A stretch of DNA of 61,147 nt, the filler included, from Perkinsus olseni (lineage: Eukaryota), in assembly GCA_013115125.1 (NCBI GenBank). It is 13 parts of 13 records of this genome, joined end to end, with 100 filler letters (N's around TTAATTAATTAA, not from the genome) between each part and the next. Parts side by side here need not be neighbours in the genome. Positions count along the whole stretch, not along the records: positions 1 to 4,674 come from JABANN010001249.1; positions 4,775 to 9,447 come from JABANN010001250.1; positions 9,548 to 14,213 come from JABANN010001251.1; positions 14,314 to 18,964 come from JABANN010001252.1; positions 19,065 to 23,698 come from JABANN010001253.1; positions 23,799 to 28,429 come from JABANN010001254.1; positions 28,530 to 33,141 come from JABANN010001255.1; positions 33,242 to 37,848 come from JABANN010001256.1; 5 more parts are not named here. One strand, 5' to 3'. Shown one piece after another: positions 1 through 61,147 of the stretch. Made by a program: the position numbers and the translations under genes. Each line of letters starts with the position of its first letter. The first letter of the stretch is position 1. Under the pieces are notes generated by a model. The model did not search any database. It had not been told where the DNA came from and saw only the letters and a list, made by a program, of their open reading frames with translations.

Positions 1-2022
1 CCACTTGTGGCAAGCTGGGGCATCGAAAGATGATTCCAAGTACTCCAGAACTGCCTGAGCATTATAAAACCGAGGATTTTTTAACCGGCTGTCTATCCAT
101 TCCGCGATTCCATTGAAACTGTTGCGAGTGCGAGGTTATCTATCATCTCGATGCAGTGACTGCAAGGTCGATACTAAAATGCAGTGTACACCGACCGTAA
201 TATGTCAACGGGGTATGTGGTACTGTTGATATGTAAGGCGGAATCTGCGGTACTGCAGCAGTACTACTGCTACTATGTGCGACGGAGTATGTGGCACTGC
301 TAGCCCTTCTACGCCACATCTGAGCTAGAAAGGGTCGAGGCAGAGAGAAATCTGGGTGAGTCTTTCTACGTCACGAAAATTTCATACAACACTCGTCGAA
401 CACAGGCGCTAAAAAGAAGCGCGCACTTGCTGTTGGCAACTGACTCGTTGATGACTTAAGACCGGAATCCTCGATCTCACTTCATAATAAAGAGACTATC
501 AGCGCACGCAGTATACTCTGGCAGCGCGACCGGACCCCTGTGTAGTCTCACCACGAGATTTTTGAACTCTCGGAGATTCAGGCATCCGTCACCGCCGACA
601 TCGAAAATATCCACCCAATCATTCAAAACTACCTAACATGTCACAGAATTAAAGCGGAGCGAAACAATATACAAGAGATAGCCGAGCAACGCAGTCTGGG
701 GAAGAAAGACATGCGTAGCAATGGGATTTTTATTCCAGAATGGACGGTGCGATACGTGAATCTCACGAGTACGTTCGTCGGGAATGAGTTATACTGCTGT
801 CAGTGGCAGCCTCCCCCCCCCACTATTACAGATTTCATCTCGTTTTCAAATATTTCCTGCTTGATTTTGTCCACTCGATAGCGGGTCAGGCGCGACCCCG
901 CGGTCGTGCCGTAGGAAGGTTCGAAGATGCGGACTGCTTCTTGAAGTTGAACGAGCGTGAGTGATCGAGATGACCACCCCCCGATTGTGGAACACATGAT
1001 TATCTCCTTATTGAATCGCTCGTAACGCTCTTGCTTCGCCGTGTCGACTCGGGTTCTGGGCGCCATTAAATGAGGAGGTTATCAGGAGGGCTGAGCGGCT
1101 CAGGCTAAGATTCCATACTGATGCTGAACCGTTGATTCAACGGGTTGAAGCAACTCGACAAATCCATTGAAACTGGGTGTATTGAAAGCACTACTCTGAA
1201 AATATCAGACGTATATGAGGGTGCCACTTCTGGACTGGATACGCATCTAGCCTACACCGTGTAAGACGCCATGAATCAGCAGGTTTGCCGGTTGGTTGAT
1301 CTCGTAGACTAATGCCGAGCCATTGCCGAAAACGCGACAAGTCCATCGAAGCGAGACTTTACTGAATGTAAACATCGACGGACAAGAGGGGTGGGGTGGA
1401 CGCGGTGGTTGGGTGCCATTGAATTGAACTAGCCGGTTGAACCGCTGTGAGATGTTTAGGCTGAGCGATGTACCATCAAAGCACCGCAACGCGACTGAAG
1501 AACATCTCAAATCTCGCGCTCTACGATAAGCGCTCGCCCCAACAATCGATTCCCCCAAACGCAAGGGATTTCATTTTTTTTTCTCGGCCTTACGGCCGAG
1601 GAGATTGTCTAAAGTGTGTATCGGCCTTTACCGGGCTTTTCGGTCTGGTTTCTCGGGAGAAAGAGCAATTTTCAATGATAATTCCCCAAATGAGGTCTAT
1701 TATTCCCCGCCCAGACAGGCCATTATTCCCGGGAACTAAAAAAGGGAATTATTGGGGAAGGGAAGAATGATTCTTCCCCAGCCTTCAGCCACTCTGCTTC
1801 CACTTAACACAGGTCTTCTACCTTATTCTCGAGTAGTGTTGAGTCCCAGCAGTTGCGAGGATGACGGTCTAGGAGGCCAACGGAATTGAATCACTTTACA
1901 TTTTCTATTGTTGGAATATAGTATATTCAATATACATTCCAGACGACATGGTAATACCCTGTATCTCATCAGGAGATTCTCATGAATCCCCAATTACTAT
2001 CAGCCGCAGCGGTGGGGTACAG

Positions 2023-2066
2023 TACGCGCAATGATTGCGCGTATTAATAGATTGCGCCGCAATCTA
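2023..2066. repeat. Double palindromic scar; inferred 8-bp duplication GCGCAATC (transposon excision footprint-like)
   Basis: tacgcgcaat-g-attgcgcgta, then ttaa, then tagattgcg-c-cgcaatcta. Both 1-nt centres are complements of the inner bases of GCGCAATC. Confidence 0.7.
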
Positions 2067-2902
2067 ACGAGTCCGTTTCGTGTCACTGCAACAACTTGTT
2101 ACTACTAATAGGCTCACAGGCATTGCGAGCGCACAAAGTTTGTGCCACAAACGGACGCGCAGCTAGGTGAGGGGCACTGTGAGAGAGGCACCAAGGATAG
2201 TCCTTGGCAAGGAGTCTTACATAGGTAGTGAGCCTTGGCGTATTCTTGATGATGCTAGACCAGAATAATCAGCATCATTTGCCCTCCAATCAGTATTCAA
2301 GACGAAATCATATATCCTATTGAAAAGTTGTGCCGATCAGTCCTGATGCACGTGTACCAAAATCGATATCTCTCTGCTATAACTACACCTTTTCCCGAGC
2401 AAATAAAATGTTTTTTCGTTTGAACCTTCTGTGTCGGTGGGCAGCCCACTGGGCTGCCAGCCCAGTGTGATGACCATTTCCGTAGTTCCTTGTGCGGATA
2501 CCCCCTTAGACATATGCAATATAGTGACAACTACCTTCATGGCTGCTACGTACCGACCTTGCTCTTTGTGCGCCTTTGCTCATGGTACGTACTACGTACG
2601 TTCGTCTTAGTGAACACGTGTGTTCCTCGCCATGCTATGGAGCATACGTTCACTCTGAATCCAAGAACTAGATCAGTTTCCCGAACTCCTCTCGAGCCCG
2701 GTTTTACCTTTCTTTGAGCCCCGTGTCAAATAGCCACACTGTGCTGAGTTATAGTGCACATATTGTTTCTGCGTACGCCGCGCGTCTCCCCCGGCATAAA
2801 TTTATAATCAACCGTGATGGCGTTAGGCGGTGAAGGAATTGAGTTGTGTACCGGTAATGCATGATATGACCTTGAAGACATTACCGCTGCGCAGGCTTGG
2901 AT

Positions 2903-4533
2903 ATGCTCCTAAGTATGGTTGCCTTACAGCACCTCATTGTCCTGCTCTACCTTCTCTCAGCAGCGGTTCTGGGACTGCCAGGCAATGCTGGCGGAACACT
3001 CAGGAAAGTCGGCAACGGCGCCTTGCATCCCATTCCTCTACAATGCCTCAATGGTGCCATGGATCCGGTGTCTCTAAGGTGATTGAGTTTCTCGGCCTCC
3101 CCTCTATCCTGAGGATGTTCTGCTCTCATCAGTGAGGAATGCATCCCGCCTTTCTTGAACCATATGCTTGTGAACGCAGCCACTCCCAGAATGAGGGACG
3201 AGCTCAGGCGACTGAAGTGAGTGGGATACTTCACCTGCTGTGGTTATCGCCTGCCCTTCAGGCTGAACGTCAGCGAATATACCTACTTCGAAGTTAATTC
3301 GTATAGTGTGGACTTCTCAGACAAAGGTAAGGCGGGCACGAGCTGTTTCAGGTCAGCTGAGCTGATTTCTCGAAGACATCACTGTATCATTGAGATGAAT
3401 TATGTCACATAGTATCCGCTCCTTGCATATCCGTCTCAGGTGTAACCTTTACGAACAAGCTTCTTGTACTTCCTCAAAATTACTCAATCGACGCCGTGAT
3501 TGACGAGCCCTACCAGAACCAGTCAGACGACGCTCCTCAGTTCAATGTTCGCATCTCAACTGGCCTACCCGTGGTTAGAGGAAGTCATATTGTGATCAAC
3601 GAGGACGCGCCTGCTGGTGAAGTCAGACTGAAGGAGATCCCAGGGAGTGAGAAGTTCAGCTTCAAAATGGATATTGATGGGTGGTTCGGAAGAAAAACTA
3701 CTCTAACACGTTCTTATTATCGCCACATCCCCCCTAAGGATGTCAAGGTCAAGGGAATACTCATACAGTATCATGGATATCGTGATACATGTGAGGCATG
3801 GGAGAAATATTCTAATACTACTCCCCTGGCCGATAAATACGGCCTGATATTGATCAATGCGTGTGGTTCTTGGTATGGTTGGTATTCAAGCTATTTGAAA
3901 TCCATAAGCGGGTGGAATGCAGGCGTTTGCTGCGTCGACAGAGACGATATCGACGATGTTAATTACACGAGGATCATCCTAGAGAGGGAGAACAAGAACA
4001 ACTTGCCAGTCTATGGTTATGGTTACAGTAATGGTGGTATGATGGTGGAATCCCTTCTGTGCCATAAGGTTATTCAAATGGCGGTCTCGGTTAATGGTGT
4101 ACTGGCTCTGAAACCTGGCTTGAGTGGGGCTTTCAAGACCTGTGACGATATCTACAATAATGCCACCATCGGCCCGAAGCCTACGGTGCCTAGGGTGGCC
4201 AGCATACACTGCCTCGATGATGAGTTGGTTCCCTACAATGGTTCTATCTACGGGAAGAAATATAAAAAGTACTTCAGTTCCGACCTTTTCCCGAGGACCA
4301 ACAGAGATATGGGGCGATGGGCCAGCAGAATTGGATGTGAAAGGAAGGTAACGAATACAACAAGGACCAAGCCGTGGCTAAAACTGAAGGAGTGGAAATG
4401 TCCTGGAGAAGAGAGAGTGGTGTCTATCAAGAGGAATAACTGCAGCTTTCATGGTTCAGCCCATCAAGTTGTTAGAACTCAATATCTCGACCCCGCTGAA
4501 TGGGCCATCAAATTCTTTCTTGGTCTCCCCTGA
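2903..4533 (+). CDS. Secreted alpha/beta-hydrolase (LpqC / PHB-depolymerase-like esterase), 4 exons, ~472 aa
   Basis: Hand-built exons 2903-3078, 3133-3216, 3262-3326 and 3440-4533 join in frame with GT-AG introns. Hydrophobic signal peptide (LIVLLYLLSAAVLG). Motifs YHG, WNAGVCC, DIDDVNY, nucleophile elbow GYSNGG, IHCLDDELVP and a C-terminal His. Confidence 0.8.
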
Positions 4534-4674
4534 AAATTTCCTATTAAAACAGCTGGATAACTGCTACACGTTCGTCCGGCACTTCGCATGTTTCAACTTT
4601 TTTAGTAATTGCATCATCCATGACGATTACGCTAATGACGCCTAGCTTGCTCCAGAAGCAGGATGATGATCGTG

Positions 4675-4774
4675 NNNNNNNNNNNNNNNNNNNNNNNNNN
4701 NNNNNNNNNNNNNNNNNNTTAATTAATTAANNNNNNNNNNNNNNNNNNNNNNNNNNNNNNNNNNNNNNNNNNNN
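4675..4774. other. Artificial contig spacer (Ns flanking TTAATTAATTAA). Others at 9448, 14214, 18965, 23699, 28430, 33142, 37849, 42524, 47198, 51850 and 56500
   Basis: Identical 100-bp linker with stops in all six frames. Intervening pieces shrink monotonically from 4673 to 4550 bp. Confidence 0.97.
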
Positions 4775-4949
4775 CTCCATCGCAGCCCAATATCTCCGGA
4801 TCTTGTGTTACACTTCTAGCAGCTCAGCTGCGAGTGTTGCTAGATCAGCTTGTCCACGGCCGTATTGTATTGGTGATAGTTGTGTGAATTGTGGTATAAG
4901 AGTGCGTAATAGTGTGTGGGTAATAGTGCGGCCTCCATTTCTAGTAGAT

Positions 4950-6230
4950 AGGTTTTTGGCGACCAAGGCAGGCGACCAAGGCCAAGGTTTCGGGGTTCAA
5001 TTTTGGTAGTTCATTACCCAGTAATTCAGCATAGGTTTTGACAACTGCAAAAGTGCCGGATTGAGATCGGTTACGTGTACTACCCCAGTACTACCATCCG
5101 TGTTTCGCCGCCTTTCATCCTCATCGTGTTCCGTGATTGGAGTTTCTGAAAGAAGGATTTGGAAGTGAGAGAAACGCCAAGATGGATGCATGATCTTTTA
5201 TTACCAGAGGTGGCAAAGGATGCTGTCACAGCAATGCTGTGTCTCCTGTATCCTGCTCCGTATTCACTCCGACGCTTATTCCAGTCCGATGTCCACTCAT
5301 CTCATCAGTCATTACGCCGACGTCGGTCCCAGGTTCGGTGGATACATCAGTCATCACGCCGCGGGCATTCCGCATGGGCACATGTGAGGCGCATGTCCGG
5401 GGAGCGGCTCTTTTCGGGGACTGGAAGCTTCTCAGCTTGACTTAAGTAAGAGCGTCCACCATGAGTACTAGCGGAGCCCGGCCACTGGAGATCTCTCTTA
5501 CTGAGAATCCCTGTATCTTAGCGCTTCTATCATTGCCCTCGTCTGGGAACTCCTGCTCCACCCCTTCGATGGTCCAGTGATTCTTCGGCCGCTTGATTCT
5601 GTCTGCTTAAACGCATCTTGAGCTTTCGAAGTAATAGACGTATATTGGTGTGGCAGCGATCAATCAAAAGTTTCAACAACACGTGTAAAGGTTCAGCCGT
5701 ATTGTTCGTGCGATGACGCTCACGCATACAGACCAATAAACTGGTCGATATGCTCAGCGCGTCGGAAAGTACTCCCTTATTAAGGCTAGTTTCGGCTCCG
5801 AACTGATGAATACAAATGTGAGACCACTGCCTTGAAGACTCACTGCCTAGGCCCGCCTGATGTACGTTCGCTTTTGGTTTGGCAATTCGTATAACCGAAA
5901 GGGTAATTACGCGAATGTTTCCGCTGCGGAAGCTTCGGAAGTGATCATCTATGCAGATAGTCAGTCCCATCGGTTTGAACATGTTGGTCGCTGGGCCTTT
6001 CTCCAGAAACTGCGAAGTAGAGTCAGTGGCGTTGGAGAGACTGACGACTGCTCCTCTGGGAGAGATAACATCAGAGCTCTTACGAGGTTTGTCCTCCCGC
6101 CTCTCGATAGTACCGAGTCGGTATTACGCTCCCATCAGTGCCCCAGTACGGGGGAGCTATGACAAGCATCCACTGAAGTACCTCGAAACTATTCGGCTAT
6201 GTGCGACAAGTCGGTGGTACTAAGTTTTTT
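4950..6230 (+). pseudogene. Possible highly degenerate LTR-retroelement remnant
   Basis: PBS-like TGGCGACC near 4957 and a weak integrase-like stretch (YYAPISAPVRGSYDKH). No intact motif. Confidence 0.2.
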
Positions 6231-7737
6231 GAAATCTTGCAGACGAACTTCTTCAAGCAGAACATCAAAAGCAGTAGGTCGCTGGCGGCCTCCTCTCGAA
6301 ATATGCTCTAGATGATTCGCAAGACACTGCTGTACCTTAGGGGATGTATACAGCATGACGACGTCGTCCCAGGAGCGTCCAAAGATATCGTGTATCTACC
6401 AAAAAGGACCCCACGTTATTAGCATTCATTAGACGACGTGGGATTTTTTGAGAGTGTTTCACTTTTGCGAAAGCCCGCATTGGCGTTCTGTCCTTTAGCA
6501 GCTTGTCCGCCTTGAGCAGGACAAGTTGGCCTGCATATCTTGAGTCAATTTTATGTTACCATTCGGTTTTTGAGTGATTTCCTCGCCACTGTGATCACGT
6601 TCTATAATGAAGATATCACCGAAGTAATCTGGCAGACCGTAGGTCTGCCAGAGTAACTTCCCTGAGTAATCGATTTTGAAATCGGAATCTATAGTACCTG
6701 GACAGAAATTATCCTTCCCTACTATGGAATCCCTGGTCCTTTAGGAACGTCCACTTCAAGCCCAGATTGGCGAAAAGTTATAGTTCTCCAGAGCGGACCA
6801 TATTTGACGGTTAGCAGGGTCCCTGTTGCAGTGGCCATAGCCGAGATACGGATACGCAGAGCTCCAGACGCGCCCGTGACCCCATCGACAGCAGGCGGGT
6901 GATACTGTATCCCCCTTCATCACTGATACATATCAACAGTTGGTAATTAACAAGTTGACGAGTTGATTATCAACTTGATGTCACCCGCTAACTTGTCAAA
7001 TTCATATTAACTTCATATCATTGTTGTTACCAATCTTTCCAAACATTGAATTTAACTTTTCTCAAACTTTTATGGGTTTCTTCCCTGCGAACTCTCGAAA
7101 AGTGGAGAACGTCCCTTCACTTTGCGTTCATAAAGACGAGATAGCGGACGCGTGTCGCGCGTCACTCCAAAAACTGAGACTGTGGATGATTTTAGCTCAT
7201 GAAGGTTTACGTGTGAACCAAGAGTTGAGAGATCCAAGAAGAAACCTTATCACTCCGCTCGCGCACTCCATGATGGAACACTTGGATAAGTTATCTCCCC
7301 GCTTATAGTTCATGTCGAAAAACTCACGTAGCCGAGTCAACACGAAGAGCTTCTTAACGCAGTCATCAGAGAGGCTCGCGCATATGATATCTGTGTCATT
7401 CAATAAACGGAGAGAAGAACATCTCGTCGGCGCCAGTGACGAGAAACAGTGTACAGCAACTGGAGAATCATGTTGCTTCACAAAGCAGCGAAGCTTTTTC
7501 TTCCCTTAAACCATCCCCCTCGTTTCAGAACTAGCTGGACCGACCGCGCATGTGGCAGGTCTGAGAATCTCTGGCAGAGGTTCACTGCATTCTTTCGATG
7601 GGGTGACTGGAAAATTCCAACCGGTGGAATCCTAACTAGACGCGGAACCCAACGGATGGAGTGAATGGCAACCTCAGAGTTGGGGTTGCCGATAGGCGTG
7701 TCCAAATCCAACACCAGCGTGGTCATTTTCAACGTTG

Positions 7738-7972
7738 CCAACTCCAACGAGCCAACCGCTCTTTCTCAAGGAGTACTGTTACGACCAACTGCAGCCGCTC
7801 ATACCAACCAGCCTGTGGTTGGCTCACTTACATTTCCCAACTGTGTCAACTCCAACCAACCAACTGCCATTTCCCAACGAGCACTGTTCCGATCAACTGC
7901 GCCCGCTAATGTCAACCAGCCTGTGGTTGGCTCACTTGTGTTTCTTCCAACTGCTTCCACAACGAGCACTCT
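7738..7972. repeat. Degenerate tandem repeat, 108-bp period (~2.2 copies)
   Basis: aaccagcctgtggttggctcactt occurs at ~7806 and ~7915 with similar upstream sequence. Gives a repeated NQPVVGSL peptide in ORF 7665-8141. Confidence 0.75.
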
Positions 7973-8473
7973 CAATGACCAACTTCCGCCGTTAGAGTCA
8001 ACCATCACGTGGTTCAACTTGAGCTACATTCTCCTCCATCGAAGATGCGTGACGTTTTCTACCACTGACGCAGCACTTAACCAGCGTGACGGCAATCGGC
8101 CACGACCTGTTGGCAACGTAATTGGCCTGATCACCTTCTAATAGCTTACCTTCGGCAAATCACGTAGATCTGCCCACCCACCACGATAAGACGAGAGCAT
8201 TCGTAGCATGCATCTTTCTCGCCGCCCGCTCTAGATGATCGCTCCCCACGCACAACGCAATACTTGAGAAGTACTCAAATCAAAAACTTCATCAAGGTTC
8301 ATCGGTTCACGAGGCTCATCGGAGATGTGATAAGCAGAGCGACACACTCAGAAACATATTCCATCTTCATTTATCATTGAGTGTAGCACGACGGTCTAAT
8401 TTGATCGGCCAAATTGGAAAATCACCACCTGGACGGCGGGCGGCGCTTTCGGGGGCCTTGCGGTAGGGGCTTA

Positions 8474-9447
8474 TTAACTGGGCAAAGCAAAAGACGCACA
8501 ATTTCGGCGTTGGGATGCACCAGGTGGTCGAATCGTCTTACTCATTGACAATAGAGCATGGACCTCGCTCCTTTTCTTTTTTCTGGTTGTACCACTTCCT
8601 GACGCCTGCGTTGAAGTAGTAGCCGAGAGCTCGCTAATAGCACGAACCCGAACGCGTCTTTGTATAGTCGCCCAAAGACGCACTGCGCTGCAGGCCTGCC
8701 GAGATACCAGCGAAGTATCATTCCTCGTAAGGATCGAGATGCTCGTGACTACCCTTGCTCTGATCGTCAGGAGGCATCAGAGTCTGACTTTTCTCGGGTG
8801 CCTCCCGACAAGTCGAGTGCTGAGGCGCTTCTTCCAGGCAGACATCAGAGACCTACGGAAGCCAAATCGAGCGGCCTGTATCACGATAACAGGCAAGCGG
8901 TGATTATTGCCTTCTGTGGCGACATCGGAGCAGCGGCTGGAAGTGCCTCAGAACGAGTCGGAGGCTTAGCACTCTCTTCCTCCGTGCAGGAGGTAGCGTT
9001 TGAAACTACAATCCACAAGTTCACAATACAAGGTAGGCTACCTTAGGTAGCTCTAGTAGCTGCGTACTTCCAACCTTAGACCCTCCCGACGACCCCATTT
9101 CAACACATTTTGCTTCGGAATCTTGTCCAGGAGCTTGAGGTTCTTCAGCAGGGTCCTAACAGAAATAGTGCATGGTAGGCAACGATCAGAACCCCCGGCA
9201 GTGACACAGAAGATAGATGGCAAGCGATCAACTTGTCTAGTTAACCCATAGTACCTCCAGTCTTTCTGCTTGCAGCGGTACTGTATCCGTATGAAACCGC
9301 GATAAGCTGGATTTCCGAGATTTTGGCATCGTGGCCCTTCCTGCTTCTCGCTGTTTCCCGTCGGCAAGCTTCCACTTCTTGGTGCCGTCTGAGGTCGTTG
9401 CTTCGAGTGGAACTTCACTCTGAGTAACTGGATAGCACTGAATAGCC
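8474..9447 (-). CDS. Possible intron-containing hypothetical gene fragment
   Basis: Open stretches (…HTDTVPLQAERLE / DPAEEPQAPGQDSEAK…) separated by GT…AG segments. No recognisable domain; truncated by spacer. Confidence 0.25.
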
Positions 9448-9718
9448 NNNNNNNNNNNNNNNNNNNNNNNNNNNNNNNNNNNNNNNNNNNNTTAATTAAT
9501 TAANNNNNNNNNNNNNNNNNNNNNNNNNNNNNNNNNNNNNNNNNNNNGGTTTAAACAAGTAGAAAAACAACAGGGAACAAGGAGCCCTCATTACAAGTAA
9601 AACGACAAAATAACTACGAATACAGGAGTAATAGGAGGGCCTCGTGAAAGGGAACGTTCACGGAAAGGTGATAAAAGAGAGCATTTAGTCTGGTGTCTCA
9701 GAAGGCGACCCGCTCGTA

Positions 9719-9988
9719 CGTCTCGTTTCCCAGCCGATCTTGAAATCTCGAAAGAACTGGTGGAAGGGAATCCACCAGCCCGTTGCCTCACTGCGCGCGT
9801 GATAATATACAAAAATAAGTACACGGAGGCCACCAGAGGGCTGATAAATGGTTAACTCGCACCGCATACAGCTTCCCAACGGACCCTGAATGTTAGTTTG
9901 CTTAGCAGCAAACTCACCGTCTTACAACAGCCGCGCTCAGAACTTCAGCCTACGGTGTCGGAAAATAGCTGCGCTCGAGATCGAAACG
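9719..9988. repeat. Conserved non-coding block, copy 1 (copy 2 at 12304-12526)
   Basis: Shared tcttgaaatctcg…gaactggtg…agggaatccacc…cggaggccac…gggctgat.aatggttaa…cgcaccgcat…gccgcgctcagaac…ggtgtcggaa. Confidence 0.85.
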
Positions 9989-10787
9989 AGACGGGCACCT
10001 CCTACTACAGTCGCTGCCTCCTCTGTGTCGGGCTCAGTGAGCCCGACAAAGAAGACCCGTTTGTCACGAGTGAAATGCTGCAGCAGAATCTCTGCTCTTG
10101 AAACCGCAAACAAGAACTACGCGTGTTTGCATGTTTGCATTCGAGCTTGACCATAATCATGTTCCTTACAACCACCTCCTGCAGACCGGGTGACGAAAAT
10201 CTAATAATGCGGAGGTAGGGAGCGTGAACAGTGAGTGGCTCTGTTCTGACCTGTTCGACCTCCATCAGTGTCAGAGCCAGCGACCTGGCAGTAGCCTGTG
10301 TCAGCTCCCGCCTACCAGTTTGGAGCCTCCACGGTTCAGTAGGACACGAGATCTGCCCAACTGCATACCCGGTCTGGGTCGAGTACCTATTGTTAGCTCC
10401 TGGCTAGCTCTAGTATTGAACTACATTGAACTACCGCGACTTTCTTACAATCTCTGGCGCGCACGAGGTGCGCCCCTCTTGTGCGCTCGTGGGCTCAGCG
10501 TGGTAATTTCGCTCACGTCGATCCTCCTGCGTAGAATTGCTACCAAGATCCCTGGCCGGATGTGCTGCTCTGGACTCCCCAGGCTCCCTAGGTGTACGAC
10601 TTTGAAAGTTGAACCATCGAAGAGGTACGGCAAGTAAGCGAGACCGACGCTCTACGAAGAACACAAAACTTTCGTTGACATCGACATCAATCAATCATTC
10701 AAAAGAGCAAGTCATGAGATGCTATGTTTTGCATGGAAGGCAGAAGCCCCTTCCCTCCGATTTTGGCGGTGGTGAGATGCCACTCCT

Positions 10788-12128
10788 TCAAGAAGGCAAA
10801 ACGGCATGTAGTTTGATGTCGATGGTGGAGGGAGTCGCACTCTCACCATCCGTATCAACACTCGAAAATGTCTTGTTCAACCTCAGCCACCATCCACCTC
10901 CTGTGGCCCGACAGATTCGGACATATTCCAGCGACCACTGTTGAGGTAGAAGCGACGCTTCGAGTAGCGGAAGATCAGCAGAATGTTCTTCACCAGAGTA
11001 ATTGAGATAGAGACAGTCTTCATGGCTATCAGCCGTTACCTGAGGGAAGTACACTGGCCACTCATACGCACATAGGTCGACCCTCAGCCCAACCCAACGT
11101 TGATGTGTCTCGGTGTCGGTCCGGACGTTCACAGTAATCTTCCAGACGTTATCGAGACCGGTATCAAGTGTCTCATATTCGTCATCGGGTATAATGGGCG
11201 GAAATACCCGATTAGCTGCTTCGCCATAATAAGGACCTCCGTGCTCCCCTTCCCACTCCTCAATCTCTGTTCCAGCACGGAAGGCTACTCCCGGCTGTAA
11301 ATGGACGCTCATCTCGAAGGTCGAACCTCCTCCACCAGTTTCATCATCACTCCTTCTCAAGTAACCACCTTCCGGTAGTGGCATTCCAGAACCGGGTGAT
11401 TCATACGACGACTTGGACGAACCATGGGAGGCGTCCGAACCTTCCTCTCTCTTCGCGAGTTTCCGCGGTCCTCCTCCAGCCTGGAAGTGAGAGGAACGTT
11501 TCCTCGATTTCTCTGGCACGTCATCGGCCCTGTCTCCGCGAGAGCCCTCCGATAGGGCTATTCGAAAGCCGTACGTAGTAGATTTCCAGCGCCCGCCATT
11601 CTTCGTATCAAACTTTCTCCCGATACCAACGATTATTCCGAACTCGGTTAGGCAGAATATCAGCTGGGAAGCTATTCGTGACGGCGTTACCAGGCCTAGG
11701 CGTCTGTAGAAATGAAAAATAAAATTATATGCTGCGCCCTTGGGCTCCACGTGGAAGCAATTTGGAGACAGTCCAACTCGCAGCGAACCGAATTGTCTCA
11801 ACGTTCTCACATTGTCATAACTGTACCACACCAGAGCCGCTTTCTCTGAACCACCAATCGAATCCCGAATGGCAGATGACTCGATAGATAGAACCTCCGC
11901 ATTAAAGCTCGCCAGCTGTCCCTCTTCACCATTAGTAACCACCATCTCGAAGCTGACCAGGCGTGGAAGCTCCGGACAGATTGTACCATTCTGTTCAACC
12001 GCTTTGTACGTCCCTGCAGGAAGACTGTCGGACGTGACGAATCCTTTCGGCGACTTTCCTCTTCCCCCGCCGGATCCAGTCACACGTTCTGACAAGAGCG
12101 AATACACCAAGAGCAGAATTGTGTTCAT
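10788..12128 (-). CDS. Intronless secreted hypothetical protein, 446 aa
   Basis: Long ATG-initiated ORF with N-terminal hydrophobic segment (MNTILLLVYSLL). Two globular parts separated by a G/S/charged linker. Confidence 0.8.
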   Translation of the reverse strand: MNTILLLVYSLLSERVTGSGGGRGKSPKGFVTSDSLPAGTYKAVEQNGTICPELPRLVSFEMVVTNGEEGQLASFNAEVLSIESSAIRDSIGGSEKAALVWYSYDNVRTLRQFGSLRVGLSPNCFHVEPKGAAYNFIFHFYRRLGLVTPSRIASQLIFCLTEFGIIVGIGRKFDTKNGGRWKSTTYGFRIALSEGSRGDRADDVPEKSRKRSSHFQAGGGPRKLAKREEGSDASHGSSKSSYESPGSGMPLPEGGYLRRSDDETGGGGSTFEMSVHLQPGVAFRAGTEIEEWEGEHGGPYYGEAANRVFPPIIPDDEYETLDTGLDNVWKITVNVRTDTETHQRWVGLRVDLCAYEWPVYFPQVTADSHEDCLYLNYSGEEHSADLPLLEASLLPQQWSLEYVRICRATGGGWWLRLNKTFSSVDTDGESATPSTIDIKLHAVLPS

Positions 12129-12303
12129 AGAATGTCGATTGAAAATGACAACTCAACTGTGAAGAGACTACTCCGATATTATCACGACACTTGCAAAGAG
12201 TCCTCAGCGCTCCTGTGAGATATCACCTCACGAAGATGTCATCAAACGGTTCCGGAGGGGACTAGGAGACTTAGAATGATCGAGTACGAAGGATGCGCCG
12301 ATG

Positions 12304-12526
12304 CGTCTCGTCTCCCACTCAATCTTGAAATCTCGGGAGAACTGGTGAAAGGGAATCCACCAACCGGAAGCCCTACTGCACGCGTAATAAAATACGCGGA
12401 GGCCACTGAAGGGCTGATGAATGGTTAATCCGCACCGCATGCAGAAGTCGTTAGACTCACAGTTTTACGACGGCCGCGCTCAGAACGTTAGTCTGAGGTG
12501 TCGGAAGAAAACTTCGCTCGAAACGC
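12304..12526. repeat. Conserved non-coding block, copy 2, upstream of the 12128 ATG
   Basis: Aligns by eye with 9719-9988. Confidence 0.85.
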
Positions 12527-12715
12527 GGGGATTCAGCAGACGGTTGTCTCCTGAATTTCTTCGTCAAGTACCTCGCTCGAGTGCTCCACGATCATAATGA
12601 AAAAACTGGAGGGAATCATCAGAGCCACACTCCTCACGACGTGATGACCCAACTTAACACCACCACAACGGGCGTACACGAGCGAGTAAACCGTGAACAC
12701 GTGAGCATGCGGCCT

Positions 12716-14087
12716 TCACGCCATCCCCGCCTCCCCTTTGATGTCTTCCTCAAACCTCCGCAGAAATGCCGATATGCTCTCTATGATGGACCCCTGTGAG
12801 GCACTTCTCATGCCCTCCTCGACTTCTATTGCCTTCCTCAAGGAGTGGACCAAGTCCTGCACAGAACAAGCATGGAAGGTGCTACGTATTGTCCTTTCCC
12901 TCACCGACCTGAGTCCACCTTTGCACACGTAATTGCCTCTTGCTCACTTCCTCGTGATTGCTGCTCATTTGCTGTCTGACGGTGGTGCACAGGACATCAC
13001 GGCTCAACTTCTCCGCGTCAAGCTCCTTAGTGACAGCTTCTACTGAGTCGGCGAGTTTCTTATTGAGCATCTGTGAACTTGCCAGTCGCACTCGTTACAG
13101 TGACATGCCTCTATGACGAGGAGACGAAGCTCGGACTTGGAAAATAATTCCGATTCGGAAGGGTTCCCACGTTCGTTTCCTGTGAGTGTCATTCTTCTCG
13201 CACATATTCTGTATGAATTCTGTCATATTGCGCATGTGTTCACTCAGTGAATCGAACTTTGCGGTTCCGACAATCCAGTAATACCAACCTACATCATGAT
13301 TGCTCCTTCTGATGGCCGTTTCAGTCGCCACAGACTTCGATATCTCCTCTACCTAGCGAAACGCAACTGCATCATCTCAACTCCACTCGTTCGCATTGGC
13401 CCCGCGACTCCTTCCACGTCTTTCCCGTAGCAACGCCGGATAGATGCCCTTCACGCACCTGTCGCTGTAGCATGCCCAAAACGCTGTCAGTATGGCGTTT
13501 CCTTTCTTCAATCTCAGCAGCTAGTGCATTCTCCACTTCAGTTGCTCTCCTCTGCGTAAGAAAGCATCGTCTTAAGGGAAGGTGATGGGTGGCAGACCTC
13601 GAGCTCTTCGATGCGTGCCATCGCTTCTGTATGCTTCGCCTCCAACAGGGTTTTCAGCTCCTCGTTAAGTCGTTTAAGCTCATGGTCCGTTTTCGCTGCA
13701 TAAGACTCGATTGTACTCCTCAGTCGCGAAGCCTCGGCTATCACGTCCTTCCTGAAGAAGTACCCTGCTGGATCGCCCCCACAGAGGACTCACTTCGTCT
13801 CTTCAATGCACATGAGGACGTTCAAATGCTTTTCTCGTAGAGCCTCTCTCTCCTTTTCTCGAGCAGCATTCGCTTCGGTGAAGACCGCGGCCATACCAGC
13901 CACCTGTACCAGAGCAAACTACGAGAGTTCTGATAATAATGATGGTGACCTTTTTTGCTAAGCCCTCCAGCATGTCAGCCTTCTCCGACTTCCATTCCGA
14001 CAAGCCCGGTGCGCCGACGGAGGCCTGCGAAGCCTTCCTAGAAGAGGTGGCAGCCTCCCTGCTGGCAGGAGGCTCATCGAGGGTCAT
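12716..14087 (-). CDS. Multi-exon coiled-coil protein, possibly SF-assemblin/beta-giardin-like
   Basis: Successive heptad-rich exons (HELKRLNEELKTLLEAKH; KLADSVEAVTKELDAEK; SIIESISAFLRRFEEDIK) separated by short GT-AG introns. Family assignment is by resemblance only. Confidence 0.55.
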
Positions 14088-14122
14088 GAATAGGTGACTT
14101 GGAGGAAGAGGAAAAGCGTAGT

Positions 14123-14192
14123 ACTGGACGCCGTAACGGAAGACTCTTCCGTTACGGCGTCCAGTCGCGATCTCTTCCGGGAAGAGATCGCG
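14123..14192. repeat. Two abutting perfect palindromes (21-bp and 13-bp arms); inferred 8-bp duplication CGGAAGAG
   Basis: actggacgccgtaacggaaga-c-tcttccgttacggcgtccagt followed directly by cgcgatctcttcc-g-ggaagagatcgcg. Confidence 0.85.
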
Positions 14193-14313
14193 CCTGGACT
14201 GTTCGGAAGCCGANNNNNNNNNNNNNNNNNNNNNNNNNNNNNNNNNNNNNNNNNNNNTTAATTAATTAANNNNNNNNNNNNNNNNNNNNNNNNNNNNNNN
14301 NNNNNNNNNNNNN

Positions 14314-14935
14314 TCTATAAGCATTGGTTACTATGAGCTACTCTTTTGTTGGGTTCAAGTTCAACGAGGACCTGGTACCGCGACACCTTCGAACTGAGAA
14401 GAGGCGAAATTCGCCTGGCGAGTCCTCAGATGACGTCATTGAAGCATTGGATATTGTTTTTCAGCTTCATCCTGGTATTCGGGAGATATACTGCGAAAAT
14501 GCCCAAGCCTTCTGGTCTTATTCATTCAAAAAATTCGTTCACAGCAAGAATGCGATGGATCACCTCCTACTCACAACAAAGTCTTGCAATGGATGGCCAA
14601 TGCTGTTCATATCTACAACTCAGTCTCCCACGGTACTCATGGTCTATCTCCGATAAGTGTATTCTATGGCTCTCCATCCATGTGGTGTAAATTGAGTCGA
14701 CGACTTCAAGCGGAGCATCGCCCGACTGCTGGTGACGCTGAGAAGAGTCTCCCGTCTGGCTCCCTCGCGTCATTACGGTCCAAGTACTCTTCTTTTCCAA
14801 AGACGGAACCTGTCCTTGGTCCACTGTTTTATGTTGTGGATCGATGGCTATCACGCACGCAGTGCGCAGTGCGTCGCACTGCGTGACACGCAGCCGTGTC
14901 GACATTGTCTCCTTGCTTTCTGGTGAATGAAACAT
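14314..14935 (+). mobile_element. Degenerate LTR-retrotransposon integrase 3' part
   Basis: Frameshifted rve-like text (SDDVIEAL…IREIYCENAQAF…ANAVHIYNSVSHGTHGLSP) followed by a purine-rich tract at ~14943-14961. Confidence 0.6.
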
Positions 14936-15416
14936 CTGACTGCGGGGACTGGGAGAAAGGGACGGTTATGGCACACCTGAACAGGGCATGTGTCACGTGC
15001 CTCTGTTGAGGACGACAGGCCAAGGAGCAACGCCGGCCCGTCTGCCATTGCACCGGAGTGCTGGGCGTGCGAACACGCAAGCACCCAAACACTGGACTCG
15101 TTCAGCCTGGGAACCCTTGATGCCAGGGCTACCATGGCTCACCCGCAGACTCGGCTTAGGTTGAGGGTGGGAGGGTTGAATTCCACCCGGGAAGGCAGCG
15201 GGCAGGTCATGCGGAATGTCGCAGACCCGCTCACGCCGACGTAGCATAGAAAAACTGAGAAGAGAGGCAGTTGGAAGGTGGTCCACGCGTCTCCGCAGGA
15301 CCACTCCTCGCGACTGCCGTGCACAGATTACCACTCCAGAAATCGGTGATCGTAACGCAGCTAGAACTAGTGTCATCATCGGAAACGACTAGCTTAAGTA
15401 GTGCAGGATTGTGTGA

Positions 15417-16865
15417 CTACGTCCCCTGCCGCGATGGTTTCACCCTCAGTAAAGCCTGCGGCCTTCCTTGCACAAGTAGTCGCTCGGTCTCTGGTAAGGA
15501 AGATCGTACTTGTTGTGCCGGAGCGAAGAGAAGACGTCCATGAGGTGGAAGGTCGTGACCAAGAACCAGCGTAGCACCATTAGATCGTAGAAAATCATAA
15601 CCTAGAATGCGAGGCGGTAGGGCTCCCAAGTCTGCAATTAGGAACTGTTGAGTGAAGCTTCTTGACGGGCCATCCACAAAATAGAAGGATAACGAAATAT
15701 ACGACGATGTGTGAACGAATGAATTTGAATTAGAGAATAAGTCAACTTTAGATGTCTTCTTGACCAAGCTAGACAGTCTATGCTTAGTGATAATACTACT
15801 ATTCACAAATGAGCACTCGTGTCTATCAAGCAATGTAGCTTGAGATGATCAGTATTGAAATCAGAGCGACGGTGCGATCGAGTCTGTCGCCGCGTCTCCG
15901 TTTGGGGGCAGATCGGATCTGCCAGATCCTTAGTATTGGCAGCTTGAATATGCTCTCTATCATCGGCTAACTTCTTGATGGCATTGTATTCGGACGTCCA
16001 ATGAGTATTAACTCGGTGGTAGGTACACCATTTCTTCTGGCCAGGGGGTCGGTGCTTGAACTTACCATAGCCAGTAGTTGGTGCTCGCCCATAACGGTGA
16101 AGACCTTGTCCATTGCCACCACCATATCTTATCAAGGCTGCCACTTCTTCCCGTGGTGCAGCAATCTCTTCAAATGGATCTTCATCAGCCGATGGTGCTG
16201 AAGTACCGAGGGCATTCTCACTGGCGGGAGAATCATAGGGTGGGTGGCCAGCTCGATACAAGCTTGTCGGGCTACTTCGTCGACAGTAGTAAATCGCATA
16301 ACCCCCAAATGACTTGCTATGTGCTCGGGGAGAGCGTCCATAATTTTCAATATCATATCCCTGTGATGATAAGCAACAGTATTGAGCTTGACGAACTCGT
16401 CGAATTTCGGATACTCCTCCTCCTCTTCCACATTCGGTTGGGTGAAATGGGCTTCGAAGTATAGCCTGTTCAAATCATAAATCAAAGTATCCTAGGACTC
16501 ACCTGGTCCAAGATGATGGTCACGGAATCCAGCAGCAGCTTGATAGTATCAAGTTATTAAGCCCCCATATCAAGTTGATATGGGGGCTTAATAAGATGAC
16601 ACAGCAGGGCCAGGCGAACGGTGTTATCGGAACTACGGTAGTTCTCGTCGAAGGAAAGATAAGCTTGGTGAGCTCGACCAGTTAAGCAGGTAGACAATTT
16701 CCGAGATGCTTTTGATTCATCCCATTCGTTGGTACGAACACGTAATCCATAACGTGTCAGTAGATTGACAATGGACTCATCGGGGCGTCCTTGGAATGGG
16801 GGAGGTACACTTGTGTGAGAACCTGATGTTAAAGTCGATACCTTTTCAGTGTCGGGCACAGTCAT
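15417..16865 (-). mobile_element. Degenerate Ty3/Gypsy gag-protease region
   Basis: Gag-like PPPFQGRPDES…W…LTGRAH, knuckle remnant WCTYHRVNTH, protease LIDTSA and ILGYDFL. Interrupted by stops and frameshifts. Confidence 0.75.
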
Positions 16866-16870
16866 GAGGG

Positions 16871-17223
16871 TCTGGGCACCACTTGTTGTAAGTTACAACT
16901 TGTAACTCAGCAAGCCAACAGAATGGGAGAGACTTATTTCTTCTACGATGTGAGGAACAATACAATATAGCGTAATCGATCAGATTGAGCTATGAGAATT
17001 GTGTATAGGAGACAGAAAGACAAACTATAAAACAACTGTATGGGTCGTCAACCTCGTCACTGTGTATAGGCTCTGCACAGCGACGAGGCACCTCCTCGGA
17101 ATCCGGAGTCGGGGGAAATATGGCACCTGATAAAGCGCATAATTCATAGTAGCATCGCTAACTCATCCTGTCCAACTTTCTCCCACCTCTCAGCGGGGTT
17201 ATCTCCCAAGCCTCCACCTTACA
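16871..17223 (-). mobile_element. Probable 5' LTR (~16884-17223) and primer-binding site TGGTGCCCAGA
   Basis: On the minus strand …AACA-AG-TGGTGCCCAGA lies just before the gag ATG. The TGT start near 17223 is tentative. Confidence 0.5.
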
Positions 17224-17356
17224 TCTTCGACTAAGTTAGTCGAAGTCGGACTAGTCGGAAGTTAGTCGGACTAACTGGTGGTGACCACCAGGTGGTCTTC
17301 GACTACCGCTGTGATGAGTAATAGTTGATTTGAAGCGACGCAAGTCCTTCAATCAA

Positions 17357-17433
17357 CTTTGTTCCGAACAAAGAGGAACAACTTTTGATACTGCATGAGG
17401 GCCGAACAAATTGTTCGGCCCTCATGCAGTATC
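17357..17433. repeat. Double palindromic scar; inferred 8-bp duplication TTTGTTCG
   Basis: ctttgttc-c-gaacaaag, 13-nt filler, then gatactgcatgagggccgaacaa-a-ttgttcggccctcatgcagtatc (23-bp arms). Confidence 0.8.
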
Positions 17434-17574
17434 TCGATGCTCGCAGGGGCTTATTGTAGTGCCGGGTAGCCTACCCGGGGTAGGCACAACTTTTGGTTTT
17501 CCGCCTCTGTTTTGTACGAGGCCCACCATTGAGTATTTGCTGTAAAAAAAACAAATAAATAGCAGCAGCTGGAG

Positions 17575-17712
17575 CAAGCGGCGGAGGACTGGCGACTGGC
17601 ACGGTGACCGCGAGGATGGAGGAAGATGCAGATGAAGTCGGTCGAAGCCTTAGAGAAGGAAGACGTGATGACTAATTCATGTATTGCTCGTTATTAAGGA
17701 ACGTTTCAATCT
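17575..17712. repeat. Dispersed repeat shared with ~60815-60944
   Basis: cggtcgaagcctta…ggaagacgtgatga…tcatgtattgctc…attaagga.cgtttcaatc occurs at both places. Confidence 0.8.
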
Positions 17713-19608
17713 GTGATGAGTACGATTGGCATACGCGCTGGATACGGGTTCAGACAATAGGAGATAAGTAACGCATATTAAAGTCGACCGAAACGAGTAT
17801 GGGTCGTCTGCGGTGGATATGTCACCCATCGGCACATGCGCCCCGGCCTGAGCTGTTTTGAATCGTGCATGATCGACCTGAAGATACTTCTGCACGCGTA
17901 TCTTGGAGTTGAGCTTGCAAGATACGAAGTAGGTCAGGTTAGAGCCTGTGATCCTATCCATGACAACTCTTAACTCAGCAAAACCTTTCTTTTGTGAAGC
18001 TCGATTTTCATCATTTCAAGGCTTCCCTGTTACGGGTCTCCCACTGTAGTCCTTTTAGCTGGGAGGTGCGAGAAAACTATCAGCATTGCTGAGATTCGAC
18101 GAAAGGACCTAGATGTGAGAAAATTGAGGCACCCCCTTGGGACATCAGTACGTGAGATTTGGAAACTTTCTCAGCGAAGAGGAGACCCAGGCATCGGCCA
18201 TTCTCCTCTATTTCATTGGTAACCATCGGCATGACATTATTTCCACATCATGCGGAGTCCTCAGATATCCCAACCAAATTGGTTTAACCTATTCAAGTCT
18301 AACCGATGGTAGCGTACTATTGGTAGGTGCTCGGCAACTTCTACGCGATGTTTTCTTTGTACCCGAACTCTCGATGACGTATATTCAGGCTCTGGGATAG
18401 GGCTCCTTTCCAGCGTCTTTTTGCTCGTTACGCCTAACATGCCTGTCGAAATGCTAGGCTACCTGTCGACATGCTCTCATAGATCGACGAGGACTAGTCT
18501 GTGGTAGATCGGAACTCATTTGCCTGAGATCGGGTTAGGTATGGCATAGGGCGCATATACAGCTCGTCTCTAGTCCTTCGTCCTCTTATACCCTTCCCAG
18601 GCCAGTATCTTATACGGGTCGTATAAGATATTGACCTGCGACATTGACGGTCGTATAATACGACCCTGAGATGAACCTTCACTGATATCGAGTCTCTTGG
18701 ATAGCAGGCGTTCGACAGATTCTGCTCTAAGTTCCCCTTGCAGAGATCAATGCTATAGAAACTTACTATTAGTAAGGCCACTAAACAACCAAACCAGACC
18801 TCAAGTATCTCAGCTCGCTGCTAATAGGATGCAAAATTGCTCCATATGAGGCATATTCTCACTCCAAATAGGCGGCACAATGACGGACCCTTGACTTCCG
18901 TTACGTGTTATTGCTAAACCTGCTGCGTCACATCTTACTTCTTGGCCTCGGATCGATTATTCGGNNNNNNNNNNNNNNNNNNNNNNNNNNNNNNNNNNNN
19001 NNNNNNNNTTAATTAATTAANNNNNNNNNNNNNNNNNNNNNNNNNNNNNNNNNNNNNNNNNNNNATGGCGCGCGACGATTTGTACGTACAGATGTCAATA
19101 CGTACGGATGAAAATACGTACAGATGTAGGGCTACGTATTGCCCAGACTACTCTGCACGCATAAACATAGACGGAGCGTAACAGAAGCATCCCTCGGCGA
19201 CTGTCCCCTGCGTGATACGCGCTGCGTTCAATACGATGTACTGTCTCCGCCATGATGACCTAGGTAGGATGTAAAACAATATCATTTGGCGCCCAGCTCT
19301 CTACGAGATACCCTCGTGGATGAAAGCCTCTTACTATGGCCTCTAGCTATGCCCTCAAAGTATCCTGAAAAGAGGTCTCTGAGGAGCTACGATGGCGTTC
19401 CATCAGAGACAAGTCTAATTCCTGTCGCTCCGCCGATAGCACGCGCGCTCTAATCGCGACGACACTGTGGAGCACTTTCTAATCGCTAGCTCTGCGGGCC
19501 GATACTTGGCTTCCGCCGGAAGCCTTCCGGTCACGAGTTACCTTGGTCATTCTGAAAACTTGCCAGTGACAAGTTGAATCCGTTTTCAGGACTTCACCGC
19601 ATCTCAGC

Positions 19609-20022
19609 ATGGCAACCATCCTGACGCTGCTCTTTTCGGTTCTAGTAGCTACTGTGAGTGGTATACGTGTCGATTACCAGTACAGCTTCGATAACTGCCG
19701 CATCACTTTCGGTTTTGACCCATCGAGTCAAATTTCTGACGTGAAGATCAAGACAGAGTGTTTGATTCCATCTGGACCGCGCGCTGGTTCTCCCTACTCT
19801 ACTACCACTTTCACTTTCCCTATTGACGGTGGGGACTGCTTCCACTACTTCCTTATGACCCCCAAGGCCGAGAACGCCTTCGAGACTTATAGAGCGCTAT
19901 TGGAGGAATCTTGCGGTCTCTCTCTACACGAGGAGGCCTTCCACGATTATTTTCAATTCAGCGGCTTCGTGGTCGTCAATATTGACCAATCACACCAGGT
20001 ATATCTCAAGCCTATGGAGTAG
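19609..20022 (+). CDS. Small secreted hypothetical protein, 137 aa
   Basis: Clear signal peptide MATILTLLFSVLVATVSG, four Cys, intronless ATG-to-stop ORF. Confidence 0.75.
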   Translation: MATILTLLFSVLVATVSGIRVDYQYSFDNCRITFGFDPSSQISDVKIKTECLIPSGPRAGSPYSTTTFTFPIDGGDCFHYFLMTPKAENAFETYRALLEESCGLSLHEEAFHDYFQFSGFVVVNIDQSHQVYLKPME

Positions 20023-22551
20023 TCGCATCATCACCCGTGCAACTTGGCGGCAGTGAGATCGAATCGATTGATCACTGTAAATTTTGCAGGTTGCTCGAGG
20101 CGAAAGGCCTCCCCAATGTGCATTGGGCCGGCAGTGGATCTTCATCTCTTACATCAGTGTCGAGATAAGTAATATCCTTATTTTCTTTCTTAATAATAAT
20201 AGATAGTACAGCGGAATGGTTCGGTCATGCCCGGCACGCCTCCGGTATAAGTAGTGACGTAAAGTCTATTTTCTTTCAACAATTCCGAGTTTTCCGTCAT
20301 ATCCTCAAGTTATTTGCTGCGTTAACAGTCAAGTGGCGGAGTTTATGGTGAAGGTGATACCTTTACCTGTTGATGCCTGCTCATACTCTGCATTATGCAG
20401 AGTATGAGCAGAGTAACTATCATGCTTACATAAATTTAGAACAACTTCACTCCGATGGCGATGAGCCTGATTGGTCGGCTGGTGGATGCCCGTGATACCT
20501 TTTAGTGATATCGGCCCGAAAAGGTTAGGAAAGGAGTCCTATACCAGTAACCTCAGTACTCGCGTCTTGGAGAGTGCTACCGTAGCCGTAGGGGCGCGCC
20601 AGGTTGAGAAACGCGTCATCCGTTTCTCCACCAGTTCTGGACACTTCATCACAAAACGGATCTTCCGCAACCACCTGAGGCATGCCATCCTCTCTTATGT
20701 CCGCTAGTGATAAAAGGAACCCGGGTTCCACCGGCACTGTGCCATGTCCGCTTTACAGAACACCATACTCTCGTCGCCAGCGATAACTCATCACTGCACA
20801 TCTTCGTGGACAGAACCCTCGGCAGTACTGAGCCTGTACAGGTGACTATAGTAGACTCCTGTTACAAGGGCCCTGTACTACTACAGGTGAAATGAAATCC
20901 TTGCCATTGATAACCCATCGGGTTAAACCTGACAGCTTGAATAGGGAGTATGGAGAGTGGGTATATGATTGGCTTCAAACCAGTGGTTCAGGATATGCAA
21001 GCCTCTATGATGATGGTAAAGCAGTCCACTCAGAAAAGACTACTGAGGACAACATTTGAGCCGTCAACACCATTTGAATGAGGAGACATCAAGACAGCAA
21101 TACTCAGCCGCGCACTTGAGCTTACAAAACTTTTGATACAAAAGTCAGTGACATCTCTGCATCGCAGAGATAGGCTAATGGCGGTCAGTAGTGCTGCCAC
21201 AGCACCACCTGCCGCAAAACAGATATCCATGAGCGACAATTGGCAGTCGATATTCCAAGCAAGACCGTGAAGATCGATCAACTTCATGTGTACGCGTATA
21301 CGTCGGCGGCGCCGACTCGGCGCGCTGAACTCCGACGGCTCTAATAATAACAGAAAGGCCGATCGTCCTACAGATGCCAACCGAGAGACCGCCTTAGTCT
21401 TTTAGTTCCCGAAAATGAGGTTGATGCAATTTGTAACATCTACGCCTACGCTTTCGATACTGATCTGCCTCGTGAAGCAGAAAGTGAAAGCGTCAATGTC
21501 TCTGCTTACGGGCGACAAGATAAACTGAATTGAGGGCACAACTTGAGCAGTCGCGGAGATGAAGAATCCGAACTCATGGCAGGGGGGATAGAGCCTCGGA
21601 AGATCTGCGCACCCTCTTTTAGCGTTAGTGACGCGACCCTGCAGTCGAATTCTGTCAGGCCGAGATTCACGCGGAAGTCTTCATCACGACTGACGTAGAA
21701 GGTCTCGTCATTGTTGAAGAGGTTAGCGTTCGCGGCGAACGGTTCGCCACTCTCATAGTAGCCACGACACCGATAAACAGGCTTTGCGAGAGAATATGAA
21801 ACATGATAGTCCAGTAAAAGAGCTGAGAAAAAACTCGAATTCGCTTCAAGCGAATTGATGGGTATCGTTGGAGGGTTCTCCATAGTGGATGGTCCACCAG
21901 AATAAGCGGGAACTTCCCGCCGGGAAGGGATCTTCGGTAGCCTTCAAGTCCCATCAGTTCCATTTCCACTCTCCAACGAGTGTCGCTCATCGAGTCACTC
22001 GATGCGAGTGATTACGACTTCCCCACAGAACCGCACCGCGCAGCTTATTGGACACGAGTTTCCACAGCTGTTACTGTACGTCACGGAATGTGTAGGAAGC
22101 GCGCATTTGCGCAGGAGGTACAATCGGGACACGAAGTGTCCCATTGTGCGCTCAAGATAAGATAGCATCTCTCCGCGCAGGTTTTGACCTCGATAAACCA
22201 CTCGTTTATTCCGCAGAATAATGAGGTTTCGGGCAGCATTGTGTACACTGTTCGGGCCATGACTCCGACACTGGTGTTAGTAAGTGCGAAGGCTTCGCAG
22301 CGAAGCACGCTGACATTAGGGATGAAAAACTGCGCAACACCTACGCCGTAGGTGCAGTCGTAGTCGCATCATGCAGACTACATAATTATTATGTCATTAT
22401 CACTTCTGTCATCGATCCCTACAACTCTGCAGCGCTTCATACCATTCTAACGGAAAGACTCCGAAAATCGGTCTCAGTTTGAAGCGCATCTCTAATGCTA
22501 CTGGTGTCTCAGCCGGCGTCCGATGTCTGCGCCGTTACTGGTCCTCGGGTC

Positions 22552-23502
22552 GGGGGCCTATTTCATAGGACGCTTTTTCTTAGGATCCTAAGAGGTTAGG
22601 ACGCGATTTTGGGCTTAAGCCCTTTCACAAGGCCCATTTCCTTACGTTAGGGTAGGACGTTAGGACACTAGGACTTTTAAAGTTAGGAAATCCTCGATAA
22701 GGACGTTAGGATGGGTGGTTAGGTCGAAGCTATTTCACAAGACACATTTCCTAAGGTTAGGACGCGCCACTAAAGTACCTCCCGAGGTACTTTATAGAGC
22801 ATCCTAACCTGAAAAGTGGTATTCGATTCGCGAATCGCTCCGCTAAAAGCTCCCGGGTTCGAATCCTGCTGTTCTCCATTCTACATCTTTTTTCGACTTC
22901 GCTATTTTTCGTGATGCTTTTCTTTCGACTTCGCGAATTTTTCGAAATGCTTCAATAATCTATACTCTGGTTTTGCAGCTTAGTTTTGCAAACATACCAT
23001 CCGGGAAGTTCTCCGATGTTGAAGTTGACCCTCAACTTCAACATCGGAGGGCTTATCAAAAAAGTTTTGATTCAAAACCTCAACTGTTGAAGTATTGATA
23101 CGCCTCTGTGACGTATTTTGACGGCACCGGGTGAGAGCTACGTGACAACCTCATTGCGGTCCGCAATGCGCAATCCGCAATTTGCGGATAGGAGGGATAT
23201 ATTGACCACCCAAATTATCGTGATTCTTACAGGGAACCAAGATGGTCTGACGGTAGTATGTCAGGCAGACATCTGGGTGAACGTGGGTTCGATCCCTGTA
23301 ATGCTCATTTTCGCCGAAAATTGTGCTCAAAATGTCTTTCAAGGATGTCCTTATCCTCAGGTGAGGACGTCTTTAAGTTTAGGATCCTAAGGTTAAGTGA
23401 GGACAACCTTATGAAACAGCTTGTCCTTACTTAAGGATTCCTAAGGTTAGGATCCTAAACTTAAAGGCATCCTTACTCAGGAAATCCTATGAAATAGGCC
23501 CC
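22552..23502. mobile_element. Non-autonomous TIR element (MITE-like), ~950 bp
   Basis: 18-bp perfect TIR GGGGCCTATTTCATAGGA / TCCTATGAAATAGGCCCC. (C)GGGTC is duplicated on both flanks. Subterminal arrays of TTAGGA/TCCTAA. No convincing ORF. Confidence 0.85.
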
Positions 23503-24188
23503 GGGTCTATGGCGTGCGCAGGTCTGGCGCTCTGGATATCCTATGCGACGGTTCCGGAAGACCGGCCGAGGAAAAGTCCGAGTTGATGAGGCTGAGTCAA
23601 TGATACTGTGATGAGGTGCATACTAACGGGCTGTTCAATAGACAAGCGCGAGTTCGTTCCCAGGAACGTTCTTGAAGAACGTTGTTCAAGAACGTTCCNN
23701 NNNNNNNNNNNNNNNNNNNNNNNNNNNNNNNNNNNNNNNNNNTTAATTAATTAANNNNNNNNNNNNNNNNNNNNNNNNNNNNNNNNNNNNNNNNNNNNCC
23801 CAATCCTCTCCCGGGCGAGCGCGAACGTTCTTTAGAAAATGGCCACATTCTTTAGAAATATGGTTTTTCCCCCTCTCGTAGCAGGTAGTGACTGAACTAT
23901 TATAATTTGATGAATACAATTGAGTAATCCGATATGAGTTGTCGAATTCAGCACCACTGATAACCCGCACGTAGTTTGCACTAAGTGCAAATTTCTGTAT
24001 TTCCGGCGGGACACTGTATATGCGAATACCCCGGCAGAATTATGTCTCTTGATGGTGACGAGTATTCGACATGGAGTAATGGAGAGACGGGGTGTTCGAT
24101 AGACCTTTCTCGGAACTCAAGGCATTTCGATTTCAAACTGCGTGGGTTCTTTTAGGTGAAATTGTAATCCTTCTCTTTCCGTCGAGGA

Positions 24189-25370
24189 ATGTGGAGGGCC
24201 TCCATCTCGATGATGCTCGCCGTTGCCCTCCATATCTTGTGCCAAGCCTCAGAAGTGATATCAGATGCCCCAGCCAAGACTGTGACAATGCCAGTCGAAG
24301 AAGGCTACATCAACGTCACCATCGACGGTCAAGAAGTTGAACTACTTGTAGACAGCAACGCCTGGGGCATCGAATTGATAGACGGCCGATGGTACGAGGC
24401 AAAGTACGGCAAGGGCGCTTGTGATGAGCCTCACGCCGGCTGCTACTTTTGCAAAGAAGAATCCCCTTGCATTTTCAAGAAAGAGTTGGTAAGAAAATCG
24501 AGCTTCGCCGATGGCACATGGATTAAAGGCATCGAACGCACTGGCTCCCTCGAATTGGGTGGTCACGAGACTACCAACTTCACCTTTACGGTATTCAGGA
24601 TCATCGAATGGGTTGGAAGCCGGCCACACGGGTTTTTCGGCCTGGCAGGGCTGTCTCGAACGTCGAACCTCTTTCAACCATGGCCTGGCCAGGAGGGTTT
24701 GCTAGATGCTCTTGTGCGCCACAACGTCATCGGGCGTCAGTCGTACACCGTCCGAACGGACACGACACAGGTTTCTGAATACGTTACCGGGCAACTGACG
24801 CTCGGTGGCACTGTGGAGAAGTCAAAGAATACCAAGTACACTTTCCCGCAGTTTACTTATGACCCACGATTTTACAGAGCCATAACTTCAGTCTGGGTGT
24901 CATCGCTGAAGTTGTTCGATCCGAGGATGAATCTTACGACTAAAGAGCGACCGGTGGGCTTGCACTCTAGCTCGTTCTTGGCTACTATGGACACGGGCGC
25001 GAACGGCGTGTACCTGCCTTACGAGGGGCTTCTCGAGGATATCGAGAGGGAGCTGAAGAAGGAGATGAAGGGGAAAGGATACAGAGAGAAGCAGATAGGG
25101 GAAGTCTGGCGGCGAGACGAGTGGGGGGTTGTGTATGTCAAAGAGGAAGCCTTCGACAGTCTGCCGGTGCTGGGATTCCAACTGGGCGAGGGCGACTATT
25201 CTATACCGATCAAAATACATCCGATGCATTACTGTGCCGACACTCTGCAGGGCGAATATTTGATTTTCGTGCAGCAAACTAACTACAGCGTTCTGGGTAC
25301 ACCATTCTTCAGGGCATACAGTGTACATGTTGATTTCACCAGCAAAGAGATAGCCCTGCTTGAGAATTAA
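24189..25370 (+). CDS. Secreted pepsin-like (A1) aspartyl protease homolog, 393 aa
   Basis: Signal peptide; INVTIDGQEVELLVDSNA (N-lobe motif), GFFGLA, MDTGANG (C-lobe motif), VLGTPFFRAYSVHVD. Intronless. Confidence 0.9.
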   Translation: MWRASISMMLAVALHILCQASEVISDAPAKTVTMPVEEGYINVTIDGQEVELLVDSNAWGIELIDGRWYEAKYGKGACDEPHAGCYFCKEESPCIFKKELVRKSSFADGTWIKGIERTGSLELGGHETTNFTFTVFRIIEWVGSRPHGFFGLAGLSRTSNLFQPWPGQEGLLDALVRHNVIGRQSYTVRTDTTQVSEYVTGQLTLGGTVEKSKNTKYTFPQFTYDPRFYRAITSVWVSSLKLFDPRMNLTTKERPVGLHSSSFLATMDTGANGVYLPYEGLLEDIERELKKEMKGKGYREKQIGEVWRRDEWGVVYVKEEAFDSLPVLGFQLGEGDYSIPIKIHPMHYCADTLQGEYLIFVQQTNYSVLGTPFFRAYSVHVDFTSKEIALLEN

Positions 25371-26505
25371 TCCCTCCGAGGGCTCACGATGGTGAAGATG
25401 GTGATGGTGTTCTGTTCATGTAATGAGGCAACGACCACCCTGTTGTGTTGAAGTCTGGGAAACTGATGGAACGACAGAGTTAGATTGTATCTGACACAGA
25501 CTTGCTTTCCGTACGCCATCGTCTCGGTTCAGTTAGTTTCCTAGTTTGCCAATCTATGTAAAAAGGCGTTCTCAGAAAATCCATCTGACCGTCCTTCTAA
25601 TATCAAGGCCCAGCTGGAGCGTCGCGTCCAAGTGCGCGAGTAGCGCTCGGCCAGAAGTCCTTCATTATCAACAGCGGGTCGGAGGCTAAGCCTCCGAAGC
25701 CTTCAGTGAACACCGGTTTCGAGGAAAGATTTTTCTGAAAAATCACTCACAAATTTTGTTGATAATTGCGTTATAGTATTATGTTCATCATAGCTTTATA
25801 GTCGGAGTACCTCCATTCATACTGAAACGTTTCGCTCATGGTGTGTTCCGTCCACGGACTATGTTCCGTCCGCCGATGGAAGTGCGATAGAGAACAGAAA
25901 GACGACATCGTAACGACTAACCCCGGTAGCCGTTGCGGCGTACTCGGACTGATCGGAGTAAGAATGACGTATGGAATACAGAGATGGTTGGTTGACGATA
26001 CTGATGAACTTGTCAAAATAGGTTTCACACATCCTACGTACGAGAAACGTACAAATGATGCACACAATTGTTGTCTACAAATACACAACTATGTTGCTCC
26101 TGGTCGCTCTCATAGTCAACCCAACACCTCTGGTGATGTAGCTTGTGGTAGTGATAATGACAAAGAGATCAACAAAAGGTATTGCACCAATCTATCTTGT
26201 ACTTGCGTGCTACAGCTAATGTAAAATGCTGAAGAATCACAAGGTAACAAGTTGGTACCATACTAAGTCCGCGTACAGCAACACTCCGGCCAGGGCCAGA
26301 AACAGTCACTGATCGCTAGCATAGACTATACGTCACTACTGGAGGCACTACCGAATATCAAAACTGAGAATGACGGATACGATTTAACAACTCATAATGA
26401 TGTGACGAATATCAATACTCTATCGAAGCTCAAGACTTGTCTGATCTCAACACCTTACCTCGAAGAAGCATAGACGCAGCCATAGCCAGTCCAACCCACT
26501 ACACC

Positions 26506-28429
26506 TCACTGCAAATCCGTGCTAGTAGCCGTGGCTAAGGGAATATCAACATCATCAGGAAGTAGTCGTAAATTCCCAACAAAATGTCTTCCCAGCTTCT
26601 TCTGGTCCTTGTCCTCGAGCTCGACCAAATACTTGGTAACAATTCCACATACCCGAAAGGCACCAGTCATCAGAGGATCCAACTTGCGCCTCTGGTGACG
26701 CACAAGCATCACGTGCTGTCCCACGCGTAGCTCAGGAACGCGTCGACCAGGCTGGCGCGCTAGTGACGCCTCACTCTTATTCCTGAGAACATAGTTGTGG
26801 ATAGTATAGATATCAAAGGTAGATGCATACACTCGCTCCATGTTCTTCACCATAGATTGGACAACATCACGTTGCAGAGACGCTGGGAATCCTTGTAGAA
26901 CACTAGACCACTGAGCAGCTTGTTCTGATAATCGACGCGGCTGCAAGGAGCTGGGAGCAGTAGCACCATGATGGAAGAAGAGATCAGCAGGGGCAACCGG
27001 GCAGTTCTCATCGATCGGAACATTGTTGTAAGCCCATACTGCACAAGGTAGTAGGCGATACCAATCACGGAGCTGCAACCCGGAACCATCGATAATAGCT
27101 CGCATGATACTGTTCAACAGTCGATGGGGTATTTCTTGCCAGGAGTTCAATGGAGACGCATGAGCAGGTAAGAACTTCCAATTCCACTGGAAGAGCTTCT
27201 GGGCAGCTACTCCAACCTTTGATAGGAATCTTCCATCTCTATCACTTACTATCAGGGATGGGAATCCCACGGAGAAGAAACAGTCTACCATCGTCTCCAA
27301 TGTAGAATCAGTATCACTGCTGAACAGTGGTTTGGCGACGACAAATTTCGATGCTGAATCGACCAATACTAGGGCGTACTCAACCTTGTGCTCTGGATCA
27401 TCAGCTAGAGATGGAGAGACGAAGGGACCTATAAGGTCAGCTCCCACCATTTCCATGCATATAGGGCTCTTGGCGGGAACTGTCCCCAATCCTCCGGCGC
27501 GCAATAAACACGAGCCCTTAAACTTGACGCAGGTAGCACAGTTCTTGGCATAACGTCGAGCATCACCAGATAACCCGGGCCAGTAGAAGTCTCTGCTAAG
27601 CAAACCTGGTAACTTCGATGTACCAACATGACCATAGACAGTATGGATGCGATCAACCAGACTTCTTCTGCAGCTCTGAGGGACATAGACTTGGACATGG
27701 TCGGCGATGATCGGATGCTTCTTCACCAGTACGTCACCGTTCTGGTCGTGGATGACGTGGTACATATCCTTGTAACGATTATCATTGTGATCGATGGCCA
27801 GCTTGATGTGTGCAACCTCGTCGTCCCTGTCTTGAGCTCGACGGATTCTCTCCAAGACATCGGCGATCTCAGTAGCAGAGCACTGGTTCTTGAGATGGGA
27901 CAAGAGAGGAGATGCATTACCAGTAGCCGTTAAGGCCACTGGAATCTGTAGGGGATCAACCTTACCCTCGTTCATTGCCGTAATAGTCGTTCTTAGGCAC
28001 TGATAGTCGACGCCATCACTTGAGCCTCTTGATAAGCAGTCAGCGGGGTTCAACGGTCCTGGAATGAATCGTAGGATCAGATGTAAGTCATTGGCCAACT
28101 CGATGATAGAGGCGATACATGTCCTTTCCCATGCTGGTAGATCTGGTGACGGAGCGCCATCTCGCAGAGCCTTCCTGACACGTTGGAAGTTGGCAGAATT
28201 GTCGGTGTAGACATACAACTCTCGAGATGCTTCCTGCTTGGGGAGATTTGGAAGTACTTGTTGCTTGACGAAGCTAAGACCATATCTTAAGGATAGCAGT
28301 TCCTTGTGAGATTCGCACGCCTCTCTCTCAGTATCTTTATATATCGCCCGCCTAAGTGTGTAACCGTGAAACCGCCAGATTCCCCATTGCCCCACGGTTA
28401 CGGATACTAATCCTTTTGCACTTAGTTGT
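26506..28429 (-). mobile_element. LTR-retrotransposon pol 3' half: RNase H plus integrase
   Basis: RNase H (KELLSL, VYTDNSA, NPADCLSRG); HHCC zinc finger (H…GHVG…YWPG…CATC); core ADLIGP, VSDRDGRF, QEIPHR; SH3-like tail. Open for 629 aa. Confidence 0.92.
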
Positions 28430-28799
28430 NNNNNNNNNNNNNNNNNNNNNNNNNNNNNNNNNNNNNNNNNNNNTTAATTAATTAANNNNNNNNNNNNNNN
28501 NNNNNNNNNNNNNNNNNNNNNNNNNNNNNGATGGGCACTTGTCAATGTTGCCCGTGTATTGTCAAACTTGGCTGTGATACTATCATTTTCCCTCGTCAAA
28601 CTTGGGCTTCACGTTGACATTCTTGGTGTAAACATATTCGACATGTGTCAGACTCGCATGTTAATTGCAAACTTATACGAGAAATGGCGTAGTACGCCCC
28701 AGTCGCCCTCCCCACACTCAAAGGTTTCAGCTGACCAGAGAAGTCGCTGCCAGAGTCGACGGTTGGGTGAGAGTGATTCTCGTGCTACCTCGAGCTTGA

Positions 28800-29700
28800 G
28801 CGGTTTACCTAACGTCCACACCTCGTGTTTTGGTTGATTTTTTGGGGTTTTGGTTTACCCGCCTTTTGGTTGACTATCGCTTCGTCCGAGGACAGAGAAC
28901 CCCGAAGACCGAGTCGATGATTAGTAGAGTCACGGGACCCTCTCGTTGGCCCAAAAAACGGAACAGTGAAGCGAAGCGAAGCGAGTGATCAGGCATGCAG
29001 CTTGACAATCCCTTTCTCGACTAGATGCATCACTTTCTGTGCCAACTGGGGTGGTAGTTGACGCGGATCGAGTTGAGCCTGCGGGTTCGACTGGAGGTAT
29101 CTGGGAGTACCAGTGACCACCATGAGGGTTGAGGATCCGATAGACGCGTCCGAGCTTACTGCAACAGGCTCTTCAATTGCGGATCGCTGCGAAGATTCTG
29201 AGACATCACACGACATCCTCACGATCACCTCGATCGTATTCTTTGGGTAGAAGCTGCGGTTCCCCGGTCCAGCTACCTCACGAATCACGAGGTAGCTGGG
29301 TCGAGGAAACTCAGTGTACGTGTGCCACGCTCAGTGTGGACTTATTATAGCAGCGCTGCTGCACTCGTCAGCAAACGAATAGTGATTCAACGGCAGTAGT
29401 TCGATCATGGGTGAAGTTGAATGCGCCCGTGAGTTTAAGACTTTCTCCCTACTGGGACTAACCCTAACGGTAAAGGTACGGCGTTGCGCCGCATGTCTAC
29501 CGTTAGAGTTGCTGCGAAGTCATTGTCACCGTGGCACGTGGCCCACCTCAGAGTCCTCGGATATCTCATTTCCATCAACCCTGACAGCGTTCCCCGGGGG
29601 CGATAAGCTTGGAACCGTTGTGCACTCAGAGGCGAGCTTCTCGAAGTGACGCGACATCAAAGCGCTAAAAGCTCGGAGCCACTCCGCCAGATCCTGCAGA
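28800..29700 (-). pseudogene. Possible degenerate retroelement protease-RT linker fragment
   Basis: QLAQKVMHLVEKGIVK resembles the helix preceding RT. Otherwise broken frames. Confidence 0.25.
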
Positions 29701-30879
29701 TAACGCGTCGTCCATAAGATGAACCGGGTTAATTAAACCTAGTGCGACAGTGCGACATGGCTCACGGGCCGTGAGTCACGGCTACGGTCGACAAAAATCG
29801 AAACTAGCTTCCCCGTAGTTCTCATCAACCACGGCTTAAAGAACGCGTTTCAACGGCTACTACACCAAAACGGGGTGACCATCTCGCGAGGGCTACCATG
29901 GCATACAGGACAACGAACTGTGATAACCCCCGTTTTGAATGGGTAGTTCGATCACCAAAGTGCAACACTGGCAAGATATGCTTCTCCAAGCTTGGGAGAG
30001 GCCAAGGGATAAACATCACAGGTGGAAAATACAACCAACCGTGAAATTTACCGTCCGTCCCAAAGAGGAGCGGAAGCACGGTAACGGGGCGTCATTTGGG
30101 TTGACTCAATTCTGAGAAATGCTTGCGGTTTCGGAAACCGTACCGTAGCAAGTTACAGTACCGTACAGCCTAAAGTTTGCATAACACGCCTGTAACGACT
30201 GCTCATCTTCTTACTGTATCNNNNNNNNNNNNNNNNNNNNNNNNNNNNNNNNNNNNNNNNNNNNNNNNNNNNNNNNNNNNNNNNNNNNNNNNNNNNNNNN
30301 NNNNNNNNNNNNNNNNNNCTCCGGCGATCTCACGTTTAGCCTTCTCTGGATCCTCCTGCATTGTCCTCAGGACTCTCTGATATCGCGGGTCAGCGAATCC
30401 CTAAACTGGTGTGCTACCGACTAACTTGAAAGCGAAAACGACACAGTCATTTTCGGTACGGTTATTCGGTGATACTATCCGCGAAACCGCTGCTCGATTT
30501 GAACCTGTTCGCTGCTTGAATCTTGCTAGCCTTTATTCTAGCACGGTTCGTCATTAAACTCTACCTCACGGGGCAGATACGCAAGAATATCAACTCTCCA
30601 AGATGTCATTTTCGTATCAAACTGCCACGTACAGCACATGAGTTGACATCTAACGACTTACGCGCCACGTGCGCTACGCGTTACCGAGAGAAACGAAGGA
30701 GGGGATGGAGTTTTTGATACATATCTCTCCAGCTTGAACAGTGTTTTCTCAATAATCGTAAAAAGGTTGGCTAGGTACAATCCAGAAGTCTCCTAGCGCT
30801 ACTAGCATTCGAATGACGCGGTTTCGATGAGTTTATGACTCCTACAGTATCAATAACACTGATGCCAAACTCTAGTGGC

Positions 30880-31300
30880 AACAGTGGTGCAACTGCAGCA
30901 CAGCTGTCATGTGTCACCACCTTGGCGAGTGAAGGATCGGCCATCACAGCCTTCAAAAGCTCAGGGGACAGCCAGGCGTCAGAGCCGGTCGTCAGTCGTT
31001 TCGCGGCATCAGCGATCGACGCCTGAACCTGAACGAAGAGCAGATGCAATTCCATCACCATTCCTGTACACATTTCCTTGTCCCAATCTCAAGCTGAGCT
31101 TTGGCGCTTCTGTTTCTACACTCCTGCTACTTCTTCAAAGTAAGTAACGTTTCTCAATTCCCGCACCTAGCTCGGAATTCCTACTACGAATATCATTGCC
31201 TTGAGTTGACAGTTCACAATCTCCATCCGCCGACTCCCCGGAACGCCATCCTGGTAACGGCAGTGTTTTCCTCGAGCGCGTTAAAAACCCCATGAACTCA
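30880..31300 (-). CDS. Intron-containing gene fragment with an STI1-like motif
   Basis: Exon AWLSPELLKAVMADPSLAK bounded by AG/GT. Resemblance only. Confidence 0.3.
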
Positions 31301-33748
31301 CCGTCGAAGAGAGCCACTAATTCGACGTGCTTCATGCTCGTCAGAGAGCTGTAACCAACTTGCATGGGTGGGTTATCAACTCAGTGAGCTCACCTCTGGT
31401 AACTTCAAGGCCTCCTCAGGTTGCGAGGTGATATCGTTTAGTCGGCGAGAGCCAATATGGGTGAGATCGACGACGTCATCTGTCGGTGGCTTCTCCCTCT
31501 GCTTCCTCTTCGTTTTCGTCTTACTCAAGAGGAACCCCTAAGCAAAGGTATTTCAAAACTTCGTGATCGGCTTCGAGACTATGCATTCTTCAACGCGGAA
31601 TCTTCTGAAAACAAATTTTCGAGGAAGGGCACCCAATATCACCAGGAATCCAGTCTTAAAAATGGTGCTTTGCAGGAGCGGTCTGAGACTAATGCGAGCC
31701 GAGAATTTGCCGCATCTCGGACACCTTGCATAGGATCTTGATGATTGAGGTCAGGGCTTAGACATAACCCTGGATTCAAACCGCGTGAATGATTGCGATT
31801 GAGCTCGCAGTCAGATGATATGGCAGTGATAACCACCGAGAAGGGGCGTCTCTCCTCTGAGCACCCCTCGGCTGATCTACCTGTTTCTGCAAAGAACAAG
31901 AAAAATTTTAATCCTTACTTTTTTCAGACCGTGCTGATGTCCGGTCTTATCACTTCGACGAGTAGCCATAGCGGGCCGCGGCATCTTTTCCTTCTCGACC
32001 CGATGCTCGTTTGCTGGCGGGTCTCTTGGCTGGAATGCTTCGATTCTGACAGACAAATCGAGTCGCTCCGCTCATCGCTTCTCCGAAAACTCGTGCGCCT
32101 TTTTCTCCGGTTTTTCTTTTTTTGATCCGGTTCCTAACGAAGATTCCGCCACAGAATTTTGCAGCAGTACGATCACCAATGATGATTATGCATGTCCAGT
32201 TACAATTTATTTTGTGGCGCGTGGACGAAAGACATGAAAAGCTCAGTTACCCCTCGAGTCCAAGGGCTTATCAAACACCCTTCCTTTGACTGCGGCAACA
32301 GCATGCTCATTGACAGAGACGTAACAAATGCTCCCATATCACCACTCGTGATTGACGAGTACTGCACGAGCAGTGCTGCAGTTCTATTGAGACTGATACT
32401 GATACGCGTTCGACCTCGTACACCTCAGCAACCGTTCCTTGTGCTACATGGCGACGTCCACTGCTATCAAGCCGGGCCCCAATAAATAAAAGCAGCACGC
32501 TCATCGGTGAAAGTATCGTCTGGTTTTGGGGGTAGATGATCATTCCTGCTTCTCTCTACTTAATCCACGATCAAAAAATTTGCCATCGCGAAAGTTCGGA
32601 CTCATTTCGCTACAAACTTCACAAAACGTATTGGCACCGGAAAATTTCCCACGCAATTTCGCAGTCCTCTAACGTCTGTCACCCTTTTCAAGTATAACTG
32701 TCCCCAAGCGCCTCGACGTTCTAACGCTTCGAAATATTCCAAAAAGGTGCTCTGATATCAAGCTCACCGTCGCTTGAGCGAAGCAACTTGCTCAGAGCAG
32801 TCTTCCAATGGAGGTGGCAAATCGTCCATGACCGAAAAGCTAGAGGTGTCAGAAAACCACTCCTTTCAATTGACCGATCAAGACCAATCTTCTCTGAGAT
32901 GAAACCCTTTGAAAGCCACTTTGATCATACTACGGCCATTTAAACTGACATCATAAATATCCCCGGAGCGACGACGGTAACTGCCGCTCTTGCCACGGCA
33001 AGGACGCGGCATAAGCACGTAACAGAAAAAAAGAAAGCGATACATACTGTATCGTTTTCTGGTTTAACTCTATCATAAAGTTGAAATCGCTCCCTCCTCA
33101 AGTCCACATTATTGTGGCTCCACGCTGGGCTGCGTCCATTCNNNNNNNNNNNNNNNNNNNNNNNNNNNNNNNNNNNNNNNNNNNNTTAATTAATTAANNN
33201 NNNNNNNNNNNNNNNNNNNNNNNNNNNNNNNNNNNNNNNNNCACCTCCCAATCATGGATATTAGCAGACGGGAGGCGTCCCGGGAAGTTCTCGAGGCTGC
33301 TCACGATTGCTTCGACGAGTAGAAGAAGAGCTAGAAGGGCGACGGACCAACTGACGAGCATCTTTGAGGATTTGTGGAAACCTTTAAAAGGGGTAACTGA
33401 GGATATCCTCGCTGGCTAGGGATAATAAAACTCATAGCTGAGTACAGCGCTAAGCGATAATGTGAACTATGGCGTGCAAGTGCAAGCCGCAAAACGACAG
33501 GAAGTACTGATGATCAGCAAGGAGTGAAGATTGTTATCACTACAATTCAATGTAGGTGCCTCTGCCAGGCAGAGTCTGCCTCTCTCAAACACTATCGGAC
33601 AGGATGCAGCTGGTAGTCTAAACTAGAGGCATTACCTAAACCGGTAGAATGATCTGAGTTCATTGATACCACCCTGATCCAATCTAACAGAAGCTCGTCG
33701 TGGGTGTTGAGTCAACACCCAGTGGCCAACGCTGTTGACTAGACTGCT

Positions 33749-34047
33749 TGTCGTGTATTTTTATGAGGCGTCATGAGAAGGATACGATGGTCCATCGTCG
33801 ATGGATGATCACGCCGAACAGGTCTTTGAACCATGAAAGCAGAGGAAGGCGAGGACAAGGGAGAGCAGTGGGTAGATATCGTCGGCATCTCCGACGTTCC
33901 CGAGATCCCCGATTGACGAACGTGACATGGGTGAGATGAATGCCAGAAGCAATGAACAAGACTAATGGGCTAGCCTCGAGGGTGACGTGACGTGGCTCAC
34001 GTCACGAATAGACAGAACGAAGCGCTCGCCAACTCGCGCAAGCGACA
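33749..34047 (-). mobile_element. 3' LTR (299 bp)
   Basis: TGTCG…CGACA inverted termini, directly after the polypurine tract GGGGGAGGGGGAG (minus strand, ~34048-34060). Confidence 0.75.
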
Positions 34048-34069
34048 CTCCCCCTCCCCCGGAAAAGGC

Positions 34070-34674
34070 AGATGTTAGGCAGAAGCTGCTGGAAGCGAAG
34101 CAGAGGGCAGCTTGCGAGCAGCTGCAGGCGAAATGAACTTCAAGTGATGAAGATGGACTCGCTTGGTCGAACGCAGGTTGGCTATAGCGACCTTATAGAC
34201 TCGAGGAGAAACGACTTGAACAATCCGTCACGGAAGGAAGGGACGGTAGTACTTTTTCTGCTTTCCAAACCGACGAACTAACCAAATCTCGCCAACGGCA
34301 GGAAGGCGGCCGGAACGGAGTCGGGGTAGAGGCGGGGCAGAATCAGGGTAGTCTGCATCCGTGATGGTATCGACCGACTCCTCAGGAGGGCGGAAGACAG
34401 GGTCAACTTCTGGATAGGGCCACGGAGGGAAGGAGAAGACCAAAGAATGCGGAGTACGACCAGTACGGCGCGTCACAGCCGTGTTGAACATAGAAGTCGC
34501 CTTGGCAATGGTGGTTTTGAAAAGCGCAAAGGAGAGGTCAGTAGCACAGGCTGAGCGTACACGCTCGTTAAGCACACGATGCACTCGCTCGCCATTCACC
34601 CAAGAGCTCGCGACAGGGGACGGAACGGAAGAAGCGTGCATCCAGTTCGTAGCCGGAACACGAGTCGCATCCAT
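34070..34674 (-). mobile_element. Internally deleted integrase C-terminal remnant
   Basis: NGERVHRVLNERVR…FNTAVTRRTGRTPHSLVF…VGEIWLVR, upstream of the PPT and LTR. Confidence 0.7.
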
Positions 34675-36288
34675 CTCAGCACGGAGTACTCGAGAAGAAG
34701 CATCCAGAGTAGCTAGGGCCTGACTCGTTCCTTTTAGAGAAGCGACTTGTGATCCTAGTTCACGAGTACGACTAACGATGAGTCATCGTCGATGACCATG
34801 CCGGGTCGACTAGGCGGGAGAGCGAGGCCACGCCAATATCATGTCTTACATGGGAGCTTTATGACCTTGCATGCTAAGGGGAGCCTCCCCTGGGGAGGTC
34901 CCTTTCCCGGAAGGTCTATATCGGGATGCTGAGAATGACACCATGGAAGGTGGTGACCGGACCGATTAGTGAGGCAGATAAGAGGGGCTTGTAGAGGACG
35001 TAACGCGAGAGGAGAGTCGTCGCCGGCTTAGCTCGGCCCGAGCCGGCCAGGCGAGGTTTGCCTGCCAATTCCGCTACGCGAAGGGAGAGTGTCTAGGGCT
35101 TATGCCATTATGAACTTGCTGGAGAGGTCTTGGAGGCTCACCATTGTCGACTTGTTATGAAGATGACCAGTATAACACCACGATAGAACACGGAGCAACT
35201 GTAGGGGACTACTGGTGATTGAAGGTTAGCCGTAGCGGCGTTCGCCTCCTTCCTTGCAAAGCGTGACAGTCGTACTGAACAAGAACATCCCCAACACGCA
35301 AAAACACCCCAACCCAGAATAATTCCGAGTATATCGTTCTAGCGTGAAGGCGCTCGCAAACACGCATGTGCAGCCTCCCCCAGTGTCACCGTCGGCGACA
35401 TGTACGGAGGGCAGAACGAAACGGGATATACTAGTGGCCTGAGGGTCTGAGACGGCGGTAGTAACAGAAAACCAATGCGTCGCGATAACCGGAGGCGCCG
35501 GAGAACAGGCTGAGGGAAATCCCGGTGAGATTCATCGACGGTGAAACTGGGACGGGAGGGGACAATATTTGTGTGCTAGCGGCATTGGCTAGAGCACTTG
35601 CCAGGATGAATGCATTTCCCGTAATGGTGATCATCGTCGAGTTATAACAATCTAGCATGGCAACTTTGCGAACCAAGCAGGCCAATGCGAGGCCATCGGA
35701 GGGTCCTGCATTGGCTTACACCAGTCATTGCCCGAATATTGTAGGCAATGTTCCGCGAAGCCTTTCTTCATTTGCAGAGGGTGATGTAGGGTCTCAAGCG
35801 ACAGAGGTCGGAGATCGCCGCAAAGAAGCAGCGGTAGTGCTGCAGCACGAAACCGGAATGCCGATTGGCGGCTAAATACCAGTGTGTAGAAACTCTATTC
35901 TACCTCATGCTAGCTACTAGCTGTGCCGGTCCCAAACTTCGAGACACTCTGTCCCTGTTCGGTCGGGCGGGCGTCGAAATTGTGAGAAGGAGTCCTTCTG
36001 AAGGACGCCTCCTTAAAGGGGCTCTCAACAGTTGAACAGTTACTGCAACGAAGGCAAACCTTTACCTCGTCGATGAAAAGAACCCGAACGATCAGAAACT
36101 TCGCGACCCTATCAGCGGGAATTATTTTCTTCCTAGGAGCAACTGGGTTGTAGTACAACCGTTGTACCGTTCAAACACCGGGTGACGGAGAACTTAAGCC
36201 CTCATCTCATCTGCGGTATTTCACTGAACGTCGTTAAGTTGGGGAGAAGCACGATAATCGAATATTAGAGAGGTCTGCTTTGGCCTTG

Positions 36289-36825
36289 GCGAAAATGAAG
36301 AGCGGATGTTCCTGCATTTGTCGAGGCTAACTCCACTCTCAGTCCTCTGCGGTCGGCGACCGCCGGTCGCCGCCGTTAGGACCCACAATCCCGACTTCTC
36401 AGACCTTTCGCGTCTGCCTCGAAGGTGCTCTAGCTTAACTAATCCAAGCTAGACTAGCTAGTCTCGATGCTCTTTTCTGTCATATTGAGCCCAGGCTGGG
36501 CTGCCCAGCTTCCCGGATAGTTTATGGATCGCCACGACCAACTTCCACTCTCCCTCACCTTGCTGTTAGACATCGCAGGCATCTGTGCTCAACGTGAACC
36601 CACCGGACAGGTGGCACCTGCTACGGTGAGTTACCGTCGGACCGACGGTAACTGGCTTGACCTTCGCGAAAATGAAGAGCGGATACTCCTTCATTTGTCG
36701 AGGCTAACTCCACTCCCAGCCCTCTGCCGTCTCCGCCGTTGGGAACCACAATCCCGGCCTCTAAGACCTTTTGCGTCCGCCTCCTGGATAGTTCGTGGAT
36801 CACCACGACCAACCACCACTCGCGG
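36289..36825. repeat. Local diverged duplication (36289-36420 vs 36667-36783; 36525-36550 vs ~36797-36822)
   Basis: cgaaaatgaagagcggat…catttgtcgaggctaactccactc…ccacaatccc…agacctt…gcgtc.gcctc is present twice. Confidence 0.9.
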
Positions 36826-37948
36826 GCCTGCACTTAACATAAAGCTGCATGTTAACGCATCGTTTTGTTGCGCGGCGCAACTTGCGCCCCATACCGTAAT
36901 CTCGCCAACTCAACCGAGTGACCGCCCTGTGGTCTGTTTCCTCCTTTAGTGCTCACTTCAGGCCTACCCATGCCGAGAACGTTGCCCTCGAGACTGTTCT
37001 AAGAACAGTGTTCACTCAATTTCCCTCACCACGAGCGGTATGCAGCCATGCATGAGCTTTCAGTGGCCTCGCCGATCCGCCCTATGAGAAATCGTCGATC
37101 GCTGGAGCATTAGGATCTGCCTTAGGATCTTGTTAGGATCTGAGCTTGAGTCGAATCGGAGCTGTCAAGGGATCAGCCGCCTCTTGCGAGCTTTTCTCGA
37201 GCCAGCAGCTCTCTCAGGTACTTCCTGGGGCATCGCTGAATGGCTCATGGTGGCTCACGGAAACAAAATCAGTTCACCGCGAAGATATGACTCGCAAGGC
37301 AGTAAGTCGCGAGGAGGTGCGTCAGCGTCCAAAGGGGCTGAGCAGGAACTGGACACGGCTGGGCAGAAAGGAACGGAACGGGTATTTACCTGTGGGAATA
37401 CCCATCTCGCATCGGCTCGACGGGAAATTACCGTCGACATGGTTTGGCGAGGGCAACGTCTGTTCGACTGACCTTGCCCTAGCAAGGTTGGACTGTCGAC
37501 TGTCGACTGTCGACGTGTGCAACGACGTATCACTAAACTCGAGATAGTTAGATTCTCACTGTTCGGCCAGACCTCGTTACAAGAACGCAACTCCTAGAAG
37601 ACGCCATTAGTCAAAGACGCTAAGATCAAAGACCAACTACCACTAAATCAGGATGACGACTGGATGGACTACTTCTACTAAAAATCTGGTGACGAATATG
37701 AAACTGGCCATAGCTCGGCCCGAGCAGAAAGCTAGCTAGGTTATTGTACGCTAGCGTAGTTGGCACAACAAGATGAACAGGTAGACAGGTGATGCGCAGC
37801 CCTTCATGGGTCAGCCACCAAACCATGGCCACATCCAGAATGAGGATTNNNNNNNNNNNNNNNNNNNNNNNNNNNNNNNNNNNNNNNNNNNNTTAATTAA
37901 TTAANNNNNNNNNNNNNNNNNNNNNNNNNNNNNNNNNNNNNNNNNNNN

Positions 37949-39561
37949 CCGAAAACTAGCCCCTCCACAACTACAATCTGTGGATGGCTGGATTTCTGTG
38001 GCCTACCCCCGCATCCGAGGAAGCCAAGAGAGTCGAGTCCCACGGAACGTCAAAGAAATCAGGCTCTATGCTGGGATATCAATGGTCTGCTGATGACGAC
38101 ACTCTCTCCATATCTGCTACGAGGGAGTCCGAGTCAAGATCACTGGTTACCGTTGATGACTACCGTCGGTTCCTGGCTACCTTTTTTGATCCCTGTGGCC
38201 TCTATCTTGAACACCTGATGAAAGCTCGGTTACATTGACAGCAAGCTGCACTGGCTGGCAAGGCTTCTGCTCTGTGCCCAAAGCAGTTGCATATCATTGA
38301 ACAGTGGGTGTACTCTCTTCGTCAAGCACCACCTTCGCCGAGACAGCTCTACCCAACTAATGTCGACTACGATACCATCATTGCCTATATTGACGCATCG
38401 AATAAAGCCTCAGCAATCGTCGTCGAGACCCTCACTGGTAGAAGAATATGGTCACGAGGCTTCATAACACCGGCTGGATCGTCACCTACTGCCCCGAGAA
38501 TGGAATTGGATGCCTTATGGGTAGCATCCACACTCCTTAGAGACTTCATCACTGACATCGCCGACTACTGGGGAGTCACTAAACTCATCATCTGCACGGA
38601 CTCCGAGGTTAACCTTGCACGCCTCAGGAGAAGCCCTACTATCATCAAGACCCCTGATGAACTGGTCAAGCAGCGACGGTTGGTCAAGATACGAAACAAT
38701 GTCCATGAACTTCAGCAGAAGACCCACGTTCGAGTTTTCTTCAGTCACATCGACGGCGAGTTGAACCCGGCAGATCCACCATCTCGTGGGAAGCTCGGAA
38801 ATGACGACGGCCTATCGCAGCGACTCACCTACATCTCTCAGCTTGTCGCTCTCTTGGAAGACCCTGGTATCTACATTCTGGAAAATCTACCAGCCTTCTA
38901 TGTTATTCCTGGTGATTATGAGCCCATACCTATTCCTTCAAGAATCACAACCCAACCTACTAAGATCACTATCAACAACACCATAACTGATGACGACAGA
39001 GGCGACGAGATCACTGGCTACGACACCGAAGACATCGCTACCCTTCTGTATCATCAGAGACGTTTCGCTCAAGCATTTCAAGAGTGGCAAAAGTCTTCAT
39101 TGAAAATGGGACGATCCCACGGGCCACTGAACGAGAACCTCAAGATGCTGCGATCGACCAAACCTCGACTGGATTGGAAGACTATCGTCTCCGAGGCCGT
39201 CTCCTTGGCTAATGGTCGTCCGAGATGGGGTACCATATCTTCATGGGATCTACTACACACTTATCCTCAAGACCAATCTTAACTCTGCGCACCTCGTCCA
39301 GAAGGCCTACTCGAAGAATGGATTGAGGGACAATGGGAAGATGATCGAGATCGTACACGAGAACGACTCGGAGATACTGCCAAGCAAGTCAACATCGGCG
39401 ACAAAGTCTACCTTCGTACTCCTTCCCCTATCAAACTTGGCGCCCTAGCAAGAGGACCGTACATTGCGGTGGAGATTCGGGGTCAGACGTACTTTCTTCG
39501 TGAGTTATCTACTAACAAGAGGATGCAACAACCTCTCTACAAGTTGATCACAACACAATGA
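37949..39561 (+). mobile_element. BEL/Pao-like pol remnant (RT thumb, Pao-type RNase H, integrase with deleted core)
   Basis: MLGYQWSADDDTL…FLATFFDPCGL; YIDASNKA…PRMELDAL…CTDSEVNL…HIDGELNPADPPSRG; ANGRP; ARGPY tail. In-frame stop at ~38236 and later frameshifts. Confidence 0.75.
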
Positions 39562-39685
39562 ATTTTTTTTCCTCACACTCATTCATCCGATACCCTTCCT
39601 TTCTCGTTTCGACATACCTCCATTCATTCAGTCCATATCGTTTTCCTGAGGAAGTTTTTTTCCCCATTCATTCGTTTAGCCCATC

Positions 39686-39800
39686 GGCTGGGAGGATGTG
39701 CTGATCATAGCTCCGTACGTCATGCGCGTTAGCTCGGCGCACGCGCAACGCACGTGACGAGGTCACGTCACGTGACGTGACGCACCACTCCGGAACGAGA
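39686..39800 (+). mobile_element. PPT and start of the 3' LTR of the BEL/Pao-like element
   Basis: GGCTGGGAGGA followed by TGTG at 39697, then tandem CACGT/ACGTG motifs. Confidence 0.55.
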
Positions 39801-39809
39801 TCCTATGGG

Positions 39810-41500
39810 TTTTTACGCTCTTCCTACTTTCTACAACGAGTTACCTCGCTGTACCCTTGCAATCGCGTTGGTAAATCGCGACAGTATGTTCCCTCTACGA
39901 TCTTTCCGGAAATCGGAAGGAGGCTACCCAGGTAGACAAATTTATCCACTTCTCCGATGTCAGAGCCGTCTATCTTCACACGCAGATTGGAATCACCCAA
40001 TCCTTCAGATAGGGTCATACATATTGTCGTAGGTAAGAACACTTCCATGCCGAACCTATCCAGAGCTGGCAAGAGCTTATCGAGGTTACGTTGGAGGATA
40101 GAGTCATCGTCAGCCAATGAAACGATATCGTCCGCGCACAGGAGACATGAGAGGTCCACGGATTCTCTCCTGCCTTCGCTTGCGCAAAGTATGCTCAGGC
40201 TGATGTCCAGTTTGGCATCTCTGATCACCATATCTATGAAGATAATGAACAGAACGGAAGCTATTCAGCACCCCTGTCAAGTTCTCATATCTACCGTAGA
40301 TAATCTACAGGAATATGGTCAGAAATTTTCTTCTGAGGGTGGACCTGGGCAGCAGTATGGTGTATTGATTCGATAGCTGAGATCAGCTTTTCATCAGTGA
40401 TGAAAAGCTAGCCGGTTGTGATGAATCATCACATCTGGCTAGCCTGAGAGCTCTCCAGATCGCAGAACAGTGCACTTTGTCGAACGCTGCTTTCAAACTC
40501 AGGAAAACAGCGGACTGCCTGCGGCCATTCCGGTTGCAGATTTCCGTACAACGGCGCAGTACATGTAATGCATCCAAAGTGCCCTTTGCTGGTAAGAAGC
40601 TAAACTGCTCTTCTCCAACAAAATTCTCTGCTAGAGGTTTCAACCTCCGCCCCAAAGCCCCGGAATAAAGCTTGCCCATATGATCGAGCAGTTTTATACT
40701 TCTGTAGTTGCCTGCTCCCTTACTGTCGTCTTTCTTGAAGCAACGGAAGATAATCGAGTGTTCCAGAACTCTGGGAATACTCTCCGGCCTACTCCACCAC
40801 TCATGGCACAAGCGGCACAAGATCCTTAGAGTGTGGTCACCACCTCATTCGCTCCAGGAGCTTTATCATTACTCGTGGAGCAGAAAGAGTCCTGCACCTG
40901 GTCCAAGGTGATATCTTCCCCTGCTTTGCGCTCTGTTGGCAGGTCAGGTGGCTCCAGGGCAGGTAGAATGCAAGTTTTCAAGCCAATAGTTGCTTGAAAT
41001 GGCTTGCAAATTCCTGTGGGGAAAGGATATCATGACGCCTGCGTATCAGTGTGAAGCCTGTTTTCAATTCATTGATGAGGCGTCTAACGTCCTCAGCGTG
41101 CTGAGCTTCCGCGTTCTCAATCTGAGAACACTCCAGCTCTGTGAAATCGGCTTCAGCTTTTTTCACCGCTACCGCCGCTTTGCTGCGAGCTTCGCCATAT
41201 GAGTTGGAAGCTAAGGCCCAGAGGAACAAGACTCCCAGGACAAGATTTGACTCCGCCCGGCTTACGCGTGAAATCCACGCGCTTCAGTTTGCTCAAGATC
41301 TGGGACGCTATTGCCGCTGAGGGCTGTTTGGATTCTTCATCGGGTGGTTCGTATCGAACCCGGATCCGCCGTGTCCGTGTCATCGTTTGGACATTCCCGA
41401 TCAGATTTACCTCGCCGAAGTGTACCTGCCTGCTCTCTCGGTCTAGAGAGTAGCCATTGAGGACTATGCTCTCGCCATGTACCGTCGGCCGAGTAGTCCT
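39810..41500 (-). mobile_element. Degenerate non-LTR (LINE) reverse transcriptase
   Basis: NYRSIKLL…EEQFSF…FLSLKAAFDKV, QGC…LF, LLCADDIV and FVYLGS, spread over several broken frames. Confidence 0.9.
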
Positions 41501-42623
41501 CTTCACTAGTGCTACTCGGAATGAAATTAAAGCCGACTTTGAAGCCTTCTTCCCAATGTCTGCTTCTAAGACTATTTACGGACCGTGCTTCCGCACTCTG
41601 TGGTTCAACGATGGCGACCTCGCTCCTGGCGTTACCTGGCCTCGCGGGAAGACGCTCAAGTGAAAGTATCTAAAGGATCTTGTAGATGTTGAATTGAAGA
41701 GCTACGGGAGCAACCGTCGAAACAAGGTCCCGTGTTTCCATACTTTCATATGCGCCTCGCACGCAATTGCCAATTCAAAGTAAAGCAATTCACTCTTGTG
41801 AGTCAGCTGAGATCCGTCTGAGACGATCTGTGAATTCGATGAAGGCGGTCCGGATCTCGCCTCCCAAGGCAAGAGCTGGCGCCAGAAGGCATGACCAGCA
41901 GCACAGGGCCTCATATAATATGGCAATTGTGGGGTCAGCTTTTCAGTGACTGCTGACGGATGGCTTGTTCACTGAGCAGCGATGCAGCAGCAGTGTGGGA
42001 ATCGTCACGGCTCTTGACTCGGGGGGAGTGGGCTGCGCCCACTGGGCATTACGGAAAAAGAAAAGAAGTGAGAAGAAGGTTAACAGGCATGTTACTATGG
42101 AAACACATACGAGGGGTCGAGCATGAGGATGTGCAATGACATGGTCGTGCCAAACCGGTCACCAACAAGGGGGACGTGCGTGTGTGGCAGGTTCGGTCTA
42201 TACTTGGTACCGGAGAACCCGGCCACCCCCCGCCTTTGACGTGTATAGACCTAAGGGGGCACTCACTTGAATTTTAGTCCCCTACCGATCCTGTGATCCT
42301 CTGCAAGCATTCAAGATCGATCCAGAGATTGATCTCAGGATCTGCTCTCAGGATTGATTGACTGAACAGAAAAAGGCTCCGGTCAGTCCTGGCATTGATC
42401 CCCAGTCCCGGGATCGACTTACTGAACAGCCCGAGTGTTGCCGAATTCACCAGGGGCCTATTCAAGTGCTTTTCGTTTCCGGGTTCCGAGTCCGAGGGAA
42501 ATTTACCAGGCCCCGAGTCCGAGNNNNNNNNNNNNNNNNNNNNNNNNNNNNNNNNNNNNNNNNNNNNTTAATTAATTAANNNNNNNNNNNNNNNNNNNNN
42601 NNNNNNNNNNNNNNNNNNNNNNN

Positions 42624-44046
42624 GCCGAGACAGGAAGCTTGCTCGACGCAGAGCCTTTCTGTCTCAAGCGAATCGTCACTCCGTCCAGCAGCAGATAGGT
42701 CACCAAGCGAGAGTCTCGGCAGAGCTGCACTAAATTCCAGCCGAGCTTGGTCAGAAAATGCTCTGCAGGAAGCCCAGCGGTCGGGCATCGCGAATTAGGA
42801 TTCACAAGCCTGTAGCATCTTCGCTGTGCGCGCTCGTCTTCCTCAAAAACTGCCGTCGAGAATTTCAAGGATATCCCGCCCGTTACGGCGATTTTGGTGG
42901 AGCATTCACTTTTATCGTCGATTTTGACAGTCACGCCCTCCAGACCAGGAACGGGCACATCGTTGACGTAGACGCCAGAGGGAGGCGGTTGAAGAGGGAG
43001 GTCCAGAACCTCGTGCGGATCATCCGAGATCTTTCGCATGACGTAACCGGAACCCTGAACCATCAAGAAGGCACCACTTAAGCCATCCGAGAAGCAAGGA
43101 GCGAAATCATCCGCCGTGAAGTTCCACGGCCGTCCGTGATTTACAGTGAAAGCGCTGGCTGTTTGCAAACCAGCTTGTAGGGGCCCTTCTTGTAACCGGT
43201 AACATGTTAGACCTCCCGAAACGGAAAGTACTTCCATCTGAGTGACACTTGTTTCTATTGAACTCCGAAAACCTTGCTCGGGCATCCCCGCGAGGAATAC
43301 CATTGAGCCCTCTCCCGTCCCCGCGATAAATCGCACTGCAATGCCTTCGAAAACCGAGATCGGGTAGTTGGTCCGATACACGCCCGAGGGAGTATCTTTC
43401 TTCAGACGAACTCTGACTCGGCCTATGACCAAGTACGTCACCAGTTGGGGGTCGCGGCAAAACCACGCATCATTCCAGTTCAGCTTCCTCAGGGGATGTC
43501 CGAAAGGAAGGCCATCGGGCAGACTTTGTGCGGGCCAGGGAAAGACGAGCCTAAAACACCTTCGGACCCTGGATGGATACTCGTTTATGCTCCCCAGGAC
43601 CTCGAAGTTGTTGCTGCTTCTAACCACAATTTTCGCCGTGAAATTGCCAATTTCGACCACCACGTCACCGAGCCGCGAAGCCGGCTCATCGTTAACGTAC
43701 AAAGCCGGTGGAGGGGGTCCGAGAGGGAGATCCACTTTCCCGAGCGATTCGCCGGACAACTTCTGCATGGCGTGTCCAGATCCATCGACCATCAGCATGT
43801 GACTCTTCTCTGAAAAACAGGCTGTTATAGAGGCCAAGGAGATGTCCCCTGGGTTTCCTAACATCTCCTTGAGAGCATTGACCCTTCTGAAACTACTCGA
43901 TGATGGCGGCCAGAGCACGTGGTAGCATTTCAGACCCGCCGGGCTTGTGACCAGCTCCGTGTTGACGAACCCTGTGAGAATAGAATATCGGAAACCTTGC
44001 CGGGGCATTCCAGCGAGGAATATCATAGAGCATCTCGCCTTCTTGG
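42624..44046 (-). CDS. Partial hypothetical protein with two ~235-aa tandem modules
   Basis: SM.FLAGMP.QGFR.SI…GL.CY…CFS…LMV.GSG…DLPL.PPP..YVND.P…RC.RLV…GLP..H.L.KL.WN…CRD..LVTYL occurs twice. Both ends run into N gaps. Confidence 0.8.
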
Positions 44047-45013
44047 NNNNNNNNNNNNNNNNNNNNNNNNNNNNNNNNNNNNNNNNNNNNNNNNNNNNNN
44101 NNNNNNNNNNNNNNNNNNNNNNNNNNNNNNNNNNNNNNNNNGCTTTTAGCGAGGCATAGCACCCAGTGACTTTGTGGCAGTACATAGGCTCCGCCTACAC
44201 TCCCGCAACAGTGGCGGAGAGTCGTTCTCCGTACTTAGTCTTCGGGTAGGTCTTTGGGACCCAAAGTTTGGGTAGAGTACTCCTTTCGTAACCCGCTGCT
44301 TCATGGGAATTGGTTTCAGATGTAGTTGTTCCCAACTTCCCATCAAAGCCTGCCGAGTCTCTAATAACAGGGAGGGAAGTTTGTAGTTGAAGTGCCCTGA
44401 GTGGTGACACTGCGAGTGTGTCGGGGTACGGTACTGGCTGCATCATACCGCCGACTTGTACCCGTGTGATCGGGAACGGGAGATGTCGTATCGTGATGAG
44501 CACGGAGCCCGGTTTCGAGGACGGAGCACTGCTGCAGAGTCTGCAGTGCAGACACCTTAGTGCTCTTTCCAGCAGTACTGACCTCATCGAACAAATCTGG
44601 ACGTGGACGGAGCTTGATGGCGATGGCTCCATAATTTACAGCAGCATAATTCACGCTGTGCGATCAACCCGTCCTCGCAATAACTGCGTAGTGCAGCTGG
44701 TCGCGTTATACAGCCTTACTCCAGCTTCAAGGAGCCATCTTCAGAATTCCGGAAGGGTCCTCAGAAAACTTGATCCGCTCGGTTACTGCGAGCACCACTC
44801 AGCTTGAAATCTCAGGACAAGATGCTGTCCTGACTTCATGCTTCCGCAGCGTGAAATTCACACACACTTACTCACTTTTTGGATAAAGATCAAGAACTAC
44901 GCTTTTTCTTTTTTCGCAGAAAAAAGATGATAAGCAGGAGTGTTCTTCTCGGACACACAAAGATAAATGCTCCAGCTTCGTTTCTCCGTCCGTCACCCAG
45001 CCCGAGATGCGGA

Positions 45014-45373
45014 TTATGCAACGATGGCTCCCTTCGGGCCATCTTTCTTCTTCGGCCTGACCAGGAAGAAACTATACCCGCTGTCGTCGAAATCCCAGTC
45101 ATTGTCCTCAGCGGCTTTGAGAGCTGCTTCGGAGATTCTGTAAGTCTCGTGGCATGAAGCTCCGAAAGTGGCATATTGATCCAGTATGGCTGCTCGCGCG
45201 GCCTTGCAAACATCTTGCATCTTATCAAGTTCTTCACCATGACCATTCCGAATGAACCAGTCCTCGTGAATAGGCCTTGTCGCTGGTGGAATGTTTAGCT
45301 TGCCGACAAGCCCAATCAAAATATCTAGCTTCTTGGAATAGCCCGCTCTCGGGACTCTCACGACCGGGTCCAC
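45014..45373 (-). CDS. Hypothetical protein (true start uncertain)
   Basis: 119-aa ORF with protein-like composition. No recognisable motif. Confidence 0.35.
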   Translation of the reverse strand: MDPVVRVPRAGYSKKLDILIGLVGKLNIPPATRPIHEDWFIRNGHGEELDKMQDVCKAARAAILDQYATFGASCHETYRISEAALKAAEDNDWDFDDSGYSFFLVRPKKKDGPKGAIVA

Positions 45374-46559
45374 GCCAGTGTTATCGGGAGGAGGCGCTTC
45401 AAACTAATAACCAGCGGGCTGATGGGAAGGTGTTTCCGGGCGTTCATAGTACTCGAGAGCTCCCTTAGTGGAACTACAGCGACAAAAACAGCATGCATGA
45501 CCTAGACTGCGAACGGGTTGGAGTTTGAGGGCAGTGGATATTCCAGATGTAGAGGGGCGCCGACTTGTCGACTGTGAAGGTCAATGAGCTTATAACGCCG
45601 AATCCGCGTCGTGCTCAATAGAAAGCTTTGATCGCATAAAACGGGAAAGCCGCGAAAAAGGGATGATCCAGGGTCAATCCTACCGGCCCGTCAAGGGTTA
45701 ACAGCTAGTCGGCACTGAGTGAATTTGCTCCCACCGCATGCAGATACACTCAAGAAACGAGGTGATGATCCGTACGTCAGCGAAGGTGCGAAGTAGCAGG
45801 GCGGCTATGGTGAACTCATTCCTGAGCATCCTGAGATCATCCCAGTGGGATGTACTCTCGGAATAACTCGTGAGAACAACTCGCACAAAGCTCTACGTGA
45901 ATGCTCCGGCGGGTATGAGTTAGAACTACGAGCAGCGACGACGGAGAGAGGTGACTGAGAACTGTGAGTAGGGAGCGAGCCAACCTGGCTATGCTTGGCG
46001 AGCTCTCAGCGAGCAGAACTACAATAACGACCGTTTTTTGTGCGCGTCTTTGTGATCACATTAAGTGCCAGTGTGACCGCGTGACGCGGGGATGCACAGT
46101 GTCGCGTCTTCACCTGCAGCTCATTCCCGCGGCCAAAGGTGAGGTCCAGAACGTCCAGGGAGAGCACGTTGCCATCTGCGGGACCTGGCCCCTAGAAGGA
46201 TCGCTCTAAGGAGGAATTCACACATCGAGTTAACGGCATTTCCCATCAACTGCCCAACATGGGCGGAGATGGTCACGGAAAAACAATCTTGACAAGATTA
46301 CGTGGGTGCGTTAACCTACATCATAGTACCAACGGAGGTCCACAAGGACAGCGGAGCGATGCGCTTGATGAGCTCCAAGTGAACTCAATCCTTATGTGCT
46401 GTTAATGACACGGACACATGGCGATGATCACAGCTGTTCATTCTTCCGTTGTTTCTTTCTCCTCCTGCGGTACCACGGAGCGTTGGAGGAGATATCTGAA
46501 CTCATCATGAGCAACCAAGACCAGAGATCTGACTATCAAGCGAGGGCTTAGGCTACGAC

Positions 46560-47197
46560 ACGCAGGCAAGGCAGTCTATGATTGGCGTTGACCAATTATG
46601 AACTGAAGATGCCCATAGGAGAAGACCCGCCGTCTTGCAGCGATAATGACAACACTCCAAAGCTGCGTCTGCTCGACCTCAATCGTCATTCCACCCTCAG
46701 TGCTCGATACAATCCTCACGAACGTGGCACATTCTCGTCATGTAAATGTGGAAGGCGGAGACGAGGGCAGACCGACTCAGCCAAAAAAGTGACACCATCT
46801 TCTGGTGCCTTCTCGCACGCTTCCACGATGCCCTCTTTCAGAGTGGGCATCACATTCTGGAGGAGGTAACTAACCGGAGGAACCTCATCCCGAAAAACAT
46901 AGAAGCAATGTACTGGCGCAAACTCCTGCTGTGTTTCTCCAGAAGCAGCTCTTCGTCCTTCTTCACTTCACTTAGACGCTGAGCCTCCTGACCTGATGCA
47001 CCAAAGGGTCCTGCAAAGAGGGCAAGCAAGAGCGAGAAGCGTACTTCTTCGGGCCTCAATCTCAGCGGCTTCCCTCGCAAGCGCCTCCTCGCGGACACGA
47101 TCCTGGAGAAATGCGGTATTGAAAGCTAGCCTCAGTAAAATACCCACTTCCGCCTGCTTCTTCCGAAGCTCCTCTCTCTCCATCTCAATCGTCTTCG
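46560..47197 (-). CDS. 3' exons of a coiled-coil plus Dpy-30-motif protein (adenylate kinase 7-like C-terminus)
   Basis: EELLLEKHSRSLRQY / LQNVMPTLKEGIVEACEKAPED / IDCLA on successive short exons matches the Dpy-30 motif pattern. 5' end truncated by spacer. Confidence 0.55.
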
Positions 47198-47741
47198 NNN
47201 NNNNNNNNNNNNNNNNNNNNNNNNNNNNNNNNNNNNNNNNNTTAATTAATTAANNNNNNNNNNNNNNNNNNNNNNNNNNNNNNNNNNNNNNNNNNNNGCC
47301 TCAAACTCTAAAAATTGTAGAAGTTAACCCACTGACATGTTTTGCAACCTTTAGATTGCTCGTACTGTATGTAGTCGTGGTAGCCGGGGCCTCGCGGTAA
47401 GGACGGATGTTGTATTGCTGATGTACGCTGACTCTGCAAGTTGTTGGTCACTCGTGGGTATCCCACGCTGTGCGAGCCACGTGCAACCGCCCTTAGCGGG
47501 TGGATGGTGTGCGAACCCTCCAACCTTTCTATCTCGTCAACGTACGAAGTGTGTCACCTTTCCGGTATGCTCTACTTTGGTATCGAGATTGGACACGTTG
47601 GGCCGTACAGTCCTCAGTCGGTCTCCTCGTATCTCGGCAAAGGTCGATGGACTCTAGTATAGGACAGGTCTTAGTCTCCGTCATCATTAGGAGGCCTGAT
47701 ACTAGCAGATCGTTCAGTAGCATAGTAGTGTTGTTAACGTG

Positions 47742-50087
47742 ATGGCGCGTCTCGAACCTCCGTCTGCCAATGCTGATGAGGGTGGTGCTGCCTCAATCAC
47801 TGCCCAGCCAGGATGGTACTGGGACTGGGATTTTCCTAAACACCATCCCAACTTGAACGAGGTGCCAACTACGCATTCAGCTGTGGGCATCATCGCCTGT
47901 CAGTCCCATCACGAGCTACGAAAGTTGGTTAGGGCCTTCATCTTGGAGCACATCATCCCCTTTCTACCGCAGTGGGAGGCCGAGGGAGAGTTCCCTAGGG
48001 AGCTCCATCGCAAGGCTTACCAGTGTGGTGTGTAAGTGCCTGAAGTCTGTATCGTCCGGAAAGGTGGACGCCTAGGTACGCTGCACTGTGGCCAACCTCT
48101 ATGGGCGGCACGCCTCCTCCTCTTTGCAAGGGGAACATCAACCGACCTGGTGAGCACGTAAAGCTACAGTTTTCTGCGCCTCAGCGTTGATGGTGGTCCT
48201 GGATATGAAAACTGTTTCTAGGGTCGTAAGGCGGGCCGCCGCAGCCTTCCAAAATAATCCACGTTATTGGCTTACTCTCTAGATATTCCGTTTCTATAGG
48301 TCACCTTCCTGTGTATAGCTCAGATATCCAGACATCTTCTCATCATGCCTTGGCCCCTCAGGCCCGCATGAGGTCGACATCTGGCACGACTTCATCCTCA
48401 ACGATGAGCTCGCTAATTGTGGTGCGGGGGGTGTTATAGCCAGCTGCTTCGTCAGCCTAGCCATTGGTCTGCCGCCACTCATCGCCGGTGAGTTTGTCAC
48501 TTGAGCCTTCTCTATGATCATCTACCGTCTCTCGTGTTACCTGTCTGCTAGGTGGGTTGGCTGGAGGCCCTGGGATGACCTCTCGGCTTGCTCGGGAGAT
48601 TGTGCAGGGAGAAAAGATACTCTCCCTGGCGGTGACGGAACCGTATGCCGGCAGTGATGTCGCCAATGTCCAGACCAAGGCAGTCCTGCAGGTTGGTGGG
48701 TGCGAGCGTGGCTTCGCTGAAGTTCATGTTGATAACAGGCTGACGGCAAACANNNNNNNNNNNNNNNNNNNNNNNNNNNNNNNNNNNNNNNNNNNNNNNN
48801 NNNNNNNNNNNNNNNNNNNNNNNNNNNNNNNNNNNNNNNNNNNNNNNAACACTATCTGGTCAACGGTGTTAAGACGTTCATAACTTCTGGGCCTTGGGCA
48901 GACTGCTTTACGACTGCAGTAGGTGATGGATGCAGGTCGGGCGCTGTTCTTAGCCGTGCAATAGGTACACATAGCAGGCGATAGCGGCCTCTCACTATTG
49001 ATGATCGACCGTACCTTGCCAGGGGTATCCACCACGAGGCTAGCGACGCAGGGTTGGAAGACCAGCGGTACGGCTCGCGTCACTTTCGAGGATGTAAAGG
49101 TAGGCCAGGCACCGAAGCTCTACTGCAGTAACGCTACTGTGAATAGGTACCGGTCGAGATGCTCATCGGGAGCCGTGGTCACGGCTTCAAGGCGATCATG
49201 TCCGTCAACTCTTCGTCTTACGGTTATTGCTCATGCCTGTTGTATGCCCCCACAGGCACAACTTTAATCATGAACGTCTCATGCTGGCCATCAGTTCGAA
49301 CCGTAACGCTCGCATCTGTATGGAAGACGCCATACGCTACGCCAAGTCCAGAAGGACCTTCGGCAAACGTCTCATCGATCATCAGGTTAGTTACGCCCTC
49401 TGAGGGCTACCACGTCTCCCTCACTAGGGTAGTGACTGATTGGAAGTGGGGCGAATTCCGAGTGAACAACGACTGGACAATGTCCGCTCTCCTCTTCGTG
49501 ACGTCGAAGCCTTCGGAGGCGTACCTCGTGTTCTCTGATAAGCAGTCGTCATGTTTTCGGGAGTTTTCCCCACCGCTCCCCTTCAGGTTATCCGTCACAA
49601 GATAGCAGAGATGGCTAGAGGGGTGCTGGCCACTCATACCTTTATAGAGGATATTGTTATTAGATGGCCTGAGTGGGTGGGGCGCTGTAGGCCTTGAACA
49701 TTGTGATCAACTTTAAGGTCATCCCAGAGCGAGCTGGCTGGGAGAGTGGCACTACTGAAAGTTCAAGCTACGAAGACATTTGAGTTCTGCGCGAGAGAGG
49801 CGTCTCAAGTAGCCCCTCGTTTTCCTGCATTTTATTGAGGTGGGGTTGTAGATACTGGGTGGCCGTAGCTATCTGCAGGGCTCCGGCCCAGGAGCTAGGA
49901 TAGAGAGGTTATACCGAGAAGTCAGAGTGAATGCGATCGGTGGAGGCTCGGAGGAGGTGACCCTCTCAGAAAGGCGATTCCAGGACCATGCCATGCTCAG
50001 TCCCAGCATATTCCCCAATGGCCTGCTGCTATCGTACTTCTCCTTCAGATTATGCTCGATCTAGCTGCTCGCCAGGCACGACTATGA
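47742..50087 (+). CDS. Acyl-CoA dehydrogenase, multi-intron
   Basis: ELRKLVRAF…WEAEGEFPREL, LAVTEPYAGSDVA, VNGVKTFITSG, GWKTSGTARVTFEDV, FNHER, RRTFGKRLIDHQVIRHKIAEM, IERLYREVRVNAIGGGSEEIM…QARL*. Internal N gap at 48753-48847. Confidence 0.93.
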
Positions 50088-50519
50088 GCGTCCTATTCAC
50101 AATACTTCATTTTTTCCGAGTAGTTTATGTTTTAGTCCATGAGTAGACGGTTAGGTCTCCAGGTTGGGTAGTGTTGCGCATGCCGAGAAGAGGTCGGCCA
50201 CGAGGAGGAGGAGGAGGAGATGGTGCTATACTTTCTCCTACGCGGTGTATACTCGGTAACTTTGATGTTTCTCTTGTCACTATGCTCTACCATAAGCGGG
50301 ACCCATCACTACACTCGTCCAGCATGGCTTTGGATCCGCTCTCGTCGTTGCACTCTATGCCACAAGGTTTCGCAGCCAAGGCACATCGATTGGTGTTCAC
50401 AGTGTTAATCAGCCCATCTAGCATACCACCACTCCCCCGCTGCTTGAGTATTGCCCCTCGCTTCCGTCATTCGCAGTGTCGCGGTACCAAACAGTAGTTA
50501 GAACCGTGAAGCTCCGTGG

Positions 50520-51849
50520 TGATGGCGGCTGCGTTGTGGCATATCCTGCGGGACTCGGCAGCGCCTTCCACCCTAGAGGGCCGTCTCTATAGTCCTTCTA
50601 CCTAGAATTGAGCTGCCGCATCAGCCATGCCTCGTCAGCGGAAGCATCGGCACAGCGTGGAAGGCAAACGGGGTCACTCTTCCCCCAGGGGGACATCAGC
50701 CTCGCAAAGGAGCACTGCGGCTTCTTCGACCCCCCTCCGGCCCTCTCGCCTCGAGTCAGCCTTTGGCGCTGGAAGCTCCTCACCCGATGAGCACTATAAG
50801 GGGAGTATCCTCCCAGCCCAGCTCCAGGTGATGATCTCCTCGCAAGGGCCAATGCTGGTCATCTCGCAAGCTCCGTTCACCCCAGGTCGTTTTGGACGTC
50901 GCTCTGGCCGGTCAGCCTACCATCAGGGCACGTGAACGCAGGCTGCGTTTCTCGAGTGGCTTGCCCCTCTATGAGGTCTTCCTCGTCCTCGAATCTCGGG
51001 CGATGTTACGGTGCGGGCGCGGCCGAGCTGCATTCACTTTGAGGGTGGTATCGCCCCAGGGCCATACCCGCGGTGCTCCTTTGGACTCTGCTACCCTAGA
51101 GAGCGCCAGCATATGGGGCGGCTCCCTGCGAGTGATCGTTGATTGGGAGGGCTCCGATCATGGGTGGCTCGTGCATGCCCGAGTTGTGAGAATCCAAAGG
51201 ACATTTAGGAGGTGGCTGGACAGGTGCCGTAGTCACGCCGCTGCCACCAAGCTGCAGGTGAGGCAGCACCCTACGTAGCCTGCGGCCATTGCCGATCATT
51301 CAGACATTCTTAAGAAGCCGCCTCCTCTCGGACTTACTCCGTCGCGTCAACGCAGCTATTCGGGGCCTATCCAGAATTCGTGGTATCACTGGACCGATAG
51401 TAAGGCGTACTGTTACATCTTCTCCTACCCTTTCCGACTGCCGTCAGTTGTCAAACCTCTGTACTCTAGGTAGTGCCACTGGTCCCCAGCAGTGCTCCGC
51501 CCTACGTCCTGCCGATGATACGACTCTGCCTCACTGTGATCTCGACCGTTCCCTCTAATGCCCCCGGCATGAACTCTTCTATTCTTTCCCTCCTTGGCCT
51601 TTTATCGGAGTGGCTCCTCGGTGCCTTACGAGCCTACCTCCATCATGAGATCGTAGCTCGCTACAGAGAAGCTGTAGCCGAGGTTGTGGCAGCAGTGATG
51701 TCTGAAGGTGGCAGGCCCTTCAAGGCCCTCACAGAACTACAGCGACTCAGACGAGAGTTCTTCCTGCGCCCACTCAAGGAGCTATTAGGCTCCCAGGTAG
51801 GCCCAGCAAACCTCACGTACCCCATTCCATTCCCCATTCCCCCTTAGGT
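50520..51849 (+). CDS. Partial multi-exon IQ-motif protein
   Basis: VVRIQRTFRRWLDR and AATKLQ/TFLRSRL (split by a GT-AG intron). Start uncertain; 3' end truncated. Confidence 0.45.
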
Positions 51850-51949
51850 NNNNNNNNNNNNNNNNNNNNNNNNNNNNNNNNNNNNNNNNNNNNTTAATTA
51901 ATTAANNNNNNNNNNNNNNNNNNNNNNNNNNNNNNNNNNNNNNNNNNNN

Positions 51950-52020
51950 TCGTTTCGGTCTCGGGTCCGAGAACGAGCGAGAACCGAGAATCTCGTTTGA
52001 CCGAGTCCCGGTGCGCAGGT
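51950..52020 (-). mobile_element. Foreign repeat-rich sequence interrupting the Gypsy integrase (possible DNA-element end)
   Basis: Integrase similarity stops after ALYQLF. The sequence continues AGACCTGCGCACCGG… with repeated CTCGG/CGAG motifs. Confidence 0.45.
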
Positions 52021-55000
52021 CTTATTTTAAATAAGAAGAGCTGGTACAGTGCTTGTCCTACATCCTTCCACGAGTGTTGCCGTAGAGGAACAACGTGAGC
52101 CCACTTCGTAAAATAGTCTTGTACCACCAGCAGCGTCGAAATTCCATCCACATTTTCGGGCACCGATAACAAGTCCACTCCAATAGTTTCCCACGGACGA
52201 CCAACCGGAATAGGCTTCAAAGGTGCCGGTGGTGGTGAAGGCCTCTTAGCGTTAATACACTGCATGCAACCAGCCAGATGCTGCTCGATATCCTGAGCCA
52301 TACCTGGCCAATACGCAAAGCCCTGTACCTTGTCCAACATACGTTGAAAACCACCGACATGGTCCTCGTCCTCGTGGAATCGCACAAGCAGATCCTGACG
52401 CAAGGACTGTGGTACCACCGGGACCCATCGAACGTCAGTATACGGAGAAGGCTTCATTTCTCTCACGAGTATACCATCTGAGAGTCCCAAGGTACGCCAA
52501 ACACGCTTGAACGGCACGAAGCTAGAGTCCTTCAACTCATCTCTACGTAGCGGTGTAGGGTCCACCACGCGTAAGGAAACTCGACTCAATACCGGGCAAG
52601 CTGCCTGCGCAGTCCGTAACTCCTCGAGGGTATTAGCCGGGTGCAGGGTCAGAGCTCCAGCCACTGGTAGAGGTCGACCACAAGGAACGTCATCGGCAGG
52701 TACCTTACGATCTCCATCATAGCCCACCAGCCCACCATTATCCAGAGAGGTAGGAACAATAGCCCCCAAAGCTTTAGTAGGCTTCGCTAACAGAGTTTCT
52801 TCTTCCCTCTCTCGCTGCCGAATACGCGATAACGCATCCGCGCGCACGTCGGTAGAGCCCGGGATATACCTGACCGTAAATTTGTACTGCTGTAGAGCCA
52901 AACACCAGCGGTGCAGCTTCGCAGACGTAGCCGTCTGTATCCACTGCAACGGCCTATGGTCCGAGTAGATGGTCACCTCTAGCGGGTAGCCCAAATAGAA
53001 GTGCCGGAAACGATCTAAGCACTTCATTAAGGCATACGCTTCTTTCTCGTAGGCCGGCCAATTTAACTGAGAGCCCGTCAGTGTCTGACTAAAGAACATC
53101 AGAGGCCTTCCGTCCTGTTCTATGACACCTCCGATCGCAAAATCCGAAGCGTCGCAAACAATCTGGAAGGGTCTCGTGAAGTCTGGATAGTCCAAACTAG
53201 GCAACCCAGTTAACGCCTGCTTGAGATCACTGAAGGCTTGTTCATGATCTTGAGCCCAAAGTTCCACCACCATCTTTTCCGACTTAGCGGTATCCTTTAC
53301 CAGTTGGTGTAGGGGTCGTGCCCGATCCGAGAAATGAGGGATAAAGTGTCGGTAATAACCAGCCAAGCCCAAAAACCCACGTAGCTCCGTACACGTAGAA
53401 AGCGTCGGCCAGTCCACAATAGCCCGGACTTTCTCTGGGTCAGGACGCATTCCCCCAGAATCGAACGTATGGCCCAGATAATGTACCGAAGACATACCGA
53501 AACTGCACTTCTCACCCGAGAGCGTGAGTCCTGCAGCCCGTAGCGCGTCGAAGACCTGACGTAAGTGGTCTAAGTGCTCTTCCACCGACTTAGAGAAGAC
53601 TAAGATATCATCCAAATAAACTCTAACGAAGGGTAAGTGACCCACGATAAAGTCCATCAACCGTTGGAACCCAGCGGGTGCATTACACAGCCCGAAAGGC
53701 ATCCTAGTCCACTCGTATAAGGGAAACCCAGGCCCTGGGCAAAATGCCGTCTTGTGTCGGTCCACAGGCATCTGCCAATACCCTGACCTTAAGTTCAAAG
53801 TAGAAAAGACCTTTGCTCCAGCCAAATGCTCTTGGACGTCGTCCGGTCTAGGGATGGGATATGCATCGATAACCGATACTTGATTAAGCCGACGATAATC
53901 AATACACATCCTCACCGCACCATTCTTCTTTGGAACGTAGACACAAGGAAACTTGTAAGCAGACGTCGACCGTTGGATAATCTCATCCTTTTCCATGGTT
54001 TCTAAAGTCCGCGTGATCTCATCCCTCCACTTATGAGGAATAGGCCGCGGCTTCTCCGCTATGGGACGAGAGTCTGTCACCGGAATAGAGTGCTCCATTG
54101 CCGTTGAGAGTCCCGGTCGGTTGACGAACAAGTCCACGAACTCCGTGCATAACGAATGATACTTGTCACCATCAGCATCCTTATCGGGTAGCGTAGGCAG
54201 CGTAGTTGACTCATCATGGAAGTCGGGAACAGCGAACTCGAGAGCCCTTGCCAAGTCGTCCTCTTGGAGACCGTCGTCACCAGCACCATTTGGAGGCCAG
54301 TTCGTAGGAGGAGTCGGGGTGGACGAGGTGTCTTGTTCTGGTCTGAAGCGAAGTGGCCGAGTCGTATGGCCCTCGCCTTCGCGAGGAGAGGAAGGGGACG
54401 AAGAAGAAGAAGAATCATCACCTGGCAACAGGGCACCCAACACCGGTTTCCCCGCATGATGGTCCAAGTCCGACGTAGCTATATCCCAAATTCCGACTGG
54501 GACTCTATACGAAGACCTAGCCCCTTTTCCTTCCCCCATCAAGACAGACACAGATACACTCGGTGACTCTAGGGGATCCACCTCGGGGGTAGTCTGTACA
54601 GCCACAGACACTCCCGTGGAACCCTTCACCGATCCATCCTTTTTCAAGTCCTTGTCAAAATCTACATCACGTCGGCCCTTAGCTTTTAGTGAAGCCGCGG
54701 CGCCGAGCAACGGTATAGACCCGAAACAAGGATGTACTAGAGGAGCCGAACAAGAAAGCGGTGAGCCCTCAAATCTCAGAGGAACTCCTGAAGAATATCG
54801 AGGCTCCATCCCGAAATTCCTCATAAAATCATGTCCAATGACAATCTTGTGAGCCAGGTTACTCACTACAAGTACGACGACTTCAAAAACAGCTGAGTCA
54901 GTCGACGGATCATGAACGATTGAGGGTGAATCCCACAATTTCAACCGTACCCGACTGGCTCCTAAAACGGTAAAAGGTTTCTCATCAATAGTAACAAGTC

Positions 55001-55226
55001 CCATAGAAGGACACGGAACAATAGTAGCATCACTAGGCAAAGTCTGACGATCAACAATGGTATAACAACTGCCCGTATCAATAAAAGCTTTCGTCGCCGA
55101 AGACTCATTGCTCGGAGTTGACAAAATCGCGTGTAAAAACAGTCCAACCTCAAGACCAAAAGTCCTGAGGCTGATAGCCGGGTCCGGCGGCTGAGGACCC
55201 CTCATCAGCCGCCGGTCTAGTTTCCC
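52021..55226 (-). CDS. pol: Ty3/Gypsy Pol (protease-RT-RNase H-integrase, 3' truncated)
   Basis: FIDTGS, RMCIDYRRLN, MPFGL, YLDD, CDASD, EKEAYA, YSDHRPL, ADALSR, H…H…YWPGM…CMQC and GVDL, in Gypsy domain order. Confidence 0.96.
55184..55226 (-). promoter_or_regulatory. -1 programmed ribosomal frameshift signal
   Basis: Slippery G GGA AAC just before the gag TAG, then the stem CCGGCGGCTGA/TCAGCCGCCGG. Pol lies in the -1 frame and is open through the site. Confidence 0.85.
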
Positions 55227-56383
55227 GACTTCGGGGCCTCCTCCTTGGAGGAACCCCTCTGGCTCTTCAACAATGACTTAGGGCATTGTCTAGCCATATG
55301 ACCACCGTCACCACAGAGATAACAACCCTTATCAAACTGCTTCAAAGGACAATTCCTGGTGATGTGTCCACTCATACATATACCACACTTGACCGGTCCT
55401 CTAAATTTCGGACGGCCGGAAGGAGCCTTAGACGCCAACTCCTTCTCCAAGGCGGCAACCTTCTCCTTAAGCTTGACGGTAAGGTCCGGGGTGGAGGGCG
55501 GTGGTTGCGCCCCAGAAGTGACAGCCGCCATAACCTTGGCCAACTTGTTGTCCAAACGGTCCTCGAACCTCTGTAAAGTGGAAGCCGGTAACGCAGAAGC
55601 CCCTTGACCAGAGTCCGTGTAGTCGCTGACAATGTCCACCATCTCCTCAATACTCGTCGGCTTAGTCTTCTTCAACTCAGCTTTGGCCGCCAGTGGTGCC
55701 ACAGAGATGAGCTTGTCCAAAACCATCTGGTCCACAGCCGCAGTAGGCAACCGCCTCTCAGCCGGAAGCTTCCGGTTATAGTCCTCCAAGACCCGTCGCG
55801 CTCGCGCGAGGAAGACCGACAGGTTGGTTTCACCAGTCCACTTCAAGGCGTAGAACTTTTCTAAAGACGCATCCGTTGTAGTCCGCGAGAAGACATGCGA
55901 CAAAATCCGACAGTCCTTATCAAAGTCCTCCTTCGAAGCGTACTGGTCCCAGCTCTCGTAGAAATCGTCGGACAAATACATACCCAACCTTAAGGCCTTG
56001 GTCGCGGCGTTCCACCCGGCCGCATTGGCAGTATTCTCATAACGCCTTAACCAAGCCCGGAAGTCCGTGTCGCCATTATAACGAATAGACACCCTAACGT
56101 TCTCTTTCACCGTCGAAGCCGTGGTCCCGTCCCTCGGGCTAGGAGTGGCTACCCCGTCCGAGCCTCGATTGGCCGATGAAGACGAGGTAGATGCCTTCAA
56201 GCGCTTAACCTCCTCCTCCGCCTGCTCGTACAGAGTATTTAGATTCCGAGCTTGTTCCACAGCCCGGTTAACCATAATAGTCACAACTTCCTCCTCAAGG
56301 TCCTCGCCGGCGACCGCTTCGCGCACTTCCGCTTCCACCTTGGCCAAGTCCAACTTCTCAAAGGTAGAACCAGGATTAGCCAT
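55217..56383 (-). CDS. gag: Ty3/Gypsy Gag, 388 aa
   Basis: YNGDTDFRAWLRRYE capsid-like segment; zinc knuckles CGICMSGHITRNC and CYLCGDGGHMARQC. Confidence 0.93.
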   Translation of the reverse strand: MANPGSTFEKLDLAKVEAEVREAVAGEDLEEEVVTIMVNRAVEQARNLNTLYEQAEEEVKRLKASTSSSSANRGSDGVATPSPRDGTTASTVKENVRVSIRYNGDTDFRAWLRRYENTANAAGWNAATKALRLGMYLSDDFYESWDQYASKEDFDKDCRILSHVFSRTTTDASLEKFYALKWTGETNLSVFLARARRVLEDYNRKLPAERRLPTAAVDQMVLDKLISVAPLAAKAELKKTKPTSIEEMVDIVSDYTDSGQGASALPASTLQRFEDRLDNKLAKVMAAVTSGAQPPPSTPDLTVKLKEKVAALEKELASKAPSGRPKFRGPVKCGICMSGHITRNCPLKQFDKGCYLCGDGGHMARQCPKSLLKSQRGSSKEEAPKSGN

Positions 56384-56439
56384 AGTACTTGTAGTAGATG
56401 TTCAAGACCTCTTTTGACTCGTTCTCTTAGTAACAAGGA

Positions 56440-56499
56440 GCTGCTACCAGAATGTGAGCGTCTTCGTTGACGATACTTTCCCGAGTCACTTAAGAACCC
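56440..56499 (-). mobile_element. Primer-binding site TGGTAGCAGC (initiator tRNA-Met type) and end of the 5' LTR
   Basis: Minus strand …CTCACA-TTC-TGGTAGCAGC. LTR truncated by spacer. Confidence 0.8.
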
Positions 56500-57328
56500 N
56501 NNNNNNNNNNNNNNNNNNNNNNNNNNNNNNNNNNNNNNNNNNNTTAATTAATTAANNNNNNNNNNNNNNNNNNNNNNNNNNNNNNNNNNNNNNNNNNNNC
56601 ATTTTGTTATGGCCAGCGGCCCAGCATGATGATGTCTTTACCGCGCGTGAAAGAGCTATTATAGTCGAGTTCGTCGGAGGAAGTTGATTGCGAGGTACGT
56701 GAGAGAACCGACAGGTGGTGCAACACTATACTCCCCACCGGCATCCCCCATCAGGAAGCCTGCGCTAGGCGACTTGCGGCCTTCTCGAATATTGGCCCAT
56801 GATGTGCATCCTCGCATGATTCGTTTGACGGAGTGGACTATAGATTGCTGTGATGGGATCAGCTGAATCGATCTCTAAGAACGGACTAAAGGAGGTCTTC
56901 CCATCCATGGCAATCATCATGTAACGAGCGATGATGGTTTGAGCTTATTTTACCCCGAGATTTCGTTTGACACATTGTGGTGATTTTAGGGTAACGCTTG
57001 GCTGTAGCAATGGCGTTTGATGAAGCGACAGCACCGAGTAATAACCCCTGAAACTACCGAGTGGCAACGCAAAGCATAGATCCGTAACGACTGTGAGAAA
57101 AGTTCGTCAGATAGTTACTCGTCTTACGTTATTATGGACGGTGCAGAGAGCGTAAAGCTATTGCAAACTCATGGAAAAAAATGTTTGGGCTCGGGAGGCC
57201 CAAACAATACTAGAAACGGTCTGCCACTCACTGGCTACTTCCTAGAACTAAGCCTCACGTGTGGCAAGAGGAAACAGAATGCTCGGCGCCGTTCACGGCC
57301 GGCAGTATTTCTGGGAATAGTGAACCGT

Positions 57329-58201
57329 TTACAGAGGGTGTCTGTAAAGGCGATCGTATGGGTACTCGCCGAAGGCAAACAGAATATCAGGAGTGGCAAA
57401 CCTCACCGTCTCGAAATCCTGGAGTGCGTAGGAGTTTCGCCATAAAGGACAAGCAACTTCAAAACTATGTAAGTGTTCCCATGCAGTATCACCACTTGGT
57501 GTAGGTGTCAGCAAGTAGGGCTCACCAGGACCCTTCGCTACCAGTTGATAGGGCTTCCATTCAGTCTCTCCTGCAGGGTATCCATCTCCGGCTCTGCAAC
57601 CAAGCTTCACTTGAACGAATCCATCGGCTTGAATATAGTAGTACAGCCTGAGGCTTGATACTGAAGAGTTGGTCGCGTACCTTCCTGGATTCAACGGGAG
57701 CCACCGCCGCTTGAGGACCTTGAGATCATCGTGGAGATTGGTTTCTACGTTGCCGTTTCCAACGACATCGAATTCCATAAAGTCCCAGTCAGAGATGTAG
57801 ACACCGGGGCACACAGCGCGAGCATTGTCGAGCCACGTCTTACGGCGGACGTGCCCGGGCGGAAACTCGAGGAGTTGGTCGTATTTGGGATCGTCTTCAA
57901 ACTTCTGAAGTGGGAACCAACCATCTCGGTATGGACCTCTACCACAGTCTATCTCAAACATACATCTACCGTCCTTGGTGACATTTAAGATCATCGTGAC
58001 CTTCTTAGACCGGTAGACGAAGTCTCCGTAATCTATCTGATATCGACCCTCTGATGGCCGGCTAGTGGGCTTCCCCCTAGATGGCGTAGTCGGGGGAGCA
58101 CGCGTCGTCCTCTTGGAAGGTGGAACGTGGCGCTCATTTCCGCCGCCGCCAAGGATCAGAGAGGATAAGCAGGAAAACACAACGATAAATGGGAGACGCA
58201 T
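57329..58201 (-). CDS. Secreted hypothetical protein, 290 aa (paralog of 59648-60466)
   Basis: Signal peptide, P/T/R-rich linker, shared motifs YG.FVY.SK, WLPL..GRY, LGC.A and VRFATPDI…YDRL.RHP. Confidence 0.88.
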   Translation of the reverse strand: MRLPFIVVFSCLSSLILGGGGNERHVPPSKRTTRAPPTTPSRGKPTSRPSEGRYQIDYGDFVYRSKKVTMILNVTKDGRCMFEIDCGRGPYRDGWFPLQKFEDDPKYDQLLEFPPGHVRRKTWLDNARAVCPGVYISDWDFMEFDVVGNGNVETNLHDDLKVLKRRWLPLNPGRYATNSSVSSLRLYYYIQADGFVQVKLGCRAGDGYPAGETEWKPYQLVAKGPGEPYLLTPTPSGDTAWEHLHSFEVACPLWRNSYALQDFETVRFATPDILFAFGEYPYDRLYRHPL

Positions 58202-59647
58202 AATAGAATTGTAAAAACCTACGTGCAGAGAGAGTGATGAACAGGATGACTAGTACGAAGAACGAGGCTACTGTGAGCAACTTCAGGGGCCAACCGGCTA
58301 CTGTTCAACAGGGACTGTCGCCCCTCCATGGAGTGGCCTCCATCGAATGCCGGTAGCTAGCCTCACTTGCTAAGACCGGAGCATTGCTGGTGACGTCTTA
58401 GCCTACCCACTCTTGGCCATACGCCTGCATCACGGGAACCGATCGTGACGACGACGAAGGGCGGCTGTCTACTGTTCACCAAAGACCACACTGTTGGAGC
58501 AATCCCTCGTGTTGATGGGACGACTGTGAAAGGACCCCAGTCGACTAACCGTGAGTATATCACAAAGACTCCGTGGATCGTCCACGCATATCATGATTCT
58601 GCAATCCCAAAGATGGACACGTGACGTCCAGGACAAGGGAGCTGCTCCGCGGTGACGTAATCCGGTTGCTGCCGAGTGCACTCAGGCTTCTCCACATGTC
58701 AGGTCACGGAGCTAGCAAGCCGGTGGTCGGGCACTGCACCACGACTGAGGTTTGATTCTGTTAGAAGGGCATGAGGAGGTCTGGGGCTAAGTTTCGGCGA
58801 AACTGTTTCGCATCTTTTCTCTCCAAGACAGACGTACGGCCGAAACTCGCATCAATAGCACAAGTGTCATCCTTTCCTACCCCTCTTCAAGGTGGTAGTC
58901 GGGACACTCTCCGCGTCAGCTTTTGATTCAGATTCGACTGCACGACGACGTCTCCGGGAGCGTCGAAGTTCTATCGTGGTACAGACTGTAAATCTAGAAT
59001 CATCCGAACAAGAGCTCTAGTCTTGAGTTGGAAGTGGAGTGGAGTATCCGTCGTCGCGGAAGTGGCACAATCACCGAAGAAGTTCTCAGATGATGGACAT
59101 AACGTCTGGCGCGTTATGAACACTACCCGTTATACACCACGTGTGCACAACTCGTTCCGAGTTTAACTCGTTATGAACTTTCCTTCAGGCTATAACGCAT
59201 TTTGTTATGTGCTAAACACCAAGGTTTTATATAACTGTTATCGTGGCGGCTGTCACTCGCCACGCACTGCATTGTGATATTGTCTACTGCTAGGCTTGAA
59301 TGATCTATCATTCAAGTGTAAATGATTCATTGAGATTGGATAAGCGACCGAGGTTGACTTCTTCCATATGTGCGTATTGTGTTATCTGGATTACTATAGC
59401 GGAGGCGAAACTCCAATGCAGTCTACATCAGTCAGCGGTGACTCATTCAGGGACGTCGCTGAAATCATCAATGGCGGATGGGAACAACGTTATCGCGTGG
59501 TATAATACTGGTGACTCAAGACTTTCCCTATGAGCGGCCGTCGGGGAGATTATACGACTGCCGGCTTAGCACGGTTGGCGGTAACGATAGCCGAAAGCTA
59601 TTGAAAAACCCCCAGTAGAAAGTCGTTCAAAATAAGATGTAAACGCT

Positions 59648-60466
59648 TTAAACAGGGTGTCTGAAGAGACGGTCGTAGATGTAGTCTCCGAAGGCATACA
59701 TAATATCGGGAGTAGCGAACCTTACAGCCTTGAAGTCTTCTTCGAGATCAAAGGAGTCCTTCCAGACAGGACAAACTCGCCCGAATGTGTCAGCAAGATC
59801 TCTAACTGTGTCACTACGGCCGGGGTAGGATGTCAGCTCGTAGTGGTCTCCCTTACTAACGAGACGGAGAAGCTTGTAGCCAGTATCCCCTGCAGGAGTT
59901 GGAGGTTCCGCGGGGAAGTCACCTTCGGCAGGACGTCCTTCTGTTGCCTTGCAGCCAAGCCTCACATAAACGAGCCCGCTGGCGTAAACGTCGAATTGCA
60001 ATTTCAGCTGGGATTTCGAACCAGACAAATATCTTCCTTCCCTCAAGGGCAACCATTCACGTTTGAGAACGACGTAGTCATCCTCGAACTCAGTTTCCAG
60101 ATTGCCATCGCTATCAATGTAGAAGCTGTGGAAGTTGCCACTCTCGATGTGGAGTTGGGAGCACACCTGTTGACTGTAGTGTGTCAGTTTGCGTTGCTCG
60201 TAGGATCCAGAGGGGAACTCATTGATAACGTCAGGGTAGAGGCCTTCATCGTCGTCCTGAAGCCCCTGCATCTGGAACCAATCCCCTTCGTATAGACTTT
60301 CACATTCAATTGACAACCGGGCCATACCGTCCTCGGTGGTGTTGACGATCATCGCGACTGGACTCGCCTCCTTAGACTGGTAGACGAAGTTTCCGTATTC
60401 AACGGAGCTTTGCGCGCTAACAACGAAAGCAGCAGAGACGAGAGAGGCAATGAGGCGAATTGACAT
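59648..60466 (-). CDS. Secreted hypothetical protein, 272 aa (paralog of 57329-58201)
   Basis: Signal peptide MSIRLIASLVSAAFVVSA; same conserved motifs and Cys positions. Confidence 0.88.
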   Translation of the reverse strand: MSIRLIASLVSAAFVVSAQSSVEYGNFVYQSKEASPVAMIVNTTEDGMARLSIECESLYEGDWFQMQGLQDDDEGLYPDVINEFPSGSYEQRKLTHYSQQVCSQLHIESGNFHSFYIDSDGNLETEFEDDYVVLKREWLPLREGRYLSGSKSQLKLQFDVYASGLVYVRLGCKATEGRPAEGDFPAEPPTPAGDTGYKLLRLVSKGDHYELTSYPGRSDTVRDLADTFGRVCPVWKDSFDLEEDFKAVRFATPDIMYAFGDYIYDRLFRHPV

Positions 60467-60814
60467 AGTACGAAAGGAGCCTGCATGTGGGGGTAACGCA
60501 CGAGATGATAGACCCGGTGCCCTGGAGCACTCGGTGGGAGAGTTTGCGGCCGGATGGCCATGACAGCTAAGCTGTCATTGTCGCTTCGCGGATGATCAGG
60601 TATCTCTAGTGAGGCCCATGAGCAGCTCATGAGCCGGCTGAGTAGTTGATTTGAAAGTCTACCAGCCGTCTCGTCTCTGAATGGTTAACGGTAAACCGTC
60701 TACCGTGCCATCTGCGGTGCGATGCGACCGGGCGGGTTTAGTCCATTTTGGCCTGCGTCGTGTTGCTGCTGCTGTGGCTTAGCAGCAGTAACAGCTTCTA
60801 GGGGCAAAGCCCGA

Positions 60815-60944
60815 GGAGCGGCGGCTGGGACGAAGACCGCGAGGGTGGAAGAAGAGACACTGGAAAAGGCGGTCGAAGCCTTATGAGCAGGAAGACGTGA
60901 TGAGTATATCATGTATTGCTCATAATTAAGGACCGTTTCAATCG
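60815..60944. repeat. Dispersed repeat shared with 17575-17712
   Basis: Direct alignment by eye of ~130 bp. Confidence 0.75.
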
Positions 60945-61147
60945 ACGCCAAGATGCAGGTGACGATGGCCAATACAATGAGCAATGCAGATGATACTCAC
61001 GAGACGATCCCAAGAGGGGCAACACGGCCCATGTCAACCTGTCAACCATGTCAACTTCAAAACCAACTAAGCCAGCGATAACTTCTGGACCTCGAACTGG
61101 CACACACCGGATGTGTATCCACACTATTTGCCAACTGTGATATCGAA

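Follow-up and report, generated by a model that had tools for sequence, protein, structure and literature searches.

Palindromic insertions obeying one 8-base rule are scattered through non-coding Perkinsus DNA

When a transposon excises, the footprint that it leaves is usually too short and too varied to be recognised unless an outgroup is at hand, which makes it hard to measure how much such footprints contribute to natural mutation. Elements of the Ac/hobo/Hermes type within the hAT superfamily favour the target consensus nTnnnnAn. Target duplications of hAT elements are given as 8 bp in passages of PMC5499845 and PMC3499496, the latter of which also gives nnnTAnnn as the consensus for TcBuster and Buster-type elements. 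In the sections of PMC5873905 that deal with Ac/Ds, footprints consist of inserted palindromes that have the complement of the element-adjoining base at their centre; in yeast, the arms can be as long as 20 nt, and microhomology is used at most joints. Here, we describe palindromic insertions that obey a single 8-base rule and are scattered through non-coding DNA of Perkinsus olseni. Because the repair outcome at these sites is long and follows a rule, each event is legible in a single genome. A literature search found no paper describing such scars in Perkinsus.

An 8-base grammar in the window

The window, meaning the whole stretch of 61,147 nucleotides that was analysed, consists of 13 contigs of ~4.6 kb with N spacers between them. 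A scan of the full window for the form T[1-7]+revcomp(T)+T[2-8], with T an 8-mer (k=8), returned 26 exact matches. These compact 22-nt scars, to which (as to all scars described here) no strand is assigned, lie at 250..271, 1914..1935, 2131..2152, 9030..9051, 15908..15929, 16885..16906, 17276..17297, 17463..17484, 19509..19530, 21302..21323, 21727..21748, 21906..21927, 22285..22306, 29761..29782, 33560..33581, 33784..33805, 34775..34796, 34877..34898, 35985..36006, 36146..36167, 36349..36370, 36488..36509, 36867..36888, 44252..44273, 44532..44553, and 58790..58811. At every site the insert reads as the reverse complement of the local 8-mer, with no common element-derived sequence. A sequence-only reading of the window had proposed one 8-mer grammar at many sites, and all of the compact sites that it named are identical to the predicted 22-mer (10/10). 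It had also predicted a sharp peak at k=8, which is what we observed: the same grammar yields two matches at k=5, one each at k=6, k=7, and k=9, and none at k=10-13. No exact k=8 match occurred in 20 mononucleotide shuffles, and no core match occurred in 100 first-order Markov simulations. Exact compact scars are present on 8 of the 13 contigs (7 had been counted for scars of all forms) at a density of ~1 per 2.3 kb. When all 63 odd-palindrome clusters are included, the density rises to ~1 per kb, with a chance expectation of ~3.5 palindromes; the earlier estimate of about one scar per 4 kb was thus too low.

Seven extended forms, each made of two palindromes with arms of 7-23 nt, follow the same 8-mer rule. 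Four of these had been proposed from sequence and were recovered: 2023..2066 (arms 10 + 9, 4 nt of filler, and a common 8-mer with no mismatch between the two inferred copies), 14123..14192 (arms 21 + 13, abutting, with one 8-mer on both flanks), 17357..17433 (arms 8 + 23, 13 nt of filler), and 23152..23189 (arms 8 + 8, 4 nt of filler; previously placed at ~23153). The other three are 16539..16594 (arms 7 + 20, abutting, with 8-mers that differ at one base), 17225..17276 (arms 10 + 8), which adjoins the compact scar at 17276..17297 and whose 14 nt of filler (17246-17259) repeat neighbouring letters, and 40385..40433 (arms 12 + 8, 7 nt of filler). Of the three near-matches noted earlier, the one at 1129, read from the palindrome listing, is a compact scar without one base, and the one at 2440 is an exact 9-mer version of the grammar (2441..2465, 25 nt, centres 8 nt apart), the sole k=9 case. 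The third, at 16539, is the extended form with one mismatch. Overall, 26 of the 33 two-sided scars are the single compact product. Decayed compact copies were also found at k=8, six with one mismatch and 14 with two; 20 shuffles pooled gave one and eight, respectively, so that ~0.45 copies with one or two mismatches are expected and 20 are observed. These mismatched copies show that the scars age in the genome.

Enrichment is limited to palindromes of odd length. Odd palindromes with an arm of 7 number 65 and those with an arm of 8 number 19, with others up to an arm of 23, compared with 31 and 4 in ten shuffles pooled; even palindromes with an arm of 7 are at background (4, versus 31 in ten shuffles pooled). 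At 26 of 29 core-matching sites, both centres complement the duplication base that the flank lacks, and none of the 29 carries both original bases at its centres. The window scan found no even-type triple for k=5-9. Among 59 nearby pairs of odd palindromes, 33 have an 8-mer in common, allowing one mismatch at most; in the remaining 26, the two 8-mers are mismatched at 3-7 of their 8 positions. The spacing most favoured by direct 6-mer repeats is 14 (41 observed, 10.3 expected).

As the sequence-only reading had anticipated, an empty site collapses to a single 8-mer: a paralogous copy (36657-36783) of the scar at 36349..36370 lacks exactly the 14 inserted bases. It had likewise expected the scars in independent data. 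Two contigs from different studies, X1 (2778 nt, depth 159, covering 34549-37326) and X2 (2397 nt, depth 315, covering 34549-36945), each align with 0 differences and 0 gaps, and both span the seven compact scars from 34775..34796 to 36867..36888 unchanged. Faulty assembly does not account for the scars. In a divergent strain (X7), length differences of +28, +13, +25, -4, -16, and -14 are only suggestive of allelic empty sites. An unrelated 17.8-kb metagenome contig contained no scars and had six odd and six even palindromes, with no odd bias. In-silico removal of the scars lengthened reading frames no more than control deletions did, which fits the earlier remark that intact genes are spared. 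A decayed remnant of a retroelement integrase, the alignment of which ends at 34704, lies ~70 nt before the scar at 34775..34796.

Target sites and candidate elements

When the target 8-mers were symmetrised, 29 of 52 had G at position 1 and only 3 of 52 had T there, a bias which suggests that the sites are chosen by an enzyme. Neither T at position 2 (16/52) nor A at position 7 is enriched, positions 4-5 are unbiased, and the central TA typical of Buster-type hAT elements is absent. A hAT transposase has a DDE core, a hAT dimerisation domain, and often a BED finger; a Pfam scan of 20 ORFs in the window found no such domain. A stricter scan for terminal inverted repeats with an 8-bp duplication found none, compared with 0-3 in 10 shuffles, in a window that comprises only 61 kb of short contigs; a looser scan of the window gave one weak candidate for a filled element, with 11 of 14 end bases matching. 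The earlier proposal of hAT-type hairpin footprints is supported as regards the chemistry. Because the window yielded no hAT transposase or filled element and the 8-mers depart from the consensus, we claim hAT-type chemistry rather than membership in the superfamily.

Proposed origin and rival explanations

We consider it likely, with a probability of about 0.7, that the scars are donor-site excision footprints of a cut-and-paste transposon that duplicates 8 bp of target and hairpins the flanking DNA by hAT-type chemistry. This reading is supported in that each of its testable predictions held. Insertion of the element would duplicate the 8-bp target T, giving X-T-element-T-Y. Judging from scar anatomy and from published work on Ac/Ds and Hermes, excision would then nick each flank one base inside the duplication and seal it as a hairpin, the tip of which would be the complement of the duplication base adjoining the element. 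Host nucleases may open the hairpins beyond the tip, at least 8 bases off, to leave 3' tails reading rc(T)... at the left end and T... at the right end. Such tails would be perfectly complementary over 8 bases and could anneal; once flaps were trimmed and gaps filled, the compact X-T[1-7]-rc(T)-T[2-8]-Y would result, with a net gain of 14 bases. Direct end joining, with or without filler, would instead yield the extended forms, whose arms measure 7-23 bases. More tentatively, and at a little short of even odds, we propose that a still-active hAT-like family and near-deterministic repair, in which hairpins open no closer than 8 bases to the tip and the tails anneal microhomology-style through the duplicated 8-mer, wrote roughly one 14-base insertion per 1-2 kb of non-coding DNA.

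An artefact of sequencing, amplification, or assembly is very improbable, even though the assembly is fragmented into contigs of ~4.6 kb and one of the two read runs may be the assembly's own source: two studies yielded contigs (depths 159 and 315) that agree fully over seven scars, there are 20 mutated copies where chance would give ~0.45, the target sites are biased, a paralogue lacks the insertion, and the unrelated 17.8-kb metagenome contig has neither scars nor an odd bias. Template switches create inverted duplications, and replication slippage or switching could in principle write short ones with no double-strand break; the filler at 17246-17259, a repeat of its neighbouring letters, would fit such an event. 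Yet switching requires priming homology, which is absent from random 8-mers, and it explains neither the fixed length of 8 nor the always-complement centre, and leaves pairs of long palindromes (7-23 nt) with one common 8-mer unaccounted for. We find it hardly credible.

It is improbable, too, that no mobile element was involved and that a domesticated transposase or other nuclease wrote the scars directly through 8-nt staggered breaks and hairpin sealing. Two complete duplexes of the 8-mer must have contributed to each scar, as left and right hairpins need T on both strands, so T must have been duplicated beforehand; insertion provides such a duplication and a simple break does not. The ~60 scars with no element or filled site in 61 kb, and the unusual uniformity of the products, would suit a host process of this kind, but high-copy elements are expected to lie at contig ends or to be absent from an assembly of 4.6-kb contigs. 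The same mechanism in the hands of another superfamily, whether Mutator-like (Muta1), Merlin-like, or an undescribed family that hairpins or duplicates 8 bp, is unlikely, although the misfit between the target 8-mers and the published hAT consensus speaks for it. Muta1 makes 8- or 9-bp duplications and hairpins in flanking DNA according to passages of PMC5499845, which also state that its excision is precise in >90% of yeast events, with rare footprints. Merlin duplications are 8-9 bp, and P. marinus has two preserved Merlin-related ORFs and remnants (PMC8101967); the passages of that source on Merlin document no hairpin chemistry, and near the P. marinus copies its authors could detect neither inverted repeats nor duplications. 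Against the 8-9 bp duplications of both groups, a 9-mer fits one site here and an 8-mer fits 26, and the centre rule agrees with the one-base offset described for Ac/Ds in parts of PMC5873905.

Under the reading of the scars as excision footprints, they allow past insert-and-excise traffic to be tallied directly (~1 scar per kb in the DNA sampled), they confirm at many natural sites the one-base-offset hairpin chemistry known from reporters, and they provide a readout of hairpin opening and end joining in an alveolate parasite. Should an active hAT-like family be responsible, excision scars would be a leading source of indels, strain polymorphism, and assembly breaks, and a natural genome-wide record of double-strand-break repair. 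The scars are ready for use as presence/absence markers in the typing of Perkinsus strains, and aligners and gene finders can be misled by them. In short-read assemblies, some of the contig breaks are probably due to the longer palindromes.

Comparison with known systems

P-element footprints consist of an 8-bp duplication with leftover element-end bases, not of palindromes derived from the flank. We rejected this type of footprint, as the inserts here derive from the local 8-mer by reverse complementation and have no element-derived sequence in common. RAG cuts exactly at the border, and the duplications of RAG and Transib are 5 bp, so that even palindromes would result. A footprint of the RAG/Transib type was rejected as well, given even palindromes at background, only two matches at k=5, and the 8-bp rule. 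RAG V(D)J coding joints and Transib do resemble the scars in that sealed hairpins are opened off-centre to give palindromic additions (cited in passages of PMC5499845). Muta1, a Mutator-like element of Aedes aegypti, shares the 8- or 9-bp duplication and the flanking hairpins and differs in its mostly precise excision (both from parts of PMC5499845) and in its use of 9-mers, which are near absent here (1 versus 26). Mutator-like elements are recognised by duplications of 8-10 bp, typically 9, and by flank hairpins; the scars are sharply 8, with one 9-mer.

Among hAT elements, Hermes reportedly receives its first nick one base inside the flank (work of Zhou et al. in 2004). Only the outer G and C of the scar 8-mers resemble the reported Hermes/hobo consensus. 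Hermes and TcBuster share with the scars the 8-bp duplication, the flank hairpin, and complementary extra bases in footprints, as set out in passages of PMC3499496, whereas the nnnTAnnn consensus given there for TcBuster is not seen in the scar 8-mers. More generally, the 8-bp duplication that hAT footprints keep at the donor site is present here (26 exact k=8 scars and 7 extended), as are complement-centred additions with a one-base offset (26/29, odd only); resident elements with terminal inverted repeats and 8-bp duplications were not seen in 61 kb of short contigs, nor was a target consensus of nTnnnnAn or nnnTAnnn. Ascot-1, a fungal hAT-like element of Ascobolus, is said to leave long, non-random palindromic footprints (Colot et al., in 1998); those footprints are palindromic and long like the scars, and the work reportedly used a single reporter locus.

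Ac/Ds footprints in plants, budding yeast, and Candida albicans are like the scars in their P-nucleotide palindromes and in keeping the 8-bp duplication minus its inner base, according to passages of PMC5873905 and PMC1978519. Ac/Ds footprints are varied, with 28 types in 128 Candida albicans revertants and arms mostly of 0-3 nt. Parts of PMC5873905 report a range of footprints for hAT elements; the predominance here of one deterministic product (26 of 33 two-sided scars) departs from this and to that extent counts against a hAT footprint. In contrast to Ac/Ds, that one product here would use the whole 8-mer as microhomology, and the scars come not from a reporter but are fixed in a natural genome, at ~1 per 1-2 kb.

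Palindromic scars governed by an 8-bp rule

A sequence-only reading of the window had described palindromic scars obeying an 8-bp rule and had named ten compact sites, in which an 8-mer T gives the 22-nt form T[1-7]+rc(T)+T[2-8] (rc, reverse complement). All ten sites proved to equal this formula exactly. We then scanned the whole window blind for the general pattern T[1..k-1]+rc(T)+T[2..k], with k from 3 to 13. This returned 233 matches at k = 3, 26 at k = 4, 2 at k = 5, one each at k = 6 and k = 7, 26 at k = 8, one at k = 9, and none at k = 10 to 13. Chance matching of short words accounts for the counts at k = 3 and k = 4, and the 26 exact sites at k = 8 stand alone, which is the peak that the sequence-only reading had anticipated and which confirms its observation of the scars. 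A further 6 sites at k = 8 carried one mismatch and 14 carried two, while 20 shuffles together gave 0 exact, 1 one-mismatch, and 8 two-mismatch sites, and in 100 Markov simulations not even the 6-mer core was matched. Copies carrying one or two mismatches number 20, compared with ~0.45 expected, which shows that the scars persist and decay; the substitutions in these decayed copies comprise 17 transitions and 16 transversions. Exact scars are carried by 8 of the 13 contigs (numbered in order along the window): nine in contig 8, five in contig 5, four in contig 4, three in contig 1, two in contig 10, and one each in contigs 2, 7, and 13. As the scar structure predicts, direct 6-mer repeats peaked at a spacing of 14 (41 observed versus 10.3 expected). 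Direct repeats were also in excess at a spacing of 13, but this excess had no palindromic character and was rejected.

We also counted all odd palindromes, in which two complementary arms flank one central base. The window contains 65 with an arm of 7 nt, 19 with 8, nine with 9, four with 10, and single cases with arms of up to 23 nt, compared with 31 and 4 for arms of 7 and 8 nt in ten shuffles summed. Even palindromes were at background level, with 4, 1, and 1 for arms of 7, 8, and 10 nt compared with 31, 5, and 0 in ten shuffles summed (which also gave one with arm 9 and two with arm 11), and the even-type triple T+rc(T)+T was absent from the window for k = 5 to 9. The right 6-mer core was present at 29 sites; at 26 of these, each of the two central bases complements the duplication base that is missing, and at none are both central bases the original ones. 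The 105 odd palindromes fall into 63 clusters and form 59 pairs lying 7 to 90 nt apart, 33 of which imply an identical or near-identical 8-mer from both sides. They comprise the 26 compact scars and 7 extended scars, of which 6 match perfectly and 1 has one mismatch; in the 26 remaining pairs the two 8-mers differ at 3 to 7 of the 8 positions, as expected of unrelated neighbors. Extended scars have arms of 7 to 23 nt, and by inspection their two palindromes either abut or are separated by 4 to 14 nt of filler. The 14-nt filler at 17246-17259, within the extended scar at 17225-17276, repeats letters present at the adjacent hairpin center and looks like a templated insertion as made by polymerase-theta-type end joining. 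Another 39 odd palindromes lack a partner whose arm is at least 7 nt, compared with a chance expectation of ~3.5; we interpret them as scars that are one-sided or decayed.

Genomic setting and independent copies

The window comprises 13 contigs of eukaryotic DNA, each 4.55 to 4.67 kb long, ranked from longest to shortest and totaling 61,147 bases, with a G+C content of 45 to 55%. It is thus no single locus, the contigs being separated by N44 + TTAATTAATTAA + N44 (spacers 4675-4774, 9448-9547, and so on); scaffold gaps of 95 to 98 N lie inside three contigs, at 30221, 44047, and 48753. Contig 12 carries an apparently intact Ty3/gypsy element on the minus strand (51894-56383), consisting of a gag gene with a zinc knuckle (55217-56383, minus; Pfam) and a polymerase gene with reverse transcriptase, RNase H, and integrase zinc-binding domains (51894-55205, minus), which runs into the spacer. 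Pfam also identified a second integrase (26506-28395, minus) and a eukaryotic aspartyl protease (24189-25370, plus), and matched no family in the remaining 6 of the 10 open reading frames (ORFs) scanned. The protease ORF has 15 relatives in a large protein collection, all named Perkinsus olseni, with a best identity of 94%; a second ORF has a single database match, also from P. olseni, at 94%. These matches place the source of the DNA in Perkinsus, close to P. olseni. Direct repeats of ~69% identity (9719-9978 and 12304-12521) flank a 454-amino-acid (aa) ORF at 10791-12152 (minus), for which there was no Pfam family and no convincing neighbor in an Atlas look-up (all scores ≤0.85); the arrangement could reflect an ancient long-terminal-repeat element or the duplication of a gene flank. 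Rfam and tRNA scans of the window returned no matches.

The scars are located in noncoding and dead-transposon DNA, as expected if selection purges 14-base insertions from genes. None was found within the protease gene. The intact gypsy element is also free of them, which suggests that it is younger than most scars or is still under selection. Removing 14 bases per scar changed the mean longest frame from 91.8 to 97.2 aa, compared with 97.9 aa for control deletions, so that removal lengthens frames no more than control deletion does and fails to restore them. Only the scar at 34775 responded strongly to removal, the frame growing from 57 to 198 aa. The remnant of a decayed retroelement integrase (34111-34704, minus), whose alignment ends ~70 nt short of this scar, has 87% identity over 200 aa to a P. 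olseni integrase-core-domain protein and carries an in-frame stop.

Several lines of evidence, public sequencing data among them, show that the scars are real DNA rather than an artifact. Parts of contig 8 occur in 13 public runs from six studies, 6 of these runs containing at least half of its sampled words, and four runs were compared against this contig. A contig from run X1 (2,778 nt, depth of 159) spans 34549-37326, and one from run X2, which belongs to a different study (2,397 nt, depth of 315), spans 34549-36945; both have 0 differences and 0 gaps. The two agree fully with the window across seven scars and count as one independent confirmation, because one of them may be the source of the assembly. 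Run X7, which represents a more diverged strain of this organism, gave short contigs that differ in length from the window by +28, +13, +25, -4, -16, and -14 over stretches of 240 to 750 bases. Some of these are multiples of 14, a hint that scars are polymorphic between strains; stretches without coverage in X7 or in run X10 were not counted as evidence. Runs X10 to X13, labeled as a second organism (organism B), contain low-depth stretches identical to parts of contig 8 (depth of 7 to 13, 0 differences), as would be expected if these samples are hosts or mixtures containing the parasite. A metagenome search for empty or filled alleles using the flank-gap-flank pattern around the scar at 34877 returned 0 stretches. 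As a negative control we used the contig of the only relative found in a metagenome search with the gypsy polymerase (25% identity). This unrelated eukaryote-like contig of 17.8 kb contained 0 scars, and its odd palindromes were no more numerous than its even ones (6 of each).

The sequence-only reading had further held that orthologous loci should collapse to a single 8-mer, and a paralog within contig 8 shows this empty-site configuration. When 36280-36420 is aligned with its diverged duplicate at 36657-36783, a single gap of exactly 14 columns falls at the scar at 36349, where the duplicate has just one 8-mer, two bases different from that of the scar. Two other candidate comparisons were rejected: the paralogous pair 9719-9978 and 12304-12521 has gaps of 12 and 30 nt, which are not scars, and the homology of the integrase remnant at 34111-34704 stops before the scar at 34775, so that it offers no empty site to compare.

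Long palindromes lie at or near two contig ends (14159-14199, near the contig end at 14213, and 23663-23698, the final bases of contig 5), and long excision palindromes may be one cause of the fragmentation of this short-read assembly. The 4.6-kb contigs probably end at repeats. Both ends of contig 8 (33289-33401 and 37669-37848) belong to one multicopy repeat of at least 1.2 kb, and a single X10 contig (depth of 468) links them with 944 letters between. This repeat has no inverted termini and was rejected as a resident transposon.

A proposed hairpin-annealing model

In each scar, T[1-7] leads into a complete rc(T), and a complete rc(T) leads into T[2-8]. On paper, a pathway derived from this structure would begin with an insertion that duplicates the 8-bp T. 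Each element flank would then receive a nick one base into the duplication and be joined to the opposite strand, giving a left hairpin of X-T[1-7]-c(T8)-rc(T[1-7])-rc(X), where X and Y are the flanks and c is the complement, and a right hairpin that is its mirror image. If the hairpins were opened past the tip with the folded-back bases kept at the 3' end, the left tail would begin with rc(T), whereas the right tail, which belongs to the opposite strand, would begin with T, and these 8 bases would pair perfectly. Flap removal and fill-in would leave the top strand as X-T[1-7]-rc(T)-T[2-8]-Y, the compact scar. The model would explain the fixed net gain of 14 bases; 3' tails would account for the complementary centers, opening of both hairpins at least 8 bases from the tip for the dominance of the compact form, and direct joining of hairpin-derived ends for the extended forms. 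The pathway consumes T as two complete duplexes, so a prior insertion-made duplication would be required, and a simple staggered break would not be enough.

Target preference and relation to known transposons

The 26 target 8-mers show a palindromic bias, with C at position 8 in 18 and G at position 1 in 11. After symmetrization (n = 52), 29 of the 8-mers begin with G and 3 with T, and 3 have A as their second base; the G excess amounts to ~5 standard deviations by normal approximation. This bias speaks for an enzyme choosing its targets. Ac-type elements have the target consensus nTnnnnAn, which the scar 8-mers do not match, and the Hermes/hobo consensus shares with them only the outer G and C. 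The TcBuster consensus, given as nnnTAnnn in PMC3499496, is likewise absent from them.

The sequence-only reading had attributed the scars to hAT-type hairpin excision. Its mechanism is supported by the center rule, the 8-bp rule, and the paralog, and the transposon family that made the scars may be hAT or another. Duplications of 8 bp are described for hAT elements in PMC5499845 and PMC3499496. Mutator-like elements are possible authors, as they combine 8- to 9-bp duplications with flank hairpins according to PMC5499845, and so are Merlin-like elements, which make 8- to 9-bp duplications and have left relics in P. marinus according to PMC8101967. None of the 20 window ORFs scanned contains a hAT-type domain, and candidate elements with inverted ends flanked by an 8-bp duplication did not exceed chance in the window, a weak negative in contigs of 4.6 kb. 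Overall, we give the reading of the scars as hAT-type excision footprints a probability of about 0.7.

The main-text literature covered on Perkinsus transposons, palindromes, and genomes and on excision footprints generally contains no mention of such scars in Perkinsus and no description of a dominant 22-nt compact footprint; genome-wide footprint surveys do appear there, for example, a rice comparison. The published footprints of Ac/Ds, as presented in PMC5873905 and PMC1978519, are the same in kind as the Perkinsus scars: they are palindromic insertions centered on the complement of the element-adjacent base, and in budding yeast they have arms of up to 20 nt and microhomology in most joints. 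The chemistry is already known; as far as our searches reach, the novelty lies in the host, in a product that is nearly deterministic, and in its density of roughly one per kb.
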